Below, one piece after another: positions 1 to 64,000 of a DNA stretch of 64,000 bases (positions are counted from its first letter, which is position 1; every line of letters begins with the position of its first letter). This DNA is from Candidatus Moraniibacteriota bacterium (GTDB lineage: Bacteria; Patescibacteriota; Minisyncoccia; Moranbacterales; UBA1568). The notes below the pieces were generated by a model. The model did no database searches and had not been told where the DNA came from. It worked only from the letters and a program-made list of their open reading frames with translations. The position numbers and the translations under genes were made by a program. Location of the stretch: the NCBI GenBank assembly GCA_028688415.1, contig JAQTYF010000001.1, positions 400,627-464,626 on the forward strand. The letters are read 5' to 3'.

Positions 1-1
1 T

Positions 2-1528
2 CGACTGTTCGCCAAAGCTGTCAATTGTTCTCAAAGGAACGGTACCGCCGAACCATGCAATAAATGCGAACATTGTCTCCTCTTTTCTGAAGGTCGCTCA
101 CTCGATGTCATTGAGATTGATGCGGCTTCGCATAATAGCGTCGATAATATTCGAGAATTAAGAGAAACTGTTGCCCTCCCTCCAACACTCGGTTCGCACA
201 AAATCTACATCATCGACGAAGTCCATATGCTTTCGACGAGCGCTTTCAATGCTCTCCTCAAAACTATTGAGGAGCCACCAGTACATGTCATATTCATCCT
301 CGCTACCACTGCCCTTCACAAGATTCCTGACACTATCATCTCTCGTTGTCAACGGTTTGATCTTTCTCGTTTTCCAGTCAAGAGCATTGTCGAAAAATTG
401 GAAAGAATCGCGAAAGAAGAAAAATTGAATATTGATCGAGGAGCACTTGAAATGATCGCTCTCACTGCCGAAGGAGGGATGCGTGATGCAGAATCACTCC
501 TCATGCAAATCCTTTCTCTTGAGGCGTCTCCGATTACCGAAGAAAAGGTGATGGAAGTGCTCGGAACAACTAAAAAAGAAAACATCGTCACGCTCCTGCG
601 TCTCATTGCCACAAACGAACTCTACCCAAGCCTCAATTTTGTAAGCAAGCTCTCCATTGATGGCGCAGACCTCTCTGTCTTCTGCGGTGTCTTTCTCCAC
701 TACTTGAGGGATCTCCTGCTCGTCTCTGCTGATTCTGTCAATGGAATCCAAGAACTCGATACATTCACCGATGAACAAAAAGAAAGTCTCGTTTCTCTCG
801 CACAGAGTTTCTCTCCGATACAGGTAGTAAGTATGCTCGAATACGTACAAATTGCACAAATTGCTAGCAAAACATCGGTCATTCCAGAATTACCACTACA
901 GATTGCTGTCGTAAAAATCCTCTCAGAGAAAACACCTCTTTCAGAACAAACACCTCAAATAACCTCCTCGGAGACAAAACAGCCGACAACACAATCAAAA
1001 GAAACTACAGCTATTCCTGCCGTTACATCAACACCAATCTCAAGTGATTCTTCTGTACTCACAGAACAAAAACACACGACAATACCAGCAAGAGAAGAAG
1101 TGTCGGAACAGAATAATGAGGTACTCACAAAAAAAGAAAATACCTTTCCTCAAATCACTCTCGAAACCGTTCAGAAAAATTGGCACGAAGTGCTCACTAC
1201 AGCCAAAAAGCTCAATGCCTCTCTCACACTCGCTCTCACAACCGCTCGTCCTATCGAAACAACTGGCAATATCATAACCATTGCTGTCAAATATCCTTTT
1301 CACAAAGAACGGCTCGATGAAGCTGGAAATCAATTGACACTTGCTACCGCCTTTGATACGATACTGAAGTCAAAAACACGGATAAAAATCATGTTGGAAA
1401 CAAGTACTATCACACCAACAGAGAATCACACAGCTACACAAGAACAAGTATCGACAATCGACAATCCTCTCATCAATCAGGCAATGGAAATGCTTGGAGG
1501 AAAACTCGTGGGAACAGAGAACAGTTGA
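2..1528 (+). CDS. dnaX: DNA polymerase III subunit gamma/tau, 5'-truncated at window edge
   Basis: Frame open from nt 2. The translation gives a Cys-x2-Cys...Cys-x2-Cys zinc module, then 'IDEVHMLS' and 'SRCQRFDL' clamp-loader motifs, then a long S/T/Q-rich linker and a C-terminal domain. ORF-track entry 227..1528 is the same frame. Confidence 0.85.
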   Translation, partial: RLFAKAVNCSQRNGTAEPCNKCEHCLLFSEGRSLDVIEIDAASHNSVDNIRELRETVALPPTLGSHKIYIIDEVHMLSTSAFNALLKTIEEPPVHVIFILATTALHKIPDTIISRCQRFDLSRFPVKSIVEKLERIAKEEKLNIDRGALEMIALTAEGGMRDAESLLMQILSLEASPITEEKVMEVLGTTKKENIVTLLRLIATNELYPSLNFVSKLSIDGADLSVFCGVFLHYLRDLLLVSADSVNGIQELDTFTDEQKESLVSLAQSFSPIQVVSMLEYVQIAQIASKTSVIPELPLQIAVVKILSEKTPLSEQTPQITSSETKQPTTQSKETTAIPAVTSTPISSDSSVLTEQKHTTIPAREEVSEQNNEVLTKKENTFPQITLETVQKNWHEVLTTAKKLNASLTLALTTARPIETTGNIITIAVKYPFHKERLDEAGNQLTLATAFDTILKSKTRIKIMLETSTITPTENHTATQEQVSTIDNPLINQAMEMLGGKLVGTENS

Positions 1529-1637
1529 CAATAAGCAAGTAACACAAAACATGAAACAAGTAACAGCTAGCAATTAACAGAAAAGACTCGATCCGTGAAT
1601 TTTTGTTTTTTGTTACATGTTAGCTGTTAATTGATAT

Positions 1638-1709
1638 TGGGGAGTAGCCAAGTGGTAAGGCAGGGGCCTTTGAAGCCTCCATTCGTAGGTTCGATCCCTA
1701 CCTCCCCAG
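1638..1709 (+). tRNA. tRNA-Gln (anticodon UUG)
   Basis: Hand-folded cloverleaf. Acceptor stem TGGGGAG/CTCCCCA with U1-A72 as in bacterial tRNA-Gln. 3-bp D stem. Anticodon stem GGGGC/GCCTC with loop CTTTGAA. T arm GTAGG-TTCGATC-CCTAC. No encoded CCA. Confidence 0.85.
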
Positions 1710-1716
1710 CATTAAA

Positions 1717-1768
1717 TAAAACTTAAAGAGGTATCCGTCGTCTGGATACCTCTTTAAGTTTTATTTGT
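1717..1768 (+). terminator. Rho-independent terminator after tRNA-Gln
   Basis: Perfect ~19-bp inverted repeat aaaacttaaagaggtatcc / ggatacctctttaagtttt with a 6-nt loop, followed by a T-run. Confidence 0.6.
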
Positions 1769-1893
1769 TGTAGGAGGAATGGAGCGAACAGTAAAAGGGA
1801 AAAGGGTCGGAAAAACGGGAGTTTTTCCGTTGCGGAGAGCAGGACTTTAGTCCGCTGAGAACCGAGGGGTTCTTAGAGCGCACAAAGTGCGCT

Positions 1894-1912
1894 GTTCGAT
1901 CCCTACCTCCCC
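1894..1912. repeat. 19-nt direct repeat of the tRNA-Gln T-arm/acceptor 3' end (gttcgatccctacctcccc)
   Basis: Identical to 1689..1707 inside tRNA-Gln. Upstream context cannot form a T stem, so this is a fragment, not a second tRNA. Confidence 0.7.
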
Positions 1913-2003
1913 CTCTTATAAAATCCCTGCTCGCAACGATATAGAGCGCATCCGCTTCCCTGCCTCCCCAGCCATCGTCGCTCGCGAGCAACGTGGTCAG
2001 CAT

Positions 2004-2044
2004 AAAAAAATCCGCGCCTGAAATAAATTAGGTGCGGATTTTAT
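2004..2044 (-). terminator. Hairpin terminator downstream of the antiporter gene (bidirectional look)
   Basis: Hairpin aatccgcgcc...ggtgcggatt flanked by an A-run on plus and a T-run on minus, immediately after the stop of the minus-strand gene ending at 2048. Confidence 0.5.
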
Positions 2045-2047
2045 ATT

Positions 2048-4171
2048 CTACGATATTGTGATCAGATCTTCTTGTGTACTATTTTTCTTGTACGCCTTGT
2101 GCCTGAACTCTTCGTAGAGCATCGATGCGATTTTCTGAGGCAACATCTCACGTTCTACTATTTCATCCAAGAAATGTTCTTCTGCCTTAAAGAATCCTCT
2201 CCTTCCTACCTTTTCATTTTCCCAACGAAGCTCTTCTTTCATTTTTTCTCCTGATTGAAGCATCTTTTCATGAGCATCTTGTTCGAATTGCACATACAGC
2301 GCAATAACCTTTTTTACGATAATATCATCACCAAACACTCCGCAATAATGTTCCGTCAGTGTATGGAGACGATGAAGGACTTTGGATGCAATGATTTTCT
2401 GAGCACGATAATAATGATATTCGTTGATTGTTTTCTTCCGGTCGTTCATCGGTATCAAAAAATCTCGAAAGAAAGATACTGTTCGTTCGAACCAATCTGG
2501 CGAAAAAACTTCATTAATATCTTGTATTTGATGTTCTTCTCTCTCGACACGAGCCATCTGCATTTCGATTTTGTTGAGCACTTTCTTGTATACTGGTTCA
2601 GAGATTTCACGGTACATGAAAAGCTTCAGGAGAAAACGCTTCTCGGTACCGAGAGCATACATACTCAGTGCTGATTCGAGAGAATAACCATTTTTACGAA
2701 AATCATCACGTAGTACTAATAAAGAAGTTTCATATTCTGCGCTATATTCAGCATTGAGTTTCGTATATACTTCTTCATCGACAAATTCCTTTGTTCGATA
2801 ATCTTTCAATTTTTCAAGCGTCTGAGCATAGACGAGAGCTCGACTCTCGTGGTATTCAACCATCTCGAGTGGGGTCAATTGATCGAGTTTCATTTTTTTG
2901 ATCATACTTCCAATGCTGGTCGCTTTTACTAGAAGTGTAAAATAAACACAACCAATAGTCAGAGCTGAAATAAACTCTTTGATTGAGAAAGAGTATTCCC
3001 ATCCAGCAAGCGTCAGATCATTAGGGATAAGAAGTACCATCGTCACTGCAAGTGCGCCTCGGAGACTTCCCCATGAGAGCAAGTGTTGCCAAGAAAGAGG
3101 AATATGTTCTTCTTTTTTTGTTCTATTCAAGAAACCAATGACAGGGTAAATAGAGAGAGCTCTCCCGATCATAACCACGAGTACCGTCACCATGATAGGC
3201 CACACAAATTGAGAAAAATGTATAGGAAGTCCAGCAAAGAGCAATCCCATCAATATGAAAACAAGAGAATTCGCAATGAAAGCAAAGTATCCCCAGAATT
3301 TTTCCATATATTCTTCGACTCGTGGAGAGATTTTACATCTTCCATAATTCCCGATAACCATTGATGCCATTACTGTCGCAATAACAGAGGAAAGATAAAT
3401 ATGCTGCCCTCCAATAATGAGATGACGAGAGAGGAGTTCTGAGAGTATAAAAGTGAGATGCGCCATAAGCATCGTCAGTGTAATCTCGATATTTTCGTTA
3501 TCGTGTACTTTTTGTATCAGTTTGGCAAAGACAAATCCCATCAAAAGTCCAAATCCGATACCACCAACAACCATCGTCGAAAACATAAATATACCCTGTG
3601 CGACAGATTCTATCCCATGGAATCCTTTCAAAGCGATATCAATGACGATAAGGAACAATGCAATAGCGGTACCATCATTGAAAAGACTCTCCCCTTCAAA
3701 AATAAGAGAGAGTCGTTTTGGTGCTCCAAATTGCTTGAAAAGAGCGAGTACAGCAACTGGATCGGTCGCTGAAATCAGTGCTCCAAAAATAAGTGTCACA
3801 AAAAATGGCACCGGGAAATGAATCCACTGGAGTGCAAAAAACAGTACAAACGCAATAAAAAATGTCGAGAGGAGGAGACTGACTATTGAGAGAAGTGAAA
3901 TCGATCGAACATTGTCCGTCAGATCTCGGAACTTCATATTGTACGCCGATTCAAATATGAGTATTGGGAGAAAAACAAAAAAAAGAAGCTCCGGGGTAAG
4001 CTGAAAACTCTGAATGAAATGAAAGAGTGGTATATGAGAAATCGGGATCAAGAGTGTCCCAACAAGTACAAGCAGAAGCGTGTAAGGAATATGCAAACGC
4101 TCTGCAAAAAAATAGGTACCGACCGAAATAAAAATAAGTACAAAAAGAGCGAGAATTATTTCGATCGCCAT
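2048..4171 (-). CDS. Na+/H+ antiporter, CPA1 (NhaP-type) with a long C-terminal cytoplasmic domain
   Basis: 707-aa polytopic N-terminal half with 'ATDPVAV' and 'FEGESLFND' motifs typical of NhaP/NHE exchangers. Hydrophilic ~300-aa tail. Confidence 0.7.
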   Translation of the reverse strand: MAIEIILALFVLIFISVGTYFFAERLHIPYTLLLVLVGTLLIPISHIPLFHFIQSFQLTPELLFFVFLPILIFESAYNMKFRDLTDNVRSISLLSIVSLLLSTFFIAFVLFFALQWIHFPVPFFVTLIFGALISATDPVAVLALFKQFGAPKRLSLIFEGESLFNDGTAIALFLIVIDIALKGFHGIESVAQGIFMFSTMVVGGIGFGLLMGFVFAKLIQKVHDNENIEITLTMLMAHLTFILSELLSRHLIIGGQHIYLSSVIATVMASMVIGNYGRCKISPRVEEYMEKFWGYFAFIANSLVFILMGLLFAGLPIHFSQFVWPIMVTVLVVMIGRALSIYPVIGFLNRTKKEEHIPLSWQHLLSWGSLRGALAVTMVLLIPNDLTLAGWEYSFSIKEFISALTIGCVYFTLLVKATSIGSMIKKMKLDQLTPLEMVEYHESRALVYAQTLEKLKDYRTKEFVDEEVYTKLNAEYSAEYETSLLVLRDDFRKNGYSLESALSMYALGTEKRFLLKLFMYREISEPVYKKVLNKIEMQMARVEREEHQIQDINEVFSPDWFERTVSFFRDFLIPMNDRKKTINEYHYYRAQKIIASKVLHRLHTLTEHYCGVFGDDIIVKKVIALYVQFEQDAHEKMLQSGEKMKEELRWENEKVGRRGFFKAEEHFLDEIVEREMLPQKIASMLYEEFRHKAYKKNSTQEDLITIS

Positions 4172-4251
4172 ACGTTTTTCTTTAAAAGATTGATTTCAAA
4201 AACACCATGTTATTCTATGCCTTCTTCCCATAACTGTCAAAAGAAAGGCTA

Positions 4252-5301
4252 TCAAAGGATAAGCATACTGTCTCCGAAAGAATAGAAAGTAAACTCATTT
4301 GCTATAGCTATCTGATACAATTCGACAATACTTTTTTTTGCTTTTTTATCTTGCAAAAATGCATCTACAAGAAGCATGAGTGATGTTTTTGGAAGATGGA
4401 AATTGGTCACGAGAATATCCACTACACGAAACTCGTACGGTGGATAAATAAATATTTCTGTTTTTCCATTCTGTGGCAAAATTCTCTGATCACACATCGA
4501 GGATTCAAGGGTACGAAGAGCTGTTGTTCCGACAGCAATAATATTCTTCTTCTCATCCATTGCAGCATCAATATGTTGCGCTGTTTCGAGAGAAATATTT
4601 ATAAATTCTGTGTGAAGTTTTTTGGTTATGAAGTTTTCATCTGCAAGCGGTGCGAATGTCCCAAGTCCCACATTCAGTGTCAAAAAATCAGTTTCAATAT
4701 TTTTCTCTTCCAGAGACTGAAATACTTCATCGGTAAAATGAAGCGATGCTGTCGGCGCGGCAACCGATGCTCCATCTCTAGCAAACACCGTTTGGTATCG
4801 TTTTCGCAATACATCTTCTGATATATTTGCTCCCTCAAGATAGTGTGGGAGTGGTGTTTCGCCGTATGTCTCGAGTAATATTTGAAGAGAAATATTTTCT
4901 TGACTCACAAGTCTCACAAAAAAGAGATTCTCTTTCTGATCAATCACTTCCAAAAAATCTCCATTCGTGAAAAAGAGTTTTTGACCCTTCTCCGTCTTAC
5001 GATCGACGAGTACCGGAATACATTTTTCATCTTCTATCTCATTGGCAAGGACGAATACTTCTATCTTTCCGCCAGTTTCTTTCTTGAGCCAGAGTCGTGC
5101 AGGCAATACCGTCGTATTATTGAGCATCACAAGAGACTGTCTTGGGAGATACTTCGCTATATGACGAAAGGTATCAAAAGTAATCGCATCCGTCTTCGTA
5201 TCATAAACAAACAATCGTGCACTATCACGTGGCTCAATACCTTGCTTCCTGATCAAATAATCAGGAAGCGTGTAATCATATTTCTTGAGATCAATCATTT
5301 T
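4252..5301 (-). CDS. queA: S-adenosylmethionine:tRNA ribosyltransferase-isomerase
   Basis: N-terminal 'DYTLPDYLIRKQGIEPRDSARLFV' matches the QueA signature 'dYeLPeeLIAq.P.e.RD.SRLlv'. The ORF in the track extends 20 codons upstream; start chosen at MKMIDL. Confidence 0.8.
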   Translation of the reverse strand, partial: KMIDLKKYDYTLPDYLIRKQGIEPRDSARLFVYDTKTDAITFDTFRHIAKYLPRQSLVMLNNTTVLPARLWLKKETGGKIEVFVLANEIEDEKCIPVLVDRKTEKGQKLFFTNGDFLEVIDQKENLFFVRLVSQENISLQILLETYGETPLPHYLEGANISEDVLRKRYQTVFARDGASVAAPTASLHFTDEVFQSLEEKNIETDFLTLNVGLGTFAPLADENFITKKLHTEFINISLETAQHIDAAMDEKKNIIAVGTTALRTLESSMCDQRILPQNGKTEIFIYPPYEFRVVDILVTNFHLPKTSLMLLVDAFLQDKKAKKSIVELYQIAIANEFTFYSFGDSMLIL

Positions 5302-5375
5302 CATAAAAAATTTTCGAAAGAAAAAAGGTTCAATGCAGTACACTAAACCTTTCTCGATCATTATTCACTTCTCGT

Positions 5376-5876
5376 TCAGAGAGGTGCATCACTCTTTTTT
5401 CGATTTTCGACTATTTGTAGAGATTGGCGTATCTGGGATTCTAGTCTTGCGACCGTGAATTCAAAATACTGATAAACTTCTCGTCGCGCTTCTTTGAAGC
5501 AATTTTCGAAACGTGCATCCACCAGTGGTGCATGGGGTCGCAAGCCCTTCTCGAGAAGATCGATATAGTATTCATCCAATTCATACAGTAAACTGTGACG
5601 AATAATATCAATACTCGCTATTTTCTGTTGTAATTGTTCGATATAAAGGGAAGCAACAGATTCATATTCCGCTGATTCGCGGAGCAACTTGATTGTTTTT
5701 GTATGGTATTCAGGAACGACAGTTTGCATGATACACTCCTCGAATGGTGAAAAAGTACTTTGTAAAAACTCTACCAGAAAAAAACTCTTCTGTCTATACA
5801 AACTCTTCTGTACAAATAACGATAAAATATTTTGTGGTATTATTTTTTCATTTTCATAACTCCATATATTTTTCAA
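5376..5876 (-). CDS. Hypothetical protein (166 aa)
   Basis: Intact ORF packed between queA and the acyltransferase gene on the same strand. No recognisable motif. Confidence 0.4.
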   Translation of the reverse strand: MKNIWSYENEKIIPQNILSLFVQKSLYRQKSFFLVEFLQSTFSPFEECIMQTVVPEYHTKTIKLLRESAEYESVASLYIEQLQQKIASIDIIRHSLLYELDEYYIDLLEKGLRPHAPLVDARFENCFKEARREVYQYFEFTVARLESQIRQSLQIVENRKKSDAPL

Positions 5877-5879
5877 TCC

Positions 5880-6509
5880 TTAGATTTTTTCGAAGAGCAT
5901 TCTGATTTCTCGACAACCTATCGGATGAGTATCAAAACTATATATCTGACTGAATTTCATCGTTGGCTTCTTTCGTGTGAGTATATCCCAATACGATCCG
6001 AAACCATCCATACGAACGAAAATAACGCCATTACTACTTTGCATAAAAAATTCTATACCACGCTGGAAATCTCCTATCGATTCTTTGTTAATTTTTCCTT
6101 CTGGAAAAAGGAAAATCGTTCTACCTCGTTTGAGAAAATCACGTGTTCTCATAAGACCGATGAGTTTTTCTTTTTTTGTCTCTCCGATATCATACCCACC
6201 AAGCACTTTCAAAAATGGCTTAAAATAGAACCGATTGTATTCTTTGTTATCAACAGGGAAATAGAGAGGCACGAGTTTCAAAAAAGATCGGAAAGGAATA
6301 TGGCTCAAAACAACGAAGGGATCTGCCATTGATTGGTGATTCGAAACAACGAGCACTCCTCTGTTGAGTATATTGAGATTTTCTGGCAATGTCCTATTCG
6401 TACCGTACAAAATCCGTACTGGGTATGACATCACAATATGTAAGAATATTTGGACGAGCGAACGACCATATTCGATGAGTGTATATTTCTGAACCTGTTT
6501 CATAGTCAT
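5880..6509 (-). CDS. PlsC/LPLAT-family acyltransferase (1-acylglycerol-3-phosphate O-acyltransferase-like)
   Basis: 'VVSNHQSMADPFVV' carries the HX4D catalytic box. 'FLFPEGKIN' carries the FPEG box of glycerolipid acyltransferases. Confidence 0.7.
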   Translation of the reverse strand: MTMKQVQKYTLIEYGRSLVQIFLHIVMSYPVRILYGTNRTLPENLNILNRGVLVVSNHQSMADPFVVLSHIPFRSFLKLVPLYFPVDNKEYNRFYFKPFLKVLGGYDIGETKKEKLIGLMRTRDFLKRGRTIFLFPEGKINKESIGDFQRGIEFFMQSSNGVIFVRMDGFGSYWDILTRKKPTMKFSQIYSFDTHPIGCREIRMLFEKI

Positions 6510-6524
6510 ACTCTACAAAAAGTA

Positions 6525-7439
6525 TTAAATACGTCCTTTTGATTTCAAAATTTGAAGAGCGACAAAAAGTTTGAGTTTCTGCCATGGATTTCTATTTCCG
6601 AAAGGAATATAGACTTTCTTCAGTGTTCGCAGATACGGATCAAAATGAAGAGAGTGCGGTACAGGGTATACTTTCTGATGAAAAAGTATCTTCAGAACCT
6701 CTGTTGAAACAAGATTGGCACAGAGGAGTGTCCCTGTCACGAGTGAAGGAGCCTTCTTTTCTTTCCAATCGACGCCTTCGGGTTTGAAATAACGTCGTTG
6801 AAGCAGTGTCGGCGTCAGACCAAGTCCAAAACGAAGCAATTGCATTTCTTTTGTTTGTTCATCACAAATATCGAAATACTCATCAAAACTCATTCCATGA
6901 GGATCAAAAACAAGCATAGAAGAGCCAAAACCAACTGGCCCTGCTGATACCGCAAAAACAGCCTGTTCCCGAGCAGATAAAAAAAGCATCCGACGAGTCT
7001 CAATAGCGAAAAAATCAAGGGCATCAACAACAACATCAACACCAGAGAGAAAAGAATCGATATTTTCAGTATGTATTCCTTGAGGGAAAGTCGTCACTTT
7101 TGCATACGGATTGATAGAATGAATCATTTTTTCCACCGCTTCTACTTTCGGTGTACCAACGGTATCCATTGTTGCCGATTGCTGTCTATTGATATTCACC
7201 ACTTCATACGTATCAAGATCAGCAATATGAAATTTTCCAAATCCGAGACGTGCGAAAGTACTGGCATAAAGAGCTCCTACACCCCCGAGTCCAGGTATCG
7301 CTATCGTCATATTTCTCAATTGCGCCTGTTGTTCCGGTGTCAACAATCCATTATTTCTCGAAAATGCCTCTGCATAAAACTCATTTTCGTTCAACATAAG
7401 ATTTTTACTTTTAATAAAAAATGGGTGTCCTACATACAA
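6525..7439 (-). CDS. ThiF/MoeB/E1-like adenylyltransferase
   Basis: 'IAIPGLGGVGALYA' Gly-rich nucleotide loop followed by 'DLDTYEVVNINRQ'. These match the ThiF family G-x-G-x-x-G and D.D.v..SNLnRQ boxes. No N-terminal peptide-clamp extension. Confidence 0.7.
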   Translation of the reverse strand: MYVGHPFFIKSKNLMLNENEFYAEAFSRNNGLLTPEQQAQLRNMTIAIPGLGGVGALYASTFARLGFGKFHIADLDTYEVVNINRQQSATMDTVGTPKVEAVEKMIHSINPYAKVTTFPQGIHTENIDSFLSGVDVVVDALDFFAIETRRMLFLSAREQAVFAVSAGPVGFGSSMLVFDPHGMSFDEYFDICDEQTKEMQLLRFGLGLTPTLLQRRYFKPEGVDWKEKKAPSLVTGTLLCANLVSTEVLKILFHQKVYPVPHSLHFDPYLRTLKKVYIPFGNRNPWQKLKLFVALQILKSKGRI

Positions 7440-7449
7440 ATAAATGCAC

Positions 7450-8115
7450 TCAATCTGAATGTCTGGATTGGCTCATACTCGACTGTAGAGGTACTTTCTG
7501 AATCAGTTCTCCTCTTGCATACGATTCGAGAATAGAAGATATTTTCTCTTTTTTGAGATCTCTCACCTGAACATTGGTAATAATCAATGCGACATAACGA
7601 AGGAACCAACGACCACTCCACTCTTGCAACAGCACGTCGTATGGCATTTCCATATTTCCAATAGGAAGACGATTATCGAAAGAATCTGATCCAATACGAG
7701 AATCATAAATATAGAACACTTTCTTTACATCGCTGTATCCTCCAACAGCTATCCAGTGAAGCGTGTTTGCTCGAATCAAAAGCACGGGAGGCCTCTTCTT
7801 GAGAGCTATCTCCGTGCGAATCCATTCGAGACGTTCTTCATTTGTTATAGCGTCGAGTCGGATCTCGAGAGTCGTCATATTATGAGCTTTGAATAGCTCT
7901 TTCATATCACGGGGAAAAACAGGACGAAACAAATCAAACCACACCGGACCTCGAAGCAATTTATTCGAAGAAAGAGAGCGGACACCTACAGCTTTGGCAA
8001 CCCATTCAGCTGTATACGATCCACAACGAATATGTGACCAATGGTCAATGAGAGGATTAGAGACAAGATCGACATATGCTTCTGCTGGTAACAGTTCTCT
8101 CGCTTCAGATTTCAT
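7450..8115 (-). CDS. Papain-fold Cys-His-Asp protein, C39 peptidase-like / BtrH-like
   Basis: Cys in 'HIRCGSYTAEW' near residue 31. His in 'LHWIAVGGY' near residue 120. Asp in 'YIYDS' about 18 residues later. The spacing resembles C39/BtrH_N domains. Assignment by pattern only. Confidence 0.4.
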   Translation of the reverse strand: MKSEARELLPAEAYVDLVSNPLIDHWSHIRCGSYTAEWVAKAVGVRSLSSNKLLRGPVWFDLFRPVFPRDMKELFKAHNMTTLEIRLDAITNEERLEWIRTEIALKKRPPVLLIRANTLHWIAVGGYSDVKKVFYIYDSRIGSDSFDNRLPIGNMEMPYDVLLQEWSGRWFLRYVALIITNVQVRDLKKEKISSILESYARGELIQKVPLQSSMSQSRHSD

Positions 8116-8136
8116 AAAAATATATTCACCGTTTTA

Positions 8137-8388
8137 TCAGTGTTTTATTTGCGATTTTTTCAAATACGTCACTATGTCACCGAGCGTTTCAATATTGATG
8201 AGGTCGATATAATTCGCTTCAAGATGGAAAGCTTCTTCAAATGCTGTGATGAGACTGAACATCGCAATCGAATCTTCTGCCAAGTCATCGATTCGCAAAG
8301 AAAAATCTAGATCTTTCAATGGTTTATTAAAAACACGCGAAACAATTGCGAGTACCCTTGATTCGGTTGTTTCGTCATTATTCTCCAT
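8137..8388 (-). CDS. Acyl carrier protein-like (83 aa)
   Basis: 'IDDLAEDSIAMFSLITAFEEAF' matches the ACP helix-II phosphopantetheine site (D-S-L/I followed by an acidic helix). Size fits a four-helix ACP. Overlaps the PPTase gene by 11 nt. Confidence 0.65.
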   Translation of the reverse strand: MENNDETTESRVLAIVSRVFNKPLKDLDFSLRIDDLAEDSIAMFSLITAFEEAFHLEANYIDLINIETLGDIVTYLKKSQIKH

Positions 8389-9037
8389 ACGGTTCTACAT
8401 AAAGTATAGCACCAAATGGACATCCTGGAAAACTCAGTTTCTCTGGCCGTATCCTTCTTTCCTGACCATCTTGTATCAAAGAAAGAAGTTCTCCTCGATT
8501 ATTTATGGTTGTTTCTATGGCATGGGGATGGAGAGCGAGTCCTGCTCCAATTGCCTTCAGGAAAGCTTCTTTGTAACACCATATCTGAAGAAATGGAATA
8601 TGATAACGGATACAAGAATCATATTCCTTAGGAGTCAAGAATGATCGCGAAAATGCCTCTGTACACTCTCGATCGTGTTCTATATCCACTCCGACATACC
8701 CTGTTTCTTCTATAAGAGACAATCCAGCGATTGCTTTTCCTTTCGTATGACTGAGAGACAGAGAATATTCTGAGTGAAAAACAATATCATCATGATGAAG
8801 AATACGGAAATCTGGCCTCGTATGAGAATCACTGATAATTTCTATGTCGATTGGCGCAACCTCTCTATGCCACTGATTCCGAATCATCTGCGAGATGATG
8901 TGTTTGGCAGCTATCCGTCCAGCAAGCCAGTCAGGCTGTTTTTTTTCTGACAATTGCTCGTACTGACTCTGTTCTTTCGGAGACAGACTTTGTTTCATCA
9001 ATACCGAAGATATTTCTTCTTCCCAAAAATAGAACAT
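8378..9037 (-). CDS. 4'-phosphopantetheinyl transferase, Sfp-type
   Basis: PPTase motifs 'GVDIEHDRE' (G-x-D-x-E) and 'WCYKEAFLKAIG' (W/F-x-x-KEA-x-x-K). 219 aa is Sfp-length rather than AcpS-length. Confidence 0.75.
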   Translation of the reverse strand: MFYFWEEEISSVLMKQSLSPKEQSQYEQLSEKKQPDWLAGRIAAKHIISQMIRNQWHREVAPIDIEIISDSHTRPDFRILHHDDIVFHSEYSLSLSHTKGKAIAGLSLIEETGYVGVDIEHDRECTEAFSRSFLTPKEYDSCIRYHIPFLQIWCYKEAFLKAIGAGLALHPHAIETTINNRGELLSLIQDGQERRIRPEKLSFPGCPFGAILYVEPYGE

Positions 9038-9167
9038 ATTCTATATAAAAAATAAATAAAAATAAGCGGTATCACTACTCTTTCTTTCTTCTCCATCTTC
9101 AGTATATGATAAGAACGGAAATCAATGCAAAAGGACAGGAAATATGCTAATATAATGGGTAGATATT

Positions 9168-10355
9168 ATGCGTTATCTTCTTCTCGTCATCATTTTTGTC
9201 CTTCGTGATTTCAGCAAAGCTCGCGCTATTTTTACTATGGTTGTTATCAGTCTCGCTATTGCTTCTACATCGGTACTCGCAACCAATAGCATCCTCGCTG
9301 GGTTTCAAGAGATGCTCAGTAAAGGAGTAAAGGGCTGGATAGGAGATATATTCATTATACCAACGGAAGAGAAGCCATCTATTGATCATGCTGAAGACAT
9401 CATATCAGATATCAAGACACTTCAGTATGTAGAAGCAGTGAGTGTGCGTGCGTCAGCTGATGGAACATTTAAATACAAAGACAAAATCAGTGCACCTTTT
9501 TCACTTATTGGTGTTGATACGGGAGCAGAGGCCTACACTACCGGACTCCCCTCTACCGTCATCCAAGGCCAATTCCTCGATATTACAATGGATTCAGAAA
9601 GTATCATACTGGGTCTCAATTTTGCTGATAGCTTCATAGGAGGTCCGTATGATGGATCAAGTCTTTCTGTAGGAGAAAAGCTCCAGTTCATTCGTAACGA
9701 CGGCAGTGTCAAAGAATATCGTATCAAAGGTATCATTGATGGAAAAAACTTCCTTGCTAATTTCTCTGCAATGCTCCAAAAAGATGAGGTGGAGAGAATA
9801 TCTGTCGAACGTCGCAACAGTTCTATTGTTGTCAAAGTTTCAGAGGAAGAAAAGATAGAATCAGTCAAAAAAACGATTGCCGAAAGACATCCTGATGTTA
9901 TCGTCCATAATTGGATCGAGGAATCAGGCTATGTCGAAGGCATTATGCAAACCGTATATTACATCACGTTTCTCATCTCATCTCTTCTGATTTTCTCAGT
10001 TTTCTTTATCATCGCCATCGTCATATTTATCAATATTTCTCAGAAAAAACGTCAAATCGGAATCATGAAATCAATGGGTGCTACCACTCGTTTTATTGTC
10101 TCCATTTACGTCTTGGAATCGGTCCTATACTTCGTCTTCTCCTATCTCCTTGGTATTCTCCTCTTTCTCGTTATTCATTCTTATTCTGTTTCACACTCAG
10201 TGCCACTTTTGATTGGTGACTTCCATACCGTACTTGATTGGCAGAAAAATATTCTTTATTTCTTCATTCTCCTCCTTTCGGCTTTCCTCGGCGGACTTAT
10301 CCCTTCCTTTTTTGCTTCGAAACAAAAAATTATTGATACACTCCGTAGCACCTAA
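9168..10355 (+). CDS. ABC transporter permease, FtsX/MacB-like
   Basis: N-terminal TM helix, ~230-aa extracytoplasmic domain, then three C-terminal TM helices with 'MKSMGATTRFIV'. This is the typical MacB/LolE permease topology. Confidence 0.75.
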   Translation: MRYLLLVIIFVLRDFSKARAIFTMVVISLAIASTSVLATNSILAGFQEMLSKGVKGWIGDIFIIPTEEKPSIDHAEDIISDIKTLQYVEAVSVRASADGTFKYKDKISAPFSLIGVDTGAEAYTTGLPSTVIQGQFLDITMDSESIILGLNFADSFIGGPYDGSSLSVGEKLQFIRNDGSVKEYRIKGIIDGKNFLANFSAMLQKDEVERISVERRNSSIVVKVSEEEKIESVKKTIAERHPDVIVHNWIEESGYVEGIMQTVYYITFLISSLLIFSVFFIIAIVIFINISQKKRQIGIMKSMGATTRFIVSIYVLESVLYFVFSYLLGILLFLVIHSYSVSHSVPLLIGDFHTVLDWQKNILYFFILLLSAFLGGLIPSFFASKQKIIDTLRST

Positions 10356-10359
10356 ATCT

Positions 10360-11061
10360 ATGCAAAAACCCATTATTCAATTCAAAGATGTCACCAAGAT
10401 CTATTCTGGAGCAGGCGTATCTTCGACAATGGCCTTGAATGGTATCAACCTCGAGATTTATGAGAATGAATTCGTCGCAATCACAGGAAGTTCTGGATCA
10501 GGAAAAAGTACCATCCTCAATCTCATTGGCCTCCTCGATGATCCAACCTCTGGCGAGATACTTTTCAATGGAAAAAATGTTCATCAATTAAACGAGAAGG
10601 AGAAAAATACTTTCCGTCTCCAGTCTATTGGATTTATTTTCCAATTTTTCAATCTCATCGACAACTACACAGCTCTCGAAAATATCGTCTTTCAACTCGA
10701 ACTCCAAGGAAAAAGCTACGAAAAAGCCAAAGCGGATGGTCTCGAAATACTCAAATATCTCCACCTCGAAAATCGTGCGCATCTTTACCCGAAAAATCTC
10801 TCTGGTGGCGAACAGCAACGAGTCGCTATTGGACGAGCTCTCGCCAAAGAATCCCCTTTCATTATTGCTGATGAACCAACCGCTCATCTCGACTCAAAGA
10901 ATTCACAGGATGTTATGGATATACTGCACCATATACAGACCACATTCCATCGGACACTCATCCTCGTGACTCACGAACCTTTCCAAGCAGAACAAGCTGA
11001 TCGACAAATCATTATTCGTGATGGAAAAGTAGCAGAAATAATTACAAAAAAAATCGCCTAA
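10360..11061 (+). CDS. ABC transporter ATP-binding protein (MacB/LolD-type)
   Basis: Walker A 'GSSGSGKST', Q-loop, signature 'LSGGEQQRVAIGRAL', Walker B 'IIADEPT'. Start reassigned to ATG 10360, directly after the permease stop 10353..10355. The track ORF from 10213 is an upstream extension of the same frame. Confidence 0.85.
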   Translation: MQKPIIQFKDVTKIYSGAGVSSTMALNGINLEIYENEFVAITGSSGSGKSTILNLIGLLDDPTSGEILFNGKNVHQLNEKEKNTFRLQSIGFIFQFFNLIDNYTALENIVFQLELQGKSYEKAKADGLEILKYLHLENRAHLYPKNLSGGEQQRVAIGRALAKESPFIIADEPTAHLDSKNSQDVMDILHHIQTTFHRTLILVTHEPFQAEQADRQIIIRDGKVAEIITKKIA

Positions 11062-11104
11062 TTCCTCTTGATGTTGTATACTGTAGGTATACTATTTCCT
11101 TACA

Positions 11105-12676
11105 ATGAAACTTTCTCTCATTATTTTTAGTATCCTCTTTACTTGCCTTGTTCTCATTTTAGGAACATTTTTCTTGGTTCCAGATTTTTCATTCTTTGGA
11201 TTACGAGGACAACCCACTGAAGACAAAAATATTGTCGCTATAGAACGTGGTGAGCTCACAAAAATAATTACTATCAACAATGCCAAACTCGTTGCTTTAG
11301 ATGATTTCGAACTGTCATTTCCTTTTCCTGGTCGAGTAGAATCCATTTCTGTTCAAGAAGGACTCGTCGTATCTGCTCAAAGCACTCTCCTCGAACTCGA
11401 CACGACAGAGCTCGAACTCGAACGACAAAAAGCTCTCGCTCTCGTACACCAAAGCACCACCAATCTTGCTCAAGCCAGGGCTGGAGTACGAAGTGGTGAG
11501 ATTGCTGTTTTTTCCGACAAAGTGAAAGGTGCCAAAACCTCTCTTTCTGGGAGCAAAAAAAATCTCGTCGATGCACTACAAAATGCTTACGTCACCACTG
11601 ATGACGCACTGCACAATCTCTCGGATCGGACACTGGTCGATCCTACGGGTGATGCTCCTCAAATCAATTTTATCCTCAGTGATACCGATCTCGAAAATGA
11701 AATAGAGACTGATCGCAAGTCTCTCGAAGGAGAACTCTCGGATTTCAAAAACGATGTAGATGGTCTGGATACATCAGACAATCTCACCAAAGCGCATACC
11801 TCTGCAGAAAAAAAAGTTGAAAATATCAGAAAATATCTCGATAATCTCGCATCTGGACTCAATAAAACAACTGCTTCAGGATCACTTACCGAAGAACTGC
11901 TCACCGACTGGCGATCAGCACTGACGCTCGCTCGTACCAATGTCAGTACTGCGAAAAGCAATCTCTCTGCCATGTTCAATGCCTATCAGAATGCAGGACA
12001 AAGTCTCACGCTGGTCAAAAGTGAACTTGATGTACAAGGATCAGGCAACGTCGTTTATGACATCGATATGAGTCGATTCCAGCTTGAAGAAGCAGAACGA
12101 ATGCTCGATATTGCGAACGAAAAACTCCTCCAAGCAACTCTCGTTTCTCCACAGGATAACCTCATTGTGAAGAAAATCTATCCCAATACGGGTGAACGAC
12201 TGAGTGCTCACCAACCAGCCGTCTATCTCGCTACTGGTGCGCTTCAGATACAGATTGATATTCCAGAAGAAGATATTGCTGGAGTCACTACTGGCAATAT
12301 CGTACACCTAACACTTGGCGCTTTTCCAAACCATCCTCCTATCGAAGGGGTGATCGATACTATCGAGCCCAATGAACTCTCAAAAAATGAAAGTATCTAT
12401 TATCGAGCTTTCGCTACACTCAAAAAACAAGAGCCTGAGTGGCGTACAGGTATGACAGGAGAAGTAGAGATTCGTGTTGGTGCTACCACCGCTCTCCAGG
12501 TCCCGAAAAGTGCTGTTTACAAAAAAAATGGAAAACAATACATCCAGAAAGTGTCTACCACAGGCACAGAAGAGCAGGAGGTGACTACGGGATTGTCAGG
12601 AGAAAATACCTTGGAAATCACTGGTGCCTCGATCAAACAAGGAGATACTGTGCTTCGTTATCCGAAACTTCCTTAA
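11105..12676 (+). CDS. HlyD-family periplasmic adaptor (membrane fusion protein)
   Basis: N-terminal signal anchor, lipoyl-like 'GRVESISVQEGLVV', a very long coiled-coil middle, and a C-terminal beta-barrel region. Confidence 0.7.
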   Translation: MKLSLIIFSILFTCLVLILGTFFLVPDFSFFGLRGQPTEDKNIVAIERGELTKIITINNAKLVALDDFELSFPFPGRVESISVQEGLVVSAQSTLLELDTTELELERQKALALVHQSTTNLAQARAGVRSGEIAVFSDKVKGAKTSLSGSKKNLVDALQNAYVTTDDALHNLSDRTLVDPTGDAPQINFILSDTDLENEIETDRKSLEGELSDFKNDVDGLDTSDNLTKAHTSAEKKVENIRKYLDNLASGLNKTTASGSLTEELLTDWRSALTLARTNVSTAKSNLSAMFNAYQNAGQSLTLVKSELDVQGSGNVVYDIDMSRFQLEEAERMLDIANEKLLQATLVSPQDNLIVKKIYPNTGERLSAHQPAVYLATGALQIQIDIPEEDIAGVTTGNIVHLTLGAFPNHPPIEGVIDTIEPNELSKNESIYYRAFATLKKQEPEWRTGMTGEVEIRVGATTALQVPKSAVYKKNGKQYIQKVSTTGTEEQEVTTGLSGENTLEITGASIKQGDTVLRYPKLP

Positions 12677-12684
12677 CCATCTCT

Positions 12685-13365
12685 ATGAATATCGTCTACT
12701 CCCGTGCACTCACAACGACTGACCGACAGATTGCATCACAAATCATCAAGCGACAATACGCTGAAAGCGGATATACTGTTTCCGAAGCAGACATCGATGA
12801 CAAGATGGTACATTTTCTTGATCAAAAAACTGCACAAGTATATCTCGCTCAATACGAAAATACTCCTCTTGCCACTATTTCTCTTATCGGAGATTCATCC
12901 GCTGGTCTCCCTCTCGATGAGCTCTACAAAACAGAAATAGACTCTCTTCGTGCGCAAGGTTTCCGACTCGCAGAGGTCTCACAACTCGCTGTCGATACGA
13001 AGCACGCTCTCGAATTTCTTCCAGAAAAAATCCTCAAAAGAAATCTTCTTCTCTTCCCCTTCTTCCAAATCATTCTTCAATCTGCAATACAAAAAAAAAT
13101 CGATGCTCTCTGCATCGCTATCAATCCCAAGCATGATTTCTTTTATACGACATTGGGCTTCGAAACAATCGGGGAGCTCAAATACTATACGTCATTCAAC
13201 AATGCTCCAGCATTTGCCAAAATATTGAGGCTCGATACTCTGACAAAGAAAAAAGAAGAAACAAATTTCCTCTCTCGAATGATGTCTGATATTTCCCCGA
13301 TCGATCCGCTCGTATTCACCGGTGAACAAAAACTGATTTTTCCTCTTGAAATATCTCAGAAATGA
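12685..13365 (+). CDS. GNAT-superfamily N-acyltransferase, LuxI/FeeM/OlsB-like (putative N-acyl amino acid synthase)
   Basis: 'FRLAEVSQLAVD' resembles the R..E.SR.AV box of acyl-ACP-dependent N-acyltransferases. Start set at ATG 12685 (MNIVYS), after the adaptor stop. The track ORF from 12439 is an out-of-context extension overlapping the adaptor gene. Confidence 0.4.
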   Translation: MNIVYSRALTTTDRQIASQIIKRQYAESGYTVSEADIDDKMVHFLDQKTAQVYLAQYENTPLATISLIGDSSAGLPLDELYKTEIDSLRAQGFRLAEVSQLAVDTKHALEFLPEKILKRNLLLFPFFQIILQSAIQKKIDALCIAINPKHDFFYTTLGFETIGELKYYTSFNNAPAFAKILRLDTLTKKKEETNFLSRMMSDISPIDPLVFTGEQKLIFPLEISQK

Positions 13366-13479
13366 GATATTTTTTATTTTTTAGTGGACTACATCCTATT
13401 CAGTTGGAACTCTATCATAGCAGAATTACGGAGTTGGCGGGAACTCGGGATGACTCTTGAGCAAGGTTCAGGCAATATA

Positions 13480-13947
13480 TTAGATTAAAGATAGATCGCC
13501 GCTGATGATCTGGGGATGCATTCCAAGAATCTCTTGTTTGTAGGACAGCTCAGACGATACTGGATTTAAAATGTAAATCTTTTTCTTGAGATAGAATGCA
13601 ACACCTATTTCAATCAAAGTATTACCACCGACATAGCCGTTAATACCTCTTTTTTCCTGATTGACGACTAAAATTCCATCGCACCAGTCAATTTTTTCAT
13701 AATGGTCATTAATCGCTCCTTCTTTCATATTCCAAATCTCGTGTCCTGCTGGGAATGCATCAATGCCCCCGTTCTGTTCAATGTATTGACCGAAATAAAC
13801 CTTCTTGCCACCGCCAAATTCTTTTGGCACTTCGAGAGCAAGTTCTGGAATTTTGACTTCGTGACCTTGTTTTACCAGCTCATCTCTAGCTGATTCCATT
13901 TCTTTATAAAATCCAATGCTACCGCAAATTGTTATTTTCATAATCAA
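13480..13947 (-). CDS. Nucleoside 2-deoxyribosyltransferase-like protein (NDT/Rcl fold)
   Basis: Rossmann-like 'KITICGS' start and C-terminal 'GNTLIEIGVAF', similar to the NDT catalytic Glu box 'dsGTaFEiG'. Confidence 0.5.
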   Translation of the reverse strand: MIMKITICGSIGFYKEMESARDELVKQGHEVKIPELALEVPKEFGGGKKVYFGQYIEQNGGIDAFPAGHEIWNMKEGAINDHYEKIDWCDGILVVNQEKRGINGYVGGNTLIEIGVAFYLKKKIYILNPVSSELSYKQEILGMHPQIISGDLSLI

Positions 13948-14369
13948 ATAATTTTAAGTTCTTTTAACCATTCGTACCAAACTGGCTCAATCCCAGGCGA
14001 TTTTTCCCAATCATCTTGGCTGATATCTCCACGAACGTATTTTTCAGTTTTACTCGCGAGTAATAATAAATCATCTTTTTTATAAAAAATCGCCCGCTTT
14101 GTTTCATCTTCACTTCTTTTTATTTCGCCCGTAGCTTCAATCTGATAGATTTTCCAATAGTGCCAGCTTCCGCCTTCACGCCTACAAGAATTTTCTTTTC
14201 GTCCTTCAATTAAAAGTTTTATATTTTGCGCCTCTAATCCGACCTCCTCCTTTAACTCTCTTTTGGCTGATTCCTCAAAAGAATTATCTCCGTCCATATG
14301 ACCAGCTGGAGGCGCAAAACCAAATGGGGGTTTTTTCTTTCTATAAGCAATAAATTGCCGTCTCTCCAA
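13944..14369 (-). CDS. NUDIX hydrolase
   Basis: Nudix box 'GHMDGDNSFEESAKRELKEEVGL' (G-x5-E-x7-REUxEExGU). 4-nt overlap (ATGA) with the NDT-like gene downstream. Confidence 0.75.
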   Translation of the reverse strand: MERRQFIAYRKKKPPFGFAPPAGHMDGDNSFEESAKRELKEEVGLEAQNIKLLIEGRKENSCRREGGSWHYWKIYQIEATGEIKRSEDETKRAIFYKKDDLLLLASKTEKYVRGDISQDDWEKSPGIEPVWYEWLKELKII

Positions 14370-14424
14370 ACTAACATTCCTAAACTGGTATGATCACATT
14401 TCATAAGGAGACTTAATGATTTTG

Positions 14425-14495
14425 TGGACCTGGGCAGAATCGGACTGCCGCCTCTGCAATGCGAATGCAGCGTTGTACCACTTAACTACAGGCCC
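14425..14495 (-). tRNA. Probable tRNA-Ala (anticodon CGC) with a non-canonical T loop
   Basis: Minus-strand fold: acceptor GGGCCTG/CAGGTCC, giving the G3:U70 Ala identity pair. Anticodon stem CTGCA/TGCAG with loop TTCGCAT. T stem GGCAG/CTGCC with loop TCCGATT (C at position 55). D stem is only 3 bp. Local GC is elevated. Confidence 0.55.
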
Positions 14496-14581
14496 TTGAT
14501 ATTTCTTGGCTCAAACAGATGTAGTATAGAAAGATTCCGAAAGAAATGCAAGAAAAAATCCATAGTCTAAGCACTCCCAGA

Positions 14582-14610
14582 TTGACAAAGCGCAACTTTA
14601 AATATATGAT
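14582..14610 (+). promoter_or_regulatory. Near-consensus sigma70-type promoter for the 14702 gene
   Basis: TTGACA (14582..14587), 17-nt spacer, TATGAT (14605..14610). A hairpin gggctcacgtcgagccc follows. AGGAGG lies 7 nt before the ATG at 14702. Confidence 0.45.
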
Positions 14611-14701
14611 GCATCGTTGTAAAATTTGAAGGCTTTGTACAACAAACATCTCGTTCTTTAATAAGGGCTCACGTCGAGCCCGCTCAACCCAGGAGGCCAT
14701 C

Positions 14702-15436
14702 ATGGCAAAAATTGCTTATTTCATCGACGTGCCAAAAAAAGGAGAACGACGAGAGGAATTCCAGTGGTTTCTCACGAGAATGATGAGACAGCATCCGTTC
14801 GTGTTCTCGATATCCAAGGGCAGATCTCCCGAGACAACTCATTTTTTTGAAGAACATGGGATCGTGGTACAAGACTTCTGGACGGCTCGCGAGCGGGGAA
14901 TATTCGAATTCCCCGGAGACCAGCGCTACTTCCTGAACGACATGGTTAAAAGTTTACCTGGTAAAGGATTACTCGAAGTGCTCTACCATCAAAAGATACT
15001 CTACCACGGGAATTTCTTTGGGAAACCGTACACCGGCGATCTGATACTGTTTCGACCGATAACTCGCGAGGAGGGCGACGAGCTTTCTACCGCGCTCACC
15101 ATTGCCGGTCTCCAATCTCTTGGGTTTATAGTGCTCGAGGATGTGTGCGAAGTCACTCCCGACTCAATTACACCCCATGAAGTCATCAAGATTACTGGGC
15201 GGCCAGGACAAGCGGAGCACCAAGGAAGGAATGCGGAACAAATTACAGCAGAAGAAGAACAGATCAGAAATGAAGAGCGTATCCGGGCGGTGATGAGAAA
15301 ACAGCAAGAACATGATGCAGCATTATTCAGCATCGCCAGAACGCGTTGGAATATCAGAGAAAACGCTCGTGTCGATGAAGCCTGGAACCGAGGCATCTAC
15401 CTTTTCAAAAAGCCTTTTACTTCAAAATATCCCTAA
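14702..15436 (+). CDS. Hypothetical protein (244 aa), GC-shifted
   Basis: Intact ORF with a strong SD and promoter. Visibly higher G+C than neighbours. No recognisable motif. Confidence 0.5.
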   Translation: MAKIAYFIDVPKKGERREEFQWFLTRMMRQHPFVFSISKGRSPETTHFFEEHGIVVQDFWTARERGIFEFPGDQRYFLNDMVKSLPGKGLLEVLYHQKILYHGNFFGKPYTGDLILFRPITREEGDELSTALTIAGLQSLGFIVLEDVCEVTPDSITPHEVIKITGRPGQAEHQGRNAEQITAEEEQIRNEERIRAVMRKQQEHDAALFSIARTRWNIRENARVDEAWNRGIYLFKKPFTSKYP

Positions 15437-15492
15437 ACCGAAATTGGGGCGAATTCACCCAATCCGAAAGGGCTGTCACCCACCGACGAATG

Positions 15493-15993
15493 TCAGTGGG
15501 TGTTTTTCTTTTCTGTAGAGTCATCAAGCGCAGCCACTTCTTCAACGTGATTCTCAAGTACCGAGTCACCCTCACCAAAGAGGAATTTTGTTCGGAATTT
15601 TTTACCAGCGAGAAACACTGGTAGCCAGTGAATATCATCCGGCCACATTTCATCATAAGGAATAGCGTCGATGGTGAACCACTGCGGTCGCATTTCTTCG
15701 GTTTCGACAGGCTCTCCATCCCAACTATCAATCCGAAAAACGTGTACCTCTAGAATATCGCCTCTGCTCGTCACAAATTCAAATTCATGAATACCGACTT
15801 TTTCCATCTTGGTGATCATGATCCCACACTCTTCCCGCGTCTCACGCTTGGCAGCATCTTCGATAGATTCTCCATCATGCAATTTTCCACCAAACCCGTT
15901 CCATCGTCCCTCTCCGAATCCACGTTTCTTCATGCCAAGCAAAATCTTTTCTTCCTTCACGATGAAACAGAGTGTCATTATTTTCTTTGTCAT
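15493..15993 (-). CDS. NUDIX hydrolase, MutT-like
   Basis: Nudix box 'GGKLHDGESIEDAAKRETREECGI'. Confidence 0.75.
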   Translation of the reverse strand: MTKKIMTLCFIVKEEKILLGMKKRGFGEGRWNGFGGKLHDGESIEDAAKRETREECGIMITKMEKVGIHEFEFVTSRGDILEVHVFRIDSWDGEPVETEEMRPQWFTIDAIPYDEMWPDDIHWLPVFLAGKKFRTKFLFGEGDSVLENHVEEVAALDDSTEKKNTH

Positions 15994-15995
15994 AG

Positions 15996-16298
15996 TTATG
16001 ATTCTTCGAGGATAATCCGCTTCTCGAAACCTCCGCGCTTCTCATATTTTTCCTTCTGTAGCAGAACGATTTCTTCATCACTCCATCCATTCAGTTTCAG
16101 TAGAGATGCAATCACCTCATATATATCAGCCATTTCTTCTTTGTTCTTATCGACGAGAAATTCATTCACCTCTTCGAGCAATTTTTCATTCAGCTTCTGT
16201 CGATATTCTTCGTCTGTAGCGGTGTGATACGTTGCTTTTTCTCCTTTTCCTTCAATAATCTCAATTATTTTATCGCGTACTAGTTTATTGTATTTCAT
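15996..16298 (-). CDS. MazG-like NTP pyrophosphohydrolase (small all-alpha type)
   Basis: 'KLVRDKIIEII' start and EExxE acidic helices typical of MazG/HisE-like house-cleaning pyrophosphatases. 100 aa. Confidence 0.6.
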   Translation of the reverse strand: MKYNKLVRDKIIEIIEGKGEKATYHTATDEEYRQKLNEKLLEEVNEFLVDKNKEEMADIYEVIASLLKLNGWSDEEIVLLQKEKYEKRGGFEKRIILEES

Positions 16299-16382
16299 AG
16301 TATTTTTGCTTTATTTAAGACTTTATTTTGAGAAAATTCTAAAAGGTTTTTTGGACTCTTTTCAAAATATCGACTTCTGTGA

Positions 16383-16455
16383 TATACCCCCACACCAACT
16401 TCTAGTCGCATATACCATAAAAACTAAGTTGCAAAAAAGTTGGTGTGGGGGTATA
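16383..16455. repeat. Perfect 18-bp inverted repeat with a 37-nt spacer
   Basis: tatacccccacaccaact (16383..16400) and agttggtgtgggggtata (16438..16455). A ~50-nt polypyrimidine tract follows at about 16540..16600. Confidence 0.7.
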
Positions 16456-16673
16456 CTTTAGGTGCGAGGATGGAGGACATATTGGAAGGGACGTTTGGTA
16501 TCACGTAGATACTACAACAATAAAAACAACGTTTTTTACCCACCCCACCCAATATCCCCTCCCCTCGCTCTCCCTTCCTCTTCATACATTGATGAGGATT
16601 TTTCTTTACCTCAATATTATACATTGTAATCCCGCTCCCTACACATCGTATCACTCCTTCGAAGTATACCTTC

Positions 16674-17285
16674 TCACTTCTTACGTGCGATTATCTGAAG
16701 CCATCGGGTCTTGCCAGCCAAGTGGACATCCGAGAGTTCAATATCCAAACCCAATTTCCTGAGAACATCCTCCAATTCCTGTTTCGAAAAATAACTGAAA
16801 AATCGTTCATACTCATACCCATAATCATTTTCTATTTCTACTTCCTCCTCTGATTGACCTTCCCGTGGTTCTTTGACAGAAAGAAAGAGGATACCATTTG
16901 GTTTAATTTTGGTAATGGTATTCCTGAGAATACCCGTGATTTCCTTTTTAGGAAAATGAAGGAGTACCGCCTGCATCACAACCCCATCGAATTCTTTTTC
17001 CATTGAAGCGATATCCCTGATATCAAGAACGTGAAACTCTGCTTCAGGAACCTCTCTTTTGGCGATTTCGATAAAATTCGGAGCAAAATCGATTCCAGTC
17101 ACCCGAAATCCCCTCTCAGCAAGAAACTTTGATTTGACCCCGCCTGCGCATCCAGCATCCAGGACGACAGCTCCCACAGAAAGCAAAGCCGCGAATTTTT
17201 CCATGCCATTGATCCACCAATCATCGGTGAGGTGATCCTTGTGCCAATCTACGGCTATTGTATCGTATGTGTCTTTGAGATTCAT
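16674..17285 (-). CDS. Class I SAM-dependent methyltransferase
   Basis: Motif I 'VVLDAGCAGGVKS'. Acidic motif II 'FHVLDIRD'. 203 aa. Confidence 0.75.
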   Translation of the reverse strand: MNLKDTYDTIAVDWHKDHLTDDWWINGMEKFAALLSVGAVVLDAGCAGGVKSKFLAERGFRVTGIDFAPNFIEIAKREVPEAEFHVLDIRDIASMEKEFDGVVMQAVLLHFPKKEITGILRNTITKIKPNGILFLSVKEPREGQSEEEVEIENDYGYEYERFFSYFSKQELEDVLRKLGLDIELSDVHLAGKTRWLQIIARKK

Positions 17286-17296
17286 AAATCTCTGTA

Positions 17297-17698
17297 TTAT
17301 TTTACTTCCAGTTCTTTGAAGCCAGTATTCTCATCAAAAACACGTTCGTACGATACATCGTCAAAGATTCCTATGACGATTTCTGCTGTATATTTTATTT
17401 CACAACCATCCTTGAGGTGACCTCCAATCACCTTTCCTTGCTTATCAGAAACAGAAATATGGATGTGACACCCCTCTTTTGATATCGTGCCCGTGCCAGA
17501 AACTATTTCAAATGGTTCATCCCATTCTTTTACAATCTGGTTATCTGGTTCTGATGCTGCCATTCTCAATATGGCATTCTCTAAGCCCCCGACAATCGAC
17601 AGAAGTACACCAGCTTTTATTTCTTTCTCAACAGCGATTTTTTCAATCTCTTCTTTGAGATATTGTCCTGGTTTTAGTCTGAATGTAAGTTGCTTCAT
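17297..17698 (-). CDS. PPC/DUF296 domain protein
   Basis: 133 aa with the 'GxxxxHxHxxxxxxxGxxxGGHL' pattern ('GCHIHISVSDKQGKVIGGHL') characteristic of the PPC (PD1-like) fold. Confidence 0.5.
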   Translation of the reverse strand: MKQLTFRLKPGQYLKEEIEKIAVEKEIKAGVLLSIVGGLENAILRMAASEPDNQIVKEWDEPFEIVSGTGTISKEGCHIHISVSDKQGKVIGGHLKDGCEIKYTAEIVIGIFDDVSYERVFDENTGFKELEVK

Positions 17699-17788
17699 AA
17701 TTTTTTATATCTATCTCAAGCCTTATCAGCCTGTACTCTGACATTTCTCACCTCTATTTTTTGTACCCGTTCTTCCAATGTATCCATA

Positions 17789-20437
17789 TTATTTCCCATG
17801 GCACTTCTTGTATTTCTTTCCTGAACCACACGGACAAGGATCATTACGATTGGTAACGTTCTGATTGATGATTGGTTTTTGTATCACTTCCGATTCTTGT
17901 TGGTTATTATTTGTTATTTGTTTGCTGTTTTGAAATTGTTCAATACTTTCATTGGCTCCAGAAAATCGTATTTCACGAGGCGATACTTTCTGAGCCATAT
18001 TCTCTCCCGAACCGATTTTGAGAATGGTCAAGAGATACGTCTTTCTCACGGTGTCCATCAGTCCGAGGAAGAGATCATACGCTTCACGTTTGTACTCGAT
18101 AAGCGGATCACGCTGACCGTAGCCACGCAGTCCGATACCCTGACGGAGATAATCTATCTCATCGAGATGATTCATCCACAGCGTATCGAGCGAACGGAGA
18201 TAGAGTGCTTTCTGTATACCATTCCATGTTTCTTTTCCGAGTGCTGATTCTTTCAGGCTATAGACTTTCTTGGCCTCACCCATGAGATATTCGAGGATGA
18301 GACTTTTCTTCTCGAGCTCATCTTTGGAACGATCATCTCGAATACTCTCGAGATGTTTCACTGTTTCTTTCTCATCGAGCGTCGGGAACATACCATTTGC
18401 TTCCACGGCAACTTCAGAGACATTCCATACCGCTTCCTCACTCGCTGTATGAAAACTGATGATATGATCGAGTTCTTCGGAGAGGAGATTGAGCGTCTCA
18501 TCACGGAATGCTTCAAGTTCGAGTACATTTTTTCTTTTTCGATAAACCACTTCACGTTGTTTGTTCATCACATCATCATATTCGAGAACGTGTTTACGCA
18601 TATCAAAGTTAAATCCTTCGATTTTTGATTGAGCACTTTCGATTGTTTTGGAGATCAGTCCATTCTGAATAGGCTCATCCTCAGGGAGTCCGAGCGTTGT
18701 CATCATACTTTTCATCTTCTCCCCACCAAATCGTCGCATAAGCTCATCTTCGAGTGACACATAGAATTGCGATGCGCCAGGATCACCCTGACGTCCTGCA
18801 CGACCACGAAGCTGATTGTCGATACGACGCGCTTCGTGACGCTCAGTACCGATGATGAAGAGTCCTCCAACTTCTCGTACACCATCACCAAGCTTGATAT
18901 CCGTACCACGACCAGCCATATTGGTAGCGATAGTGACAGAGCCCAGATGTCCGGCATTGGCGACGATAGAAGCTTCACGTTCATGATTCTTGGCATTGAG
19001 CACTTCGTGTGGCACACCTTCACGTGTCAGAAGAGCACTCAGATGTTCAGATTTTTCGATAGCGATAGTACCGATGAGTGCTGGCTGTCCAAGAGCATGG
19101 ATTTCTTTCACCCGGTTGGCTATGGCACGATATTTTGCTTCTTCTGTTTTGTAGATGATATCAGGCAGATCCTTACGGATGAGTATTTTGTTCGTTGGAA
19201 TTTCCACGACATCGAGCTTATACACCTTGGCAAACTCCTCTGCTGAAGTGAGGGCTGTACCCGTCATCCCTGATAATTTATTGTAGAGACGGAAATAGTT
19301 TTGAAATGTAATCGTAGCAAGCGTCCGAGATTCACGTTGCACCGGAACACCTTCTTTGGCCTCGATAGCCTGATGAAGCCCCTCACTATATCGACGTCCT
19401 GGCATGAGGCGTCCAGTAAAATCATCTACAATAATCACTTCTCCATCCTTCACGACATAATCTCGGTCAAGACTAAAAATAATTTGGGCTTTGAGCGATT
19501 GTTCGAGATGATGGACGTACTCAATATTTCCTGATGTATAGATATTCCCCATTCCAAGAAGCTTCTCCACATGATTCATTCCTTCATCAGTCAGTGTCAC
19601 TACTTTCATTTTTTCATCCACGATATAGTCTTTTTCTTTACTCAGTTGTGGAACAATACGGGCAAAACGCTCATACATCTTGGTGGATTCACTGTCTGGA
19701 GCAGAAATAATAAGTGGCGTACGTGCTTCATCGATAAGAATCGAATCGACTTCATCAACGACCGCAAAGTTGAGTTCTCTTTGTGTCATCTCAGCACGAT
19801 CCGCGACCATATTGTCACGCAGATAATCAAAACCAAATTCATTATTCGTACCATAAGTAATATCTGACACATAAGCTTCTCGACGCGTCACAGGAATAAG
19901 ATTGGCCATCTCTACACTCACACTGTCTGTATCAGAAATATTTGATTCATAACGATAAGAAGTATTTTGTCCGACAATACAACCCGTCGTGAGACCGAGT
20001 GCTTCATAGACTTGTCCCATCCAATTACAGTCACGCTTGGCGAGATAATCATTGACGGTCACAACATGAACACCTTTGCCTGAAAGAGCATTCAAATAAA
20101 TAGGAAGCGTCGAAGTGAGTGTTTTTCCTTCGCCCGTCTTCATCTCAGCGATTCTTCCATGATGGAGAGCAATACCTCCGAGCATCTGTACGTCATAATG
20201 ACGCTCACCAATGACTCGTCCTGCCACTTCTCGAACAACCGCAAATGCTTCCGGGAGAATATCATCGAGTGTTTCTCCTTGGGTCAATCGTTCTCGAAAT
20301 AACTGCGCCTTTCCTTTCAAATCCTCCTCTGAGAGAAGACGAAGAGGTTCATCGAAAACATTAATTTTTGCAATAAGCGGACGGAATTTGTTGACTTCTC
20401 GTTCGTTAGAACCGAACAATTTCTCTAAAAATGACAT
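17789..20437 (-). CDS. secA: Preprotein translocase ATPase SecA
   Basis: 882 aa with DEAD-like motor motifs, preprotein cross-linking domain, and a C-terminal zinc finger 'CPCGSGKKYKKCHG'. Confidence 0.95.
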   Translation of the reverse strand: MSFLEKLFGSNEREVNKFRPLIAKINVFDEPLRLLSEEDLKGKAQLFRERLTQGETLDDILPEAFAVVREVAGRVIGERHYDVQMLGGIALHHGRIAEMKTGEGKTLTSTLPIYLNALSGKGVHVVTVNDYLAKRDCNWMGQVYEALGLTTGCIVGQNTSYRYESNISDTDSVSVEMANLIPVTRREAYVSDITYGTNNEFGFDYLRDNMVADRAEMTQRELNFAVVDEVDSILIDEARTPLIISAPDSESTKMYERFARIVPQLSKEKDYIVDEKMKVVTLTDEGMNHVEKLLGMGNIYTSGNIEYVHHLEQSLKAQIIFSLDRDYVVKDGEVIIVDDFTGRLMPGRRYSEGLHQAIEAKEGVPVQRESRTLATITFQNYFRLYNKLSGMTGTALTSAEEFAKVYKLDVVEIPTNKILIRKDLPDIIYKTEEAKYRAIANRVKEIHALGQPALIGTIAIEKSEHLSALLTREGVPHEVLNAKNHEREASIVANAGHLGSVTIATNMAGRGTDIKLGDGVREVGGLFIIGTERHEARRIDNQLRGRAGRQGDPGASQFYVSLEDELMRRFGGEKMKSMMTTLGLPEDEPIQNGLISKTIESAQSKIEGFNFDMRKHVLEYDDVMNKQREVVYRKRKNVLELEAFRDETLNLLSEELDHIISFHTASEEAVWNVSEVAVEANGMFPTLDEKETVKHLESIRDDRSKDELEKKSLILEYLMGEAKKVYSLKESALGKETWNGIQKALYLRSLDTLWMNHLDEIDYLRQGIGLRGYGQRDPLIEYKREAYDLFLGLMDTVRKTYLLTILKIGSGENMAQKVSPREIRFSGANESIEQFQNSKQITNNNQQESEVIQKPIINQNVTNRNDPCPCGSGKKYKKCHGK

Positions 20438-20522
20438 AGTTTATGGCTTTAAAAAAGGAAAATATACCACTCTATTCTAGCAGAAATACACGATGTCGTC
20501 AAAAGCATTTTTTGTGTTTTAT

Positions 20523-21257
20523 TCACGAACGAGTCAGATAATAATCGAGGGTGTAGATCCAATTTTCATCATTTTCTCCCCCATTCTCTCTCGTCATAAT
20601 CTTCTGGTTGAGCATCCAACTGATATAAGGAGCATCTTCCACTGCTATCTCGCTCACTTTTCTTCCGGTATATTTTCCGAAGGTAAACGTATTAAAAAGA
20701 ATCGGTCGCGACGAAATCTCGATCATTGTTTCGAGTATTTTCTCTTCGTCCTCGATTGTTCCAGACATTTTCTGAAAGAAAAAATCGAACAGTTTTTGCA
20801 AGACACGGACATCTCCGAGAGCGCTATGAGCGAGAGCATCATCGACGTCGAGATCATAATAATACCGCAGATACTGAAGACTCTTTCTCGGCACTGTTTC
20901 CTCTGGATCAAGGTGATGTGCGAGTTTGAACGTATCAATGAAGCGTTCAATCACAAGACCTTCTCGCGTGAGCATCGATATATCGAATGGAGCGTTGTGA
21001 GCTACCACTATATTTCCTACCGAAAAAATATCATGAAGATCTGTATGCATTTGAGAAGACGCAAATGGTTCACAGTTTATCACTGTCTTGTTTGTAATAT
21101 GTGTCACGACCATCGCATCGATAGTAATAGGAATTGGTGGCTTGAAAAGTGATTCATGTTCACTGCCATCAAAAGCATATGCTATTTGACAGAGCCTATC
21201 TTCCCTTCCGGTTCCAGTTGTTTCCGTATCGAGAAAAATGAGATTGTTTCTGTTCAT
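20523..21257 (-). CDS. DEDDh 3'-5' exonuclease (DnaQ-like) with a C-terminal DUF3820-like domain
   Basis: Exo I 'FLDTETTG', Exo II 'VAHNAPFDISML', Exo III 'HSALGDV'. C-terminal 'KYTGRKVSEIAVEDAPYISWMLNQ'. Start set at MNRNN so as not to overlap the DUF1294 gene. Confidence 0.65.
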   Translation of the reverse strand: MNRNNLIFLDTETTGTGREDRLCQIAYAFDGSEHESLFKPPIPITIDAMVVTHITNKTVINCEPFASSQMHTDLHDIFSVGNIVVAHNAPFDISMLTREGLVIERFIDTFKLAHHLDPEETVPRKSLQYLRYYYDLDVDDALAHSALGDVRVLQKLFDFFFQKMSGTIEDEEKILETMIEISSRPILFNTFTFGKYTGRKVSEIAVEDAPYISWMLNQKIMTRENGGENDENWIYTLDYYLTRS

Positions 21258-21270
21258 AACTTGAGTAATA

Positions 21271-21561
21271 TTACGGATGAGAAATATGGGTGTAAAGTAG
21301 ATAAAGCACAGCGCTGTTTTCAAAAATAAGCATCGGAATACCGATCAGAAAATACCATTTACGTGTCTTGTGTCGGAATACGAACATCCCTGCATAGACC
21401 CCAATGCTCCCAAACATCGTGGCAAGAAAAAAGAGTATTCCTTCAGAAATTCGTTCCGCTCCTGTTTTTTTCGAACGTGATTTATCCCAAAACATACAAA
21501 GAAAAGCTCCGAGATTTATGAGAGAAAAAACAATAAGGATGGAAGGTAATGGTGAATACAT
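21271..21561 (-). CDS. DUF1294 small membrane protein
   Basis: 'CMFWDKSRSKK...RISE' signature between two TM helices. Confidence 0.6.
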   Translation of the reverse strand: MYSPLPSILIVFSLINLGAFLCMFWDKSRSKKTGAERISEGILFFLATMFGSIGVYAGMFVFRHKTRKWYFLIGIPMLIFENSAVLYLLYTHISHP

Positions 21562-21566
21562 TATTT

Positions 21567-21839
21567 TTATAATTCTTTTACTCTCTTTTTTTGTATCATA
21601 TCAAGCTTCTCCAATCGAGAACATTTCTTGATACGATATTCTTCTTTAGATGCGAGGGATCGATCAGAAAATATGTGTGAAAAAATGAGTTTCACTGGCC
21701 TCCGACTCCTCGTATATTTTGCTCCCAGTGTCGAACTATTATGCTCATCAACTCTTCGAATAAGATCCGTTGTAATACCCGTGTAGAATGTATCGTCTGA
21801 ACATTTCAGAATATAGAGATAATAACATATTTTTTTCAT
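21567..21839 (-). CDS. GIY-YIG nuclease superfamily protein (UPF0213-like)
   Basis: 'YYLYILKCSDDTFYTGITTDLIRRVDEHN' and 'GAKYTRSRRPVKL'. Start taken at MKKICYYLY. Confidence 0.65.
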   Translation of the reverse strand: MKKICYYLYILKCSDDTFYTGITTDLIRRVDEHNSSTLGAKYTRSRRPVKLIFSHIFSDRSLASKEEYRIKKCSRLEKLDMIQKKRVKEL

Positions 21840-21912
21840 CCCATTTATCATCAATATTCTAAAAGTATAGCACGGTCTCGCTTGCTCTGAAAAATATTGT
21901 AATAAAGAAACG

Positions 21913-21958
21913 AGTCTCCCGTGCAAAAGAAGACTCGTTTCTGTTTGTATTTTTTGAT
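21913..21958 (-). terminator. Hairpin terminator downstream of hpf
   Basis: 11-bp stem gaaacgagtct/agactcgtttc with a 14-nt loop directly after the hpf stop, flanked by T-rich sequence. Confidence 0.45.
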
Positions 21959-21967
21959 CGTCTCTAT

Positions 21968-22318
21968 CTAGAAACGAGCGGCAGCATCGACGACAAGCTT
22001 CTTCTTGATAGAACGTTTCCCACGTAATTTCAAATCATGAAGTTTATTTTTTTTCTTGACAATTTGTGCTTCGAGTTCATCAATGACGGTATCAGTCGAA
22101 CCTTCGATACTTTCTGTCACTTCTTCTGCGCGATACATTTGATGAGGAGTCTTGACCATCACTTCGACACGAAACTTTCCTTTCTTGTCCTGACTCACTT
22201 CGATTTCAAACAATGTGACTGCATCAACGAATTTTTCTATTCTTCCGATGCGTTTGATAATATATTTCCTCATCTTTTCATTCACCTCTATGCCCTTGAA
22301 CAAAAATCGCATATTCAT
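21968..22318 (-). CDS. hpf: Ribosome hibernation promoting factor (RaiA/HPF short form)
   Basis: 116 aa. 'KGIEVNEKMRKYIIKRIGRIEKF' and 'FRVEVMVK' match the beta-alpha-beta-beta-beta-alpha fold of sigma-54 modulation protein/YfiA. Confidence 0.75.
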   Translation of the reverse strand: MNMRFLFKGIEVNEKMRKYIIKRIGRIEKFVDAVTLFEIEVSQDKKGKFRVEVMVKTPHQMYRAEEVTESIEGSTDTVIDELEAQIVKKKNKLHDLKLRGKRSIKKKLVVDAAARF

Positions 22319-22362
22319 ATCTTTGTGTCTTAAAGGATTATACCTCTAGTATATCACACTCT

Positions 22363-22560
22363 CTAGAGACCATAAGCACTTGAAAGAGAGCTCAGAAAAT
22401 ACGGTATGACAAACATCAGTCCGATGAGGGGAAGAAAAAATGTTATAACAGTACCAATGAGTGTCCACAAAAAATATTTTCGCGTTTTTTCAACCGATAT
22501 ATAGATACGGTCTAATTTCTCATCTTGCATTCGCAATTTTTGATTGATTTCCTCGTCCAT
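22363..22560 (-). CDS. Small membrane protein (65 aa), hypothetical
   Basis: Charged N-terminus followed by one strongly hydrophobic helix. Tightly placed between hpf and murB. Confidence 0.3.
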   Translation of the reverse strand: MDEEINQKLRMQDEKLDRIYISVEKTRKYFLWTLIGTVITFFLPLIGLMFVIPYFLSSLSSAYGL

Positions 22561-22580
22561 ATTCGTACTCTTTAAAAAAA

Positions 22581-23510
22581 TTAGAGACCAATAAATTGTA
22601 CTTCTTCCTTGAGACGTACACCAAGTTCATCGCGTACCCGAGTTTTGATGAGACTCGCAAGCATCAGCACATCTTCTGCTGTTGCGCTTCCCGTATTGAC
22701 GAGATAATTCGGATGTTGTTTGCTCACCATTGCGCCACCGATTTTCTTTCCACGAAGACCAGCATGATCGATGAGCCATCCAGCTGGCAATTTCCCATCT
22801 TTGGAAGGACTACCCGTATCTTTTTCAAATTCCTGTAACAGATGTGTATCTCTGATGAGAGGATTCATGAAAAATGATCCGGCACACTGAGCTTTCTGTG
22901 AGTGTTTTGCTTCACGTGAGGCGATAGTTTCGTTTGCAGTTTTCATCAGATGTTCCGCGTTGCCACATTCTAGACGAAGATCAGCAGAAATAATAATAAG
23001 ACTCGGATTTTTTTTGAAGATACTGGTGCGATATCCGAAAGCACATTTCTCTCGTGGATATTCTTGAAGCATACCGCTCGTCATCGAATAAACTTTGACT
23101 GAGTGTACAACACTACCAATTTCGACACCAAATGCCCCCGCATTCCCACGAATAGCTCCACCAAGTGATCCAGGTATACCAGCAAGTTTCTCCATACCCG
23201 ACAGACCAGCGCTACACGCCGTATGTACCACATCGAGAAGCGACACACCAGCACCACAGAGTATCTTTTCTCCAGAGATTTTTATCGTCTTATCAGTCAT
23301 CTGAATGACCATCCCATCGAATCCTTTGTCTGAGAAAAGTATATTACTTCCTCCACTAAAGATACAGAGAGAAAGGCCATTATTCTCAGCATATTCAACT
23401 GCCGAAGCGAGTTCGAGTGCTCCATTCACTTTCGTGAAATAGTTTGCTTTTCCTCCGATATGGAATGTGGTGAACGGTGCAAGAGCGACATTTCTTTGTA
23501 CGGTGAACAT
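22581..23510 (-). CDS. murB: UDP-N-acetylenolpyruvoylglucosamine reductase
   Basis: FAD-binding 'FTTFHIGGKANYF'. Catalytic-region similarity throughout. 309 aa. Confidence 0.85.
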   Translation of the reverse strand: MFTVQRNVALAPFTTFHIGGKANYFTKVNGALELASAVEYAENNGLSLCIFSGGSNILFSDKGFDGMVIQMTDKTIKISGEKILCGAGVSLLDVVHTACSAGLSGMEKLAGIPGSLGGAIRGNAGAFGVEIGSVVHSVKVYSMTSGMLQEYPREKCAFGYRTSIFKKNPSLIIISADLRLECGNAEHLMKTANETIASREAKHSQKAQCAGSFFMNPLIRDTHLLQEFEKDTGSPSKDGKLPAGWLIDHAGLRGKKIGGAMVSKQHPNYLVNTGSATAEDVLMLASLIKTRVRDELGVRLKEEVQFIGL

Positions 23511-23742
23511 ATATTTGAAAAAGATAGTAGATGAGTGATAAGAGATAATTGATGAAAGAGAAAATACAAACTACTTCGTTGGGAATTCTCTACTGATTTT
23601 GTAAACAAGTAGTGCTCGCTGATGTGCCTCTTGCCAAGCGAATAGATCTTGAAATTTTTTTATCCTCTCTTCCATATTTTTTCTATTTTTCTTTTTTGTC
23701 CATCTTTTTTATTCTCTCTCATCCTGCATCCTGCATCATGTA

Positions 23743-25188
23743 TCACTTATCACCTACTCTCGCCAAATGATGAGAGATTTCCCAGACATTCCCAGCTCCT
23801 AGTGTTATGATAACATCTTGTCGTCCCATTGTCTCTTCCAAATGTTCGATCACTGCTTCTTGTGATGGAACATATGTCGCTTTCCCGGGAACAAACTGGT
23901 TGATACGTGATACGAGTTCAAGAGATGATACGCCTCCTTGTTCTTCTCGTGCACTTCCATAAATATCGAGAATGTATACTTCATCAGCTGAATCAAAACT
24001 CTGCGAAAACTCTGCAAGGAGCGCTTTGGTACGAGTGAATGTATGTGGATGAAAAACAACTCTCAATCGGCGTTTTGGGTAGAGTTCGCGAAAAGCTCGG
24101 AGTGTCACGATGATTTCCTCCGGATGATGAGCATAGTCATCGTAGAGAAGTGTTCCATACCGTTCACCGATATATTCGAAACGTCGTTCCGTTCCTGAAA
24201 ATTTCTCGAATGCTCTGCGAATTCGCTCGATGTCTTGTTTGAGATACGAGCAAAGTGCCAATACCGCGACTGCATTCTCAGTATTATGAGCACCAGCAAG
24301 CTGAAGAGAAAATTGGCCCAGTGATTGATTTTTTGTCGTAACGGTAAACGTTTGTTTCGGCATATTCTTCTCAAAGACAAATCCCATCTGTGCTGGTGTA
24401 AATTGATCGATATGAAAATCTGCTCCTGGGAGGAATCCGTAAGAAATTTTCTGACAGGTAGCAACCTCTGCAACATTCACTACTGATGACAAATCATTGC
24501 AATATACAAGAACGCCATGCTTTGGAATACGAGCCACAAAGTCCTTAAATACCTGTTCGTATTGTTCCTTCGTTGCAAAAAAATCAGGATGATCAAAATC
24601 GACACTCGTCAGAATGACACAGAATGGCGTATATTCTGCAAGCTTGTTTTGATATTCATCTGCTTCAAGTACAAGAAATTCTCCACTCCCCGCAAGTGCA
24701 TTGCCTTCCCAATTCAAAATTCGACTTCCGACAATAGCCGAAGGGTCGGATCCAGTCATCTTGAGCGTTTCTGCAAGGAGAGCACTTGTTGTTGTTTTTC
24801 CGTGTGTTCCACATACTGCGAGTGTCATTTTCTCTCGAGTCAGCATTCCGAGTGCTTGCGGATAACTGAGCACCGGAACACCCAGAGTGAAAGCAAAAGC
24901 CAGTTCAGAATTCTTTTCTTTTGAATATGCGGTGGAATAAATAACAGCTTCGACATTCGATGGAATATTCTTGGCATCGAATTGCTCTGCATACTGTATC
25001 TGCCATTTCTGTAACAATGCATCAGTAAAAAATACTTCTGATGTATCTGATCCCGTCACGATTATTCCTTGCTTCGTGAGCAATTCGGCCAAAGCTGTCA
25101 TACCGGCACCTTTGATGCCGATCATATGTATCTTTCTGAAATGAGAGAGTCGTTCTGTCATAACCAGTGTTGAGGATTTCTCCTTCAT
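23743..25188 (-). CDS. murC: UDP-N-acetylmuramate--L-alanine ligase
   Basis: 'IHMIGIKGAGMTALAELL' Mur ligase N-domain. 'CGTHGKTTT' P-loop. Confidence 0.9.
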   Translation of the reverse strand: MKEKSSTLVMTERLSHFRKIHMIGIKGAGMTALAELLTKQGIIVTGSDTSEVFFTDALLQKWQIQYAEQFDAKNIPSNVEAVIYSTAYSKEKNSELAFAFTLGVPVLSYPQALGMLTREKMTLAVCGTHGKTTTSALLAETLKMTGSDPSAIVGSRILNWEGNALAGSGEFLVLEADEYQNKLAEYTPFCVILTSVDFDHPDFFATKEQYEQVFKDFVARIPKHGVLVYCNDLSSVVNVAEVATCQKISYGFLPGADFHIDQFTPAQMGFVFEKNMPKQTFTVTTKNQSLGQFSLQLAGAHNTENAVAVLALCSYLKQDIERIRRAFEKFSGTERRFEYIGERYGTLLYDDYAHHPEEIIVTLRAFRELYPKRRLRVVFHPHTFTRTKALLAEFSQSFDSADEVYILDIYGSAREEQGGVSSLELVSRINQFVPGKATYVPSQEAVIEHLEETMGRQDVIITLGAGNVWEISHHLARVGDK

Positions 25189-26324
25189 TTATTCATTGCG
25201 ATTTCATAGATACCAGACACGATAGTTTCTGTAGCGTCAGCGTGATAAAACGGTGCTAATTTTTTTCCCATAGATTCGCGAAGTTCTGGTGAGGATAAAA
25301 GTTTCTCTATATTTTCCAACAAGATATTCTCTCCGATATTGTCCTCTTCCAACACAAGCGCTCCACCGAGGGCCGCAACATCATACGCATTCATCCTTTG
25401 TTCATCATTTGCGGCTCCCAAAAGAGGAATAAGAATTGATGCTTTCTCTGTAGCAGCCAATTCAGAAATAGAACCAGCTCCCGATCGAGAAAGAACAAGT
25501 GTTGCTCCCTTGAGAGCATCTGCCAATTCCAATACCGAAAGAAAAGCTCTCGGCACATATCCCGATACACCAATTTTGATACCATATGCTTCGACAGAAG
25601 CAACAATACTCTCGTAATTTTTTGTTCCAGTCTGATGAATGACTTGGATATTCTTCTCAAGAAGTTTTGGTAAGATACGAAGCAATGCAATATTGATCGC
25701 TTGAGCTCCTTGACTCCCTCCAAAAATAAGTATTGTCGGTTTCTCAAGCGAGAGTGAAAATGTCGATACAAATCGATTGGCATCACCTAAAAGAATTTCT
25801 TCTCGAATAGGATTGCCTGTGAGCACTGTTTTATGTGCCGGGAAAAAATCATGAGCACTCGGATATGCGATAGCGATACGTGTCGCAAACGTAGACAAGA
25901 ATCGATTGGCGCGACCAGCAACGGCATCGGAATCATGAAGCAAAATCGGTATTCTATAGACCCACGCAGCGAGCACTACTGGTACAGAAGCTGCACCTCC
26001 TTTGGAAAAAACTGCGTCCGGCATAAAAATCCATAGATGCCACAATGCCTGCACAAATCCGACAGGTATTTTGAAAGGATCAATCAAGTTCTGCAAAGAA
26101 AAATACCGACGATATTTTCCTGTCCAGACAGATTTCATCGGAATCCCCTCCTGCTTCATAGCATCATTTTCAAAACTCCCTTCCGAACCGATAAAGAGAA
26201 GTTCTACACCGTTTCCCAAGTCAGATGGGAATTTATTACGGAGAGCACGAGCGACGGCAATCAAAGGAAATGTATGGCCTCCAGAAAGCCCTCCTGTCAA
26301 AACGATGCGTGGAATATCGTTCAT
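25185..26324 (-). CDS. murG: Undecaprenyldiphospho-muramoylpentapeptide beta-N-acetylglucosaminyltransferase
   Basis: 'IVLTGGLSGGHTFPLIAVARAL' G-loop. C-terminal 'GGSQGA'. 4-nt overlap with murC. Start chosen at MNDIPRIVL; the track ORF extends to 26444. Confidence 0.85.
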   Translation of the reverse strand: MNDIPRIVLTGGLSGGHTFPLIAVARALRNKFPSDLGNGVELLFIGSEGSFENDAMKQEGIPMKSVWTGKYRRYFSLQNLIDPFKIPVGFVQALWHLWIFMPDAVFSKGGAASVPVVLAAWVYRIPILLHDSDAVAGRANRFLSTFATRIAIAYPSAHDFFPAHKTVLTGNPIREEILLGDANRFVSTFSLSLEKPTILIFGGSQGAQAINIALLRILPKLLEKNIQVIHQTGTKNYESIVASVEAYGIKIGVSGYVPRAFLSVLELADALKGATLVLSRSGAGSISELAATEKASILIPLLGAANDEQRMNAYDVAALGGALVLEEDNIGENILLENIEKLLSSPELRESMGKKLAPFYHADATETIVSGIYEIAMNK

Positions 26325-26445
26325 AAAAAAGATAATTGAAACAAATAATCGATGTGTGATATAAGAAAAAATATGCTTTGCTTTTCTTGTTTTCTGCCTG
26401 CTTCGACTAAGATTTTCTATCACAAGATGGGTCACTTCTCCCACA

Positions 26446-27546
26446 TCATCTTGTACTTAGTGTAGAATGTTTGGATATATTAAGCAAGATTCCTATTGAT
26501 GCAAGAAGTACCACAAGTGATGTTCCCCCATAGCTGATAAATGGAAGAGAAATACCCGTCAGAGGTATGAGTCCGCTAATCGCTGACATGTTGATGAAAG
26601 CCTGCAACACAACCCAAGAAACGATACCGACAGCGAGCAGCTTTCCAAACTCATCTGGTGCAGAAAGGGCAATACGTATCCCTCTCCAAGCGATAAAAAG
26701 AAAGAGAGAGATCACTATCGTTGTTCCGAGAAAACCAAATTCTTCTCCAAGCACAGCAAAAATAGAGTCTGTTACTGGTTCAGGAAGGTAGTTGAATTTC
26801 TGACGACTCTGACCCAACCCTGCCCCAAAAAATCCACCGGACCCAAGGGCAAGAAGTGCCTGCATCATTTGATAGCCGGCTCCTTGCGAATCATATTCTG
26901 GATTGAGAAAAACCAAGAAGCGCTCCATCCGATAAGGGGCAATACGAATGAGAACAAAAAGAGAGAACAGACCGAGTAAGAAAAGGGAAACAATATGTTT
27001 CATATTCGCTCCTGATGCAAAAAAAATCGAAAGGGCGATAAGAAAGATAAGTCCGAGTGTTCCCGTATCTGGTTGTTTGATAATAAGGAATCCGACAAGG
27101 GAAAGAATAGCAAGAAAAGGTACGAAACCTTCAAAAAGATCTGCCGTCTTTTTTTGTGTCCTTTGTGAGAGCCAAGCCGCGAGATAGAGAATGATAGAAA
27201 GTTTCATCACTTCTGAAGGCTGAAAAGATATGGGTCCGATCTCCACCCAACGCGTTGCTCCATACACCGAGGTACCAAATCCTGGAATAAAAACCAATAT
27301 AAGCAGTCCGAGTGCCACAACAAATATAGGAACAACAAATCGTCTCCACACTCGATAATCGATACGCGAGAAAATATACAAAAGAATAAGTCCGATACCC
27401 AGTCCGAATAATTGCTCTTTAAAAAAATAGTAGGCATCCCCAAAACGCGTCCTGCCATAGAGCACACCTGCACTCGCGATCATGAGCAGTCCAATACCGA
27501 GAAGAATGAGGACAGCAATTAAGAGTGATCGATCGAGAGACTTCAT
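26446..27546 (-). CDS. ftsW: SEDS-family peptidoglycan glycosyltransferase FtsW (dcw context)
   Basis: 366 aa, ~10 TM helices. SEDS motifs ('GFGTSVYGATRWVEIGPISFQPSE'). Adjacent to murG. Confidence 0.8.
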   Translation of the reverse strand: MKSLDRSLLIAVLILLGIGLLMIASAGVLYGRTRFGDAYYFFKEQLFGLGIGLILLYIFSRIDYRVWRRFVVPIFVVALGLLILVFIPGFGTSVYGATRWVEIGPISFQPSEVMKLSIILYLAAWLSQRTQKKTADLFEGFVPFLAILSLVGFLIIKQPDTGTLGLIFLIALSIFFASGANMKHIVSLFLLGLFSLFVLIRIAPYRMERFLVFLNPEYDSQGAGYQMMQALLALGSGGFFGAGLGQSRQKFNYLPEPVTDSIFAVLGEEFGFLGTTIVISLFLFIAWRGIRIALSAPDEFGKLLAVGIVSWVVLQAFINMSAISGLIPLTGISLPFISYGGTSLVVLLASIGILLNISKHSTLSTR

Positions 27547-28250
27547 ATCGTTTGTGTATTTTTTTTCTCACTCATCTTGTGTGATTGTTCTGCTCTCCAT
27601 TTTTCTATTGCTCCATGATTCCCTGAAAGAAGTACCTCCGGCACCCTGTGTTCACGAAAAATTTCTGGCTTCGTATACTGAGGATATTCTACGACACCCT
27701 CTATCGAATGAGATTCTGTTTTTGAACTTTCTTCATTACCCAGTACTCCAGGTAAGAGTCGAGAAACAGCATCCACGACTACCATAGCAGGTATTTCTCC
27801 CCCGGTCAGCACATAGTTCCCAATAGAGAATTCTTCATCAATAAAATTTTCCACCACTCGTTCATCCACTCCCTCATATCGTCCACAAATCAGAATGAGT
27901 CGATTATACCCTGTAAGACGTTTGGCATCAGCTTGTGTAAAGGTTTTCCCCTTGGCAGAAAAAAGTATTGTCCTTGTTTTCTGTTGACTGTTATCTGTTT
28001 GTTGTTGATTGACAATGGTCTCAATAGCTTCTGCGATCGGTTCTACCTTCAGAAGCATCCCCGCTCCACCACCATACGGTGTATCATCAACTGTCTTATG
28101 CTTATCATGAGTATAGTCACGTATATTATGCGTATGGATAGTGATGAGACCATCTTCCTGCGCCCGTTTCAAAATAGACACACCAAAATACGATGTGAAG
28201 CTTTCGGGAAAAAGTGAGAGAATATCGAAATGCATTTTACTAAAAAACAC
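27543..28250 (-). CDS. trmD: tRNA (guanine37-N1)-methyltransferase
   Basis: 'MHFDILSLFPESF' N-terminus. 'DDTPYGGGAGMLLK' SPOUT knot motif. 4-nt overlap with ftsW. Confidence 0.85.
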   Translation of the reverse strand: MFFSKMHFDILSLFPESFTSYFGVSILKRAQEDGLITIHTHNIRDYTHDKHKTVDDTPYGGGAGMLLKVEPIAEAIETIVNQQQTDNSQQKTRTILFSAKGKTFTQADAKRLTGYNRLILICGRYEGVDERVVENFIDEEFSIGNYVLTGGEIPAMVVVDAVSRLLPGVLGNEESSKTESHSIEGVVEYPQYTKPEIFREHRVPEVLLSGNHGAIEKWRAEQSHKMSEKKNTQTI

Positions 28251-28389
28251 AAGTTATAATAAAAGAGGGTTGTTCCTGAAAATTATTTTTTCTTGCTCCT
28301 ATTTCTCTGTCGGTAACTTTTGCGATGAAAGTGTCGTTAGAAACGGAGCGTGACCCGGCCTCGCTCTCGCTCGTCGAGGCGGGCGGATG

Positions 28390-28409
28390 CCTGCCTGTCG
28401 GCAGACAGG
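28390..28409. repeat. 20-nt GC-rich hairpin motif cctgcctgtcggcagacagg (copy 1 of 3)
   Basis: Exact copies at 48680..48699 (same orientation) and 47024..47043 (reverse complement). Internal inverted repeat cctgtc/gacagg. Confidence 0.8.
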
Positions 28410-28543
28410 GTCTCGACAGGACAGTGACGTTTATCGACAACTGAGTCGGAAAAGTTCGACGGAGAAAGAAGGGAGAGAAAAGATAATTTTCAGAAACAAC
28501 AAACACTTTTACTTTATTGTACCACAAAAAGTCTTGTTTGAAA

Positions 28544-28572
28544 GCAAAAATGCCCGAATCGGGCATTTTTAC
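28544..28572 (-). terminator. Rho-independent terminator downstream of the DUF4012 gene (bidirectional)
   Basis: Perfect hairpin aaaaatgcccgaatcgggcattttt with flanking A/T runs on both strands. Confidence 0.65.
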
Positions 28573-28602
28573 AACGGTGCACATGCAGGAACAACGTTTT
28601 CT

Positions 28603-29973
28603 CTATTCACTTTCACTCAACACTTGATCTTGGTTGAGTATCATATTTTTCTCTTCTTTCGATCCATCTTTCTTGATCACCGTTACAGATATTGGCACAT
28701 CGCTCAGTCCTGATTGTTTTTGTATTTTGAGATCATACCATTCACGATTGAAATCTGATGGCAGTGTATACTCGAACGTTACTGTCTTCTCTGAAAGGAT
28801 CGGGATATGCACGATGACACCCACATATTTTTTGTTGAAGTCTTCTCCATACACCGGTGCTTTCGATGCCCCCTGTACTGTCTTTATATAACTCCCCTGT
28901 GGAATGTACACACGGAGGAATGTTTGATAATCCTTCGCAAACCAATCTTTTATTTTTGCCGTGTTTTTATAGGTGACAGCAAGTGATGCCTGAGGTATTT
29001 CAGAGGAAAGATCGATTGTGTATGCATACGAACGCTTCATATAATAATCACTCTTAAAAGAGTTCAAATTCGCATCCACCAAAAGAAGATAATCATTCCT
29101 CCACTTCTCATCTACTTTCCCGTCCCATCCAGAGAAAGCAATTTCTTCTTGTAACAATTCATCCTTAAATGCAAGTTGGATATCTTTGCTTCGAAGGTCA
29201 TCAAGTATCACTTGAAACAATTCGTATTTCTTTGAAAATGAGAGCTCTTTCACTTGTTTGAGAATTTCAAAACCGAGAATACTCATCACCGACTTACGAT
29301 CACCGAAAGCAATATCCTGTCTCAAATACCCTTGTTCCACTTGATATTCGAGGTCCAAGACTGCATTGTCAGCACCATACGTCCCTGGAAACCCCTCGAG
29401 TGTTACTGGTCCAGTCACGCGGAGGAATGACGAGAGAACATTGGTCGTAATAGCAACCACTCCGTCAAATTGTTCTTGTCCTTGTCCCATCTGATAAAAC
29501 AATTCTGCTTGTTTCGCATTGAGAGGAAAATCTGGAGAATAGTTTGAGTCACGGAATTTCCAAGAATTGATTCCGAGAGTTTCTTTCATCGGATACGGAG
29601 GAAGTACTGTACTCGGGATACGCCCATCGAAATTACCGGTATCATGAATAGCGAGATCAGTTACTGTACCGTCTTTTATCTTCAGTATGCCAAATGAACC
29701 GATGAACCCACCTCCTGGTCGAAGTTCGAGATTATTCTGAAAAAGAATAAGGAAAACTTTTTCTTGTCCTTGGGTAGAGAGGACGGCATCAGCGAGCGAG
29801 ATGACGGTCTCGAGATCAGCTCTTGTTTCTTGTGAAATTGGTACAAGTCCGAGCATGCGTTTGAGACTACCGAATCCCTGATTCTTCACTTCCCAAAAAA
29901 TAAACCAGCCTGTCAAAGAAATGACCGACACGATAACGAATGATACCCAGAATTGAGTCGAATATTTTTTCAT
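28603..29973 (-). CDS. DUF4012 domain protein (membrane-anchored)
   Basis: N-terminal TM helix. 'ELRPGGGFIGS' DUF4012 signature. 456 aa. Confidence 0.7.
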   Translation of the reverse strand: MKKYSTQFWVSFVIVSVISLTGWFIFWEVKNQGFGSLKRMLGLVPISQETRADLETVISLADAVLSTQGQEKVFLILFQNNLELRPGGGFIGSFGILKIKDGTVTDLAIHDTGNFDGRIPSTVLPPYPMKETLGINSWKFRDSNYSPDFPLNAKQAELFYQMGQGQEQFDGVVAITTNVLSSFLRVTGPVTLEGFPGTYGADNAVLDLEYQVEQGYLRQDIAFGDRKSVMSILGFEILKQVKELSFSKKYELFQVILDDLRSKDIQLAFKDELLQEEIAFSGWDGKVDEKWRNDYLLLVDANLNSFKSDYYMKRSYAYTIDLSSEIPQASLAVTYKNTAKIKDWFAKDYQTFLRVYIPQGSYIKTVQGASKAPVYGEDFNKKYVGVIVHIPILSEKTVTFEYTLPSDFNREWYDLKIQKQSGLSDVPISVTVIKKDGSKEEKNMILNQDQVLSESE

Positions 29974-29975
29974 AG

Positions 29976-31106
29976 TTATTTCTCTATATGAGCGAGTAAC
30001 GCATTCAAACGACGACGATATTCTTCTTGTGTTGGTTCGCTTGGTTCTGTTGGTTCAAGGGAAATGGTCGGGGCTATTCGTTCTTCTTGCGTTTGTTTCT
30101 CATGATTTGTATCGGACTTTAGAGTTTCAAATGGCACTGCCTCAGACGGCACTGTCATTTCTGTATGAACAACATCTTCTTCTGATACTGTTTCAAAGGT
30201 AAATGGCAAAGCATCTTCATCGGCAACTGGAAGATTTCTCTCATCGAGAGATCCCCCTTCGGCTTGAAGGCTTTTTTCTTGCCACTCTTCGTCTTTTGAT
30301 TTCTCTTGAACGAGGTTTTCTGAAAGTTCCTGTTTCCATTGTTGTTCTTCAAACGAAAGTGTATGCGGTTTTTCTGGAATGAATTTTTTCGGATCAATAA
30401 AAACATCCATAGTGTCCGTATCAAACTCTGGATACGCACGTCTTGCAAGATATTCATTTTCAGATGAAGTTTCGAGCGAAGGAATTGTTTCTCGTCCTTT
30501 CGTCCTCATCCCCATCCATTCAGGAAGGATTCGCAGAAGAAAAAAGAAGCATGTGGTCAAGGATATACTGGTCAGAAGACTAATACCGATGAATGACCAT
30601 GGTGTATCCATAGAATACGAAACAATCGGTCCATCGACGACACGCATGTCAACACCTGTTTTCACATCATAGTAGAGACCGGCGACAGAAAACAGTGTTT
30701 GTGCTGTTTGCGAAGCGAGACGTTTTGATTTTTCTGGCGTATCACCCTGCGCACGAATAATGAGCATTCCACCTCCATCTTGCAAAGTAAGAGAAACGAG
30801 CTGTTGCCATTTCTCCTTACGTGCATCTGGTGCATACCCGACGAAATCATCATCGATCAAATCATTATCGGCAAGGAGACGATTATAGAAAGAAAGTGTC
30901 TGCGAAAGTCCTCGCATCGTTTGAGCTATCTCTGATGGTTGCTCCACTGTAGACTGAGCAATGACTACAATGGTCACTTCCGCATTGTAACTACGAAAGA
31001 AATCCAACCAAAAAAGACCCGAAGCAAACGTCACAAAAAAAAGTGTGACGGCAAAAGCTCTCCAAAATGATGAGTGGTGCCATTTATTTGGTACGGTATG
31101 AGGCAT
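29976..31106 (-). CDS. Two-TM envelope protein with an acidic C-terminal tail (Wzz-like topology), hypothetical
   Basis: TM1 near the N-terminus, a ~150-aa loop, TM2 ('FIGISLLTSISLTTCFFFLLRIL'), then an E/D/P/T-rich tail. Start ambiguous (overlaps the GT4 gene end). Confidence 0.4.
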   Translation of the reverse strand: MPHTVPNKWHHSSFWRAFAVTLFFVTFASGLFWLDFFRSYNAEVTIVVIAQSTVEQPSEIAQTMRGLSQTLSFYNRLLADNDLIDDDFVGYAPDARKEKWQQLVSLTLQDGGGMLIIRAQGDTPEKSKRLASQTAQTLFSVAGLYYDVKTGVDMRVVDGPIVSYSMDTPWSFIGISLLTSISLTTCFFFLLRILPEWMGMRTKGRETIPSLETSSENEYLARRAYPEFDTDTMDVFIDPKKFIPEKPHTLSFEEQQWKQELSENLVQEKSKDEEWQEKSLQAEGGSLDERNLPVADEDALPFTFETVSEEDVVHTEMTVPSEAVPFETLKSDTNHEKQTQEERIAPTISLEPTEPSEPTQEEYRRRLNALLAHIEK

Positions 31107-32259
31107 AGTGTTCTTTCGCATTATGATATCCGTGCAGAGCATCCTCATACACTTCGAGTGTTTTACGCGCTATCGCTTCCCAACTATAATTGTCCAAAAT
31201 ACGCTCTTTGGCTATCTTGCCTAGAGCTCTGACTTCATCAGGTCGGTTGATGAAATACGCCAATTCTTTTTTCAAACTCTCCACATCTTTATTCGGAAAC
31301 AAAACACCCGTATTGGCTACTGCCTCACGATTCGCAGGGATATCACTGACGATTGGCATGAGTCCGTGTCCCATTGCTTCGAGGAGTGCGATAGACAGTC
31401 CTTCATCTTCAGATGGCTGCACAAAAAGATACGCATGTGAAAACAACTCATCGAGCGCTTTGCCTGTCTGTTCTCCAGTAAAGATAACATTACGACGATT
31501 ATGCGCTATTACCTTGAGAAACGTCTCGTATTCTTCCGTATGTGCAGGTGCACCAACAATCACAAGCTTGAAATTATTTGGGAGTTTATTTGTATCTTCC
31601 AATTCATTGAACGCTTTGATGAGATAGTGAATACCTTTGTGCGCTATCAATCGACTGACTGACAATATATATCGGTTCGGACGAATATTCCATTTGTTCA
31701 ACATTTCCGTCTCTGATTCATATGACACATCTGCACCATTTGGCACACAAACGAACGTACGCTTATACGTTGCTTCGACATATTTCTGCAGTGTTTCACT
31801 GATGACAATCGTTTTATCAGGAATCGTACAAATCATTTTTTCTGAAAAATGCAAAAAGGCTCGCGCAAATACATTCCATTTTTGATGAAAATAATCACGA
31901 CTATGAAACGTCGCTATCACTGACATATCAGGACGAAGAAGTTTCGGGATAAAAGAAAGAATACTCGGCCCGATAGAATGATAGTGCACGACATCATAAT
32001 TCTGAAACAAGGCATGCACAGTCGCAATAAATGTGTGCGTAATCGCATCGAGATGTTTCGTCTTGATGCTCGGAAGCGAGATGAGTTTCACTCCTTTGTA
32101 CATCTTCAGTGTTTTATCGGTATAGGACGGTCTGGTATAGACCACGACTTCGTGACCAAGGAGTGCCAGTTGCACCACTAATTTCTCGACGTGTTTTTCA
32201 ACACCGCCCGAGAGACTTGGTATTCCTTTTTGACCGATAAAAGCTATTCTCATACTCAA
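31084..32259 (-). CDS. Glycosyltransferase family 4 (GT-B)
   Basis: 'GGVEKHVEKLVVQLALLGHEV' N-domain and C-terminal E-x7-E region ('EGLSIALLEAMGHGLMPI'). Confidence 0.75.
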   Translation of the reverse strand: MSMRIAFIGQKGIPSLSGGVEKHVEKLVVQLALLGHEVVVYTRPSYTDKTLKMYKGVKLISLPSIKTKHLDAITHTFIATVHALFQNYDVVHYHSIGPSILSFIPKLLRPDMSVIATFHSRDYFHQKWNVFARAFLHFSEKMICTIPDKTIVISETLQKYVEATYKRTFVCVPNGADVSYESETEMLNKWNIRPNRYILSVSRLIAHKGIHYLIKAFNELEDTNKLPNNFKLVIVGAPAHTEEYETFLKVIAHNRRNVIFTGEQTGKALDELFSHAYLFVQPSEDEGLSIALLEAMGHGLMPIVSDIPANREAVANTGVLFPNKDVESLKKELAYFINRPDEVRALGKIAKERILDNYSWEAIARKTLEVYEDALHGYHNAKEHYASYRTK

Positions 32260-32285
32260 ATTTTTTGATCTACCAAAAATTGTTC

Positions 32286-33269
32286 CTAAAAACCACGGAC
32301 GATTGGGGAAAAAGAACCGAGAATATTCCCTTCAATATGATCCACATTCACTCCTGTTCCGTATTGCAGTCCTCCAAAAGTATTGACACCAGCTGGTGTA
32401 CGGGCGATGCGAGCGATACCATAGTGACCATTGTTGAAAAGAGTCGCTTTCTTGAAACCGATAGTACCAGCTGCTCCATAAGCATTTACCTCTACTCCTT
32501 CACGGCCATTGTTTCGGATGTTATTTTTCTTACTCCAGATTTCAGATTCATCCAATACGAGTTTCAGACCACTGCCTTTGTTTCCGCTGAAACTATTTTT
32601 CTCGAGCCAAGCTTCGGTTCCCATCGCAAAGTCAACACCGTCACTTTTATTCGAAGTAACGTAACTATTCGTAAGCACGATGAAGCGTTTCTCTGCGAAA
32701 ATACCCGCACGATCGTTTTGAGTGATTTCCACGGTATCAAGAAGGACACGATGTTGCTTGTCAGTTTTTGCAGAATCGATATGGATACCATCACGATTAC
32801 TGTTTTTGACAACGACGTTATAGAGATGAGCTTTCGCGTCCGTCACGATACGTACACCGTGTCGTCCACCTTTGACAGTCACATAACTCAATTTAGATTG
32901 ATCTTTCATGGTCACGGCCGGACGATCTTCATTCTTCGCTTTGATCACGACTTTTTCTCGCTTATTGCTGTCGCCGACAACTTTCACGTCTTTCGGAATG
33001 GTGATATTTTCTTTGTACTCACCATTTTTGACTCGTACTTCTGTGCCTTTTTTCACATGATCAAGTGCCTGAGAGATACTGTGATACGGATGAGTGGCTG
33101 TACCTTCTTCAGAGCCACTCGCATCTTTATCAACAAAAACTATTTTTGAACCACCAAAAACAACCACTGGAATGATGACGATGAGCGCGAGTATCAAACC
33201 AATAAAAACCTCTTTCGAAAGCCAAAAATTGCGATTGAACATAGAAATAGAGTGATAGTTCTTAAACAT
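32286..33269 (-). CDS. Right-handed parallel beta-helix repeat protein, membrane-anchored
   Basis: N-terminal TM anchor followed by repeated ~22-aa segments rich in 'N.GI.I', 'G..V..N' and 'NNG.EGV' typical of pectin-lyase-fold repeats. Confidence 0.55.
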   Translation of the reverse strand: MFKNYHSISMFNRNFWLSKEVFIGLILALIVIIPVVVFGGSKIVFVDKDASGSEEGTATHPYHSISQALDHVKKGTEVRVKNGEYKENITIPKDVKVVGDSNKREKVVIKAKNEDRPAVTMKDQSKLSYVTVKGGRHGVRIVTDAKAHLYNVVVKNSNRDGIHIDSAKTDKQHRVLLDTVEITQNDRAGIFAEKRFIVLTNSYVTSNKSDGVDFAMGTEAWLEKNSFSGNKGSGLKLVLDESEIWSKKNNIRNNGREGVEVNAYGAAGTIGFKKATLFNNGHYGIARIARTPAGVNTFGGLQYGTGVNVDHIEGNILGSFSPIVRGF

Positions 33270-33357
33270 AACATATTAGCAAATTTTGACCATTTTGTCA
33301 AGGGTAGATTTTTCAGCTATACTAGAAAGCATTCGGCTTTATATAAAACAAAAAACT

Positions 33358-35469
33358 ATGCAATTTGAAACACTTTTTTCTCCAAAATCTATCGCAGTCA
33401 TCGGAGCATCCACACAGGTTGGCACGGTCGGCTACACCCTCACCGAAAACCTTCTCCAAAACGGATACACTGGGAAGGTCTATCCGGTCAATCCAAAAAC
33501 GGATACACTCTTCAATCTCCCTTGTTATGCAAACATTTCTCTTATTCCCTACGACATCGAACTCGCTATCATTATTGTTCCAGCACATATCGTCCCTGTC
33601 GTTCTTCGCGAAGTCGCTGCCAAAGGCATAGCCTCCGCGATCATCATCTCTGCCGGGTTCAAAGAAACAGGTGAAGCCGGAGAGAAGCTCGAAATGGAAA
33701 TAACAACTATTGCACGAGAAAATAATATCGCTCTTCTCGGACCGAATTGTCTCGGATTTCTCCGCCCTTCTCTCGGGCTCAATGCTTCTTTTGCAAAAAT
33801 TCTTCCGAGTGATGGACACATCGCTTTCTTCTCTCAGAGCGGTGCTCTTTGTACAGCCCTCCTCGATCTCACCACGACGTCACTTGGCTTCTCACATTTT
33901 GTGAGCATCGGTAACAAAGCTATCATCGATGAGAACACCCTTCTTCAATTTTTCTCTGCCGATAAAAATGTTTCTGTCATCAGTTGTTATACCGAAGGCG
34001 TCACTGATGCCAACAAAATGATAGAAACGGGTCGTGCTATACTCGCGAGATCCGATGCCAAACCAATCATCGCTCTTAAATCAGGAACGACCACTGCCGG
34101 CACGCAGGCATCAAGCTCTCATACGGGTGCTCTCGCCGGGAGCGATGCAGCTTACATCGCACTCTTCAAACAATCTCGCATCATCCGTGCGGAGAGTCTC
34201 GAAAATCTGATCGATCTCCTCACAGTTTTTTCTCACAACACCCTTCCAGAAGACAACCGCGTCGCTATTATTACGAATGCTGGAGGACTCGGTGTTCTCG
34301 CTACGGATGCTGCCATCGAGAGCGGTCTCCGTATTGCGCCCCTCAGTAATGTGACCAAGTCACGGCTACGTGATGTCCTCCCTCCGTCTGCCAGCGTGAA
34401 CAATCCAGTTGATGTACTCGGTGATGCACTCGCAGAACGTTATGAACACGCACTCGAAGTAGTAGTCAGAGATGAATCCGTCGATATGATACTTGTCATC
34501 GTCACCCCACAGACCATGACGGAAGATGTGAAGACTGCCGAAGCACTCATTGCTATAAAAAAGCACTACAACAAACCAATTGTTGCTGTGTTTGCTGGTC
34601 AAGAATCATTCCGTGCTGGGAGCGACCTCCTGAAATCTCATGGTGTGGCCGTCCTCACCTATCCAGAATCCGGTATGCGAGCACTCGGATCACTCGCTCA
34701 GGTTACCAAGTGGCGTAAACAGCTCATTGTTCCAGAGATAACTCTCAGTAATATCGACAAGGAAAAGGCTCGAAAAATACTCGATGATGTACAAAAAAAT
34801 GGTCGCGCGACGCCGACTGAAAAAGAAACGAGCGAAATCCTCAGTGCTTATGGATTCCCCTTCTTTGCTACCTATGAAGTACAAACGAGAGAAGAGGCTA
34901 TTTCTGCAGGACAGAAAATCGGCAAAAAAGTCGCTCTCAAAATCGTCTCGCCAGACATCATTCACAAATCCGATGCGGGCGGAGTAATACTTGGTATCGA
35001 TTCAAGCGACGTCGGAGAGGCCTACGATCGGCTGATGGTCACGGTCAAGAAAAATGTTCCTGACGCACATATCACTGGTGCACTCGTCGTCGAAATGGCA
35101 GAATCGGGTGGTAAAGAACTCCTCCTCGGACTCAAGAAAGAACCCGGACTCGGTACCCTCCTTGTTTTCGGTCTCGGTGGTATCTATGTCGAAACACTCA
35201 AAGATGTCACGATGCGTTTTGTTCCAACCAATGAAACTGATATCGATGAAATGATCCGAGAAATAAAAAGTTTTGCCATTCTCTCCGGAGTACGAGGTGA
35301 ATCGGGTATCGATATGTCCTATCTGAGAGAAGTCTTGATGCGTCTGACACAGTTTGCAATAGATTTCCCGGAAGTCGCTGAGCTCGATATCAACCCTCTC
35401 CTTTCCTTTCCTCAAAAAGAAAATTTCCGTGTTCTCGATGCGCGTATCCGTCTCGAAAAAACGCTCTGA
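33358..35469 (+). CDS. ADP-forming acyl-CoA synthetase, fused alpha/beta (CoA-binding + ATP-grasp)
   Basis: 'SIAVIGASTQVGTVGY' CoA-binding Rossmann start, ligase-CoA domain, and a C-terminal ATP-grasp ('DIIHKSDAGGV'). Start taken at MQFETL 33358. Confidence 0.7.
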   Translation: MQFETLFSPKSIAVIGASTQVGTVGYTLTENLLQNGYTGKVYPVNPKTDTLFNLPCYANISLIPYDIELAIIIVPAHIVPVVLREVAAKGIASAIIISAGFKETGEAGEKLEMEITTIARENNIALLGPNCLGFLRPSLGLNASFAKILPSDGHIAFFSQSGALCTALLDLTTTSLGFSHFVSIGNKAIIDENTLLQFFSADKNVSVISCYTEGVTDANKMIETGRAILARSDAKPIIALKSGTTTAGTQASSSHTGALAGSDAAYIALFKQSRIIRAESLENLIDLLTVFSHNTLPEDNRVAIITNAGGLGVLATDAAIESGLRIAPLSNVTKSRLRDVLPPSASVNNPVDVLGDALAERYEHALEVVVRDESVDMILVIVTPQTMTEDVKTAEALIAIKKHYNKPIVAVFAGQESFRAGSDLLKSHGVAVLTYPESGMRALGSLAQVTKWRKQLIVPEITLSNIDKEKARKILDDVQKNGRATPTEKETSEILSAYGFPFFATYEVQTREEAISAGQKIGKKVALKIVSPDIIHKSDAGGVILGIDSSDVGEAYDRLMVTVKKNVPDAHITGALVVEMAESGGKELLLGLKKEPGLGTLLVFGLGGIYVETLKDVTMRFVPTNETDIDEMIREIKSFAILSGVRGESGIDMSYLREVLMRLTQFAIDFPEVAELDINPLLSFPQKENFRVLDARIRLEKTL

Positions 35470-35637
35470 TATTTCCTCGAGAAAATGAAAAAGGCAGGGA
35501 AGAAAGATTTCTTCTCTGCCTTTTATATCTCGTACTCCATCACATATGACGGAGCATCGGCATTCCGATCAGCGCCAGCACCAAAAGCACGGCAATCACG
35601 ATGCCCACAGTGAATTTGTCTTCAGGCTTCAGATTCA

Positions 35638-36036
35638 TCACGCCTCCCGTTTCTTGGAGAAGGTACTGATGAAATTGAGCACGTCTGGAATCGTTTTCAC
35701 GACTCCTCGCGATTCTCTCACCCTCGGATTCTTCTCCGAGGGTGAGAGCCAGCACCAGATGTCGAAACCTAGGGGAAGCACTTTCACGGTACACTTCCCC
35801 GGGTTGTACGGCGACCCTTCGAAAGAAATCACCGGACGCCAGTCGTTTGCCATCACACTCTGCTCGAGCGTGCGGTACCGATCGGCATACTGCGCCGAGG
35901 TGAGAAGCTCAACCGCCACGAGCTTCTCTGCCTTTATCGAGACAGGGAAGAACGTGACGGCCACTCCATCTTCGATCCCCTGCGCCCACACCGGTCCGAT
36001 AAAAAAAGAAAGAAAAAAAAGAAAATATTTGATCAT
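35638..36036 (-). CDS. Small secreted protein, hypothetical
   Basis: Start at MIKYFLFFLSFFIGPVWAQG (signal peptide). SD 'ggagg' upstream. The track ORF extends further to 36210. Confidence 0.4.
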   Translation of the reverse strand: MIKYFLFFLSFFIGPVWAQGIEDGVAVTFFPVSIKAEKLVAVELLTSAQYADRYRTLEQSVMANDWRPVISFEGSPYNPGKCTVKVLPLGFDIWCWLSPSEKNPRVRESRGVVKTIPDVLNFISTFSKKREA

Positions 36037-36435
36037 TTCTGACCTCCATTTTTTGTTGAAGAACGCGAGAAAAAAAACAAAAATGCCAATGCTCGACCCA
36101 TACTTTTCACTCCTTTTGTTGTTAAAAAACCATCCTAAACACGAATTACTATTATAGCACTTTTTACCCATCTTGTAAAGGGCACTCACTTCAATCCAAT
36201 TCTGAAACACAACATCTAAATATAGGAAATGTTTCTATCCAATACCCAAAAGAATTTTTTGTTGGTTGCTCCACTTGTTTGAGACGGCTTTCTTTGATCG
36301 AAAAATTTCCTATGGATGCCGTAGAGTGAGGGAATATTTTTCGCAAGCAAAGAAAGTCGGTGAGGCTGGAGCAGAGACAAAAAATTACTTTTGGGTATTG
36401 AAAGAAGTTGCATTTGAGAATGAAATGAAAGAAAT

Positions 36436-37626
36436 TTATTTCTCTTTTTTCAACGAATGAAGAAGTGCTTCAAAATGCTTCAGATAGGATTTTTCTCCAA
36501 ATCGCTCTTCTATTTGCTTCTGTATTGCAGGACCATCAAACATCTGTTTCCTGGCAAAGAAATCACCAAGCGCTCTCGCAAGTGCGTTCGTATCAGATGC
36601 AAGAAAACCATTTACTCCATTCACAATGATTTCACTCAGTGCTCCAGCCCGAAGTCCGAAGAATGGTTTACCAAAACTTCCTGCTTCGAGAGCAAGCAGG
36701 CCAAAGGTTTCTGGAAGAGATGAAGCGCTGACGACACACGAAGCGCTATGCATCAGCACCGCCATTTGCTCCCGTGTTTGCTTACCGAGATACGTCACCA
36801 TCTCACTCGAACGTATGGCAAAACCATTCTCACACGTACCCGCGAGCACAAACGGAATACGTACCCGCTCACAGATATCAACAAGTATGTCGACTCCTTT
36901 TTCCTTGGAGAGACTGCCTCCATAAAGTGCGTATTCTCTAGGTATTTTAGCGAGAGATATTCTCTGTATCTCTTTCACTTCTTGTTTCATTACGAAATGC
37001 GGTATGATAGTGATCTTCTCGATCGACATACCCGCCTCCACCAAAATATTTTTCACATACTGACTCGGTACGATATAGGCATCGATATTTTTTTCATAGA
37101 AACCCATACTATCTTCCCAATATTTTTTGAGGACAAGAAGGAATCTTTTCCCAAAACTATACTTCTTCATAAAAAGAAATTTGTAATAGTGTTTCCCTAC
37201 TTGAGGATAGTATGCGTCTTTATCCGGAGAGACGAGATTGTAGTCGTGTATGGTCATGATCATCGGTATTCCGAGCGATTTGATCGGTCCGAGTATTGAA
37301 GGCGATAACTGATGATAGATATTGTGGAGATGCACCACATCAGGTTTGAAATCATCGAGCAGTCGCTTCATTTTGCTTCGCGCTTCGAAAGACCAGAAGA
37401 GCCTCCCTATTCCGATCACTCTCTGAAGTAATGTCGAATCATATGTGTTGTATCCGACATAGTTCACTTGATACGGTGCGCTTTCGGGATCGCTCTCTTG
37501 TTTGTAATCGAGAGCGAGCGTCATAACTTCGTGCCCATTTCTTCGCAGAAGATCTCTGACATCGAGAAAATGCCGTTCCGCACCACGACGCATATACGCA
37601 TATTTATTGACTTCGAGAATTTTCAT
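36436..37626 (-). CDS. Glycosyltransferase family 4 (GT-B)
   Basis: 'MKILEVNKYAYMRRGAERHFLDV' N-domain. C-terminal 'ETFGLLALEAGSFGKP' E-x7-E motif. Confidence 0.75.
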   Translation of the reverse strand: MKILEVNKYAYMRRGAERHFLDVRDLLRRNGHEVMTLALDYKQESDPESAPYQVNYVGYNTYDSTLLQRVIGIGRLFWSFEARSKMKRLLDDFKPDVVHLHNIYHQLSPSILGPIKSLGIPMIMTIHDYNLVSPDKDAYYPQVGKHYYKFLFMKKYSFGKRFLLVLKKYWEDSMGFYEKNIDAYIVPSQYVKNILVEAGMSIEKITIIPHFVMKQEVKEIQRISLAKIPREYALYGGSLSKEKGVDILVDICERVRIPFVLAGTCENGFAIRSSEMVTYLGKQTREQMAVLMHSASCVVSASSLPETFGLLALEAGSFGKPFFGLRAGALSEIIVNGVNGFLASDTNALARALGDFFARKQMFDGPAIQKQIEERFGEKSYLKHFEALLHSLKKEK

Positions 37627-37632
37627 AGAATT

Positions 37633-39189
37633 CTATAATGAAACAGCCTTGTTCTTTTTCACGAGAGTAAGCAATGTTTGTATGAGACCAAGCGTCAACC
37701 AAAAGAAAATGCTCGTGAGATTGGTTTCCAAATACGGTTGAGCGAGGAATACAACACCCTGATAACAGACAAGGGTGAGCAAAGCCATACGAAGCGCTTC
37801 GAGAAATGGGGATAAAAAAGATATCCGCCATATACGAGAAATCAAATCAAATAAAAATATACTAAGCACAACATATCCGAGTACTCCCATCTGAACAAGA
37901 AGTGCCAACCATGAATTGTGAATATTTCGTATCTCGACGAAATCTCGATACTCCCCTGATTCGACAGGTATCCGCACGCCAAATCCAGTACCAAAGAGCG
38001 GGTTCTCTGACAAAGCAGAAAAAGCACTGCTCCAAGTAGATCCACGCCATGAGATACTAGTATCCGCTGTGCTCCCGATAGACGTGAGACGCAGAGATAC
38101 GGTCTCTACAATAGACTGTACCCGGTGACCGATCGTACTTGTCGGTACGATAAGTGTCAGGAAGAATGCAGAGAACAATAAGACTGATGAAGAAATAAAC
38201 ACAACAAGAAACATTCTCTTCGTTCGTATTCGAAGTGTTCTATCAAACAAAAACACATACGAAAAGATGAGCGATACAAACATGCCGATCCACATATGAC
38301 GCATGAGTGACCCTACGATACCAAATATCCACAAAGCGAGTGCTATCCATAGGACCGCACGATACCGATACTGTTCCCAGAATGTCCCTGTGACAATCAT
38401 TCCGAGTACTGCGAGAGAAAAATAAAAGGCATGAGGAAAAGAGAGAAGACGAACACCTTCTGTCGAGAGCGGTGTGAATTCCGTCCACAACCCTTCCCCT
38501 CGTATCACACCGATGATGATGAATATAATACCAAGCACCACTGCGAACAAGAAATATTTCACCACTTGTTTGATATCAGATTCATTCTCTAGTATCAGTG
38601 GTAAAACGAAGAAAAGCACTCCATAAAACACATAGTTTTTCCATGTACTGAATGCTACTGAAATATCCTCTGTATTAAAACCAATGACGCTCTCAATAAA
38701 ATATATCGATGCCAAAACGAAGAAAAGAATGAGAAATACTGACACTCTGTCGAGAAAAAATCGAGCCTTGCCATATATCATTTTCGCCAACACTCCCACG
38801 TAAACTCCGAACAGAACAATATCGAGAGGGTACAGCTTGATCATCGATGTACCGAATTGAAATGATTCGAGTGTGAAGAAACGTTCAAAGAGAACAGTGA
38901 GGACAATAAGTGACAGCACTCCTGCTTTAGGACGGAGAAGCGAAAGAAAGAACAGTGGTATGGTCGCAAGAAGCATCAATCCTGGTACAAATCCGAATAC
39001 CCATCGTGTCAGAGCAATGAGAGAAAACGAAAGAATAATCAAAAACACCGATCGATCCGTATCAGTTATTTTTTCTTTGATAGTGCGGATGATAAGAGCA
39101 AAATCCATAGAGCAAGTATAATGTATTCTCTTCCATTCTTCTAGAAGAGAAAAAATGAGAAGAGAGACTGACCATTCGTATTGATACAA
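37633..39189 (-). CDS. O-antigen ligase/polymerase-like (Wzy_C) membrane protein
   Basis: 518 aa, >10 TM helices. Large loop with 'IHNSWLALLVQMGVLG' typical of the Wzy_C/WaaL family. Confidence 0.65.
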   Translation of the reverse strand: MYQYEWSVSLLIFSLLEEWKRIHYTCSMDFALIIRTIKEKITDTDRSVFLIILSFSLIALTRWVFGFVPGLMLLATIPLFFLSLLRPKAGVLSLIVLTVLFERFFTLESFQFGTSMIKLYPLDIVLFGVYVGVLAKMIYGKARFFLDRVSVFLILFFVLASIYFIESVIGFNTEDISVAFSTWKNYVFYGVLFFVLPLILENESDIKQVVKYFLFAVVLGIIFIIIGVIRGEGLWTEFTPLSTEGVRLLSFPHAFYFSLAVLGMIVTGTFWEQYRYRAVLWIALALWIFGIVGSLMRHMWIGMFVSLIFSYVFLFDRTLRIRTKRMFLVVFISSSVLLFSAFFLTLIVPTSTIGHRVQSIVETVSLRLTSIGSTADTSISWRGSTWSSAFSALSENPLFGTGFGVRIPVESGEYRDFVEIRNIHNSWLALLVQMGVLGYVVLSIFLFDLISRIWRISFLSPFLEALRMALLTLVCYQGVVFLAQPYLETNLTSIFFWLTLGLIQTLLTLVKKNKAVSL

Positions 39190-39245
39190 ATATTATTCTT
39201 CCACGCTGGTGAAATACTAGTATCTATTCACTACGCTACTCTCCG

Positions 39246-39291
39246 AGAAAAAAGTGTGGCGGATTCTTCTGTTGTTCCAGAAAAATCCGCC
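39246..39291 (-). terminator. Rho-independent terminator downstream of the lipoprotein gene
   Basis: Hairpin ggcggatt...aatccgcc, followed on the minus strand by a U-run (A-run 39248..39253 on plus). Confidence 0.55.
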
Positions 39292-39299
39292 GACTTCGT

Positions 39300-40192
39300 T
39301 TAGTACGGGACAGTCTGTTTTTTTCCACACAGCATCCCGTTTTTGATCGCCCCTTCGTACTGCATTTTCACGATACGGGCAATCATACCCTGGTACCCCC
39401 GCTTGAGTTCAGACTGTTCGTCCCAACCTTTGTCAGAAGCACCGGCAGACATGAGCACGTCAGAGGCTGCGCCCATCGCTGATGAGAACCAGTCGAGTGT
39501 TATCCCGAAGTGACCGTTGCCGATCAATTTCTCAGAAAAACTGAGCTCGGGGTTTTCACGAGCCACACCACGGACGAATTGCTCCGCAAGCGGTGTACGG
39601 ATGTCATACGGCAGTGCTTTCGTACGCACCGTATTCCATCCCGCGAATACTGACGAGAGTCCGCTCTTACCCTCTGTCGCGATTTTCTTCAGTCGCGAGA
39701 TGTCGGTACCACCAGCACGCACCATATCTCTCCGATAGGCGCTATCGGAAGTGAGTTTTTCTGGTCTCTCGAGAGTGATCTCATCACCGTAGAGGCTCCA
39801 GAGTCTCGTCATCCGCGTGTCGGCAAATGCTCCCACCACTGGTTCGTCAATATTTCCTTCGACGATGAATACCAAACGGAGAGCACACTCGGCATAGCCG
39901 GTGTAGAGCGCCTGAGCCGGATACTCTTTTCCAGTCGTCACGCCAAACGCAATTGCGTTGTAGCGCATCCGCAGTGGGTGCATTTCTGCCATCAGTGCAT
40001 CAGGGAAATTCCCGAGCACAGCAGAGAACCGTCCAGAACGGATAGCTTCTGTTTCCCTAATCCCAATAAAACTAATCGGGTCGAGGGAGACTTCCGTTTT
40101 CGCTCCGAATTCATTCGCGACTGCCATGGTGTTACCACCGAGCGTCGCACAGCCTGTCAGCAGAAGTGCCAACAAGAAAAGTATGATTCGCA
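39300..40192 (-). CDS. Lipoprotein, hypothetical (GC-rich island)
   Basis: Signal peptide with lipobox 'LLTGC' after start MMRIILFLL. High G+C. No recognisable domain. Confidence 0.5.
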
Positions 40193-40428
40193 TCATGTGA
40201 TAACTCCTGTAAAATTGAAAGGTACTCTCTGTTTTCGGGATCATTTCTGATACCGCGGGTAGAAGAATGAATCATCACTGTTCCGCCCGCCGTACCACAA
40301 AATCCTGTTTTTTCTCTCCTTTGATAACTGTATATTATACTCTATTTCAACAGAAAAGTCAAGAGCCCACAGATTCCAGTTGGAAAATGTGGGCTCTTTT
40401 TTGGCGATGTTTCTCGCCCATTGTGGGG

Positions 40429-40797
40429 TTACTGCGATTCGAGAGCGCAGCCGTTTTTATTGGTGCATTCGGTCACCACACCTGACAATGTGTAGGGATT
40501 GCCAGCCGGGGTAATCAGTAACCAACGACCACTGGCGTCCTTGACCTGGAACCGGCCACCGTTCTCGGAGACCTTGGACAAGACGCCGACGCCGTCCTTC
40601 ATGGCGATCGGCCGTATTCCTTGGTTCTGGAAATGGACCAAGGTTTTTGCTGGAATACCCGCGACCGTGATGGTCACGTCGTCGCCCGCTTTCGTGGCCG
40701 TGATCGTACCCCCCGAAACGGCGAAGGTTTTGGCAGAAGTCAGGCCAGCGAATGCAACCAAGGCGGTTGCGAGGGAGAGGGAAAGAACTTTGTGCAT
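40429..40797 (-). CDS. Small secreted protein, hypothetical (GC-rich island)
   Basis: Signal peptide 'MHKVLSLSLATALVAFAGLTSA'. SD 'aggagg'. 122 aa. Confidence 0.45.
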   Translation of the reverse strand: MHKVLSLSLATALVAFAGLTSAKTFAVSGGTITATKAGDDVTITVAGIPAKTLVHFQNQGIRPIAMKDGVGVLSKVSENGGRFQVKDASGRWLLITPAGNPYTLSGVVTECTNKNGCALESQ

Positions 40798-40877
40798 GGT
40801 AACCTCCTAGGTTGCACGTTTTGATTCATTGAGTGTGGACACTCAACGGCCCGCAAAACAATTTTTGAGGACTTTCC

Positions 40878-40906
40878 ATATTACACCAAAACAAACGTTT
40901 TGTCAA
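40878..40906 (-). promoter_or_regulatory. Consensus-like sigma70 promoter for the 40797 gene
   Basis: On minus: TTGACA, 17-nt spacer, TAATAT. Followed by a 7-bp perfect inverted repeat ttgagtg-tgga-cactcaa (about 40827..40844) ahead of the RBS. Confidence 0.45.
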
Positions 40907-41127
40907 TAGCTAAAAAATGCCTTAGTATCAGCCTTCTTTTCTCTACAACAAGTAAATGAAAATAAATAAAGCAAAAGGGACGGTCACACATTGTGTAAAC
41001 GTCCCTTGTTGTCATTTTCGAAGCACACTTTTTCTTCACGCCAGGCCTGATATCTCGTATGTTTTCACATTGACGGATACACTTTTTATACACCTTGGAT
41101 CAGAATCAAAAGTTTTGCCAAACCACC

Positions 41128-42636
41128 TTATTCGGGTGGACTAGAGGAAGCTTCCATTATGGCAGAGATGAAGTCAAGTTGACCATCCCTGCTCTTGGCA
41201 TCAGCTTCGCGGACCTTGCCACCGAGCTCAACACGTACGAACGCGCCGACAGTGGTCAGGTCTCCGGAAGTGAGTGGCTGATTCAGATGGCTGATGCCCA
41301 AAGGTACACTCAGCTGTGGACCAAACATCAGCCACTTGTCGTACCGTACTTCGTACGTCGCCTTGAGCCAATGCTGTTCGTCCCAGTTGGTGAACGCCCA
41401 ACCGCCGATCAACCGTTGACGCCACTTGTCATCATCTGAGAGCTTCGTTTCATAGAAGCCAGACAGACTGACGGAGCCACGGTCTTGGACGGGTTGTCCT
41501 GCCCAGGTCGAGCTGACGCTCTGACCGAAGGACTTCCAATATTCACCTACGATACCAGCGAGGTCGCCCTCTTTGTTCAACCGTTCGGTGTAGCCCGCGT
41601 ACGCACCCAACTTGTACCCATTCTGAGTAAAGCTGTAACCTGACTCAGGATTTTCACCCCAAGACTTGTCACGGAGCAAACGGAGTTTCAGATCGAATGT
41701 CGTGAGACGGTTCCGATCGTTCACCCAATTTTTCTGGGCACCAAATTGAACGCCGTAACCGAGTTCCTGCCCGTGGTAAGCAGAGGTGAGTGAATCGCCA
41801 CTGCCATACATAGCGTAGAGCCCGGGACCGGCTTGCCATTCACCATTCTGCCAGATGTAGCAAATGGTTTCGCCGTAGAGCCACTGGCCTTGATAGACCT
41901 GATTGGCATGGACGCCGGCACCGGCTTGAGCCTCACAACGTGGCTTGCCTGCTACTTCTGCAGGGGTCACATGAAACGGAGCAATAATCTCCGGCTCTGC
42001 AACAGGCACTTCTTTGGGAGGTACCATGATCACTGGTGGAGTCGACACTACGGGAGTATCGAGCACCCAGTTGTTGCAGTTCCTCACCCAGTGAAGTTTC
42101 CTTCCTGTAGTGAGGACATACGTCCGAGCCAGTACGACCACCGAGCCAGGAGCCCATGCAGTGATGACATTGTGCTTGAACGACACGGAGCCATTCTTGC
42201 AAAATGCCACTGCCTCATAACGTTCCCCTGGTTGGATGAACGTGTTGCGATGTTCACGACGAGTGATCATCGCATGGAGGTCCTGTTTCTCACTCTCTGT
42301 GAGACCCAGACTCATCCACGCCTCTTCGTTTAGAACGTTTGCGGATTTGCCACCACAATTTGTGAGTGGAGCACCGCCGACATGTGTCCAGCGAAACTCT
42401 GCTGGCGACTTGTTCACAGTTTTGACACTGCGCACAGGTACGCTGAGCTCGAGGCGTTGTCCGACAAAAATCTTGGAGCAGTCTCGCAGGCTATTCGCCA
42501 GACAGACCGCTTTCCAATTTTTTCCAGCCACCTTGCTCAATGTATCACCGGCTTTCACCGTATACACTTCCGCATTCGCCGTTCCGAAGAAGGCAAACAG
42601 TACCACCAAGAAGGTGGCGATCATTTTAATGATCAT
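41128..42636 (-). CDS. Secreted LysM-domain protein with a large Gly/aromatic-rich C-terminal domain (GC-rich island)
   Basis: Start MIIKMIATFLVVLFAFFGTANA (signal peptide), then 'YTVKAGDTLSKVAGK...' LysM. ~400-aa C-terminal region with alternating aromatic/Gly residues. Confidence 0.55.
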   Translation of the reverse strand: MIIKMIATFLVVLFAFFGTANAEVYTVKAGDTLSKVAGKNWKAVCLANSLRDCSKIFVGQRLELSVPVRSVKTVNKSPAEFRWTHVGGAPLTNCGGKSANVLNEEAWMSLGLTESEKQDLHAMITRREHRNTFIQPGERYEAVAFCKNGSVSFKHNVITAWAPGSVVVLARTYVLTTGRKLHWVRNCNNWVLDTPVVSTPPVIMVPPKEVPVAEPEIIAPFHVTPAEVAGKPRCEAQAGAGVHANQVYQGQWLYGETICYIWQNGEWQAGPGLYAMYGSGDSLTSAYHGQELGYGVQFGAQKNWVNDRNRLTTFDLKLRLLRDKSWGENPESGYSFTQNGYKLGAYAGYTERLNKEGDLAGIVGEYWKSFGQSVSSTWAGQPVQDRGSVSLSGFYETKLSDDDKWRQRLIGGWAFTNWDEQHWLKATYEVRYDKWLMFGPQLSVPLGISHLNQPLTSGDLTTVGAFVRVELGGKVREADAKSRDGQLDFISAIMEASSSPPE

Positions 42637-42804
42637 GATGCACTCCTTTGTTGGTTGATTGAAAAATAGGTCACCGCAAGGCGACCCGACCTGAGTTGCT
42701 TCACGGCACACCTCCTGTTGTTAAAAAACCACCTTGATAATCCGAAATAGACTATCTCAACTGCTTTTGATTTCTTATTTCAAAAACAGCATGACATATT
42801 CCAT

Positions 42805-43443
42805 TTACTGAAGAGAATTTCCAGAACGAAATTCTTCTTCGATGAGACGCACAGTAAGAGTAAGAAAGAATCCAAGTACGAGTCCAACAAGGGCAATAAG
42901 AGAAAGTTTATATGCTGAAGGATTGGCCTCAATGATCGGTCCAGAAAGTAACCTCACACTCACCTTGTCACTACCAACTCCGAAAAGACTCTCACTTTTT
43001 TCCGTAAGAACAATCGTAATTGCTTGAGATACTCTGGAAACTTCGCGTTCACTCGATCCCGAAAGAACAACCTTCATAAAACCAAGTTCTGGATTTTTCT
43101 TCACTTCAAGCATTTTGGACCATTTTTCGAGACGATTTTTCTTATCTTTTGGCAAGAGATTTGCATCAATGCCTCCTGTCTCAACGACTGCATCGATGAA
43201 ACTTTCAGCATACAAAATCTCGCCTAAGACACGACTCATATATTCCGCGGAACGTGTCGCAGTATAATAATCCTGACCGTCCTGTGTCGATGAAATCATA
43301 AAATCGGCACTCGATTGATATGGGGCCTGCAAAACAAATGTTCCAACAATGCCAACCAAAGCAAAAAGTGTACCAAGAAACAACCCTCGAGAGAGGCTTT
43401 CTTTGACAAGTGTCCACAATCCTTTTTTTCGAAGAAAATTCAT
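42805..43443 (-). CDS. Wzz/PCP-like polysaccharide chain-length determinant (small form)
   Basis: Start at MNFLRKKGLW. TM1, a ~150-aa extracytoplasmic region, and C-terminal TM2 'LIALVGLVLGFFLTLTV'. Confidence 0.45.
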   Translation of the reverse strand: MNFLRKKGLWTLVKESLSRGLFLGTLFALVGIVGTFVLQAPYQSSADFMISSTQDGQDYYTATRSAEYMSRVLGEILYAESFIDAVVETGGIDANLLPKDKKNRLEKWSKMLEVKKNPELGFMKVVLSGSSEREVSRVSQAITIVLTEKSESLFGVGSDKVSVRLLSGPIIEANPSAYKLSLIALVGLVLGFFLTLTVRLIEEEFRSGNSLQ

Positions 43444-43571
43444 ACTATGAAATATATCTTTTAATAACTGCTTATTGTACCAAGAAATATCGAAAATGTC
43501 AAGTCTATAAAACAAATAAACCCTCTGCTAAAGGGTTTATTGCATCAATAAAGGTATTCTTCAGATGACTT

Positions 43572-44723
43572 CTACGAGAAAAGAGCACCAATTTTCTCTA
43601 AAATACGAAAGTTGGAGAAATCTTTGATAGTGATGAAGAGCATAAGAAGGAGGAGGAGAATAAATCCCACTTGATGAATCATCCCTTCTGTCCGACGACT
43701 CACAGGCGTTCCTTTCAATTTTTCGATGAGAACAAAAAGTATTCGTCCGCCATCGAGAGCAGGAATAGGCAGGATGTTTATAATACCGAGATTGATAGAG
43801 AGAAGCGCTGCAAACTGGAGTAGGTAAGAAATACCGAGATCGCTCATCTGTTTCGTCAGATATACGATACCTACTGGACCAGTCACATCAACTGGAGCAC
43901 CCGTCTGCTCACCGAAAAGTCCCGCTATCATTGTACCAAACGCCTGCAAGATAGCGACGGTTATATTGTATGTTGCTTCAAGTCCGTGCCAGAAAGCGAG
44001 GTACCACGGATAAGCAATGACTGCTGTTTCTGAAAAAGAAATACCGAGACTCCCTTCGGTAGGAGGGTAATCCGTCCGAGGCGTTCCTGAAAGAGTCATA
44101 TCTGTACCGAGACGATTGATCGTCATCTCAATATTTTTTCCTTTATTTTTTTGGATGATATCAGTCACTTGCGCAAGCGATGAGATATGCTCCCCTGCAA
44201 TCGAAAGTACTTCATCTCCGAGTTGGAGTCCCATTGCTTCTGCTGGTGTCCCTTTCTTTACTTCAAGAATCTGAATTTTAGCATCCGGATATTGCGTACG
44301 ATCTGAAGGATCGATAGGCTGTGCCGATCCGAGCATAAACACGATAGAAATCAGTACCCACGCAAGAACAAAGTTCATGAAAACTCCTGCGCCAAGTACC
44401 TTCACGCGTATCCATGCTGGCTTGGAACCAAAACTGTCTTGTTCTTGATTCTGACCATCTTCGCCCTTGATTTTCACAAAACCACCAAGCGGTAGCCAAT
44501 TGAAAGAGTAGACGGTATGAGGGCTCTCCACTTCCTTGCTTCCCCAAATTATTTTGTAGCGTCCTGTGGCATCATCCTTCACTACTCCAAACATCCGTGG
44601 AGGGAAACCGAAACCAAACTCATCAGCTTTGATACCATTACGACGAGCCACAATGAAATGACCAAGTTCATGAACAAGCACGAGAGATCCGAGTACAACG
44701 AGAAAAATGAGGGCGGTAAGCAT
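43572..44723 (-). CDS. rseP: Site-2 protease (RseP-type zinc metalloprotease)
   Basis: 'HELGHFIVAR' HExxH in TM1. PDZ domain. C-terminal 'LNxxP' region ('INILPIPALDGG'). Confidence 0.85.
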   Translation of the reverse strand: MLTALIFLVVLGSLVLVHELGHFIVARRNGIKADEFGFGFPPRMFGVVKDDATGRYKIIWGSKEVESPHTVYSFNWLPLGGFVKIKGEDGQNQEQDSFGSKPAWIRVKVLGAGVFMNFVLAWVLISIVFMLGSAQPIDPSDRTQYPDAKIQILEVKKGTPAEAMGLQLGDEVLSIAGEHISSLAQVTDIIQKNKGKNIEMTINRLGTDMTLSGTPRTDYPPTEGSLGISFSETAVIAYPWYLAFWHGLEATYNITVAILQAFGTMIAGLFGEQTGAPVDVTGPVGIVYLTKQMSDLGISYLLQFAALLSINLGIINILPIPALDGGRILFVLIEKLKGTPVSRRTEGMIHQVGFILLLLLMLFITIKDFSNFRILEKIGALFS

Positions 44724-44764
44724 AAATAAATTAATTAAAAAAATTTGAAATTTATATTTTAAAA

Positions 44765-45322
44765 TTATACTGTGAGTATGTCTTTCTCTTTTTTCTCACG
44801 GATGTCTTCGAGTTTCTGATTATATTCATCCACCACTTTCTGTAATTCATCTTTTCCTTGAAATTTATCATCCTCAGATATTTCACCAGATTTTTCTTTA
44901 TCCTGGATATCTTTCCAGATACCCTCACGAACGGTACGGATAGCAATACGACCTTCTTCGGCTTTGGCGTTGAGCGTTTTGACAAAATCATGACGACGAT
45001 CTTCGGTGAGTGCAGGAAGGGTGATACGGAGGGCGACGCCATCGTTATTTGGATTGAGTCCGAGATCAGACTCACGGAAAGCAGCCTCAATCAGTGCCAA
45101 ACTTCCTTTGTCCCACGGCTGAATGAGGATTTGTCTCGCCTCTGGTATCATAATATTTGCTATTTGCTTGAGAGGTGTCTTTGTACCATAATAATCCACC
45201 ATCAGATTTTCGACGAGACTCGGCTGAGCTCTGCCGGTGCGGATCTTGGATGATTCATTAGCAAAATGTTCGACAGCATTTTCGAAATTCGGTATTTCCA
45301 CAGCAATCAATTCTTTGATCAT
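44765..45322 (-). CDS. frr: Ribosome recycling factor
   Basis: 185 aa, full-length similarity ('IRTGRAQPSLVENLMVDYYG', 'EDRRHDFVKTLNAKAEEGRIAIR'). Confidence 0.9.
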   Translation of the reverse strand: MIKELIAVEIPNFENAVEHFANESSKIRTGRAQPSLVENLMVDYYGTKTPLKQIANIMIPEARQILIQPWDKGSLALIEAAFRESDLGLNPNNDGVALRITLPALTEDRRHDFVKTLNAKAEEGRIAIRTVREGIWKDIQDKEKSGEISEDDKFQGKDELQKVVDEYNQKLEDIREKKEKDILTV

Positions 45323-45343
45323 AGTTATATGGATAAAAAATAA

Positions 45344-46561
45344 TTATTTGAAATTACGAAGACCCAGAAATAAATACTGCGAATCAAATGGATCGTATGT
45401 GACAAACGATGCTCCTCGATCGACATTGAGTCCTGTCGTCATCCATGTTGCTCCATCGTCGACAGATTTATAGAATGCTTTTCCTGCAACAAAGACAATT
45501 TCTTTCGAATTCTTCGGATTGACAGCAATCGAACGAATTGAAAACTTTTTTGCACTTTCAATAATATTGATTTCGTCCCAATATTTCCCGAACGTTGTAC
45601 TGCGGAAAAATCCTCTGCTCGTACCAGCATAAATGACACCTGATCGTGTCGGATCGGGCATGATAGAAACAATACCACTCGGAACTTTATTTTTCTGATT
45701 ACGTTCATTCAAGGTGGATATCTGCTTCTGTAATCGCGTCACTTCTGCTTTATTATCACTTATTTGTGCTTTACGCATTTTTTCTTGGAGAACATCTACT
45801 TCTTTTCGTTTCAGATCTTCCCAATCATTCCACTTGATACCTCCATCGGAAGAATAATAGAGTGTTTTCCCAAAAACGAGCAGATATGTCGTGAAGTTTT
45901 GTTCTGCATCAAAAGCGATATCTGCTACCAAACCGTTGATAGCGTTTCCGACATTCTTCCAGGTCTCTCCACTATCCACACTCTTCACCACTGTTCCAGC
46001 TGCCGTTCCAGCAAAGATGACGTTTCGATCACGAAAATGCTGAGAAAGAGCAGTGACCGCGGTCTGTTGTCCTGGTTCAGTATAGACATCTTTCCATGTC
46101 GTACCTCCATCGTCTGTACGAAATATCTTCCCCCAATCATTGACCATACCAGAAGCAAACATTCGATTATCAGGGTCATTCTTATCGAGAATGAAACTAT
46201 AGATTCTCTTCGGAGGAAAAGGAATGTTCATCCATTGCTCACCATTATTTTCTGTTTTGAAAATACCATTATCGACAGAACTCACATAGATTGTCCCTGG
46301 TTGTCGTGGATGATAGGCGATAGAAAGGATATCAGATTTCGTGATACTTGTTTTCTCATCAATCTGTGATTTGGGAACAAAGTTTTTTCCTCCATCCTCT
46401 GTCTTCCAGAGACTCCCTGGAAGGGCTTTGGTGACAAACGCACTATCCTCTGTGACGACAGGCTCAGTATTGGTATTCGGAGCTGGTCTATTCATACTCG
46501 GAAGCGAACAACCAGACAAAAATATTGAACTTATAAGCACTCCAAAAATCCTTTTTTTCAT
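45344..46561 (-). CDS. BNR/Asp-box repeat beta-propeller lipoprotein
   Basis: Lipobox 'LSGCS'. Repeated S-x-D-x-G-x-T-W boxes ('TDDGGTTW', 'SVDSGETW', 'SSDGGIKW', 'SVDDGATW'). Confidence 0.6.
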   Translation of the reverse strand: MKKRIFGVLISSIFLSGCSLPSMNRPAPNTNTEPVVTEDSAFVTKALPGSLWKTEDGGKNFVPKSQIDEKTSITKSDILSIAYHPRQPGTIYVSSVDNGIFKTENNGEQWMNIPFPPKRIYSFILDKNDPDNRMFASGMVNDWGKIFRTDDGGTTWKDVYTEPGQQTAVTALSQHFRDRNVIFAGTAAGTVVKSVDSGETWKNVGNAINGLVADIAFDAEQNFTTYLLVFGKTLYYSSDGGIKWNDWEDLKRKEVDVLQEKMRKAQISDNKAEVTRLQKQISTLNERNQKNKVPSGIVSIMPDPTRSGVIYAGTSRGFFRSTTFGKYWDEINIIESAKKFSIRSIAVNPKNSKEIVFVAGKAFYKSVDDGATWMTTGLNVDRGASFVTYDPFDSQYLFLGLRNFK

Positions 46562-46620
46562 AATATAAAGAGAAAGATAATACCCATTCAGTATAGCATA
46601 TTTTCTCTCAGACGTATTTT

Positions 46621-46683
46621 CTCAAAAAAAATCAAACTCCTGATGAAAGAGTTTGATATGTGTTGGTGGGTGCGGGGGGAATC
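46621..46683. repeat. 63-nt direct repeat of the tRNA-Lys 3' end plus its downstream hairpin (copy 1)
   Basis: Identical to 46779..46841. Contains the CCA end and 3' acceptor/T-arm part (minus strand) plus the caaactc/gagtttg hairpin. The intervening ~95 nt holds a diverged T-arm-like fragment. Confidence 0.8.
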
Positions 46684-46821
46684 CTCATCGCTCCGACTCA
46701 GAGCCGGGGCGCTACACACAGAATGCTCGCTCGCTCACATTCTACTCACGCCCTTCGATTCCCCTATAAGAAAAAAGTCTCAAAAAAAATCAAACTCCTG
46801 ATGAAAGAGTTTGATATGTGT

Positions 46822-46897
46822 TGGTGGGTGCGGGGGGAATCGAACCCTCGACCGTTGGCTTAAAAGGCCACTGCTCTACCGACTGAGCTACGCACCC
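46822..46897 (-). tRNA. tRNA-Lys (anticodon UUU), CCA encoded
   Basis: Minus-strand fold GGGTGCG...CGCACCC-A-CCA. Anticodon loop CTTTTAA. T arm GAGGG-TTCGATT-CCCCC. Confidence 0.85.
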
Positions 46898-46993
46898 ATT
46901 CATAAAAAGACGTTCTATAAAACGCAATACGATTGTAACAAGGAAAATCTTTATCGTCAACAAGAGATCCTTTCATCTTATTGCCAAATCATC

Positions 46994-47166
46994 AAAAGCC
47001 AATTTTTCATCATCGTTCCACCTCCTGTCTGCCGACAGGCAGGCTCACAAGAGCTCTCAGTAAAACGAAAAAAGAAGCCTCCAATCAACACACTCTTAGC
47101 TTCTTTTTTCGATCTGAGAGCTCTTGCTCAGTCAGTGTGGAAAGGATGTTGAAAAAATTCTTTTGA
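46994..47166. repeat. ~150-nt hairpin repeat, copy A (carries the 20-nt motif as an insertion)
   Basis: Nearly identical to 57943..58087 (two substitutions and one small indel seen by eye), apart from a 20-nt insert at 47024..47043. Internal imperfect ~24-bp stem around a 20-nt loop. Confidence 0.8.
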
Positions 47167-47227
47167 TAAATTGGCCAGATCCACTACAAAGAATTTATAC
47201 TTCAAAATGGGATTGGAGAAACAATTA

Positions 47228-48556
47228 TCACCCTTTCTTCGCTTCTATCACTGCTTTTCCAACAAATGGTTGCAGGACTTCTGGAACAGAAACACTCCCG
47301 TCGGCATTCTGATAATTTTCGAGGATAGCGATGAGAATACGCGGACTCGGAAGCGCAGTGTTATTGAGCATAAAAGCGTATTTTCGTTCCCCTGTCGTAG
47401 CATCTTTGTATTTCACATTGAGACGACGAGACTGCCAATCAAGAAAATTGGATGCAGAACCTGTCTCACCATAGCGATTCATTCCCGGCATCCAGGCTTC
47501 GAGATCAAATGCTCGATATTTCCCAGCACTCATATCACCACTACAGATTTGTATCTTACGATATGGCAGGCCGAGTTCCTGATGCATTTCTTCGGAGATC
47601 GCTATCATTTCATCCTGCAAAGCATCGACAGATGACATATCGGCGGTAGTAATAACTACTTGTTCTACTTTCATAAACTCGTGCACGCGATACATTCCTT
47701 TGGTATCCTTGCCATAACTCCCGATTTCACTACGGTAACACTGACTGAAACCAGCAAATTTGACTGGGAGATTTTTTTCCTCCAAGACTTCTCCGGAATA
47801 GTATGCGAGAAGCGATGGCTCGGCAGTGCCTACCAAAAATTTTTCTTCTTTAGCAAGGCTCCCATCAGCCTCCTTGTCTGAGGTCGCCACCTGATAAATC
47901 TCATCAATAGCACCATCATACTGTGCGCCCTTGAAATATCCACTGCCAAAAAGAGGGAATCCTTTCACGAGTGTTGGGGGAATCATTGGTGTGTATCCCT
48001 TGGAAACGAGTTTTTGCACAGCATACATCATGAGTCCCATCACAAGAAGCATGCCTTCATTCTTCAGATAATATCCACGATACCCAGACACTTTCGTTCC
48101 GCGCTCAAAGTCGATAATATCGAGCATCATACCGAGTTCTATATGTGTACGTGGGATAAAATCAAATGTAGGCACTGCTCCAGAATTGAAGGTTTCGACA
48201 TTCTGTTCCTCACTCGTTCCGATCGGTGTATCTCCTGAAATAATATTTGGCACCTGTGCCATGAGCTCATCATATTCTTTCTTCACTTCTTCAAAGAGAG
48301 GCTCTTTCTCATCGAGTTTCATCTTGATATCTTTTCCTTTGGCAATGATTTCGACACGCTCCTCTTCTGATTTTGCTTGATGAATCAGATCATTGATATC
48401 ATTCTTGAGTGATTTTAATTCTTCAATATCTTGGATAAGAAGTACTCGCTCTTCTGATTTCGCGAGAAGTACCGTCAGATCAAGTGAGCTGTGTTTCGCT
48501 TGAATCGCTTTCTCTACTTCTTCTCTATTATTTTTGATGAATTGAATATCGAGCAT
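47228..48556 (-). CDS. serS: Seryl-tRNA synthetase
   Basis: N-terminal coiled-coil arm. Class II motifs ('FRAEIGSYGKDTKGMYRVHEF', 'GSASNFLDWQSRRL'). Confidence 0.9.
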   Translation of the reverse strand: MLDIQFIKNNREEVEKAIQAKHSSLDLTVLLAKSEERVLLIQDIEELKSLKNDINDLIHQAKSEEERVEIIAKGKDIKMKLDEKEPLFEEVKKEYDELMAQVPNIISGDTPIGTSEEQNVETFNSGAVPTFDFIPRTHIELGMMLDIIDFERGTKVSGYRGYYLKNEGMLLVMGLMMYAVQKLVSKGYTPMIPPTLVKGFPLFGSGYFKGAQYDGAIDEIYQVATSDKEADGSLAKEEKFLVGTAEPSLLAYYSGEVLEEKNLPVKFAGFSQCYRSEIGSYGKDTKGMYRVHEFMKVEQVVITTADMSSVDALQDEMIAISEEMHQELGLPYRKIQICSGDMSAGKYRAFDLEAWMPGMNRYGETGSASNFLDWQSRRLNVKYKDATTGERKYAFMLNNTALPSPRILIAILENYQNADGSVSVPEVLQPFVGKAVIEAKKG

Positions 48557-48660
48557 ATTTTTAGCTTCTTAGCTTCATTAGCTTTTTAGATTTCAAATGA
48601 ATAGGTGGTCGCACTTGGACTCGTCCGATATTCATCGGACGCCCCGCGCATGCGGGGCGA

Positions 48661-48722
48661 ACTAGTGACCCCTGAGCAACCTGCCTGTCGGCAGACAGGT
48701 GTGAATGCAATACTCTAAACCT
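48661..48722 (-). pseudogene. tRNA-Val pseudo-fragment (D loop to T loop) with the 20-nt motif inserted at position 37/38
   Basis: Minus-strand sense reads ggtttagagtattgcattcaca-[cctgtctgccgacaggcagg]-ttgctcaggggtcactagt. The adjacent intact gene reads ggttagagcattgcattcaca-ttgcaggggtcactggt. Confidence 0.65.
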
Positions 48723-48739
48723 CACCCCGTTAGAATTGT

Positions 48740-48812
48740 GGACAACACTGGATTCGAACCAGTGACCCCTGCAATGTGAATGCAATGCTCTAACCAACTG
48801 AGCTAGTTGTCC
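48740..48812 (-). tRNA. tRNA-Val (anticodon CAC)
   Basis: Minus-strand fold GGACAAC/GTTGTCC acceptor. D arm GCTC-AGTTGGTT-AGAGC. Anticodon loop TTCACAT. T arm ACTGG-TTCGAAT-CCAGT. Flanked by a 15- to 17-bp complementary leader/trailer pair. Confidence 0.8.
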
Positions 48813-48853
48813 TCCACAATTCTAACGGGGCAAGCCTGAGCTATAACCTTTTT

Positions 48854-50338
48854 TTATTCTTCTTTTGTTTTCACTGGAGGAAAAATAACGGTCTCTCGTA
48901 CAGAACGATCCATAAGAATGGCAAACAATCGCTCGCTCAAACCAAAACCACACGCCGGAGGCATACCATATTCCAGTGCCTGAAGGAAGTCTTCATCAAA
49001 CATCATACCTTCGGCATCACCAGCATCACGGAGCTTCATCTGTTCTTCAAATCGTAGACGTTGATCGATTGGATCATTCAGTTCTGCAAAACCGTTTCCC
49101 ACCTCACTCTTCACCACTACTGGCTGAAAACGAAGTGCCTTTCTCGGATCACTTGGATCTTTCTTGGCAAGCGGTGAAACTTCTATCGGCTGACCCACGA
49201 GGAAACACGGCTGGATCAATTTCTGTCGCACCGTTTTCTTGTAGATCGTATCAATCATTCGACCTTTGCCAGCTGATGGTTCGTATTTGATATGAAGTTC
49301 ATCCGCTTTTTCTCGGAGTGTCTCGAGGCTGATATCTGAGGAAAGGTCGAGGCCTGTTTCTTTCTGAAACTCCGTAAAATAATCCACTCGAGGAAAGGGT
49401 TTACTCCAATCAATTACGTTACCTTCATGCGTCGATTGCATCGTGTCACCACACACGGCACGAGCGACGTTTTGATATAGCTTCTCTGTCAGTGCCATCC
49501 CCTGTTCCATATTCATATAGGCGGCATAAAACTCCATGTGATCGAATTCTTGCAAGTGTTCTCGGTCAATACCCTCATTACGGAAAACTCGTCCGATCTC
49601 GAATACTCGCTCATACCCACCGACGAGCAATCGTTTTAGAGCCAATTCGAGAGAGATACGCAAATAGAAATCTTGATCGAGAGCGTTGTGATGAGTGATG
49701 AATGGTTCTGCTTCTGCGCCTCCTGGGATGTGTTCGAGTACGGGTGTCTGCACCTCGAGGAATTTCTCCTCGGCGAGTGTTGTACGAATTGTTTGCCAAA
49801 AAATATTTTTCTTCACAAAAAGATCTCTCGTCTCTTGGTTTGCGAGCAAATCGAGATAACGACGACGGAGAAGCTCTTCTTCATCTTTCAATCCATAAAA
49901 TTCTGTCGGGATGGGACGAAGTGATTTCGAGAGCATTTGCCATGATTCGACACGCACACTTTTCTCATTTTGTTTCGTCAAAAAAACTGTGCCTGTTACA
50001 GACAAAAAATCTCCCATTTCTACTGATTTCTTGAACAGCTGAAACATATCTTCTCCGAGAGTTTCGAGAGAAAAGAATCCTTGTACTTGTCCGAAACCAT
50101 CTTCGAGATGACAAAAAGCGATTTTTCCCATCACACGAAGTGACCGCACGCGTCCCACTACCGATACTTTTTGTTCGGTATTTGAGAGACTCTCAAACTG
50201 ATCAACTATCTCCTGACTCGTATGAGTGCGAAATACTGTCTCCGGATATGCGGTACCGAATGATTTTATCAATTGAGTCAGTTTCTCTTTTTTTGTCGCA
50301 ACAATATCTTCACGCATAAGAAAATGGTTTTGAACCAA
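48854..50338 (-). CDS. lysS: Lysyl-tRNA synthetase, class II
   Basis: N-terminal OB anticodon-binding domain. Class II motifs ('FRNEGIDREHLQEFDHMEFY', 'GFGLSERLFAIL'). Confidence 0.9.
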   Translation of the reverse strand: MVQNHFLMREDIVATKKEKLTQLIKSFGTAYPETVFRTHTSQEIVDQFESLSNTEQKVSVVGRVRSLRVMGKIAFCHLEDGFGQVQGFFSLETLGEDMFQLFKKSVEMGDFLSVTGTVFLTKQNEKSVRVESWQMLSKSLRPIPTEFYGLKDEEELLRRRYLDLLANQETRDLFVKKNIFWQTIRTTLAEEKFLEVQTPVLEHIPGGAEAEPFITHHNALDQDFYLRISLELALKRLLVGGYERVFEIGRVFRNEGIDREHLQEFDHMEFYAAYMNMEQGMALTEKLYQNVARAVCGDTMQSTHEGNVIDWSKPFPRVDYFTEFQKETGLDLSSDISLETLREKADELHIKYEPSAGKGRMIDTIYKKTVRQKLIQPCFLVGQPIEVSPLAKKDPSDPRKALRFQPVVVKSEVGNGFAELNDPIDQRLRFEEQMKLRDAGDAEGMMFDEDFLQALEYGMPPACGFGLSERLFAILMDRSVRETVIFPPVKTKEE

Positions 50339-50421
50339 TGTGTGTATTACAAAGACATTCTACCCCAATACAAAGGAAAAGACAAGAAACAAAAACCCGA
50401 GATTTCTCTCGGGCATACACA

Positions 50422-50877
50422 TTATTCGATGGAGATAATCTTGTAACTGATCACACCTGCTGGGACCTTTACTTCTATCGTATCCCCTTTCTCTTTTCCG
50501 ATAAATTCTTTCCCGAGAGGAGATTCGTTGGAAATTTTACCGTTTGCCGGATCAACTTCATTGGAACCGACTATCTCGAAAAAAAGAGTCTTACTACTTA
50601 CCTTGACCTCTATTTTTGAACCAATGCCAACCGTAGAGGAGCTTTTCTGCTTTTTGGTCACGATAGAATCCTTGAGCATTGCTTCAAGCTCTGCAATACG
50701 AGCCTCATTTTCATTCTGACTATGTTTTGCTTCACTGTATTCTGCGTTTTCAGAGAGATCACCCTGCTCTTTCGCTTCTTTGATAGCAGTAGCAATTTCA
50801 TGACGAATTTTGAGTTTGCGCTCATCAAGTTCCGTATTCAATTTTTTCAGACCTTCTTCAGTAAAAATCCTTGCCAT
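50422..50877 (-). CDS. greA: Transcription elongation factor GreA
   Basis: Start at MARIFTEEGLKKL. Coiled-coil with 'GDLSENAEY' acidic tip. C-terminal FKBP-like domain. Confidence 0.85.
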   Translation of the reverse strand: MARIFTEEGLKKLNTELDERKLKIRHEIATAIKEAKEQGDLSENAEYSEAKHSQNENEARIAELEAMLKDSIVTKKQKSSSTVGIGSKIEVKVSSKTLFFEIVGSNEVDPANGKISNESPLGKEFIGKEKGDTIEVKVPAGVISYKIISIE

Positions 50878-51169
50878 AGTATATATCCTTACAATAAATA
50901 AAAGTTTATTTTTTGAACGAAGAATATTCTTTCGAATCATCTTCTTTCTCTCCTCTCAACAATAGACATTCTTCTTCGTTGTGTATTGCCTTGTGTAACA
51001 AAAACTTCTTTCCATGAGGAGAGAAGATGGTACAGAGTTTATATATAGTATCAAAAATGAAATAAATGTCAACCACGTCGCTCGCGAGCGATGTGGTCAA
51101 TCCCATCTTTCTCTTCGCAAGTGACAATACAAATCGTGATGAATGCTATTTTTAGGCTCAATATAAGCA

Positions 51170-53065
51170 TTATTCATGCGAATTAGATTGAGAAAAATAC
51201 CAATCATAGACTGATTGGGTCAGAGGTACTGCATTGTACCCTTCTTCTCCCTGTCCCTCTACAAGGACAATCATCGACAGTGTCGGCTGTTCAAATGGAG
51301 CAAATGACACAAACCATCCGTGTGTTTTTTCCTCATTACCGAATTGCGCTGTCCCTGTTTTGCCAGCAACCTCTATCGGCAAAGTCTGAAGTGACTGAGC
51401 AGTTCCCTCTGTGACCGTCTTCCTCATTCCTTCACGAACAATGCGTAAAATATTCGTATCCATAAAATCTTTTCGCACTATTTCTGGAAGAATAGGGGTC
51501 ACAACACCATTAGCAGAACGTATCTGAGCGACAACCTTCGGTACATACAACGTACCATTATTTGCAATCGCAGAGATAGAGTTGAGTATTTGGAGAGGAG
51601 TGGCGGTAATAAATCCCTGACCAATAGAAGCATGATAGTCATCACCAATATACCAACGTTCACCGATAACATCTTTCTTCCATTGTGGATCAGGAATGAA
51701 TCCGTCAGCCTCACCTGGTATATCGATATTTGTCTTGCTTCCATACCCAAAAAGGTTTTCATATTTTTTCATCCGATCCATTCCGAGACCAGATACTCCT
51801 CCATATCCACCACCGATCGCATAAAAGAAAACGTCGCTTGAGACAGCAATCGCTCTTCTGATATCGGTAAAACCGTTGACTCTCCAATCACCGAAGAAAA
51901 ATTTTCCAATACTGATACCTCCACGACTTTCTATTTCTCTGTGTTCATTGACGACACCTTCTTTCAGGGCAGCAGCAGCGACCACGGGCTTGATCGTCGA
52001 TCCAGGAGGATACTCTCCCGAAATCGCACGGTTAAACAACGGGAGAGCGGGGTCATCGATAAGCATTTTGTATTCTTTGGATGAGATCCCTCCTACAAAA
52101 AGATTATTGTCATAACTCGGGAAACTAACAAGAGCACGAACAGCGCCATCTCTTGGATCCATAGCAATCACAGCAGCTTGTTTCAAATTTTTCTTTTCGA
52201 GCCATGTTTGCAGATCATCAAAAATCTTTTTCTGTAATTCTGCATCAATATTGAGAATGAGGTCACTCCCTAAAAGAGGCTGGACTATTCCAAGTTCCTT
52301 CTTGATATGACCCAGAGAATCTACTTCGGCTTGCTGAAATCCGTTAGTGCCATGAAGCGAGGTCTCATAACTTTTTTCAATACCTTGTTTACCAAGAGAA
52401 TCTGTCACGAGATACCCCGGATGCGAAATCAGATCTTCTTTCCGAATTTTTCCTTCGTACCCGAGGATATGAGAGAAAATGAGACTGTCTGCATATTGTC
52501 GTTTGGTTGTTTTGTAGAGATTGATACCTGGAAGTTCTCGGGCTCGACTCAAAAACAAAATCGTTTCTTCTTGATCTATTTGTTCCTTCAAAATGATTGG
52601 TTCGAGAGATCGTCGATCCAGTTTCTGAAAAATGTCATCCAGCACTGCGTGATCGAGAGAAAAAGTTGCAAGAAGCACACTTTTGATTCTCTCCTGTTCT
52701 ACCTGATCTTTCGGTATATCGAGAGGAATCAGTACGATGTCCATACTCGGAATATTTGATACGAGCTGTTTTCCAAAACGATCATAGATGATACCACGAG
52801 GAGCAGGTATGACGATTTTTCGTAGACTGTTGTTTTCAGCGATTCCCTGATATTCTGCCCCTTTGATAACATTGAGATAGAAAACACGTCCTCCAAAACC
52901 AATAAAAACAAAAATGATAAGAAACCAAAAAAACGTCAGAAGAGAACGATTGAGTGGCCATTCGATTTTGTCAGCATCACCTTCCGTAATCGTCAAAACG
53001 GCATCGTCTATTTCCATTCCATGTTTCTGTATTTTGTATTCATTTCTGTTGATAAAAAGTGGCAT
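51170..53065 (-). CDS. mrdA: Penicillin-binding protein 2 (peptidoglycan D,D-transpeptidase)
   Basis: N-terminal anchor. PBP dimerisation domain. Transpeptidase SxxK 'GSTIKPV', SxN and 'KTGTA' boxes. Upstream of mreDCB on the same strand. Confidence 0.8.
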   Translation of the reverse strand: MPLFINRNEYKIQKHGMEIDDAVLTITEGDADKIEWPLNRSLLTFFWFLIIFVFIGFGGRVFYLNVIKGAEYQGIAENNSLRKIVIPAPRGIIYDRFGKQLVSNIPSMDIVLIPLDIPKDQVEQERIKSVLLATFSLDHAVLDDIFQKLDRRSLEPIILKEQIDQEETILFLSRARELPGINLYKTTKRQYADSLIFSHILGYEGKIRKEDLISHPGYLVTDSLGKQGIEKSYETSLHGTNGFQQAEVDSLGHIKKELGIVQPLLGSDLILNIDAELQKKIFDDLQTWLEKKNLKQAAVIAMDPRDGAVRALVSFPSYDNNLFVGGISSKEYKMLIDDPALPLFNRAISGEYPPGSTIKPVVAAAALKEGVVNEHREIESRGGISIGKFFFGDWRVNGFTDIRRAIAVSSDVFFYAIGGGYGGVSGLGMDRMKKYENLFGYGSKTNIDIPGEADGFIPDPQWKKDVIGERWYIGDDYHASIGQGFITATPLQILNSISAIANNGTLYVPKVVAQIRSANGVVTPILPEIVRKDFMDTNILRIVREGMRKTVTEGTAQSLQTLPIEVAGKTGTAQFGNEEKTHGWFVSFAPFEQPTLSMIVLVEGQGEEGYNAVPLTQSVYDWYFSQSNSHE

Positions 53066-53078
53066 AGAGAAAAAACTA

Positions 53079-53615
53079 TTATTTTATTCTTGAAAATTCT
53101 CTTGTGGAAAGAAGGGTCATATATCGTTCAAATCGAGTGATGATTGAAGAGACAACAAGAAATGTCGGGATGCAGAGGAGCATAGAAAACAATACGTCTT
53201 TCGAAAAAAGGAACGAAAGAAAAAAATCAATTGTAAAATATTCTTTTCCAGAAAACAGAAAAGAAAATATTCTAAATCCCACAAGAGCAGAGGCAGAGAG
53301 GGCAAGGGAAAGAGTAATACCGATAGTGCTCTGTTCGATAGAGAGTCGTCGTGAGAGGAAACTTGTCGCATAAACGAGACAAATAGCATACAGCGAGAAA
53401 ATACCTGGTGTGCCAGAAGAAATAATATCAAGTAGCATAGTCGTCGGTATCACTCGCATAAAAACCTGCGGGAAAGGTATCAGAAGAGACCAAACAATAA
53501 GGGCGACAAAAATCGCTATTGGGACCGTCATCCACGGGAACAAAATATCAAAAAAAGAAATCTGAAAAGAAACAAGTGCGAGAATGAATAAAAGTCGAAA
53601 GAAAAAAAGTCTCAT
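53079..53615 (-). CDS. mreD: Rod shape-determining protein MreD
   Basis: 178-aa polytopic membrane protein immediately downstream of mreC. Call rests on position and hydrophobicity. Confidence 0.5.
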   Translation of the reverse strand: MRLFFFRLLFILALVSFQISFFDILFPWMTVPIAIFVALIVWSLLIPFPQVFMRVIPTTMLLDIISSGTPGIFSLYAICLVYATSFLSRRLSIEQSTIGITLSLALSASALVGFRIFSFLFSGKEYFTIDFFLSFLFSKDVLFSMLLCIPTFLVVSSIITRFERYMTLLSTREFSRIK

Positions 53616-53618
53616 ATG

Positions 53619-54437
53619 TTAAAAGACATTCTGTATAACAAAGACATATCGCATTTGATCAAATCGAAGAGGAGGTACAATCGTTGCTTTTTGAAATAGC
53701 TTGTCGCTCGAGAGATGAATATTCTGCAAGGTCCCTATCACCAATCCTCTTGGCACATCACCACCGAGTCCTGATGTGATGATAGTATCACCGACTTTGA
53801 TAGTATCCTTTTGCAACACCATATCGAGTATAAGACCGAGTCCATATTCTCCCTTCACAATTCCTTTTGCTTCACTTTCGACAGAGACACCGCTAATAAG
53901 ACTCTCTCCATTCGAGAGAAGCATCACTCGTGCACTGGCTGGAAATACTTCTACTATTCTCCCAACAAATATACCCTTGTCGACAATAACGGACATTCCT
54001 TCTTTCATGCCAGTATTTGCGCCCTTATCAATAGAGATCCAATTTCCCATACCAGAGACGTCTCGACCAATCACTGTGGCTGCGCGAAGATCAAATTTCT
54101 CTCTCGGGAGTAATCCTATTTCTTTTCGTAACTCATCATTTTCTCTCTGTACATCAGCATATTGTGCATTCTCTACTACTAACGATAGACGCTCTTTCTC
54201 GAGGCGTATATTCTCATCTTTGAGTTCACCGATGGAGCCAAAAAAAGTATAGAGAGCACTGAATTCAAAAGCCATCACCGAAAATACTTTCTGTACAGGA
54301 TAGATTACTGTCATTACCACACTCTGTACAGGAGCAAATATCCATGCCGGACTCATTTCAACAGAGACCCATACTATACAAAACAGAATCAATGCTCGAA
54401 AAAACTTTGTTTCAGTAAATTTTCTCTGTACGATCAT
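53619..54437 (-). CDS. mreC: Rod shape-determining protein MreC
   Basis: N-terminal anchor, coiled coil ('ENAQYADVQRENDELRKEIGL'), then beta-rich domain with 'GxxVxTSGLGG'. Confidence 0.7.
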   Translation of the reverse strand: MIVQRKFTETKFFRALILFCIVWVSVEMSPAWIFAPVQSVVMTVIYPVQKVFSVMAFEFSALYTFFGSIGELKDENIRLEKERLSLVVENAQYADVQRENDELRKEIGLLPREKFDLRAATVIGRDVSGMGNWISIDKGANTGMKEGMSVIVDKGIFVGRIVEVFPASARVMLLSNGESLISGVSVESEAKGIVKGEYGLGLILDMVLQKDTIKVGDTIITSGLGGDVPRGLVIGTLQNIHLSSDKLFQKATIVPPLRFDQMRYVFVIQNVF

Positions 54438-54460
54438 AAGACATAATCAAAAAACTGATA

Positions 54461-55555
54461 CTATCCGATTGGCCTGTTTTCGGATTCTTCGACAAGCACT
54501 TCCTGCAAATGTTCCATATCATCAAGAACAATACCCGTACCACGCACCACTGCGGTCAGAGGATCTTCCATGAGACGCACAGGAATACCCGTTTGATTGG
54601 CGATAAGTTTATCAAGACCTTTGATAAGGCTCCCTCCTCCTGCAAGAATGATGCCTCGATACATGATGTCTGAGAGCAACTCTGGAGGAGTTTCTTCAAC
54701 AATCGTTTTGATACTATTGACGATGATACGTGTCGATCGAGAAAGAGCTTCTCTGATATGTTCGTCTGTAGCAATCACCTCTTTTGGTAATCCAGAAACG
54801 AGATCGCGACCACGGAGAGGAAACGTCAATCGTTCCTGTTGTGGATACGCATTACCAATAGCAATCTTCACTTCTTCAGCAGTTTTCTCGCCGATCAAAA
54901 TATTGAATTCATCACGACTGTATCTGACGATATCTTCATTCATCTCATCTCCTGCGATACGGAGACTCCGTGAGAGCACAACACCTCCCAATGAAATCAC
55001 TGCGATTTCTGTTGTCCCACCACCGATATCTACTACCATATTTCCTGTAGCGTTGATCACTGGGAGACGAGCGCCGATGGCTGCTGCCATAGGTTCATCT
55101 ATGAGAAATACCTGACGAGCGCCTGCATTCAGTCCCGCCTCAATAACAGCACGCTTTTCTACTTGCGTCACTCCTGACGGTATACCAATCAGTACTCGTG
55201 GTCGACGCAGAAAAGAAAAGTTTTCAGCTGTTACTTTGTTGATGAAATAACGAAGCATCTGCTGAGTCACTTCGAAATCACTCACGACGCCATCAACAAG
55301 AGGACGTGTGGCAACAATATGGCTTGGTGTTTTTCCTACCATCTTCTTGGCTTCACGTCCAATAGCAAGAATCTGTCCTGTGCGCTGATTCACTGCTACT
55401 ACAGACGGCTCGTTGATCATGATACCTTTCCCTTTGACATAGACCAAAATATTGGCTGTACCGAGGTCAATACCGATATCTTGAGTCAAATGACTGAAAA
55501 AACGATCAATAACTGTTTTCTGAAAATTCTTGAAAAAACGATCAAATTGAAACAT
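54461..55555 (-). CDS. mreB: Actin-like rod shape-determining protein MreB
   Basis: 'DIGIDLGTANILVY' phosphate-1. 'VVDIGGGTTEIAVI' phosphate-2. 'ILAGGGSL' adenosine motif. Confidence 0.9.
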   Translation of the reverse strand: MFQFDRFFKNFQKTVIDRFFSHLTQDIGIDLGTANILVYVKGKGIMINEPSVVAVNQRTGQILAIGREAKKMVGKTPSHIVATRPLVDGVVSDFEVTQQMLRYFINKVTAENFSFLRRPRVLIGIPSGVTQVEKRAVIEAGLNAGARQVFLIDEPMAAAIGARLPVINATGNMVVDIGGGTTEIAVISLGGVVLSRSLRIAGDEMNEDIVRYSRDEFNILIGEKTAEEVKIAIGNAYPQQERLTFPLRGRDLVSGLPKEVIATDEHIREALSRSTRIIVNSIKTIVEETPPELLSDIMYRGIILAGGGSLIKGLDKLIANQTGIPVRLMEDPLTAVVRGTGIVLDDMEHLQEVLVEESENRPIG

Positions 55556-55657
55556 AAAAAAAGAGAATAAAATAGGGTATTCCCCATTCTATATCATTTC
55601 TCCGAAATACTCCAGTATTCTCAAAAAAACAGTTTTTTGGTGTTTTTTACACAGTTT

Positions 55658-56920
55658 CTAAAGGTGTTTTTTTAGAGAAGTACCGGCGACATATCCCGTA
55701 GTCCAGCAGAGCTGGAGGCTATATCCTCCCGAAGGACGATCGATGTTCAATATGTCACCGACACAATACAGATTTGGATAGAGACGGGAACGCATCGTCC
55801 GAAAATCTACTTCCGAGAGAGCAACGCCTCCGCTCGTCACAATTGCTTTCTCTGCACCCAAAAGTCCCGTAACTGTCATCGACATTTCTTTTGCTCCACG
55901 ACCGAGAGAAAACCGTTCTTCTCGACTCAGAGCATTCACTGCTTTTTCTCCATCTATCTTCGCACGTTCCAGAAGCGCAGGAACGAAAGATGTAGGAATG
56001 ATTTCATCGAGAACATTCTTGATCTTTTTATTTTTATTTTCTTCAAATATTTCTTGCAGTTTTTTATCGATCATTCCATAGTCCATCTGTGGCAAGAGGT
56101 CGAGAGCAAGAGTGACTGGTCCGTATTGCAGGAACTCGCTGATGGATTTACTCATATTGAGGACGAGCGGTCCGCTCAATCCGAAATGTGTGAACAATAT
56201 TTTTCCTATCTTTTGAGGTAATATTTTTTTTCTTTTTCCTGATGCATCATTCTGAAAGAAAGAGAGTTTTGCCTCGGCGAGACTCACTCCTGACAGATCA
56301 TGTACCCATTTTTCTTTCGTAATAACGGGTACCAATATTGCTTGTGATTCGATGATGGTATGTCCTATTTCCCTGAGCCACGTAAATCCATCACCTGTCG
56401 ATCCTGTTTCCGGATGAGATTTTCCTCCAGTCGCGAGGATATATGCATGCGCCCGGAGACATTCGCCATTTCCAAGAAGTACACCTTCTATTATTCCATC
56501 ACCCATAGCAAATCCCGTTACTGTGACACCGAGATGCATCTCGACATTCCCCTCTGTCATATATTTCGTGAGCACATCAAAGACAGATTGGGATTTATCC
56601 GTTACTGGGAAGACTCGTTTTTCTGCTTCGATTTTCGTCGGCATATCATAGGAATGGAAAAAATCGAGTGTTTTCTCTACGCCAAATTGTGCGAAAGGAG
56701 AATAGAGAAACTTTGCAGAACCTTTGAATTTCGCAAGAAAAAGATGAATGTCGAACTCCGCATTGGTTACATTACAACGCCCACCACCAGTGATGAGAAG
56801 TTTCTGACCAAGCGAGGAATTCTTCTCCAAAAGCAAAACACGTGCACCACACTGTGCAGCTCGTCCAGCAGCCATCATACCAGCCGGTCCACCTCCGATT
56901 ACTATCACATCGTATTCCAT
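55658..56920 (-). CDS. FAD-dependent oxidoreductase, HI0933/BaiN-like flavoprotein
   Basis: Start at MEYDVIVIGGGPAGMMAA (dinucleotide-binding GxGxxG). 'RCNVTN' and C-terminal 'CVGDILNIDRPSGGY'. Confidence 0.65.
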   Translation of the reverse strand: MEYDVIVIGGGPAGMMAAGRAAQCGARVLLLEKNSSLGQKLLITGGGRCNVTNAEFDIHLFLAKFKGSAKFLYSPFAQFGVEKTLDFFHSYDMPTKIEAEKRVFPVTDKSQSVFDVLTKYMTEGNVEMHLGVTVTGFAMGDGIIEGVLLGNGECLRAHAYILATGGKSHPETGSTGDGFTWLREIGHTIIESQAILVPVITKEKWVHDLSGVSLAEAKLSFFQNDASGKRKKILPQKIGKILFTHFGLSGPLVLNMSKSISEFLQYGPVTLALDLLPQMDYGMIDKKLQEIFEENKNKKIKNVLDEIIPTSFVPALLERAKIDGEKAVNALSREERFSLGRGAKEMSMTVTGLLGAEKAIVTSGGVALSEVDFRTMRSRLYPNLYCVGDILNIDRPSGGYSLQLCWTTGYVAGTSLKKHL

Positions 56921-56996
56921 AATATTACTACTCCAGATCATTGCATGAGATACACCACATATTCCCACAACCGTACTGGTCCGTCAAGCGAAAAAA

Positions 56997-57836
56997 GTGT
57001 ATACTGAATACTATAAAAAACTATTCAACTCTATGCACAAGCCATCCAGTTTCAATGATTATATCATCGCATTTGCCACCGCATTGTTTCTCACTATCTT
57101 TCTCGGTGTGTATCTCTTCATTCGTCGCGGATTTATGATTGATGCTCCGGCCGGTATAGATGTGATGTATATGCCGAACAAGATCCTGGCTAATGTCGGC
57201 ATGATGATCATTGCTCTCTCATTTCTTTTCGGACCTATTACACGTTATTTCAATCGATTCGATACATTTATCGGCTGTCGCAAAGAAATAGGTATCGTCG
57301 GGGCATTCATCGCACTTTCTCATGGTATCATTTCCTATTTCTTTCTCCCCAAGAGGTATCCGAGCGAATATATTGATTTCTTGTCATTGGAATTTTTTTC
57401 CGCTCTCGTCGGGGCATTCTTTCTCTTTTTTCTTTTCATCATCTCTTTCAAAAAAGCCATCGAATTGATCGGGGCGGGTCGGTGGTGGTTCTGGCAACGG
57501 TTTGGTCTCCGTATTGTCGTCATACTCACCCTCGTTCATGTCGTGTTTCTCAAATGGGAGAGTTGGATGAGATGGTTCGTAGAAGACCTCCCTGTCTCGA
57601 AAGAACTTGTTTTCACCTGGTTACCAGCCGTCAATCTCCTCACAACACTTTTCATCGTTTGGGTCGTCCTCATACGAATCTATGAATCGATTTTCCTCTT
57701 CCAGGATTTCGGTTGGAAAACCAAAGAAATTTCCATGGATCCCGTACTTCACGCTCGTGGGAGACGATTCTTCATCGGTAGTTTCTGGGTACTCGTCCTC
57801 CTCTATATTATTGTCTTCACACGTTTTCTTTTTTAA
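56997..57836 (+). CDS. Polytopic membrane protein, hypothetical (possibly ferric-reductase-like TM domain)
   Basis: 279 aa with ~6 hydrophobic helices and conserved His in helices. No firm family assignment. Confidence 0.35.
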   Translation: MYTEYYKKLFNSMHKPSSFNDYIIAFATALFLTIFLGVYLFIRRGFMIDAPAGIDVMYMPNKILANVGMMIIALSFLFGPITRYFNRFDTFIGCRKEIGIVGAFIALSHGIISYFFLPKRYPSEYIDFLSLEFFSALVGAFFLFFLFIISFKKAIELIGAGRWWFWQRFGLRIVVILTLVHVVFLKWESWMRWFVEDLPVSKELVFTWLPAVNLLTTLFIVWVVLIRIYESIFLFQDFGWKTKEISMDPVLHARGRRFFIGSFWVLVLLYIIVFTRFLF

Positions 57837-57942
57837 AACGAGAAGTATAATCTTCGTAGTAAAAATCCCCTCTCTCAGAGAAGGGATTTTTTATAGTTGC
57901 AGAATTTTATTACAGAACTCTCTATATTCTTCTTAAAAGCCA

Positions 57943-58087
57943 ATTTTTCATCATCGTTCCACCTCTCACAAGAGCTCTCAGTAAAACGAAAAAAGAAGCC
58001 TCCAATCAACACACTCTTAGCTTCTTTTTTCGATCTGAGAGCTCTTGCTCAGTCAGAGTGGAAAGGATGATGAAAAATTCTTTTGAG
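57943..58087. repeat. ~150-nt hairpin repeat, copy B
   Basis: See copy A (46994..47166). Lies between convergent gene ends 57836 (+) and 58107 (-). Confidence 0.8.
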
Positions 58088-58106
58088 AAGAATAATACAA
58101 ATATAA

Positions 58107-58760
58107 CTATTCCTGTCTCCGTTTTTCTCGGATATATGCTGTGATGGCTGGCAAAAACGAGAGGGAAATAATCACAAGAATGATTGGCAAGAGATATTTG
58201 TCGACATCGATCACATTCCCGAGGAAATAGCCCAGGAGTACCAAACCAATTACCCAGAGGAATGCCCCGATAACATTGTAGAGAAAAAAGACCGAGTATT
58301 TCATATTTGCTACGCCAGCGATGATCGGTGCGAACGTTCTCACAATCGGCATAAATCGTGCAAGAAGAATCATCTTGGGCCCGTGCTGTTCGTAAAAATA
58401 TTGTGCTTTGAGGGCGTGTGCTTTTTTGAAAATGAGCGAATCTTCTCGACTGAAGATTTTCGGTCCGATGCGTCTACCAAATTCATAACCGAGCATATTG
58501 CCAAGTACCGCAGAAAGAAACAATCCAATCAAGAGTACGGGGAGCGAAAAGAAACCACCCGCAGTGAGGAATCCAGCGACAAAGAGCAGACTGTCCCCTG
58601 GGAGGAAAAATCCCAAGAAAAGACCAGTTTCCGCAAAAACAATACCGAAAAGTCCGGTATAACCGACGGCTTTGATAAGACCGATGAGATCGCCTCGGAA
58701 AACACCATCGACAAACGTCTGGATAAAATCCATACAAGCAATATTCATAAAATTACTCAT
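58107..58760 (-). CDS. DedA/VTT-family membrane protein
   Basis: 'GLFGIVFAETGLFLGFFLPGDSLLFVAGFL' DedA signature. Confidence 0.75.
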   Translation of the reverse strand: MSNFMNIACMDFIQTFVDGVFRGDLIGLIKAVGYTGLFGIVFAETGLFLGFFLPGDSLLFVAGFLTAGGFFSLPVLLIGLFLSAVLGNMLGYEFGRRIGPKIFSREDSLIFKKAHALKAQYFYEQHGPKMILLARFMPIVRTFAPIIAGVANMKYSVFFLYNVIGAFLWVIGLVLLGYFLGNVIDVDKYLLPIILVIISLSFLPAITAYIREKRRQE

Positions 58761-58837
58761 TCATTATACCCGAGAAAAAGACAAAAGAAAAACCCCGACA
58801 CGAGGTCGAGGTTTTTGAAACAAGAGACAAACAATGA

Positions 58838-59239
58838 CTATTTCAATGTTACGGTTGCACCAGCTTCTTCGAGTTTCTTCTTGATGGTTTCAGCATCAGC
58901 TTTGGAAACTTTTTCTTTGATAGCTTTTGGAGCAGCATCTACCAAATCCTTGGCTTCTTTGAGTCCGAGACCAGTGATTTCACGAACAGCTTTGATCACG
59001 TTGATTTTCTGTGCACCAGCAGCAGTCAATTCAACATCGAATTCGCTCTTCTCTTCTGCAGCAGCAGCTTCAGCGACTGGAGCAGCACCCATCATCATAG
59101 GAGCAGCAGCAGAGACACCAAACTTGTCTTCGAGAACTTTGACGAGTTCTGAGAGATCGAGCACGCTCATCTTCTCAATTTCAGCAACGAGTTTTTCGAA
59201 CTTTGCTGGCACTACCACTTCTTTCTTTTCTTCTGTCAT
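58838..59239 (-). CDS. rplL: 50S ribosomal protein L7/L12
   Basis: Alanine-rich hinge '[20 protein letters not shown]' and a C-terminal domain ending 'GATVTLK'. Confidence 0.9.
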
Positions 59240-59275
59240 ATGATTATATTATATTACTTATATTAACAAAAAATA

Positions 59276-59797
59276 TTACGCTTTCTTTTCTTCAATAGCC
59301 TTGAGTACTCGCACCAGTCCATTCAAATTGCCATTCAACACTCGTACGAAACTTGATATTGGAGCTTGGAGAGTACCGACCAACTGTGCTCGCATCTCGT
59401 CTCTGCTTGGCAATTTGGCGAGAGCCTTGACCTCTTCTATCGACAATTCCTTGATCCCGAGCGATCCACCTTCAATAGTGAAAGGAATATCTCTGTTGGC
59501 CTTGGCAAATGCGGCGAGGACTTTGGCAGCGGTCACTTCATCAGAAGAGAATGCGACACCGATCTGACCATCGAGCTTCCGTACATCCACTACCACACCA
59601 GCTTCTTTGAGTGCGAGATTGAGCAGTGTCTTCTTGAGCACTTGCCAACCAGAACCATTTGCATTCAGTTCTTTGCGTACTGCAGAGACGTTCTTCACTG
59701 ATACGCCTTTGAAGTTTGCGAAAACCAAAGCTTTCGATTCTTTGATTTTGTTCGACACCTCAGTAATGAGGATTTCTTTCTGTTGTTTCGTTTGCAT
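59276..59797 (-). CDS. rplJ: 50S ribosomal protein L10
   Basis: 173 aa with full-length L10 similarity, directly upstream of rplL. Confidence 0.85.
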   Translation of the reverse strand: MQTKQQKEILITEVSNKIKESKALVFANFKGVSVKNVSAVRKELNANGSGWQVLKKTLLNLALKEAGVVVDVRKLDGQIGVAFSSDEVTAAKVLAAFAKANRDIPFTIEGGSLGIKELSIEEVKALAKLPSRDEMRAQLVGTLQAPISSFVRVLNGNLNGLVRVLKAIEEKKA

Positions 59798-59994
59798 ACA
59801 GTTTTATGATAAAAAAATCTACGGTTTATGGCCGTAGAATTGAAAAAACATCTTTCCAATCATTCTTGATGCTATCTTTTAAAACATCATCGAGAACGTT
59901 CCTCGTAAGGATTTATGTGTTACACGTCACACCTTAGGTCTACGGATATTTGATTGTACTCTTATACTACAGGAATTATCGTGATCAGTCAAGA

Positions 59995-60408
59995 CTACGC
60001 CTTTGCTTCTGGTTCTACTGGAGTGACGACTTCTGGAGTAGCAACAGGGGTTTCGGCAACCGTTTCAGTAGCAACAGGAGTCTCTTCTACGACTGGAGTA
60101 GCTTCGGCAGGAGCTTCGACAACTGGTACTTCTTTCACAACTGGACGAGGCATTTTCTTGGCGATTTTCTTGGCTTCGATCACTCCTTCACGAACGAGTG
60201 TGTTGTGCACAGCAGGAGATACTTGAGCTCCTTGTCCGATCCAATAGAGGATTCGTTCTTTCTTCAAGATAGTCGTTTTCTGATGAGGATTGTAGCTTCC
60301 GAGGATTTCGATATGACGCTTTCCTGGAGCCTTGGTATGTTCTTGAAGAACAACACGAAACTGAGCCTGATTCTTCTTTCCTGTGCGATTGAGACGTATT
60401 ACTAACAT
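59995..60408 (-). CDS. rpsP: 30S ribosomal protein S16 with a low-complexity C-terminal extension
   Basis: 'MLVIRLNRTGKKNQAQFRVV' S16 N-terminus. ~45-aa P/E/T/V/A-rich tail. Confidence 0.85.
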   Translation of the reverse strand: MLVIRLNRTGKKNQAQFRVVLQEHTKAPGKRHIEILGSYNPHQKTTILKKERILYWIGQGAQVSPAVHNTLVREGVIEAKKIAKKMPRPVVKEVPVVEAPAEATPVVEETPVATETVAETPVATPEVVTPVEPEAKA

Positions 60409-60549
60409 AACGGATATACAAAAATTAAGATAGAGTTTCTATACAGGTTCCACTCTACCGCATTTTTCAAACCCTGTCAACCAAACCATTGGGATTTTTC
60501 TTCATTTTTCAATCCTTCTCTTCATCAATGGCTCAATAAAACTCAGTTT

Positions 60550-62850
60550 TTACGATAATTTAGCAATCTCACTGTTTGTAATCTGGTCGAGGCGGATAGA
60601 GAGAAGCTGGGAGACGCCATCAGCGCCCATCGTAACGCCGTAGATGATACCAGCCTGTGACATTGTCTCGCGGTTGTGAGTAATAGCGATGAACTGAGTA
60701 TCGAGCGAGAGTCCGCCGAGCATCGAGCTGAATCGTCTAGAGTTGGCTTCATCGAGAGCGGCCTCTACTTCATCGAGGACAGCAAATGGTGGTGGATTGT
60801 GAGAGATGATAGCAAAGAGGAGTGCGAGCGAAGTGAGTGATCGTTCCCCTCCAGAGAGCATCGAGAGGTTGGTGATTTTCTTTCCTGGTGGGCACGCAAA
60901 AATCTCGATACCGAGTTCGTATGGCGTCGAAATTCCTTCTTCGGACATATCTTCTGAAGCATTCTCACTCTCATCACTTTCTCGACGACGAGAAGGGATT
61001 TTCACAATTTCGATTTCCGCTTTTCCTCCACCAAAAATGATTTTGAAATATTCTTCAAATTTTTTCTTGATTTCTTTGAAAGCATCGTGGAATTCTTTGT
61101 CGATTTTCTGTTCCATTTCTTTGGTGACTGCACGGAGAGATTCTCCTGCTTGCTTGAGATCAGTCGATTCACGGGTCAAAAATTCGAAACGTTTTTCTGT
61201 TTCCTGATATTCTTCGACGATAAGCGGATCGATCGTGCCGATATGTTCCACCTCTACTTTGAGGCGAGAAATCTCGTGTTCCATACGCTCACGCTCGACT
61301 GGAGTATTGTCATAACGGAGTTCTGTAACAGGGATGCCGAGCTCTTCTCGAACGAGGTTCGTGATATCTTCTTCGCGTACTTCGACACGAGCCAAGCGAA
61401 CTTTTACTTCATTTAATTGATCTTTGAGACGAGTCAAGAGATATTCTTTCTGACGCCATTCTTTTTCTTTCAAGAAGAACGTCTCTCTCCCGACACGAGT
61501 ACGTTCCTGCATCGCACAGAGAACAGATTCTTTTTCATTCAATGACTGGAGAAGGATTTCTGAACGCTTGTTGAGAGATTCTTTTTCCTTCGTAAACGTC
61601 GCGATTTTTTCATCGCTGATTTTTTTCTCTGCTTCTGGAAGCGTGATGATTTTCTTTTCTTTGACACTGCCTACACCCGCCTTCTCTTGGAGGTCATAGA
61701 GCTTCTGCTTGATAACCTGCGCGAATTCACGAATGTCTTGCAGGTCTTCAAGTTTCTCTACATTCTGGATACGTTTGATAAGTTCTTCTTGATGCGTACG
61801 GATTTCATCAAGTGCTTTTTTCACATAATTCAGATCGACAGGGATGACACGGATCACTTCTTCCGATTTCTGTTTCTCTTTTTCGATTTCGATTTTTCCA
61901 TCAAGAATACTCCTGTCTCGGAGCAGTGTATTGGACTCATCTCGGAGTGTCATCATCTCTCGATTGATCGTCTCTTCTTCTGTCTGATCCCCCATTTGTT
62001 CTCCAGCCTGAGCGACCTCGCGCGACAACGTATTGGTCTCTACATCGAGATCGAATACTTGCTTCTGCATACCGTCACGTTCTGAGAGGAGAGTACCTCG
62101 TTCTTTCTGAAAATTATTCCAGAGAAAACTATAGAGGAGGAATTGTTTGGAACGGAGTTTTTCGGCGATGTCTTTCCCTTGTGAAGCCTTCTCTGCCTGA
62201 CGACGGAGATTTTTCAAATGTGGTTCTATTTCGAGAAGGAGACTATCGACACGGACGAGATTCTCTCGTGTACTTTCCAATTTTCGGAGTGCCCGCTCTT
62301 TCTCTATCTGATACTGTTTCACGCCCGCTGCGTCCTCGAATATCGAGCGTCGTTCAGTCGGAGTAGCATTCAGCACGGCATCGGACATACCCTGAGTGAT
62401 GACACAGTAGCTGTCTTTGCCGATTCCCGCTTTGGCGAGGAGATCGACGATGTCGAGGAGACGCACACGCGCACCATTGATGAGATATTCGCTTTCTCCA
62501 CTCCGATATATTTTTCGAGTGATCGATACTTCAGCAAACTCTACCGGGATTTTTTTATCAGAGTTGTCGAAATACAGAGTAACAGAGGCGGTACCGAGTC
62601 GGGCTTTCTTATCGGTTCCTGCAAAAATGACGTCTTCTGATTTTTTCCCACGGAGGTTCTTGAGCGACTGTTCTCCGATGGCCCAACGAATAGCATCAGC
62701 GACGTTTGATTTACCAGAACCGTTTGGTCCGACGATAGCCGTGATGCCACATTTGGTATTCTGTACGATGTCGCAGTCAGGCAAAAAATCCAATGCCGTC
62801 TTATTGGCAAAGGATTTGAATCCGCTCATTTCAAGTTTCTTGAGATACAT
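60550..62850 (-). CDS. smc: SMC-family chromosome-partition ATPase (short, 766 aa)
   Basis: N-terminal Walker A 'GPNGSGKSNVADAIRWAIGEQS'. Long coiled coils. C-terminal 'LSGGERSLTSLALLFAI' signature and Walker B 'LDEVEAALD'. No obvious hinge domain. Confidence 0.7.
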   Translation of the reverse strand: MYLKKLEMSGFKSFANKTALDFLPDCDIVQNTKCGITAIVGPNGSGKSNVADAIRWAIGEQSLKNLRGKKSEDVIFAGTDKKARLGTASVTLYFDNSDKKIPVEFAEVSITRKIYRSGESEYLINGARVRLLDIVDLLAKAGIGKDSYCVITQGMSDAVLNATPTERRSIFEDAAGVKQYQIEKERALRKLESTRENLVRVDSLLLEIEPHLKNLRRQAEKASQGKDIAEKLRSKQFLLYSFLWNNFQKERGTLLSERDGMQKQVFDLDVETNTLSREVAQAGEQMGDQTEEETINREMMTLRDESNTLLRDRSILDGKIEIEKEKQKSEEVIRVIPVDLNYVKKALDEIRTHQEELIKRIQNVEKLEDLQDIREFAQVIKQKLYDLQEKAGVGSVKEKKIITLPEAEKKISDEKIATFTKEKESLNKRSEILLQSLNEKESVLCAMQERTRVGRETFFLKEKEWRQKEYLLTRLKDQLNEVKVRLARVEVREEDITNLVREELGIPVTELRYDNTPVERERMEHEISRLKVEVEHIGTIDPLIVEEYQETEKRFEFLTRESTDLKQAGESLRAVTKEMEQKIDKEFHDAFKEIKKKFEEYFKIIFGGGKAEIEIVKIPSRRRESDESENASEDMSEEGISTPYELGIEIFACPPGKKITNLSMLSGGERSLTSLALLFAIISHNPPPFAVLDEVEAALDEANSRRFSSMLGGLSLDTQFIAITHNRETMSQAGIIYGVTMGADGVSQLLSIRLDQITNSEIAKLS

Positions 62851-63029
62851 TGATACAATTTCAAATTTTAAATTTCAAATTTTGAAACAAAGACCAAAAC
62901 ATCAAAAAGAGGATATTTTGAAATTTAGAATTTATAATTTGAAATTACCTCCAGTATACCCCATTTCTCCCAAAAAGAAAAAACGTGCTTTCACACGTTC
63001 TTTTGGATTTTGGTATCGAATGAAGTCTC

Positions 63030-63734
63030 TTATTCCCAGCCCTTGATGATGAGTCCTTGACGAGCGGCTTCACGCTGAGCATCCTGCTTGGAAATACCCT
63101 CACCTTCAGCTATGAGTTCTTCAGCAAGAAATACTCCTGCGATAAAATGTCGATCATGATCTGGTCCCCATTCTTTCAAAACACGGTAATTTGGCGTGAT
63201 ACCTACTTTTTCTTGAGCCAATTCCTGGAAACGACTCTTCGGGTCAGTGTAGAGTCCTTCTGTCAGGACTTCACTCATATGCGCTGTGATAATATATTTT
63301 TCGACAAATTGTTTCGATGCATCATATCCCTGATCCATATAGAGCGCCCCGATGATGGATTCCATCGCATTGGCGACGAGGTACGTGCGAGCACGTCCCG
63401 TATCTTTCGATTCCCCACGACTCATAAGAAGAAAATCTTGCAATCCCAACTCATGACCGATTTTCCCGAGCATATCGCCATTGACGAGGGCGGCACGAAA
63501 ACTCGTGAGTTCCCCTTCTGGGTTTTTGAAGTTATCAAACAGATACCGCGTGACGATAAGTTCGAGCACAGCATCTCCGAGAAATTCTAATCGTTCATTG
63601 TGAGGATGAGAATATTCTTTGTGTTCATTGAGATAGGACCGATGTGTCAGAGCTTCCTGAAAGAGATCGACATTCACGATATCGATTCCAAGTGTTTTTT
63701 TCAGTTGTACCAAATCTATTTTCTTTTCTGACAT
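63030..63734 (-). CDS. rnc: Ribonuclease III
   Basis: 'ERLEFLGDAVLELIVTRYLF' RNase III signature. C-terminal dsRBD. Confidence 0.9.
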   Translation of the reverse strand: MSEKKIDLVQLKKTLGIDIVNVDLFQEALTHRSYLNEHKEYSHPHNERLEFLGDAVLELIVTRYLFDNFKNPEGELTSFRAALVNGDMLGKIGHELGLQDFLLMSRGESKDTGRARTYLVANAMESIIGALYMDQGYDASKQFVEKYIITAHMSEVLTEGLYTDPKSRFQELAQEKVGITPNYRVLKEWGPDHDRHFIAGVFLAEELIAEGEGISKQDAQREAARQGLIIKGWE

Positions 63735-63776
63735 AAAATCACACGTTATTTGAAGAAAAAAGCTTCAGACGAAGCT

Positions 63777-64000
63777 TTACTTTGAGATTTTTTTCGCAAC
63801 AGGTTTTTTCTCTTTTTTCTGTTCTGCTTGTTTGGCATCTTTCTCGAGATTTTTCTTGTGATTCTCTGAGATATCATTTTTCATCGGCTCACCCATCTCA
63901 CGATAGATAGTTCCGAGTACTCCATTGACGAAACGTGCGCTCGCATCACTGCCAAATGTTTTTGCGAGTTCAATAGCTTCATTGATAGCGACTTTTGGAG
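63777..64000 (-). CDS. nusB: Transcription antitermination protein NusB, 3' part only (5' end beyond window)
   Basis: Minus-strand translation '...[36 protein letters not shown]...' matches the NusB C-terminus. Stop at 63777..63779. Not in the ORF track because the start lies outside the window. Confidence 0.55.

Follow-up and report, generated by a model that had tools for sequence, protein, structure and literature searches.

A 64-kb window of DNA from Candidatus Moranbacteria (CPR), which is the whole stretch analysed here and lies on a 939-kb contig, carries nine contiguous genes that form a real functional unit. They probably direct the synthesis and export of an N-acyl amino acid-derived lipid through a variant of the FeeM/ThiF 'oxazolone' pathways that depends on an ACP and has no oxidase. 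About 15 independent loci hold the same set in rearranged order, and the arrangement is therefore far beyond chance. This bears out a preliminary description of these genes, which had proposed a biosynthetic unit centred on a carrier protein and equipped with its own MacB-type exporter; the product class that it put forward, an N-acyl amino acid or aminolipid, is still the most likely one. The bacterium is tiny and host-dependent, and the most likely task of its conserved cluster is to make an amino acid lipid with a fatty-acyl group and to export it.

Gene content of the cluster

All ten open reading frames were confirmed at the coordinates and on the strands of the preliminary description (Table 1). 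Nine of them belong to the families that it had named; profile searches were run against Pfam (reporting limit for the window proteins, E ≤ 0.01) and NCBIfam. The tenth, which it had counted as a hypothetical member of the cluster, is an ORFan and probably lies outside the functional unit. It matched no Pfam or NCBIfam profile, had no homologue but itself among 5.8 billion proteins, and was missing from every related locus examined. A weak pairwise similarity to the cluster alpha/beta hydrolase was not confirmed by profile search. Genes within the cluster are 3–52 bp apart; the sole larger gap is the divergent region, where a consensus promoter scan did not rise above chance. Likely true starts were placed at 10360 for the ABC ATPase, at 12685 for FeeM and at 7397 for ThiF, whose open reading frame reaches 7439.

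Table 1. Features of the cluster and its flank, in window coordinates.
Feature	Position	Strand	Length	Profile match or remark
ORFan	5376..5876	-	166 aa (NCBI annotation: 117 aa)	abuts cluster
PlsC/Aas-type acyltransferase, cluster-specific subfamily	5880..6509	-	209 aa	PF01553, E 3.9e-10
E1-like ThiF-family adenylating enzyme	6525..7397	-	290 aa	PF00899, E 4e-41
Papain-fold (C39/BtrH/phytochelatin-synthase-like) enzyme, cytoplasmic	7450..8115	-	221 aa	Cys31-His120-Asp138
Dedicated acyl carrier protein (ACP)	8137..8388	-	83 aa	PF00550, E 9.5e-8
Sfp-type 4'-phosphopantetheinyl transferase (PPTase)	8378..9037	-	219 aa	PF01648, E 1.6e-15
AT-rich divergent intergenic region	9038..9167	.	130 bp	presumed promoter region for both operons
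MacB/LolCE/DevC-type permease	9168..10355	+	395 aa	MacB_PCD + FtsX; lolCE E 3.5e-23
ABC ATPase, LolD/MacB/DevA type	10360..11061	+	233 aa	PF00005 E 1.2e-32; LolD E 2e-64; DevA E 7e-53
HlyD/MacA-type membrane-fusion adaptor	11105..12676	+	523 aa	HlyD_3 and RND_mfp, E 3e-30
FeeM-type N-acyl amino acid synthase	12685..13365	+	226 aa	PF21926, E 2.6e-29

Related loci were sampled through the papain-fold gene (L001–L006), through ThiF (L007, L008, L087 and L088) and through the PlsC-like gene alone (L089–L098). Every locus that bore the papain-fold gene and was covered by enough sequence held the full set, in differing gene orders, and the MacB-type permease was found again in related clusters. The ACP gene adjoined the PPTase gene in every related locus. 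DedA/VTT-like membrane proteins also recur in related loci.

The ThiF and FeeM core

The window ThiF passed the PRK08223 equivalog model at 326 bits (cut-off 266), and it also matched the fusion models PRK14851 (321 bits) and PRK14852. An identity as a sulfur-carrier ThiF (104 bits, cut-off 159), as MoeB (75 bits, cut-off 266) or as TcdA (62 bits, cut-off 304) was rejected. Orthology to TcdA or MoeB, which the preliminary description had named as telling against its own reading, was thus not found, and the cluster contains no small beta-grasp (ThiS/MoaD-like) ORF. The GxGGxG, DxD and NxNRQ motifs and the K and D residues were invariant, leaving the adenylation motifs intact. No Cys was invariant, so that a thioester, if there is one, has to be formed on a partner of ThiF. 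The TrzS family model of Mycobacterium tuberculosis scored 83 bits against 104 bits for genuine ThiF, and the window ThiF is no closer in sequence to the former than to the latter.

We then surveyed the context of PRK08223-type ThiF genes in 80 other genomes. FDO, an Acg/Rv1355c-type, nitroreductase-like flavin oxidase, was adjacent or fused to ThiF in 61 of the genomes, a FeeM-type or TIGR03694 N-acyltransferase lay beside it in 58, and both occurred together in 45; any ACP was lacking in 78. The NCBIfam model PRK14852 fuses FeeM, ThiF and FDO, and the window ThiF and FeeM match separate segments of this single model, FeeM its N-terminal portion (positions 39–198). The window FeeM groups with FeeM genes that adjoin ThiF in 29 loci, and the FeeM-fold amino acid N-acyltransferase expected of an oxazolone pathway is present in this ThiF cluster. 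An OlsB-type N-acyltransferase (PF13444) was rejected, as the window protein matches PF21926 only. Gene context and fusions suggest that the window ThiF is tied to oxazolone chemistry.

The pairing of an N-acyltransferase with a ThiF cyclase has biochemical precedent in OxzAB, TyzABC and TrzAS (PMC10404671, PMC12856293, bioRxiv 10.1101/2020.06.11.147165). Clusters that combine NAS, a UbiE-type methyltransferase, ThiF and a nitroreductase have been linked to N-acyl (dehydro)tyrosines, and the authors of this stieleriacine study call the role of ThiF 'enigmatic', no oxazolones having been seen (PMC12479983). The preliminary description had placed the combination of genes outside the textbook pathways. 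FeeM with a PRK08223-type ThiF is a pairing already known from oxazolone and stieleriacine-type clusters, and the core of the cluster therefore has precedent.

OxzA/OxzB of Pseudoalteromonas rubra, TyzA/B/C, and TrzA/TrzS of M. tuberculosis, all oxazolone pathways, share with the window a FeeM-fold N-acyltransferase and a ThiF-family ATP-dependent enzyme, the latter of a family that elsewhere adjoins or is fused to FDO. The window differs in lacking an FDO/nitroreductase desaturase, in possessing a dedicated ACP and PPTase, acyl-CoA being the donor in the known systems, in its additional PlsC-type acyltransferase, papain-fold Cys enzyme and MacB-type exporter, and in its CPR host. The NAS and ThiF core is likewise common to the stieleriacine, kyonggic acid and thalassotalic acid clusters (NasY, UbiE-like methyltransferase, ThiF and nitroreductase). 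Taxa related to theirs, Pirellulaceae and Oxalobacteraceae, occur among the loci with this type of ThiF. A UbiE-type methyltransferase is also found in most related CPR loci, whereas the window has neither this gene nor a nitroreductase, and descriptions of the stieleriacine-type clusters (PMC12479983) include no counterparts of its ACP, PPTase, PlsC, papain-fold and exporter genes.

A papain-fold enzyme, possibly in place of the oxidase

The Cys/His/Asp triad of the papain-fold protein was invariant in homologues; loss of the triad, a second observation that the preliminary description had regarded as adverse, was not seen. In the window, in L001 (with a 4-bp overlap) and in L089, its gene is the one immediately upstream of ThiF. 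A bacteriocin-processing Peptidase C39 would fit the papain fold and the triad, but this identity was rejected, with no Pfam match (E ≤ 0.01), PF03412 included, PCAT partner or precursor ORF found. By analogy, the protein resembles the amide synthases BtrH, CtaG and CcbD and the phytochelatin-synthase-like transpeptidase Alr0975 in its papain fold, its triad and its putative acyl-S-enzyme chemistry, and a carrier protein is encoded nearby. None of the four showed a significant sequence match to it, however, and its partner is an E1-like enzyme rather than a loader of the ATP-grasp, NRPS or ANL kind.

Neither tblastn nor an FDO HMM detected an FDO/nitroreductase gene in the window, and FDO was absent from all loci carrying the papain-fold gene. 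Across about 8 lineages the two never co-occurred, six having the papain-fold gene and two FDO. L007 and L093 hold neither, and have SGNH hydrolases instead. In a Moranbacteria relative, L087, a single cluster brings together ThiF, FDO, FeeM, ACP, PPTase and exporter genes; the L087 ThiF is 64–66% identical to that of the window and nests within the clade of ThiFs from papain-fold-bearing clusters. We tentatively propose, as a rather doubtful possibility, that a relay from the ThiF-made adenylate to a thioester on Cys31 of the papain-fold enzyme replaces the oxidase branch, so that the lipid-amino acid is joined to an acceptor, for example a further amino acid, an amine of the cell wall or membrane, or a protein. 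Were this so, a CPR episymbiont would be able to assemble a surface lipid out of scavenged components and export it.

Carrier protein, acyltransferase and exporter

The phosphopantetheine attachment site of the ACP is D38-S39, within D38-S39-I40. The PPTase is Sfp-size, given its 219 aa, and it also matched 4PPT_N weakly, as well as HetI and pantethn_trn. The features of an Sfp-type PPTase paired with a carrier protein (about 220 aa, two ACPS-like halves and a DS(L/I) serine) are therefore all present. Genes for an acyl-ACP synthetase or for FAS were found at none of the loci. The PlsC-like protein has the boxes H58QSMAD63 (HX4D) and FPEG at residue 135, of which H58, D63 and F135-P136-E137 were invariant in 7 orthologues. 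Its orthologues scored at least 179 bits and generic PlsC proteins at most 55 bits.

The exporter has the make-up of a MacB-type (type VII) tripartite system, namely an FtsX and MacB periplasmic-core (MacB_PCD) permease, a separate ATPase (NBD) and a HlyD-family adaptor, as in MacAB, DevBCA and LolCDE. It differs from these in having no outer-membrane partner, and its CPR host cell is presumably monoderm. We infer from the conserved linkage, and by analogy with MacB/DevBCA-type function, that the pump exports the product of the cluster.

Proposed pathway and alternatives

The families suggest the following pathway. The Sfp-type PPTase would convert the dedicated apo-ACP to holo-ACP, which would carry the fatty-acyl donor. 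The FeeM-type synthase, acting as its family does (precedents OxzA, TyzA, TrzA and FeeM), would transfer the acyl chain to the amino nitrogen of an amino acid, so that an N-acyl amino acid results. Given its context and that of TyzB, OxzB and TrzS, ThiF with ATP would adenylate the carboxylate of this product, which may then cyclise to a 5(4H)-oxazolone. In most relatives FDO would then desaturate the ring. In the window cluster, which is without FDO, the Cys31-His120-Asp138 enzyme may instead trap the activated acyl group (an adenylate, azlactone or ACP thioester) as a Cys31 thioester, to be passed to an acceptor or hydrolysed. The PlsC-type enzyme would place an ACP-derived acyl group on a hydroxyl or lyso acceptor, and the MacB/ABC/HlyD pump would extract the lipid from the cytoplasmic membrane.

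In OlsB/OlsA logic an N-acyltransferase is paired with a PlsC-type O-acyltransferase, and both depend on acyl-ACP. A structural membrane aminolipid made in this way is a rather unlikely alternative, and one that overlaps the N-acyl amino acid pathway without excluding it. FeeM would N-acylate and the PlsC-like enzyme would add an ester-linked second chain, both from acyl-ACP, giving a phosphorus-free membrane lipid to a bacterium that has no de novo phospholipid synthesis; decoration or recycling of this lipid would be all that is left to ThiF and the papain-fold enzyme, and MacB would flip or export it. The presence of an N-acyltransferase, a PlsC-type O-acyltransferase and an ACP agrees with this, as do the PlsC-like gene, always joined to PPTase-ACP in related loci, its top NCBIfam matches, which are acyl-[ACP]--phospholipid O-acyltransferase domains, and the recurrent DedA/VTT-like proteins. 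The ornithine-lipid (OlsB/OlsA) and glycine-lipid (GlsB/GlsA) systems share the enzyme pair and the acyl-ACP dependence, but they have no ThiF, papain-fold enzyme or dedicated ACP/PPTase, and the window N-acyltransferase belongs to PF21926. Moreover, ThiF is conserved in the cluster as tightly as PlsC, the ties of the ThiF family are to FDO/oxazolone-type chemistry, and a source of 3-hydroxyacyl-ACP is not evident. A role of the E1-like enzyme as ACP loader, implied by the preliminary description, is distinctly unlikely. It would adenylate a scavenged fatty acid or amino acid and transfer it to the ACP thiol, with the papain-fold enzyme acting like BtrH, CtaG or CcbD onto an amine acceptor. 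The near-general lack of ACP beside this ThiF family (78/80 genomes) and its fusion to FeeM and FDO in PRK14852 argue against it, as do L087, with both ACP and FDO beside a closely similar ThiF, and the ACP in clusters without the papain-fold gene (L007, L008, L087 and L093). Loading of a carrier protein is not known for any ThiF-family enzyme.

A RiPP or lipopeptide is very improbable. Here a MccB/PaaA-like ThiF would modify the C-terminus of a precursor peptide, which would be N-acylated by FeeM, cleaved from its leader by the C39-like enzyme and exported. The search for a short precursor-peptide ORF that the preliminary description had called for found none plausible in the cluster; the genes are too closely spaced, and the small ORFs in 9038..9167 are implausible as peptide genes. 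The missing PF03412 match, an exporter of MacB/FtsX rather than PCAT type, and the link of this ThiF family to small-molecule N-acyl amino acid chemistry also speak against a peptide product. Mere juxtaposition is scarcely probable either. It would make ACP, PPTase and PlsC a housekeeping lipid-salvage set with an unrelated E1-like/papain-fold pair beside it, two options that the preliminary description had kept in view. The PlsC-like orthologue of L095, which stands alone amid pyrimidine and housekeeping genes, is consistent with coincidence. Synteny largely refutes it, and rejects a separate E1/peptidase system: 9 of 10 independently sampled PlsC-like orthologues occur with ThiF, FeeM or ACP/PPTase, and they and all sufficiently sequenced papain-fold loci carry the set in varied orders.

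Organization and conservation of the cluster

The ORF map of the region agreed with the preliminary description of its genes, and searches against Pfam and NCBIfam profiles confirmed eight of the families encoded in the cluster. Six minus-strand ORFs (5376–9037) overlap or are spaced by just 3–52 bp, and four plus-strand ORFs (9168–13365) diverge from them across an AT-rich gap of 130 bp. Reassignment of start codons is likely for the ThiF-family enzyme, the ATPase and the FeeM-type synthase, giving shorter proteins of 290, 233 and 226 aa, respectively. To its left the cluster is bordered by queA, and to its right by genes for NUDIX hydrolases and tRNA-Ala. A promoter scan gave a signal no better than chance, and promoter and terminator scans were uninformative. 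The outermost minus-strand ORF, g1 (166 aa; 117 aa in the shorter NCBI product), is an ORFan without homologues anywhere, and may therefore not be a real gene. Pairwise BLAST (E = 0.001) raised the candidate of a degraded alpha/beta hydrolase, but a profile of four cluster hydrolases gave no match to it, and this reading was abandoned.

Features of the window and of related loci (L numbers); Pfam/NCBIfam marks families confirmed by profile
Feature	Location	Strand	Remarks
g1	5376–5876	−	ORFan
PlsC-type acyltransferase			HQSMAD and FPEG boxes; Pfam/NCBIfam
ThiF-family enzyme (g3)	6525–7397	−	Pfam/NCBIfam
Papain-fold protein, C39/BtrH-like	7450–8115	−	221 aa; Cys31-His120-Asp138
ACP		−	D38-S39 site; Pfam/NCBIfam
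PPTase, Sfp-size		−	Pfam/NCBIfam
Permease, MacB_PCD/FtsX		+	Pfam/NCBIfam
ABC ATPase		+	Pfam/NCBIfam
Adaptor, HlyD-type		+	Pfam/NCBIfam
N-acyl amino acid synthase, FeeM-type	12685–13365	+	Pfam/NCBIfam
NUDIX hydrolase genes	13944–14369, 15493–15993		Right border
tRNA-Ala(CGC)	14424–14495		Right border
Methyltransferase, class-I SAM	16674–17285		3.3 kb from cluster
Acyl-CoA synthetase, ADP-forming	33286–35469		727 aa; CoA_binding, Succ_CoA_lig, ATP-grasp_5
GC-rich patch	40001–42000		0.51
Hybrid cluster	L087:10001–20873
SGNH/GDSL pairs	L093:2778–4331, L007:1096–2700		Within or next to cluster; no papain-fold gene in cluster
SGNH/GDSL hydrolase, single	L004:3550–4338		~4 kb distant; papain-fold gene present
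DedA/VTT-like membrane protein	L002:15248–15802, L004:10350–10943, L006:4180–4842, L007:460–1080, L093:4312–4941		~200 aa; weak Pfam match
ThiF/FDO/acyltransferase in XrtA/PEP-CTERM loci	L027:6661–11934, L022:6236–11968, L017:9977–15846		Examples

The same families (papain-fold, ThiF, PlsC-like, PPTase, ACP and FeeM) were found around papain-fold homologues in six related loci (L001–L006), with order and orientation shuffled. Mostly one or two UbiE-type methyltransferase genes are added, and MacB/ABC/HlyD genes are frequent. The L001 organism carries cytochrome oxidase genes and is thus presumably not a member of the Patescibacteria (CPR). As a second, independent sampling against ascertainment bias, we searched metagenome contigs with the PlsC-like alignment. 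Orthologues, scoring 179 bits or more, stood clearly apart from generic PlsC proteins, none of which exceeded 55 bits. ThiF, FeeM and/or PPTase-ACP genes adjoin nine of these ten orthologues, and in one contig (L089) the gene order is exactly that of the window; the remaining orthologue (L095) stands by itself among housekeeping genes. The preliminary description had allowed that ACP, PPTase and PlsC are a housekeeping trio, or that the E1-like and papain-fold genes form a separate system. Both alternatives are rejected, since the joint gene set recurs in conserved neighbourhoods, including those sampled independently through PlsC. Coincidental juxtaposition of the genes is likewise refuted by this synteny.

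Relationship of the ThiF-family enzyme to oxazolone pathways

With a score of 326 bits, g3 lies above the equivalog cut-off (266 bits) of NCBIfam PRK08223, and it falls far under the cut-offs for ThiF, MoeB and TcdA. All adenylation motifs are retained, and no cysteine is conserved. The protein matches two further models, PRK14851 (679 aa) and PRK14852 (989 aa), and the N-terminal segment of the latter is matched by the FeeM of the window.

We then clustered the neighbouring genes in 80 genomes encoding a g3-type ThiF (40–53% identity), annotated representatives and counted HMM matches. A protein of ~360 aa, either fused to ThiF or encoded after it, proved to be an Acg/Rv1355c-type FMN oxidoreductase of the nitroreductase superfamily (FDO), present in 61 of the 80 genomes. 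FeeM was detected in 33 and the TIGR03694 acyltransferase in 30, with one or other in 58. ACP/PPTase/PlsC genes occurred in just two genomes and the papain-fold gene in none. The FeeM/TIGR03694, ThiF and FDO sets match the architecture of the OxzAB, TyzABC and TrzAS oxazolone pathways, in which a FeeM-fold N-acyltransferase supplies an N-acyl amino acid for ATP-dependent cyclisation by a ThiF homologue, and the product is then desaturated by an FDO (PMC10404671, PMC12856293, bioRxiv 10.1101/2020.06.11.147165). [quoted passage not shown]

In Proteobacteria and Planctomycetes (L012–L086), g3-type ThiF, FDO and FeeM or TIGR03694 are grouped inside XrtA/PEP-CTERM exopolysaccharide loci, alongside genes for PrsT, an export protein, a chain-length determinant and PEP-CTERM proteins. 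TIGR03694 is named a 'PEP-CTERM/exosortase system-associated acyltransferase', and its function has long been unexplained. This grouping suggests that it supplies a pathway of the oxazolone or N-acyl-dehydro-amino-acid type, and gives the family a testable function.

Variation among ACP-type clusters

The lineages with ACP-type clusters are Moranbacteria, Saccharibacteria (L007) and a few others. In the related Moranbacteria locus L087, whose ThiF is 64–66% identical to g3, a single block combines ThiF, FDO and FeeM with genes for ACP and PPTase, HlyD, ABC and two FtsX proteins, a UbiE-type methyltransferase, an alpha/beta hydrolase and a DHO_dh-like flavoenzyme; it shows no papain-fold gene. 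A rough NJ tree nests the L087 ThiF among those of papain-fold-bearing clusters. FDO matches in ACP-type clusters are limited to L087 and L008, and the papain-fold gene is confined to clusters without FDO, in six lineages. Two further clusters (L007 and L093) have neither, and encode two membrane-anchored SGNH/GDSL proteins instead. Since FDO, papain-fold and SGNH genes alternate in this way, the ThiF step is probably common to all clusters while the subsequent step varies. No ACP-type locus lacks an acyl-enzyme-type hydrolase or transferase (papain-fold protein, alpha/beta hydrolase or SGNH proteins), and this may be tied to acyl supply and not to the ThiF product.

Both SGNH/GDSL hydrolases of L093 start with an N-terminal membrane helix, and these enzymes may have a role in lipid scavenging or acyl transfer. 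A DedA/VTT-like membrane protein recurs in five loci. The window lacks FDO, DedA-like, SGNH and alpha/beta-hydrolase genes altogether. Its methyltransferase was considered as the missing cluster methyltransferase and rejected: it scored only 31 bits against the HMM of the cluster methyltransferases, does not belong to the UbiE type, lies beyond the tRNA and NUDIX genes, and is probably unrelated to the cluster.

Proposed pathway and alternatives

Judging from homology or gene context, the dedicated ACP would be activated by the PPTase, FeeM would make an N-acyl amino acid, and ThiF would activate its carboxylate with ATP. Without an FDO, the resulting adenylate or saturated 5(4H)-oxazolone could serve as a reactive acyl donor. 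The papain-fold enzyme, which is cytoplasmic and whose gene directly precedes that of ThiF in the window, in L001 and in L089, is the obvious candidate to catch this donor on Cys31, followed by transfer or hydrolysis; a sequence-level search of the PDB with its profile gave no significant match. The PlsC-like enzyme, whose gene is constantly next to PPTase-ACP in related clusters, probably O-acylates some acceptor with acyl-ACP as donor. By homology and context, the MacB-type pump is a conserved partner. None of the loci contains acyl-ACP synthetase or FAS genes. The acyl-CoA synthetase of the window, which lies in a locally GC-rich stretch (~0.50 versus 0.42), might supply or consume acyl-CoA.

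Synthesis of an OlsBA-like structural aminolipid would fit much of the data, and departs from this proposal chiefly in the product. We disfavour the idea that ThiF loads the ACP, with a BtrH-like transferase acting afterwards, given that members of the ThiF family do without an ACP in 78 of the 80 genomes and also occur as fusions with FeeM and FDO. The reading as a RiPP system is rejected: PF03412 is unmatched, the exporter is no PCAT and a precursor gene is absent, the sole intergenic gap (9038–9167) holding no plausible short ORF.

CPR bacteria have minimal genomes and are believed to lack lipid and secondary-metabolite biosynthesis. We found no paper that connects N-acyl amino acid synthases, or the present cluster, with them. 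The FeeM and ThiF core chemistry is already known; the ACP/PPTase/PlsC module, a papain-fold enzyme in place of FDO and a MacB exporter fixed in minimal-genome bacteria appear to be undescribed so far. The recently discovered FeeM/ThiF oxazolone-type chemistry would extend to an ACP-dependent, oxidase-free form, in which a papain-fold cysteine enzyme may assume the post-adenylation step; an E1-activated small molecule would then meet a new fate. A conserved lipid cluster of ten genes, complete with a dedicated carrier protein and exporter and present in Moranbacteria, Saccharibacteria and relatives, would offer a rare way into the question of how these episymbionts assemble or modify their envelope, or communicate with hosts.

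Across the whole window, Rfam identified four tRNAs and nothing else. The second GC-rich patch is protein-coding, not rRNA; the protein has 527 aa and matches LysM weakly.

Follow-up and report, generated by a model that had tools for sequence, protein, structure and literature searches.

Two neighboring minus-strand genes, one encoding a ThiF/E1-fold enzyme of the PRK08223 family (6525..7397) and the other a 221-aa papain/C39/BtrH-like Cys-His-Asp protein (7450..8115), very probably belong to a conserved biosynthesis-and-export cluster of Patescibacteria (CPR). The reading that we favor, with a probability of roughly 0.55, is that the cluster makes an N-acyl amino acid–derived lipid, with the ThiF protein acting as the adenylating enzyme and the papain-like protein as a transacylase. 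The window, meaning the whole stretch of DNA that was analyzed, is 64 kb long. The initial annotation had interpreted the gene pair as a possible ubiquitin-like (Ubl) conjugation and antiphage module, or as a microcin-C-type peptide-maturation system with leader cleavage and export. Its linkage of the two genes, its inclusion of the adjacent exporter, and the predicted adenylation of a carboxylate hold, but the Ubl/antiphage and microcin-C/leader-peptidase parts of the interpretation do not. It also overlooked the neighboring acyl carrier protein, phosphopantetheinyl transferase, PlsC-like acyltransferase, and FeeM genes, which define lipid/N-acyl amino acid biosynthesis.

Both ORFs are real, lie where they had been placed, and form part of a minus-strand operon with three further cluster genes. 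These encode an 83-aa acyl carrier protein (ACP; 8137..8388) whose phosphopantetheine-attachment motif is DS (matches to Pfam PP-binding, 9.5e-8, and to NCBIfam ACP models), a 219-aa Sfp-type 4′-phosphopantetheinyl transferase (PPTase; 8378..9037; Pfam ACPS, 1.6e-15, and 4PPT_N), and a 209-aa PlsC-like acyltransferase (5880..6509; Pfam Acyltransferase, 3.9e-10) that carries the HX4D motif NHQSMAD and whose best NCBIfam match is an acyl-[ACP]--phospholipid O-acyltransferase. The genes are tightly packed, with gaps of 3 to 52 nt: the ACP gene overlaps the PPTase gene by 11 nt and lies 21 nt upstream of the papain-like gene, and the ThiF gene begins 52 nt downstream of the latter. The ThiF ORF as listed runs from 6525 to 7439 with a TTG start (304 aa), but the true start is likely the ATG at 7397, giving 290 aa, because close homologs are about 290 aa long. 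A 166-aa ORF (5376..5876, minus strand) follows the acyltransferase gene at a distance of 3 nt; it had no match in Pfam, NCBIfam, or PADLOC, no homolog of it is present in any related locus, and it is doubtful that it is part of the cluster.

An AT-rich, 130-bp intergenic region (9038..9167) separates this operon from a divergent plus-strand operon and presumably carries the promoters of both; a scan for consensus promoters and terminators gave counts at or near chance. The plus-strand operon encodes a MacB/LolCE-type ABC permease (9168..10355; Pfam FtsX, 2e-14, and MacB_PCD, the periplasmic core domain, 4e-13), a LolD/MacB-like ABC ATPase (10360..11061; Pfam ABC_tran, 1e-32, and LolD, 217 bits), a HlyD/RND-type membrane-fusion (adaptor) protein (11105..12676; TIGR01730, 105 bits against a cutoff of 94.9, and Pfam HlyD_3), and a 226-aa FeeM-type N-acyl amino acid synthase (NAS; 12685..13365; Pfam FeeM PF21926, 2.6e-29). 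[quoted passage not shown] The listed ORFs of the ATPase and the synthase start at 10213 and 12439, and their probable starts are the ATG codons at 10360 and 12685. Ten large ORFs checked elsewhere in the window were all housekeeping genes.

The set of papain-like, ThiF, FeeM, ACP, PPTase, PlsC-like, and ABC genes recurs, with its gene order shuffled, in every related locus that has enough flanking sequence, nearly all of them from Patescibacteria. It was seen in L001, L002/L003/L011, L004/L005, L010, and L012, and also in L017 around a distantly related papain-like homolog (E = 3e-21); BLAST maps of the loci were made. All eight distinct related loci that were examined contain both the papain-like and the ThiF gene, and in L001 the two share 4 nt of overlap. 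This bears out the functional link first suggested by their adjacency. The ACP, PPTase, and PlsC-like acyltransferase are all retained in the related loci, and the ABC permease is conserved in L001, L004, and L010; the exporter is part of the same module, as had been suggested. A profile search of genome contigs with the papain-like protein returned only three loci because the search patterns were stringent. When the window was searched by tblastn with proteins of the related clusters, we did not detect an FDO, FAD oxidase, methyltransferase, or GDSL protein, nor any VTT/DedA, alpha/beta-hydrolase-like, or small unknown protein of those clusters.

The identification of the first protein as ThiF/E1-like is well founded. 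It matches Pfam ThiF with E = 4e-41 and passes the cutoff of NCBIfam NF006077/PRK08223 (326 bits against 266) over residues 22 to 300, as do the ThiF proteins of L012, L014, and L015 and that of a D. vulgaris fusion protein, and its AF2 model has a pLDDT of 94.6. The family is large, with about 1,956 proteins at E ≤ 1e-20. In alignments of 25 to 31 sequences the adenylation motifs are intact (Gly-rich loop, Arg finger, NxxRQ, Lys, and Mg-binding Asp), and R14, N15, G36/38/41, D60, D62, N68, R71, Q72, K84, and D125 are invariant; these alignments contain no invariant or near-invariant Cys and no zinc CxxC. Activation of a sulfur carrier (ThiS/MoaD) encoded elsewhere, with the papain-like gene adjacent by coincidence, would explain the generic similarity to ThiF and MoeB. 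However, the protein passes the PRK08223 cutoff and falls far under both equivalog cutoffs (ThiF, 104 against 159; MoeB, 75 against 266), it lacks the conserved Cys and the zinc CxxC, and its gene stays beside the papain-like gene across rearranged loci, so we consider this explanation barely credible. The closest solved relative of the family profile is TcdA (E = 1.7e-25), the tRNA ct6A cyclodehydratase, which adenylates and cyclizes the carboxylate of an N-carbamoylated amino acid, the N-carbamoyl-threonine moiety, without any Ubl; the substrate there is tRNA-bound t6A, and the window ThiF scores 62 bits against an NCBIfam TcdA cutoff of 304. The top structural neighbor of the model is AclA of Tenacibaculum discolor (9egb).

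Neither of the functions originally proposed for the pair fits its neighborhood. A bacterial Ubl conjugation or antiphage module, in which an E1 works with a papain-like deubiquitinase as in Bil, Bub, or Cap2/Cap3, is suggested by the ThiF fold, by the Cys protease fold encoded next to it, and by weak partial matches to Cap2 E1-E2 models (50 bits) and BubCD. The PADLOC hits, however, are partial, reach at most 53 bits, and fall on the nucleotide-binding part of the E1-E2 (Cap2) models, and the papain-like protein has none. The genes contain no Ubl or E2 domain, in agreement with the initial annotation, and no JAB gene; the 3- to 52-nt gaps hold no small ORF ending in Gly and leave no room for a Ubl gene. 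The ThiF family is without a conserved Cys, the conserved neighbors are lipid-biosynthesis genes, and the locus lies among housekeeping genes, all of which makes such a module extremely improbable. A maturation system for a RiPP or a peptide resembling microcin C, in which ThiF would adenylate the C terminus, the C39-like protein would cleave the leader, and ABC/HlyD components would handle export, draws on the relationship of the ThiF fold to MccB and PaaA, on the C39-like fold, and on the adjacent exporter and adaptor, but is very unlikely. A precursor ORF is absent; the 290 aa are taken up entirely by the ThiF domain, and the N-terminal peptide clamp (RRE-like) is absent, as had been seen before; the exporter is of the MacB/FtsX type and not a C39-fused PCAT; and the conserved partners are FeeM, ACP, PPTase, and PlsC. 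The C39 bacteriocin-processing domain shares the papain fold and triad with the window protein, but the latter is standalone, with no PCAT partner, no peptide gene, and no Pfam C39 match.

What connects this ThiF family to N-acyl amino acid chemistry is the fusions and gene neighborhoods of its uncharacterized members. DVU_RS16045, encoded on the D. vulgaris plasmid pDV, is a 989-aa FeeM-ThiF-nitroreductase fusion (NF011425, 2397 bits), and the window ThiF is 40% identical to it across the full ThiF length. The ThiF genes of L012, L014, and L015 adjoin standalone FDOs that match the FDO half of TrzS (Rv1355c family) with 181 to 227 bits. PRK08223 members fused or adjacent to FeeM and TrzS/Acg-type FDOs thus mirror the NAS/ThiF/FDO architecture of the oxazolone systems, and MacB-type exporters are also found near some of the FDO-linked loci. 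In a neighbor-joining tree of 13 ThiF proteins, constructed without support values, papain-linked and FDO-linked proteins interleave. Taken with the intact adenylation motifs, these associations make it fairly likely that the window ThiF activates an N-acyl amino acid by adenylating its carboxylate.

The characterized systems OxzAB (Pseudoalteromonas rubra), TyzACB, and TrzAS (Mycobacterium tuberculosis) resemble the window in combining an NAS with an ATP-dependent ThiF-fold enzyme. The window differs from them in lacking an FDO and in having, as additional components, the papain-like protein, a PlsC-like acyltransferase, and a dedicated ACP together with a PPTase. A tblastn search of the whole 64-kb window with two FDOs gave no match, and FDOs are likewise absent from L001, L002, and L004. 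Similarity to the characterized TrzS ThiF domain is generic (83 bits over the N-terminal half). With no FDO, the added genes, and only this generic similarity to TrzS, the product of the window cluster is unlikely to be an unsaturated oxazolone.

The papain-like protein had no match of its own in Pfam, NCBIfam, or PADLOC, and a sequence search against PDB chains returned only noise. Its family appears small and specific to this type of cluster, judging from the six representatives below 1e-30 among 1.84 billion proteins. C31, H120, and D138 are invariant in an alignment of 22 homologs, and the AF2 model (pLDDT 84.8) is a papain fold with the triad intact: Cys31 starts a helix, and His120 and Asp138 lie on consecutive strands. 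The C39-like Cys-His-Asp assignment made at first is thereby upheld. The best Foldseek match of the model is the phytochelatin-synthase-like Alr0975 (E = 4e-5), and the C39 domains of PCAT1, LahT, and ComA match with a target-normalized TM of ~0.7; normalized to the query, the structural matches are moderate (TM ~0.5-0.6). Distant profile relatives of the protein match Pfam Peptidase_C39_2 above the cutoff and BtrH_N below it, and also PF11814. CtaG, a proven carrier-protein-dependent transacylase, has been assigned to the same C39_2/BtrH_N/PF11814 families (PMC7183216). Two ORFs considered as hidden papain-like genes, of 177 aa in L014 and 315 aa in L015, were rejected with hhalign probabilities below 1%, and the distant relative P0033 was placed outside the cluster-specific family because it sits among glycosyltransferases.

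CtaG of closthioamide and BtrH of butirosin biosynthesis offer the nearest functional parallel. Like the window protein, each is a small soluble Cys-His-Asp protein of the papain clan whose gene adjoins those of a carrier protein and of an ATP-dependent enzyme that activates carboxylates, and membership in the C39/BtrH_N sequence neighborhood may be a further trait in common; AdmF of andrimid biosynthesis is a more distant case of a thiotemplated papain-fold transacylase. The activating enzyme in the window has the ThiF fold, whereas that of the CtaG and BtrH systems has the ATP-grasp fold, and the window protein stays under the threshold of every Pfam model and lacks the C-terminal region of BtrH. 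By analogy, we tentatively propose that it is a CtaG/BtrH-like, carrier-protein-linked transacylase that may act on the activated intermediate. With the same lipid cluster and the same role for ThiF, the protein could instead be a hydrolase, either a thioesterase that releases or edits acyl-ACP or an amidase or ring-opening enzyme for N-acyl amino acids or oxazolones serving product release, proofreading, or self-protection. A papain fold is equally compatible with hydrolysis, most papain/C39-fold enzymes are hydrolytic, and peptidases are among the top structural matches. Hydrolytic tailoring also seems common in the related clusters, since they often hold extra hydrolases (GDSL lipases and alpha/beta-hydrolase-like proteins), and in L012 an FDO is encoded alongside the papain-like gene, from which it follows that the protein is no simple replacement for the desaturase. 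Two observations weigh the other way and lead us to regard hydrolysis as the less probable role, with perhaps one chance in four: Alr0975, BtrH, and CtaG all act by acyl-enzyme transfer, and it is ThiF and ACP, not the variable tailoring genes, with which the papain-like gene is strictly associated.

In the favored pathway to an N-acyl amino acid–derived lipid, the Sfp-type PPTase would, judging from the families of the two proteins, convert the dedicated ACP to its holo form. The FeeM-type synthase would then attach a fatty acyl group, with acyl-ACP as the probable donor, to the amino group of an amino acid. FeeM and its ACP, FeeL, from soil environmental DNA provide the precedent for acyl-ACP as donor, a FeeM-family synthase (PF21926) being encoded there, as in the window, with its own ACP; to our knowledge, partners of the ThiF, papain-like, and PlsC-like kinds are all missing from the fee cluster. 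[quoted passage not shown] The next step, capture and transfer of the activated group, is the least certain. Since no flavin desaturase is present to stabilize the ring, a thiol, either Cys31 or the phosphopantetheine of the ACP, would capture the activated N-acyl-aminoacyl group, and the papain-like CtaG/BtrH-type transacylase would hand it to an acceptor nucleophile. The PlsC-like enzyme would add or transfer an acyl group from ACP, and the MacB-type pump with its adaptor would export the product. The pairing of the synthase with the PlsC-like enzyme resembles the logic of ornithine/glycine lipid synthesis by OlsB and OlsA, an amino acid N-acyltransferase and a PlsC-family O-acyltransferase that uses acyl-ACP. 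The window N-acyltransferase, however, is of the FeeM type with no OlsB/Acetyltransf_5 match, and the Ols pathways have no counterpart of the ThiF or papain-like enzyme.

The 64-kb window yielded no enzyme for loading the ACP with fatty acids, and neither the clusters nor the window contained an AMP-binding acyl-ACP synthetase or FAS genes. ThiF itself might be that loader: after adenylating either the N-acyl amino acid or a free fatty acid, it would transfer the group to the phosphopantetheine thiol, from which the papain-like and PlsC-like enzymes would then take it. In an organism that does not synthesize fatty acids, ThiF would thereby make up for the lack of an acyl-ACP synthetase. Such a role agrees with the gap just described, with the ACP and PPTase that always accompany ThiF in Patescibacteria-type clusters, and with the ancestral E1-type logic of the fold, an adenylate followed by a thioester. 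We nevertheless find it improbable, as we know of no characterized ThiF enzyme that loads a carrier protein, and the ThiF proteins of L015 and of the D. vulgaris fusion have FeeM and FDO partners with no ACP or PPTase nearby, an argument for the N-acyl amino acid as the conserved substrate and against the need for a carrier.

A bolder variant of the favored pathway would make ThiF, ACP, and the papain-like protein a small-molecule analog of the E1-carrier-ligase cascade, and we think it unlikely. [quoted passage not shown] Most likely the cluster is a variant of an N-acyl amino acid pathway type that is already known.

That ThiF-fold enzymes act on small N-acyl amino acids has been recognized only recently, with OxzB in 2020-21, TyzB in 2023, and TrzS in 2025. 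In clusters with non-oxazolone products their role has been called enigmatic (PMC12479983). The present cluster type has no desaturase, and its ThiF is instead accompanied by a carrier protein and a Cys enzyme of papain fold, which suggests that the pathway need not end at the adenylate or oxazolone; either could be an activated species that is transferred further. In the library searched, we found no paper that connects CPR bacteria with FeeM or N-acyl amino acid synthases. Patescibacteria have reduced genomes and are generally thought to be without de novo lipid synthesis. If the cascade were true, it would give these lipid-poor episymbionts an ATP-driven means of making or attaching lipid anchors without fatty-acid or NRPS machinery. 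An exported lipo-amino-acid product conserved in CPR could bear on their envelope or on their interaction with hosts.

The adjacent genes for an E1-fold protein (ThiF; 6525..7439, minus strand) and a 221-aa papain-like protein (7450..8115, minus strand) belong to a compact operon on the minus strand, in which neighboring genes are 3-52 nt apart or, in one case, overlap by 11 nt. The order on that strand is Sfp-type phosphopantetheinyl transferase (PPTase; 9037..8378), acyl carrier protein (ACP; 8388..8137), papain-like protein, ThiF, PlsC-like acyltransferase (6509..5880; best NCBIfam match acyl-[ACP]--phospholipid O-acyltransferase), and a 166-aa ORF (5376-5876). The 11-nt overlap (8378-8388) is between the PPTase and ACP genes and fits translational coupling of the carrier to the enzyme that activates it. 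Spacers of 21 and 52 nt separate the papain-like gene from the ACP gene upstream and from ThiF downstream, respectively. The 166-aa ORF, 3 nt from the PlsC-like gene and 14 nt from queA, matches no family, and none of the related clusters has a homologue of it; it may have been added in this lineage or may lie outside the cluster. A divergent operon on the far side of a 130-bp AT-rich spacer encodes an ABC transporter of the MacB/FtsX type (permease and ATPase), an adaptor of the HlyD/RND type, and an N-acyl amino acid synthase (NAS) of the FeeM family (Pfam PF21926, E = 2.6e-29). Housekeeping genes (DnaX, QueA, SecA, a Mur ligase, MurG, FtsW, a PBP, and LysRS) surround the cluster. The initial annotation placed the E1-like gene and its C39-like Cys-His-Asp neighbor exactly but overlooked their ACP, PPTase, PlsC-like, and FeeM context; we put the probability that the pair belongs to an N-acyl amino acid lipid cluster at roughly 0.9.

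Contigs encoding homologs of the papain-like protein were looked up or scanned for, and their gene content was mapped by BLAST. Wherever a contig is long enough (loci L001, L002/L003/L011, L004/L005, L010, and L012), it encodes the papain-like protein, ThiF, FeeM, ACP, PPTase, PlsC-like acyltransferase, and usually an ABC exporter, in an order that differs in each lineage; the L006/L007 contigs stop just past ThiF. The named genomes with the cluster are from Moraniibacteriota, Saccharibacteria, and Zambryskiibacteriota, all Patescibacteria. Variable accessory genes encode UbiE-like methyltransferases, GDSL lipases, an α/β-hydrolase-like protein, a VTT/DedA membrane protein, a FAD_binding_4 oxidase, and, in L012, a nitroreductase-superfamily oxidase. 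None of these has a homolog anywhere in the 64-kb window, and the window cluster is thus a minimal version. The Zambryskiibacteriota locus L012 (3784-10558) encodes two FeeM paralogs, a TrzS/Acg-type flavin-dependent oxidase (FDO), a GDSL lipase, a VTT/DedA protein, a methyltransferase, and the papain-like protein. It is the only locus in which an FDO and the papain-like protein were seen together, and because they coexist there, the papain-like protein is not simply a substitute for a desaturase. The FAD_binding_4 oxidase of ~545 aa (L010 4171-5820, minus strand; L016 5196-6824; L017 554-2182) adjoins the papain-like gene in two divergent lineages and could be an alternative to the nitroreductase-type FDO. 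A 136-143-aa protein with no Pfam match, absent from the window, is shared by L004 (7692-8123) and L010 (2853-3263) with 52% identity between loci; its gene directly precedes the papain-like gene in L004 and ThiF in L010. The 44.8-kb L001 contig (GCA_034680565.1) carries a full cluster whose ThiF and papain-like proteins are ~60% identical to those of the window and whose papain-like and ThiF genes overlap by 4 nt. That contig also encodes heme-copper oxidase subunits COX1, COX3, and COX4 and UbiA, unusual for Patescibacteria; the cluster could have been transferred horizontally to a respiring bacterium, or the assembly could be chimeric.

The window ThiF (304 aa from a TTG codon; Pfam ThiF, E = 4e-41) likely starts at the ATG at 7397, since close homologs are ~290 aa. 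It exceeds the curated cutoff of NCBIfam NF006077 (PRK08223; 326 bits vs. 266) and falls far under those of the ThiF, MoeB, TcdA, SAMP-E1, and Rv1355c (TrzS) families. Alignment of 25-31 family members revealed intact, invariant adenylation residues (R14, N15, G36/38/41, D60, D62, N68, R71, Q72, K84, and D125), with neither a conserved Cys nor a CxxC zinc motif. The family scores and the missing Cys and zinc motifs exclude sulfur-carrier activation. In the AlphaFold2 (AF2) model (pLDDT 94.6), a single ThiF domain is followed by a family-specific C-terminal β-hairpin and helix, and there is no N-terminal clamp. When solved structures are ranked by family profile, TcdA comes first (E = 1.7e-25), ahead of ThiF, MoeB, and the E1s; TcdA is a cyclodehydratase acting on an N-carbamoyl-threonine moiety. 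The top structural match is AclA from Tenacibaculum discolor (9egb; Foldseek E = 5e-18, TM 0.72-0.83), followed by ThiF, PaaA, MoeB, UBA5, and MccB. The AclA structures (PDB 9egb/9egc) were deposited "in complex with substrate."

The initial annotation had suggested that the two genes and the exporter form one module in which the E1-like enzyme adenylates a carboxylate. This part stands, with adenylation as a prediction; neither of the systems it named does. Ubiquitin-like (Ubl) conjugation or antiphage defense is contradicted by the lack of any Ubl, E2, or JAB gene in the cluster, of room for one, and of a conserved E1 Cys. With PADLOC, the only matches were partial ones (≤53 bits) to the region of Cap2-type models that binds nucleotide; the papain-like protein had none. 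The housekeeping setting of the cluster also speaks against this reading. Microcin-C-type or other RiPP maturation fails likewise, as both a precursor ORF and a clamp are missing and the exporter is of the MacB/FtsX type rather than a C39-fused PCAT.

The ThiF family is instead tied to FeeM and flavin oxidases. Two longer families, PRK14851 (679 aa) and PRK14852 (989 aa), contain ThiF portions that the window ThiF matches as well, and the window FeeM matches the N terminus of PRK14852. In a tblastn search of plasmids, DVU_RS16045 (989 aa, plasmid pDV of Nitratidesulfovibrio vulgaris Hildenborough) was 40% identical over the full ThiF length; it is a FeeM-ThiF-nitroreductase triple fusion by Pfam and a full-length PRK14852 member (2397 bits). 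Such a fusion amounts to a whole "oxazolone synthetase" in one polypeptide. The DVU_RS16045 gene (L008 9062-12031) is embedded in an XrtA/PEP-CTERM exosortase polysaccharide locus and adjoins genes for THxN PEP-CTERM proteins, a setting that suggests that exosortase systems and N-acyl amino acid chemistry are linked. Standalone oxidases adjoining ThiF in L015 and L012 match PRK14851 positions 320-676 and, at 181-227 bits, the Rv1355c (TrzS) family over its flavin-oxidase half; PRK14851 is thus a ThiF-FDO di-domain family of OxzB/TrzS architecture. Like the window ThiF, those of L012, L014, and L015 score above the PRK08223 cutoff. The L015 operon runs FeeM-ThiF-FDO beside a MacB exporter, and L014, from which the papain-like gene is absent, encodes FDO, ThiF, PlsC-like, PPTase, ACP, FeeM, and an exporter. 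In a rough neighbor-joining tree, ThiFs linked to the papain-like gene are interspersed with FDO-linked ones. On Bdellovibrio sp. plasmid pBdHAGR2 (L009 4251-8852), the family occurs in a further context, which may involve lipid or lipoprotein transport: a PRK08223-like ThiF (42% identity) comes after genes for a LolA-like protein, an ABC ATPase, an ABC permease, and a 388-aa protein without assigned function, and no FeeM is annotated nearby.

In characterized N-acyl-oxazolone pathways, an aromatic amino acid is N-acylated by OxzA, TyzA, or TrzA, the ThiF component (in OxzB, TyzB, or TrzS) adenylates the carboxylate so that a 5(4H)-oxazolone forms, and a flavin oxidase performs the desaturation (bioRxiv 10.1101/2020.06.11.147165; PMC10404671; PMC12856293). 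Substitution of a conserved ThiF Asp in TrzS abolishes cyclization (PMC12856293). Stieleriacine-type clusters combine NAS, methyltransferase, ThiF, and nitroreductase, and since no oxazolone was seen, the role of ThiF there was called enigmatic (PMC12479983). The window ThiF has only generic similarity to the characterized TrzS ThiF domain (83 bits), and the functional transfer to it rests on the uncharacterized fusion proteins and on neighborhoods.

The papain-like protein has no match in Pfam, NCBIfam, or PDB sequences. A set of 5.8 billion proteins contained 22 homologs, one of them 100% identical and from a 939-kb Candidatus Moranbacteria contig, and C31, H120, and D138 are invariant in their alignment. 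The AF2 model (pLDDT 84.8) places Cys31 at a helix N terminus and His120 and Asp138 on consecutive strands. Its best Foldseek match in the PDB is the phytochelatin-synthase-like acyl-enzyme Alr0975 (E = 4e-5), of the transpeptidase type; other papain-clan matches are the C39 domains of PCAT1, LahT, and ComA, staphopain, and AvrRpt2. An exhaustive profile search of 1.84 billion proteins gave only six representatives below 1e-30, and more distant matches carry Pfam Peptidase_C39_2 and BtrH_N. The distant member P0028 (profile E = 3e-21) is within the same cluster type (L017), and a still more distant C39_2 protein is outside such a cluster. In closthioamide biosynthesis, the small C39/BtrH-like protein CtaG forms an acyl-Cys intermediate through a Cys-His-Asp triad and catalyzes carrier-protein-dependent amide bond formation, BtrH and AdmF being other examples (PMC7183216).

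We propose that the PPTase would prime the ACP and that FeeM would then make an N-acyl amino acid, probably from acyl-ACP. The FeeM-FeeL pair is a precedent for acyl-ACP use. ThiF would adenylate the N-acyl amino acid carboxylate, which we consider its probable substrate, to give an adenylate or saturated 5(4H)-oxazolone; because there is no desaturase, this species would be a reactive acyl donor and not a stable product. A competing but unlikely reading is that ThiF itself loads the ACP; it stays open to consideration because no fatty-acid loading enzyme for the ACP was found in the cluster or the 64-kb window. Among acyl-activating enzymes, only a 727-aa ADP-forming acyl-CoA synthetase (33286-35469, plus strand) with CoA_binding, Succ_CoA_lig, and ATP-grasp_5 domains was noticed in the window; ten large window ORFs scanned included no AMP-binding acyl-ACP synthetase or FAS gene. 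Under the N-acyl amino acid reading, the activated species may be handled by the papain-like protein, with CtaG as best precedent. The Alr0975 match, the position of the gene between ACP and ThiF, and the 4-nt overlap in L001 lead us to propose Cys31-dependent transfer of an N-acyl-aminoacyl (or acyl) group between ACP or ThiF and an acceptor; this transacylase assignment is tentative, and a hydrolase is a somewhat less likely alternative reading of the same protein. The PlsC-like enzyme would add or move an acyl chain from the ACP, and the MacB pump would export the product.

The NAS-ThiF partnership is already known, but the window version has no FDO and has a dedicated ACP, a PPTase, a PlsC-like enzyme, and a cluster-specific papain-fold protein, a combination of which we found no description in the searchable literature. 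This FDO-less, papain-like version of the cluster is largely confined to Patescibacteria.

Follow-up and report, generated by a model that had tools for sequence, protein, structure and literature searches.

Several described systems resemble the element analysed here. The small dispersed repeats (SDRs) of cyanobacteria, which Elhai et al. reportedly described in 2008, are said to be 21–27-nt dispersed repeats with unrelated flanks, folding into hairpins with compensatory changes. They are also said to be nested in their own kind, often embedded in tandem heptamer repeats or mini-transposons, and confined to one cyanobacterial subgroup. We know of no enzyme for SDRs. REPs are species-specific, and IS200/IS605 elements have a strong strand bias and transposases that need two ends. 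Rickettsia palindromic elements and the organellar GC clusters and double-hairpin elements are selfish palindromes of 30–150 nt, lineage-restricted and some with short target duplications, which nest in one another; in AT-rich genomes they have entered intergenic regions, genes for RNA and, without shifting the frame, protein genes. The archaeal tRNA mini-introns of Thermoproteales, with their bulge-helix-bulge, are near-identical 12–25-nt inserts at many tRNA positions, including 37/38. Our best reading is that the sequence X examined here is a trans-mobilised, structure-dependent mini-element whose described features come closest to the cyanobacterial SDRs and to REPs; the mechanism is inferred.

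We analysed a 64,000-nt stretch of DNA from a Candidatus Moraniibacteriota bacterium (hereafter the window), in which X (CCTGCCTGTCGGCAGACAGG, 20 nt, 70% G+C) is found on the forward strand at 28390..28409 (copy 1) and 48680..48699 (copy 3), and on the reverse strand at 47024..47043 (copy 2). A search allowing up to three mismatches found these three copies, all exact, against none expected by chance, and X appeared in none of 100 dinucleotide-preserving shuffles, so that the initial annotation was right to discount chance. As single-stranded DNA, X is predicted by minimum free energy (MFE) to form a 6-bp stem closed by a GGCA loop and preceded by a 4-nt 5' tail, CCTG; its reverse strand, X', has an 8-bp stem including one G.U-type pair. 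The flanks of the three copies have one G in common and nothing more. Target-site duplications, which had not been seen at first inspection either, are absent from all three copies and from the pairs of empty and filled sites, and the latter result rules out a classical MITE moved by a DDE transposase. A CRISPR repeat was ruled out because the copies have no regular direct spacing (18.6 and 1.7 kb apart) and are in mixed orientation, and an intrinsic terminator because no T run follows the hairpin in the right flanks gtctcgac, aggtggaa and tgtgaatg.

X is a genuine and discrete mini-insertion whose empty sites can be demonstrated: the miniature insertion that the initial annotation had proposed now has a matching empty site for each of the three window copies. 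Copy 1 lies where it had been placed, in the trmD leader, within the apical part of a long hairpin. Its host is a ~235-nt rod-like inverted repeat (28269..28500) between a DUF4012 gene and trmD, with fold z-scores of -8.1 and -7.9 on its two strands. This repeat is present in the related Moranbacteria genome L157 and absent from L158, and is itself an insertion. X interrupts it near the apex at ggatg^gtctc, and the orthologous trmD leader of L157 reads gagac|catccg without X, providing the empty site. Six nucleotides from copy 1 is Q (28354..28383, forward strand), a second, unrelated 30-nt GC-rich hairpin insertion that is missing from L157. Q and the neighbouring mini-hairpins H16 and H20 were ruled out as members of the X family, each being single-copy in all sequence collections searched; Q was also not found in IMG/VR.

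Copy 2 is situated in the 5' arm of copy A (46994..47163) of a ~150-nt hairpin repeat, whose copy B (57935..58084) retains the empty site, cacct^ctcac, at 57964/57965. A and B align end to end with the 20-nt X as the sole gap (boundary ambiguity 1 nt), exactly as expected from the earlier reading of X as an insertion relative to copy B. Copy A of the repeat is missing from the serS-tRNA-Lys spacer of relatives. Copy 3 interrupts the anticodon loop of a degenerate tRNA-Val, already recognised as a pseudo-copy. This dead outer tRNA-Val (48606..48848, reverse strand; acceptor GGTTATA/TGCGACC), read from the sequence and by alignment, has every cloverleaf loop interrupted: the D loop by a live tRNA-Val cassette, the anticodon loop by X, which directly follows TTCACA (after position 37) in the alignment with intact tRNA-Val, and the T loop by two hairpins (48622-48641 and 48642-48657). 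The live tRNA-Val(CAC) at 48738..48812 on the reverse strand, identified by ARAGORN and Rfam and flanked by a perfect 17-bp inverted repeat (48725-48741 / 48814-48830), serves as the empty site for copy 3. L152 contains a homologous arrangement.

A tRNA intron of the group I or bulge-helix-bulge type was ruled out, since Rfam, at both gathering and E-value thresholds, returned only tRNAs without any group I match and the tRNAs hosting X are either fragments or dead, with live copies next to them. When X was deleted in silico, ARAGORN called a tRNA abutting the site in one case only (L008, with X immediately 5' of an intact tRNA-Thr), which indicates that the hosts of X are tRNA fragments and not interrupted live genes. 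The exclusion of X from coding sequence, presented below, also counts against the identity as a tRNA intron.

In relatives with SerS or TrmD 79–84% identical, a presence/absence comparison found X missing at all three window loci. The comparison shows that X was gained recently in this Moranbacteria lineage. Outside the window, X was detected in GTDB genomes (at least 120 stretches), in metagenomes (at least 120 as well) and in viruses (23). Among its carriers are Bacteroidota, Patescibacteria, Cyanobacteria, Nitrospirota, Planctomycetota, other phyla and phages, and they take in several culturable Flavobacteriia, the isolates being Flavobacterium undicola BBQ-18, Gaetbulibacter aestuarii JCM 17455, Winogradskyella maritima CECT 8979 and Galbibacter orientalis DSM 19592. 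By our own arithmetic, about one match would be expected by chance in the 596-Gb genome collection. No exact X was found in PLSDB plasmids (7.3 Gb) or in GenBank phages (2.3 Gb). A longer conserved element, which would have refuted the initial annotation, did not emerge when the flanks of ~160 copies of other genomes were clustered. These flanks are unrelated save for one tRNA-Leu/GIY-YIG module family, and, by this flank comparison, X is not part of a longer element. The contexts have no gene, distance or orientation in common. The same 20 bases thus recur in unrelated contexts across many phyla and phages, an observed spread that makes X look like one of the smallest mobile elements known. 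The literature searched contained no mention of X, of its sister element P or of their 12-mers, and a search by concept brought up analogues from organelles and Rickettsia alone.

When a short palindromic oligonucleotide rich in GC turns up in many unrelated assemblies, an adaptor, a linker or an assembly chimera has to be considered. We give such an artefact practically no credence, however, because many laboratories have assembled X, both in genomes of isolates and in complete MAG chromosomes from long reads, copy 3 is reproduced by the independent Logan assembly L122, and X is missing from the 9.6 Gb of plasmid and phage records. The structured contexts, namely the same site in four GIY-YIG modules, the coding exclusion and the compensatory sister families, also speak against an artefact.

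Target biases are evident among 260 distinct X sites. The junction preference is R^K, with G at position -1 in 59% (p 7e-40), T at +3 in 48% (p 4e-11), C at -4 in 37% and A at +1 in only 7%. More X sites than expected fall in the loops of hairpins and of X relatives, in dead tRNA copies and in heptamer arrays. A crude MFE test found no enrichment for hairpin-loop context (20% versus 25%). In its place, a test for perfect stems close to the site gave a positive result: stems of 6 bp or more flank 9.6% of X sites and 1.8% of controls. An obvious flanking stem is seen at only ~15% of X sites. Tandem heptamers are nearby at 6.2% of X sites compared with 0.44% of controls, and a tRNA lies within 100 nt at 4.7% compared with 0.9%. 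In six cases X is nested in the loops of its own relatives, always as stem-G^NNN-stem (G^GCA). Two recombination models were ruled out by these sites: a serine-recombinase (IS607-like) GG crossover, because position -2 is not G, and site-specific recombination between X copies, because the nested copies are linear insertions and not tandem duplications. A Watson-Crick guide model, in which the CCTG tail pairs with a CAGG-like left flank, fits only partly; C at -4, A at -3 and G at -1 are enriched, G at -2 is depleted, and the sister element Z does not fit.

Free X DNA, excised or synthesised, might instead be ligated into double-strand or hairpin-loop breaks opened by homing endonucleases, SbcCD-type cleavage of hairpins or other nuclease activities, so that the target choice would merely be the break location. 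The absence of target duplications, the mixed orientation, and the sites in palindrome loops and beside homing-endonuclease-type genes are all compatible with this capture of X at breaks. Yet at ~260 sites the insert ends are always the same 20 nt without trimmed or filled junctions, sequence is biased at -1, +1 and +3, and no source of a free 20-mer is known; we consider such capture very improbable.

Three sister elements, P, V and Z, differ from X by compensatory stem changes. With only the tail and the loop anchored in the comparison, the stems that pair fully are CCTGTC, CCTGCC, CCCGCC and CCTGAC, and structural covariation is directly visible as compensatory changes at pairs 9-16 and 7-18 among X, P, V and CCTGAC. 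The exclusion from coding sequence is likewise observed: X overlaps ORFs of at least 150 aa at 20% of its sites versus 76% of random positions, mostly at ORF ends. Of the 39 copies of Z, which is 21 nt long, 34 keep the reading frame of a long ORF around them, in both orientations. The avoidance of coding sequence by the 20-nt X together with the in-frame position of the 21-nt Z argues against RNA splicing.

Another possible route is spread through RNA, in which an X RNA hairpin would be ligated or reverse-spliced into exposed transcript loops and then copied into DNA; Elhai et al. (2008) reportedly proposed an RNA intermediate of this kind for the cyanobacterial SDRs. In a transcript, loops and tRNA-like targets would be accessible, X' folds into a stem that includes a G.U-type pair, and nested insertion and heptamer association are common to X and SDRs. 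However, X and Z occur in both orientations with respect to host tRNA-like sequences and ORFs (for Z, 22 same and 12 opposite), and no reverse transcriptase was found among the window ORFs or beside X elsewhere. We regard an RNA route as unlikely.

The search for a mobilising gene was negative. A Pfam scan of the ~60 window ORFs found no transposase, recombinase, reverse transcriptase or HUH gene, and clustering of 1,117 ORFs from 120 loci identified no recurrent mobilisation gene within 2.5 kb of X, the clusters consisting only of housekeeping neighbours and GIY-YIG. A PHROGs scan of a phage rich in Z and X (L144) found structural genes only. In the tRNA-Leu-fragment/GIY-YIG modules of Galbibacter, Winogradskyella, a Melioribacter MAG and one further genome, GGTAGA-X'-CGCGC is invariant, X being 100% conserved at one site in these four genera beside a gene that is only ~60–65% identical, which is more suggestive of selection or of repeated re-insertion than of neutral junk. 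X might accordingly be a selected functional motif instead of a selfish sequence, such as a protein-binding site, a nuclease or immunity site of GIY-YIG homing modules, or an RNA-stability hairpin. The distance of at most ~100 nt between X and the GIY-YIG gene in all six loci having one, a GIY-YIG protein encoded by the window genome, and a master sequence identical across phyla agree with selection for function. Nevertheless, more than 90% of X copies have no GIY-YIG gene nearby, and in the window 6.5 kb separate the GIY-YIG gene from the nearest X, with no tRNA fragment beside the gene. The lack of a common gene, distance or orientation, the absence of X from close relatives at all three window loci, and the existence of decayed bystander copies with 1–3 mismatches, as expected of neutral insertions, also stand against a functional motif, which we hold to be rather improbable.

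We favour, with moderate confidence, the interpretation that X is a non-autonomous 20-nt mobile DNA element that is structure-targeted and mobilised in trans by an enzyme whose substrate is single-stranded hairpin DNA. The identity of X would reside in its structure, that is, the 5' CCTG tail, the 6-bp stem and the GGCA loop. Insertion would occur precisely between a purine and T/G, with both ends of the element fixed and the target left unduplicated, and the preferred targets would be exposed loops of hairpins, tRNA-like sequences and X's own relatives (G^GCA). X would insert at the DNA level and stay in transcripts, whereby selection would purge the frameshifting 20-nt insert from coding sequence and live tRNAs; surviving copies would be those in leaders, spacers, other selfish repeats and dead tRNA copies. 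The mobiliser would most plausibly be an HUH/Y1-type (IS200/IS605- or RAYT-like) nuclease-ligase cutting 3' of G, which is inferred without any enzyme having been identified. Mobilisation in trans on single-stranded hairpin DNA thus remains an inference, and the mechanism has not been shown. Several points count against this trans-mobilised element. No transposase is linked to X in the window or within 2.5 kb at 120 loci, and the copies of X face both ways in the window and on single contigs. One 20-nt hairpin falls short of the two ends that IS200/IS605 transposases need, and X is identical across phyla whereas REPs are species-specific. The scarcity of obvious flanking stems, the negative MFE test and the full conservation of X in the tRNA-Leu/GIY-YIG modules weigh against it too.

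X resembles SDRs in its length of 20 nt (the ~20–27-nt class), its dispersal among ~260 distinct unrelated flanks, its family hairpin backed by compensatory changes, its nesting in its own kind, its association with heptamer arrays and the lack of a known enzyme. It differs from them by its spread across phyla and phages, which is at odds with the described confinement to a subgroup, by its association with tRNA loops and dead tRNA copies, and by having a 21-nt sister in frame in coding genes. With REP/REPIN-RAYT (TnpA_REP) systems and IS200/IS605 subterminal hairpins, X has in common the architecture of a GC-rich hairpin with a conserved tetranucleotide on its 5' side, the extragenic position, the absence of target duplication, a single-stranded hairpin as the likely substrate and, by inference, mobilisation in trans. 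However, its tail is CCTG where REPs have GTAG, X is shorter than any REP, and it mostly stands alone, as it does at each of the window loci, not in the inverted doublets of REPIN/BIME. X also lacks species specificity and strand bias, and neither RAYT nor TnpA turned up in the 64-kb window or near X. An IS200/IS605-derived MITE (PATE) was ruled out on the single hairpin, the weak CAnG-like left consensus in place of a fixed tetranucleotide, and the mixed orientation, even though the absence of duplication would fit. X shares a palindromic, presumably selfish nature, nesting and the kinds of sequence invaded with the Rickettsia and organellar elements, but is shorter and not restricted to a lineage. 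Unlike the archaeal mini-introns, X has a bacterial host and no inferred splicing, the tRNAs bearing it are dead and next to live ones, and most copies are not in tRNAs.

A broader proposal, which we put forward only tentatively and consider doubtful, is that X, P, V and Z are pan-bacterial mobile hairpins of at most 21 nt that spread horizontally between phyla and by way of phages. As the smallest transposable units known, they would insert into exposed loops by a pathway unlike any transposition route described, relying on an enzyme of hosts or phages that is widely conserved but has no established connection with mobility; as a by-product they would kill tRNA genes and drive tRNA-in-tRNA replacements such as the one in the window. 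If X is mobile as inferred, 20 nt would suffice for a transposable unit that crosses phyla, which would set a lower size limit for selfish DNA and imply an unrecognised, widely shared mobilising activity. Inserts of this type break or decorate tRNA genes and leaders and, in the case of the 21-nt sister, proteins, and they confound annotation, for example by spurious peptides such as PACRQTG or LPVGRQ. The presence of X in culturable Flavobacteriia makes the mechanism directly testable, and in uncultured lineages such as Patescibacteria X inserts are natural markers of very recent genome change.

The GC-rich hairpin motif X, the 20-mer CCTGCCTGTCGGCAGACAGG, has three matches in the window when both strands are searched with up to three mismatches, and all are exact: 28390-28409 (+) in the trmD leader (locus 1), 47024-47043 (-) in a hairpin repeat (locus 2) and 48680-48699 (+) in a dead tRNA-Val (locus 3). 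No match occurred in 100 dinucleotide-preserving shuffles of the window, bearing out the initial annotation's claim of three non-chance copies. Their flanks have nothing in common except one G that two of them share. When single-stranded, X DNA folds into a 6-bp stem (CCTGTC/GACAGG) closed by a GGCA loop and preceded by a 4-nt 5' tail, CCTG.

The host at locus 2 is a ~150-nt hairpin repeat that contains a terminator-like stem and occurs twice, as copy A (46994-47163) and as copy B (57935-58084); the two align throughout and are 96% identical, X aside. Their sole gap is 20 nt at cacct/ctcac, so that X is indeed, as proposed, an insertion relative to copy B; copy A is missing in the relatives. 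At locus 3, the alignment places X within the suspected tRNA-Val pseudo-copy, downstream of the live tRNA-Val(CAC) (48738-48812, minus strand), where the break in the anticodon loop falls after position 37, with TTCACA as the last bases before X. At locus 1, the relative L157 (TrmD 84% identical) has the same long hairpin in its trmD leader, reading ...gtcgagac/catccg/tcacgc..., and the window reads gagac-X'-catccg-Q-tcacgc, with X' the reverse strand of X and Q a 30-nt GC-rich hairpin. X and Q are therefore two separate insertions, and neither has the target-site duplication that the initial annotation had also failed to see. The long hairpin is wholly missing in L158, a 79% relative, and is thus itself an insertion with X nested inside. 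In relatives whose SerS is 82% identical, the tRNA-Val stands bare in a spacer of 120 nt, and the serS/tRNA-Lys interval has no hairpin repeat. All three copies were thus gained recently in this lineage.

The host elements have peculiarities of their own. The trmD-leader hairpin (28269-28500) is rod-like, ~235 nt long, with a fold z of about -8 on both strands; it lies downstream of an extended -10 promoter-like TGTGGTACAAT, and the gene upstream of the leader encodes a DUF4012 protein, not ffh. The 84% relative has it and the 79% relative does not, so it behaves like a MITE. Three more GC-rich mini-hairpins adjoin X copies at 48622-48657 and 28354-28383, namely CGTCCGATGAATATCGGACG, CCCCGCATGCGCGGGG and Q, all single-copy in the data searched. 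The live tRNA-Val sits in the D loop of the dead one (48606-48848, minus strand) and has a perfect 17-bp inverted repeat on its flanks (48725-48741/48814-48830). In its acceptor, the dead copy agrees with the tRNA-Val of the relative L152. That relative (2238-2500) has a live tRNA-Val within the variable region of a different dead copy, whose anticodon loop bears an X-like 19-mer, CCTGCCTGCCGTAGGCAGG, where the window has X; in the 82% relatives the gene is single and clean. The locus gives the impression of a tRNA gene replaced more than once after being struck by mini-insertions. At 46620-46841, a perfect 64-nt direct repeat (46620-46683 = 46778-46841) spans the 3' 20 nt of tRNA-Lys and the terminator, and its copies enclose a 94-nt GC-rich insert with an inverted T-arm-like motif, cccTTCGATTcccc; none of the relatives examined has this arrangement.

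Exact X was found in at least 120 stretches of GTDB representative genomes, at least 120 JGI metagenome stretches and 23 IMG/VR viral stretches; by our estimate, chance would produce a given 20-mer about once per 596 Gb. X was not found in 7.3 Gb of plasmids or 2.3 Gb of GenBank phages. Carriers include cultured Flavobacteriia (Gaetbulibacter, Winogradskyella, Flavobacterium, Galbibacter, Gelidibacter), a Nostocales cyanobacterium, complete MAG chromosomes of Draconibacterium and Balneola, and MAGs labelled Saccharibacteria, Falkowbacteria, Nitrospirota, Planctomycetota, Desulfobacterota, Marinimicrobia, Actinomycetota, Bacillota and others. When the ±400-nt flanks of ~160 copies were compared all-against-all, only one cross-genus cluster emerged, plus same-contig duplicates. 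A longer shared element containing X would have refuted the initial annotation; with flanks mostly unrelated, X is, on this comparison, neither a piece of such an element nor limited to the window genome. The observation is real and its first interpretation holds. Among bystander copies, variants with 1-3 mismatches are about as frequent as extra exact copies, implying that X decays once inserted.

The sisters of X also recur as exact units: P, CCTGCCTGCCGGCAGGCAGG, which accounts for 42 of the 56 CCTGCCTG-N4-CAGGCAGG copies in IMG/VR; V, CCTGCCCGCCGGCAGGCGGG; and the 21-nt Z, CCCGCCTGCCGGACGGGCAGG. A search anchored only on the tail CCYG and the loop GGCA found the fully paired stems CCTGTC (X), CCTGCC (P), CCCGCC (V) and CCTGAC, which at pairs 9-16 and 7-18 show compensatory changes of both bases; intermediates with a single mismatch were rare. 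This pattern supports the tail-stem-loop as the form under selection and explains the resemblance of X to an imperfect 8-bp palindrome.

Across 260 distinct X sites, the left junction favours G at -1 (59%; purine 81%) and C at -4 (37%), and the right junction T or G at +1 (76%, A only 7%) and T at +3 (48%). Of the sites, 9.6% are immediately bracketed by a perfect stem of at least 6 bp (1.8% of control positions), and 6.2% have a tandem heptamer array no more than 60 nt away (0.44% of controls). Six nested copies, in X, P or relatives, always follow the first loop base (stem-G^GCA-stem). An intact tRNA lies within 100 nt of 4.7% of X sites (0.9% of controls), and the host of tRNA-near X is a partial or dead tRNA copy, struck in the D, anticodon or T loop or abutted at its 5' end. 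Deleting X in silico made no interrupted tRNA copy callable; the single tRNA called at a site (L008) only abuts X by its 5' end. In a phage tRNA-Leu-like gene (L129 250-420), X and a sister palindrome, CCTGCCTACCGGTAGGCAGG, stand in tandem at the T-loop start, with a further X-like piece in the D loop.

A recurrent module of Bacteroidota and Ignavibacteriota comprises a 5' ~27-nt tRNA fragment, a short GIY-YIG gene of ~80 aa and, intact, a tRNA of the type that the fragment comes from (L036 6400-7220; L046 4812-5190; L049 2049-2425; L085 327-730; L074 3772-4600; L013 7120-7800). It resembles a free-standing homing-endonuclease cassette that would duplicate the tRNA 5' end. The fragment is a mini-hairpin hotspot, with X always at GGTAGA^CGCGC and other inserts in the D loop. 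The window has a stand-alone GIY-YIG nuclease gene (21567-21926, minus strand; PF01541, E 1.3e-15) between hpf and a DUF1294 gene, with no adjoining tRNA fragment. That X might be functional rather than merely inserted draws on one fact from these modules: GGTAGA-X'-CGCGC is invariant with tRNA-Leu fragments in four genera, with the adjacent gene only ~60-65% identical. However, more than 90% of X copies have no such GIY-YIG neighbour.

Only 20% of X copies overlap ORFs of at least 150 aa, versus 76% of random positions, and nearly always within a few codons of an ORF end. Z is stop-free in all six frames, and 34 of its 39 distinct copies sit in frame well within long ORFs, in either orientation, for example in a phage tape-measure gene (four copies) and a tail-sheath gene (three copies). 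Because removal from RNA would let genes tolerate the 20-nt member, and they do not, insertion is judged to be at the DNA level, without splicing. A prophage-like region of a termite-gut Bacillota MAG (L144, IMGVR_UViG_2820306284_000004, 1-13963; also L126, L164, L171) packs at least 10 Z copies into 14 kb, in frame within the tape-measure gene, the sheath gene and others, and has four X copies; its tail-sheath gene appears split. In L128 (5600-5700), a 532-aa ORF begins with a predicted signal peptide, MKKFLLFLFIFL-SCLSADR-FTSN..., whose lipobox-like residues come from X, which may have been co-opted into the gene's 5' end.

The data call for a unit with fixed ends (5'-CCTG...CAGG-3'), a structure-dependent identity and no target duplication, with a weak R^K target and a liking for exposed loops, including the element's own. 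It would act in trans, since no transposase, recombinase or reverse transcriptase was found in the window or recurring beside X elsewhere. The three inferred cuts (left junction, right junction, target) all fall 3' of G or a purine. REPs and IS200/IS605 ends, the single-stranded DNA substrates of HUH/Y1 enzymes, share with X the tetranucleotide-plus-hairpin architecture and the absent duplication. By this analogy and the position of the cuts, we favour, as an inference, an HUH-type single-strand mechanism. Four points speak against this inference: orientations are mixed, there is only a single hairpin, no RAYT or TnpA was seen and the master sequence does not change from phylum to phylum. The RNA route suggested for the small dispersed repeats (SDRs) of cyanobacteria is disfavoured by the mixed orientation of X relative to host transcripts.

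X fails as a REP/RAYT element on doublets and species specificity, as a classical MITE on target duplication and as a tRNA intron on splicing. The closest described elements are Elhai's SDRs, reportedly 21-27 nt hairpins with compensatory changes that nest in themselves and lie among heptamer repeats. X has each of these context features, on which, without sequence comparison, the likeness rests, but not their phylogenetic restriction. X, P and their 12-mers had no match in the literature searched. X is a variant of the "very small mobile repeat" kind that spans phyla; its mobilising activity is unidentified, and it can be tested in culturable carriers.
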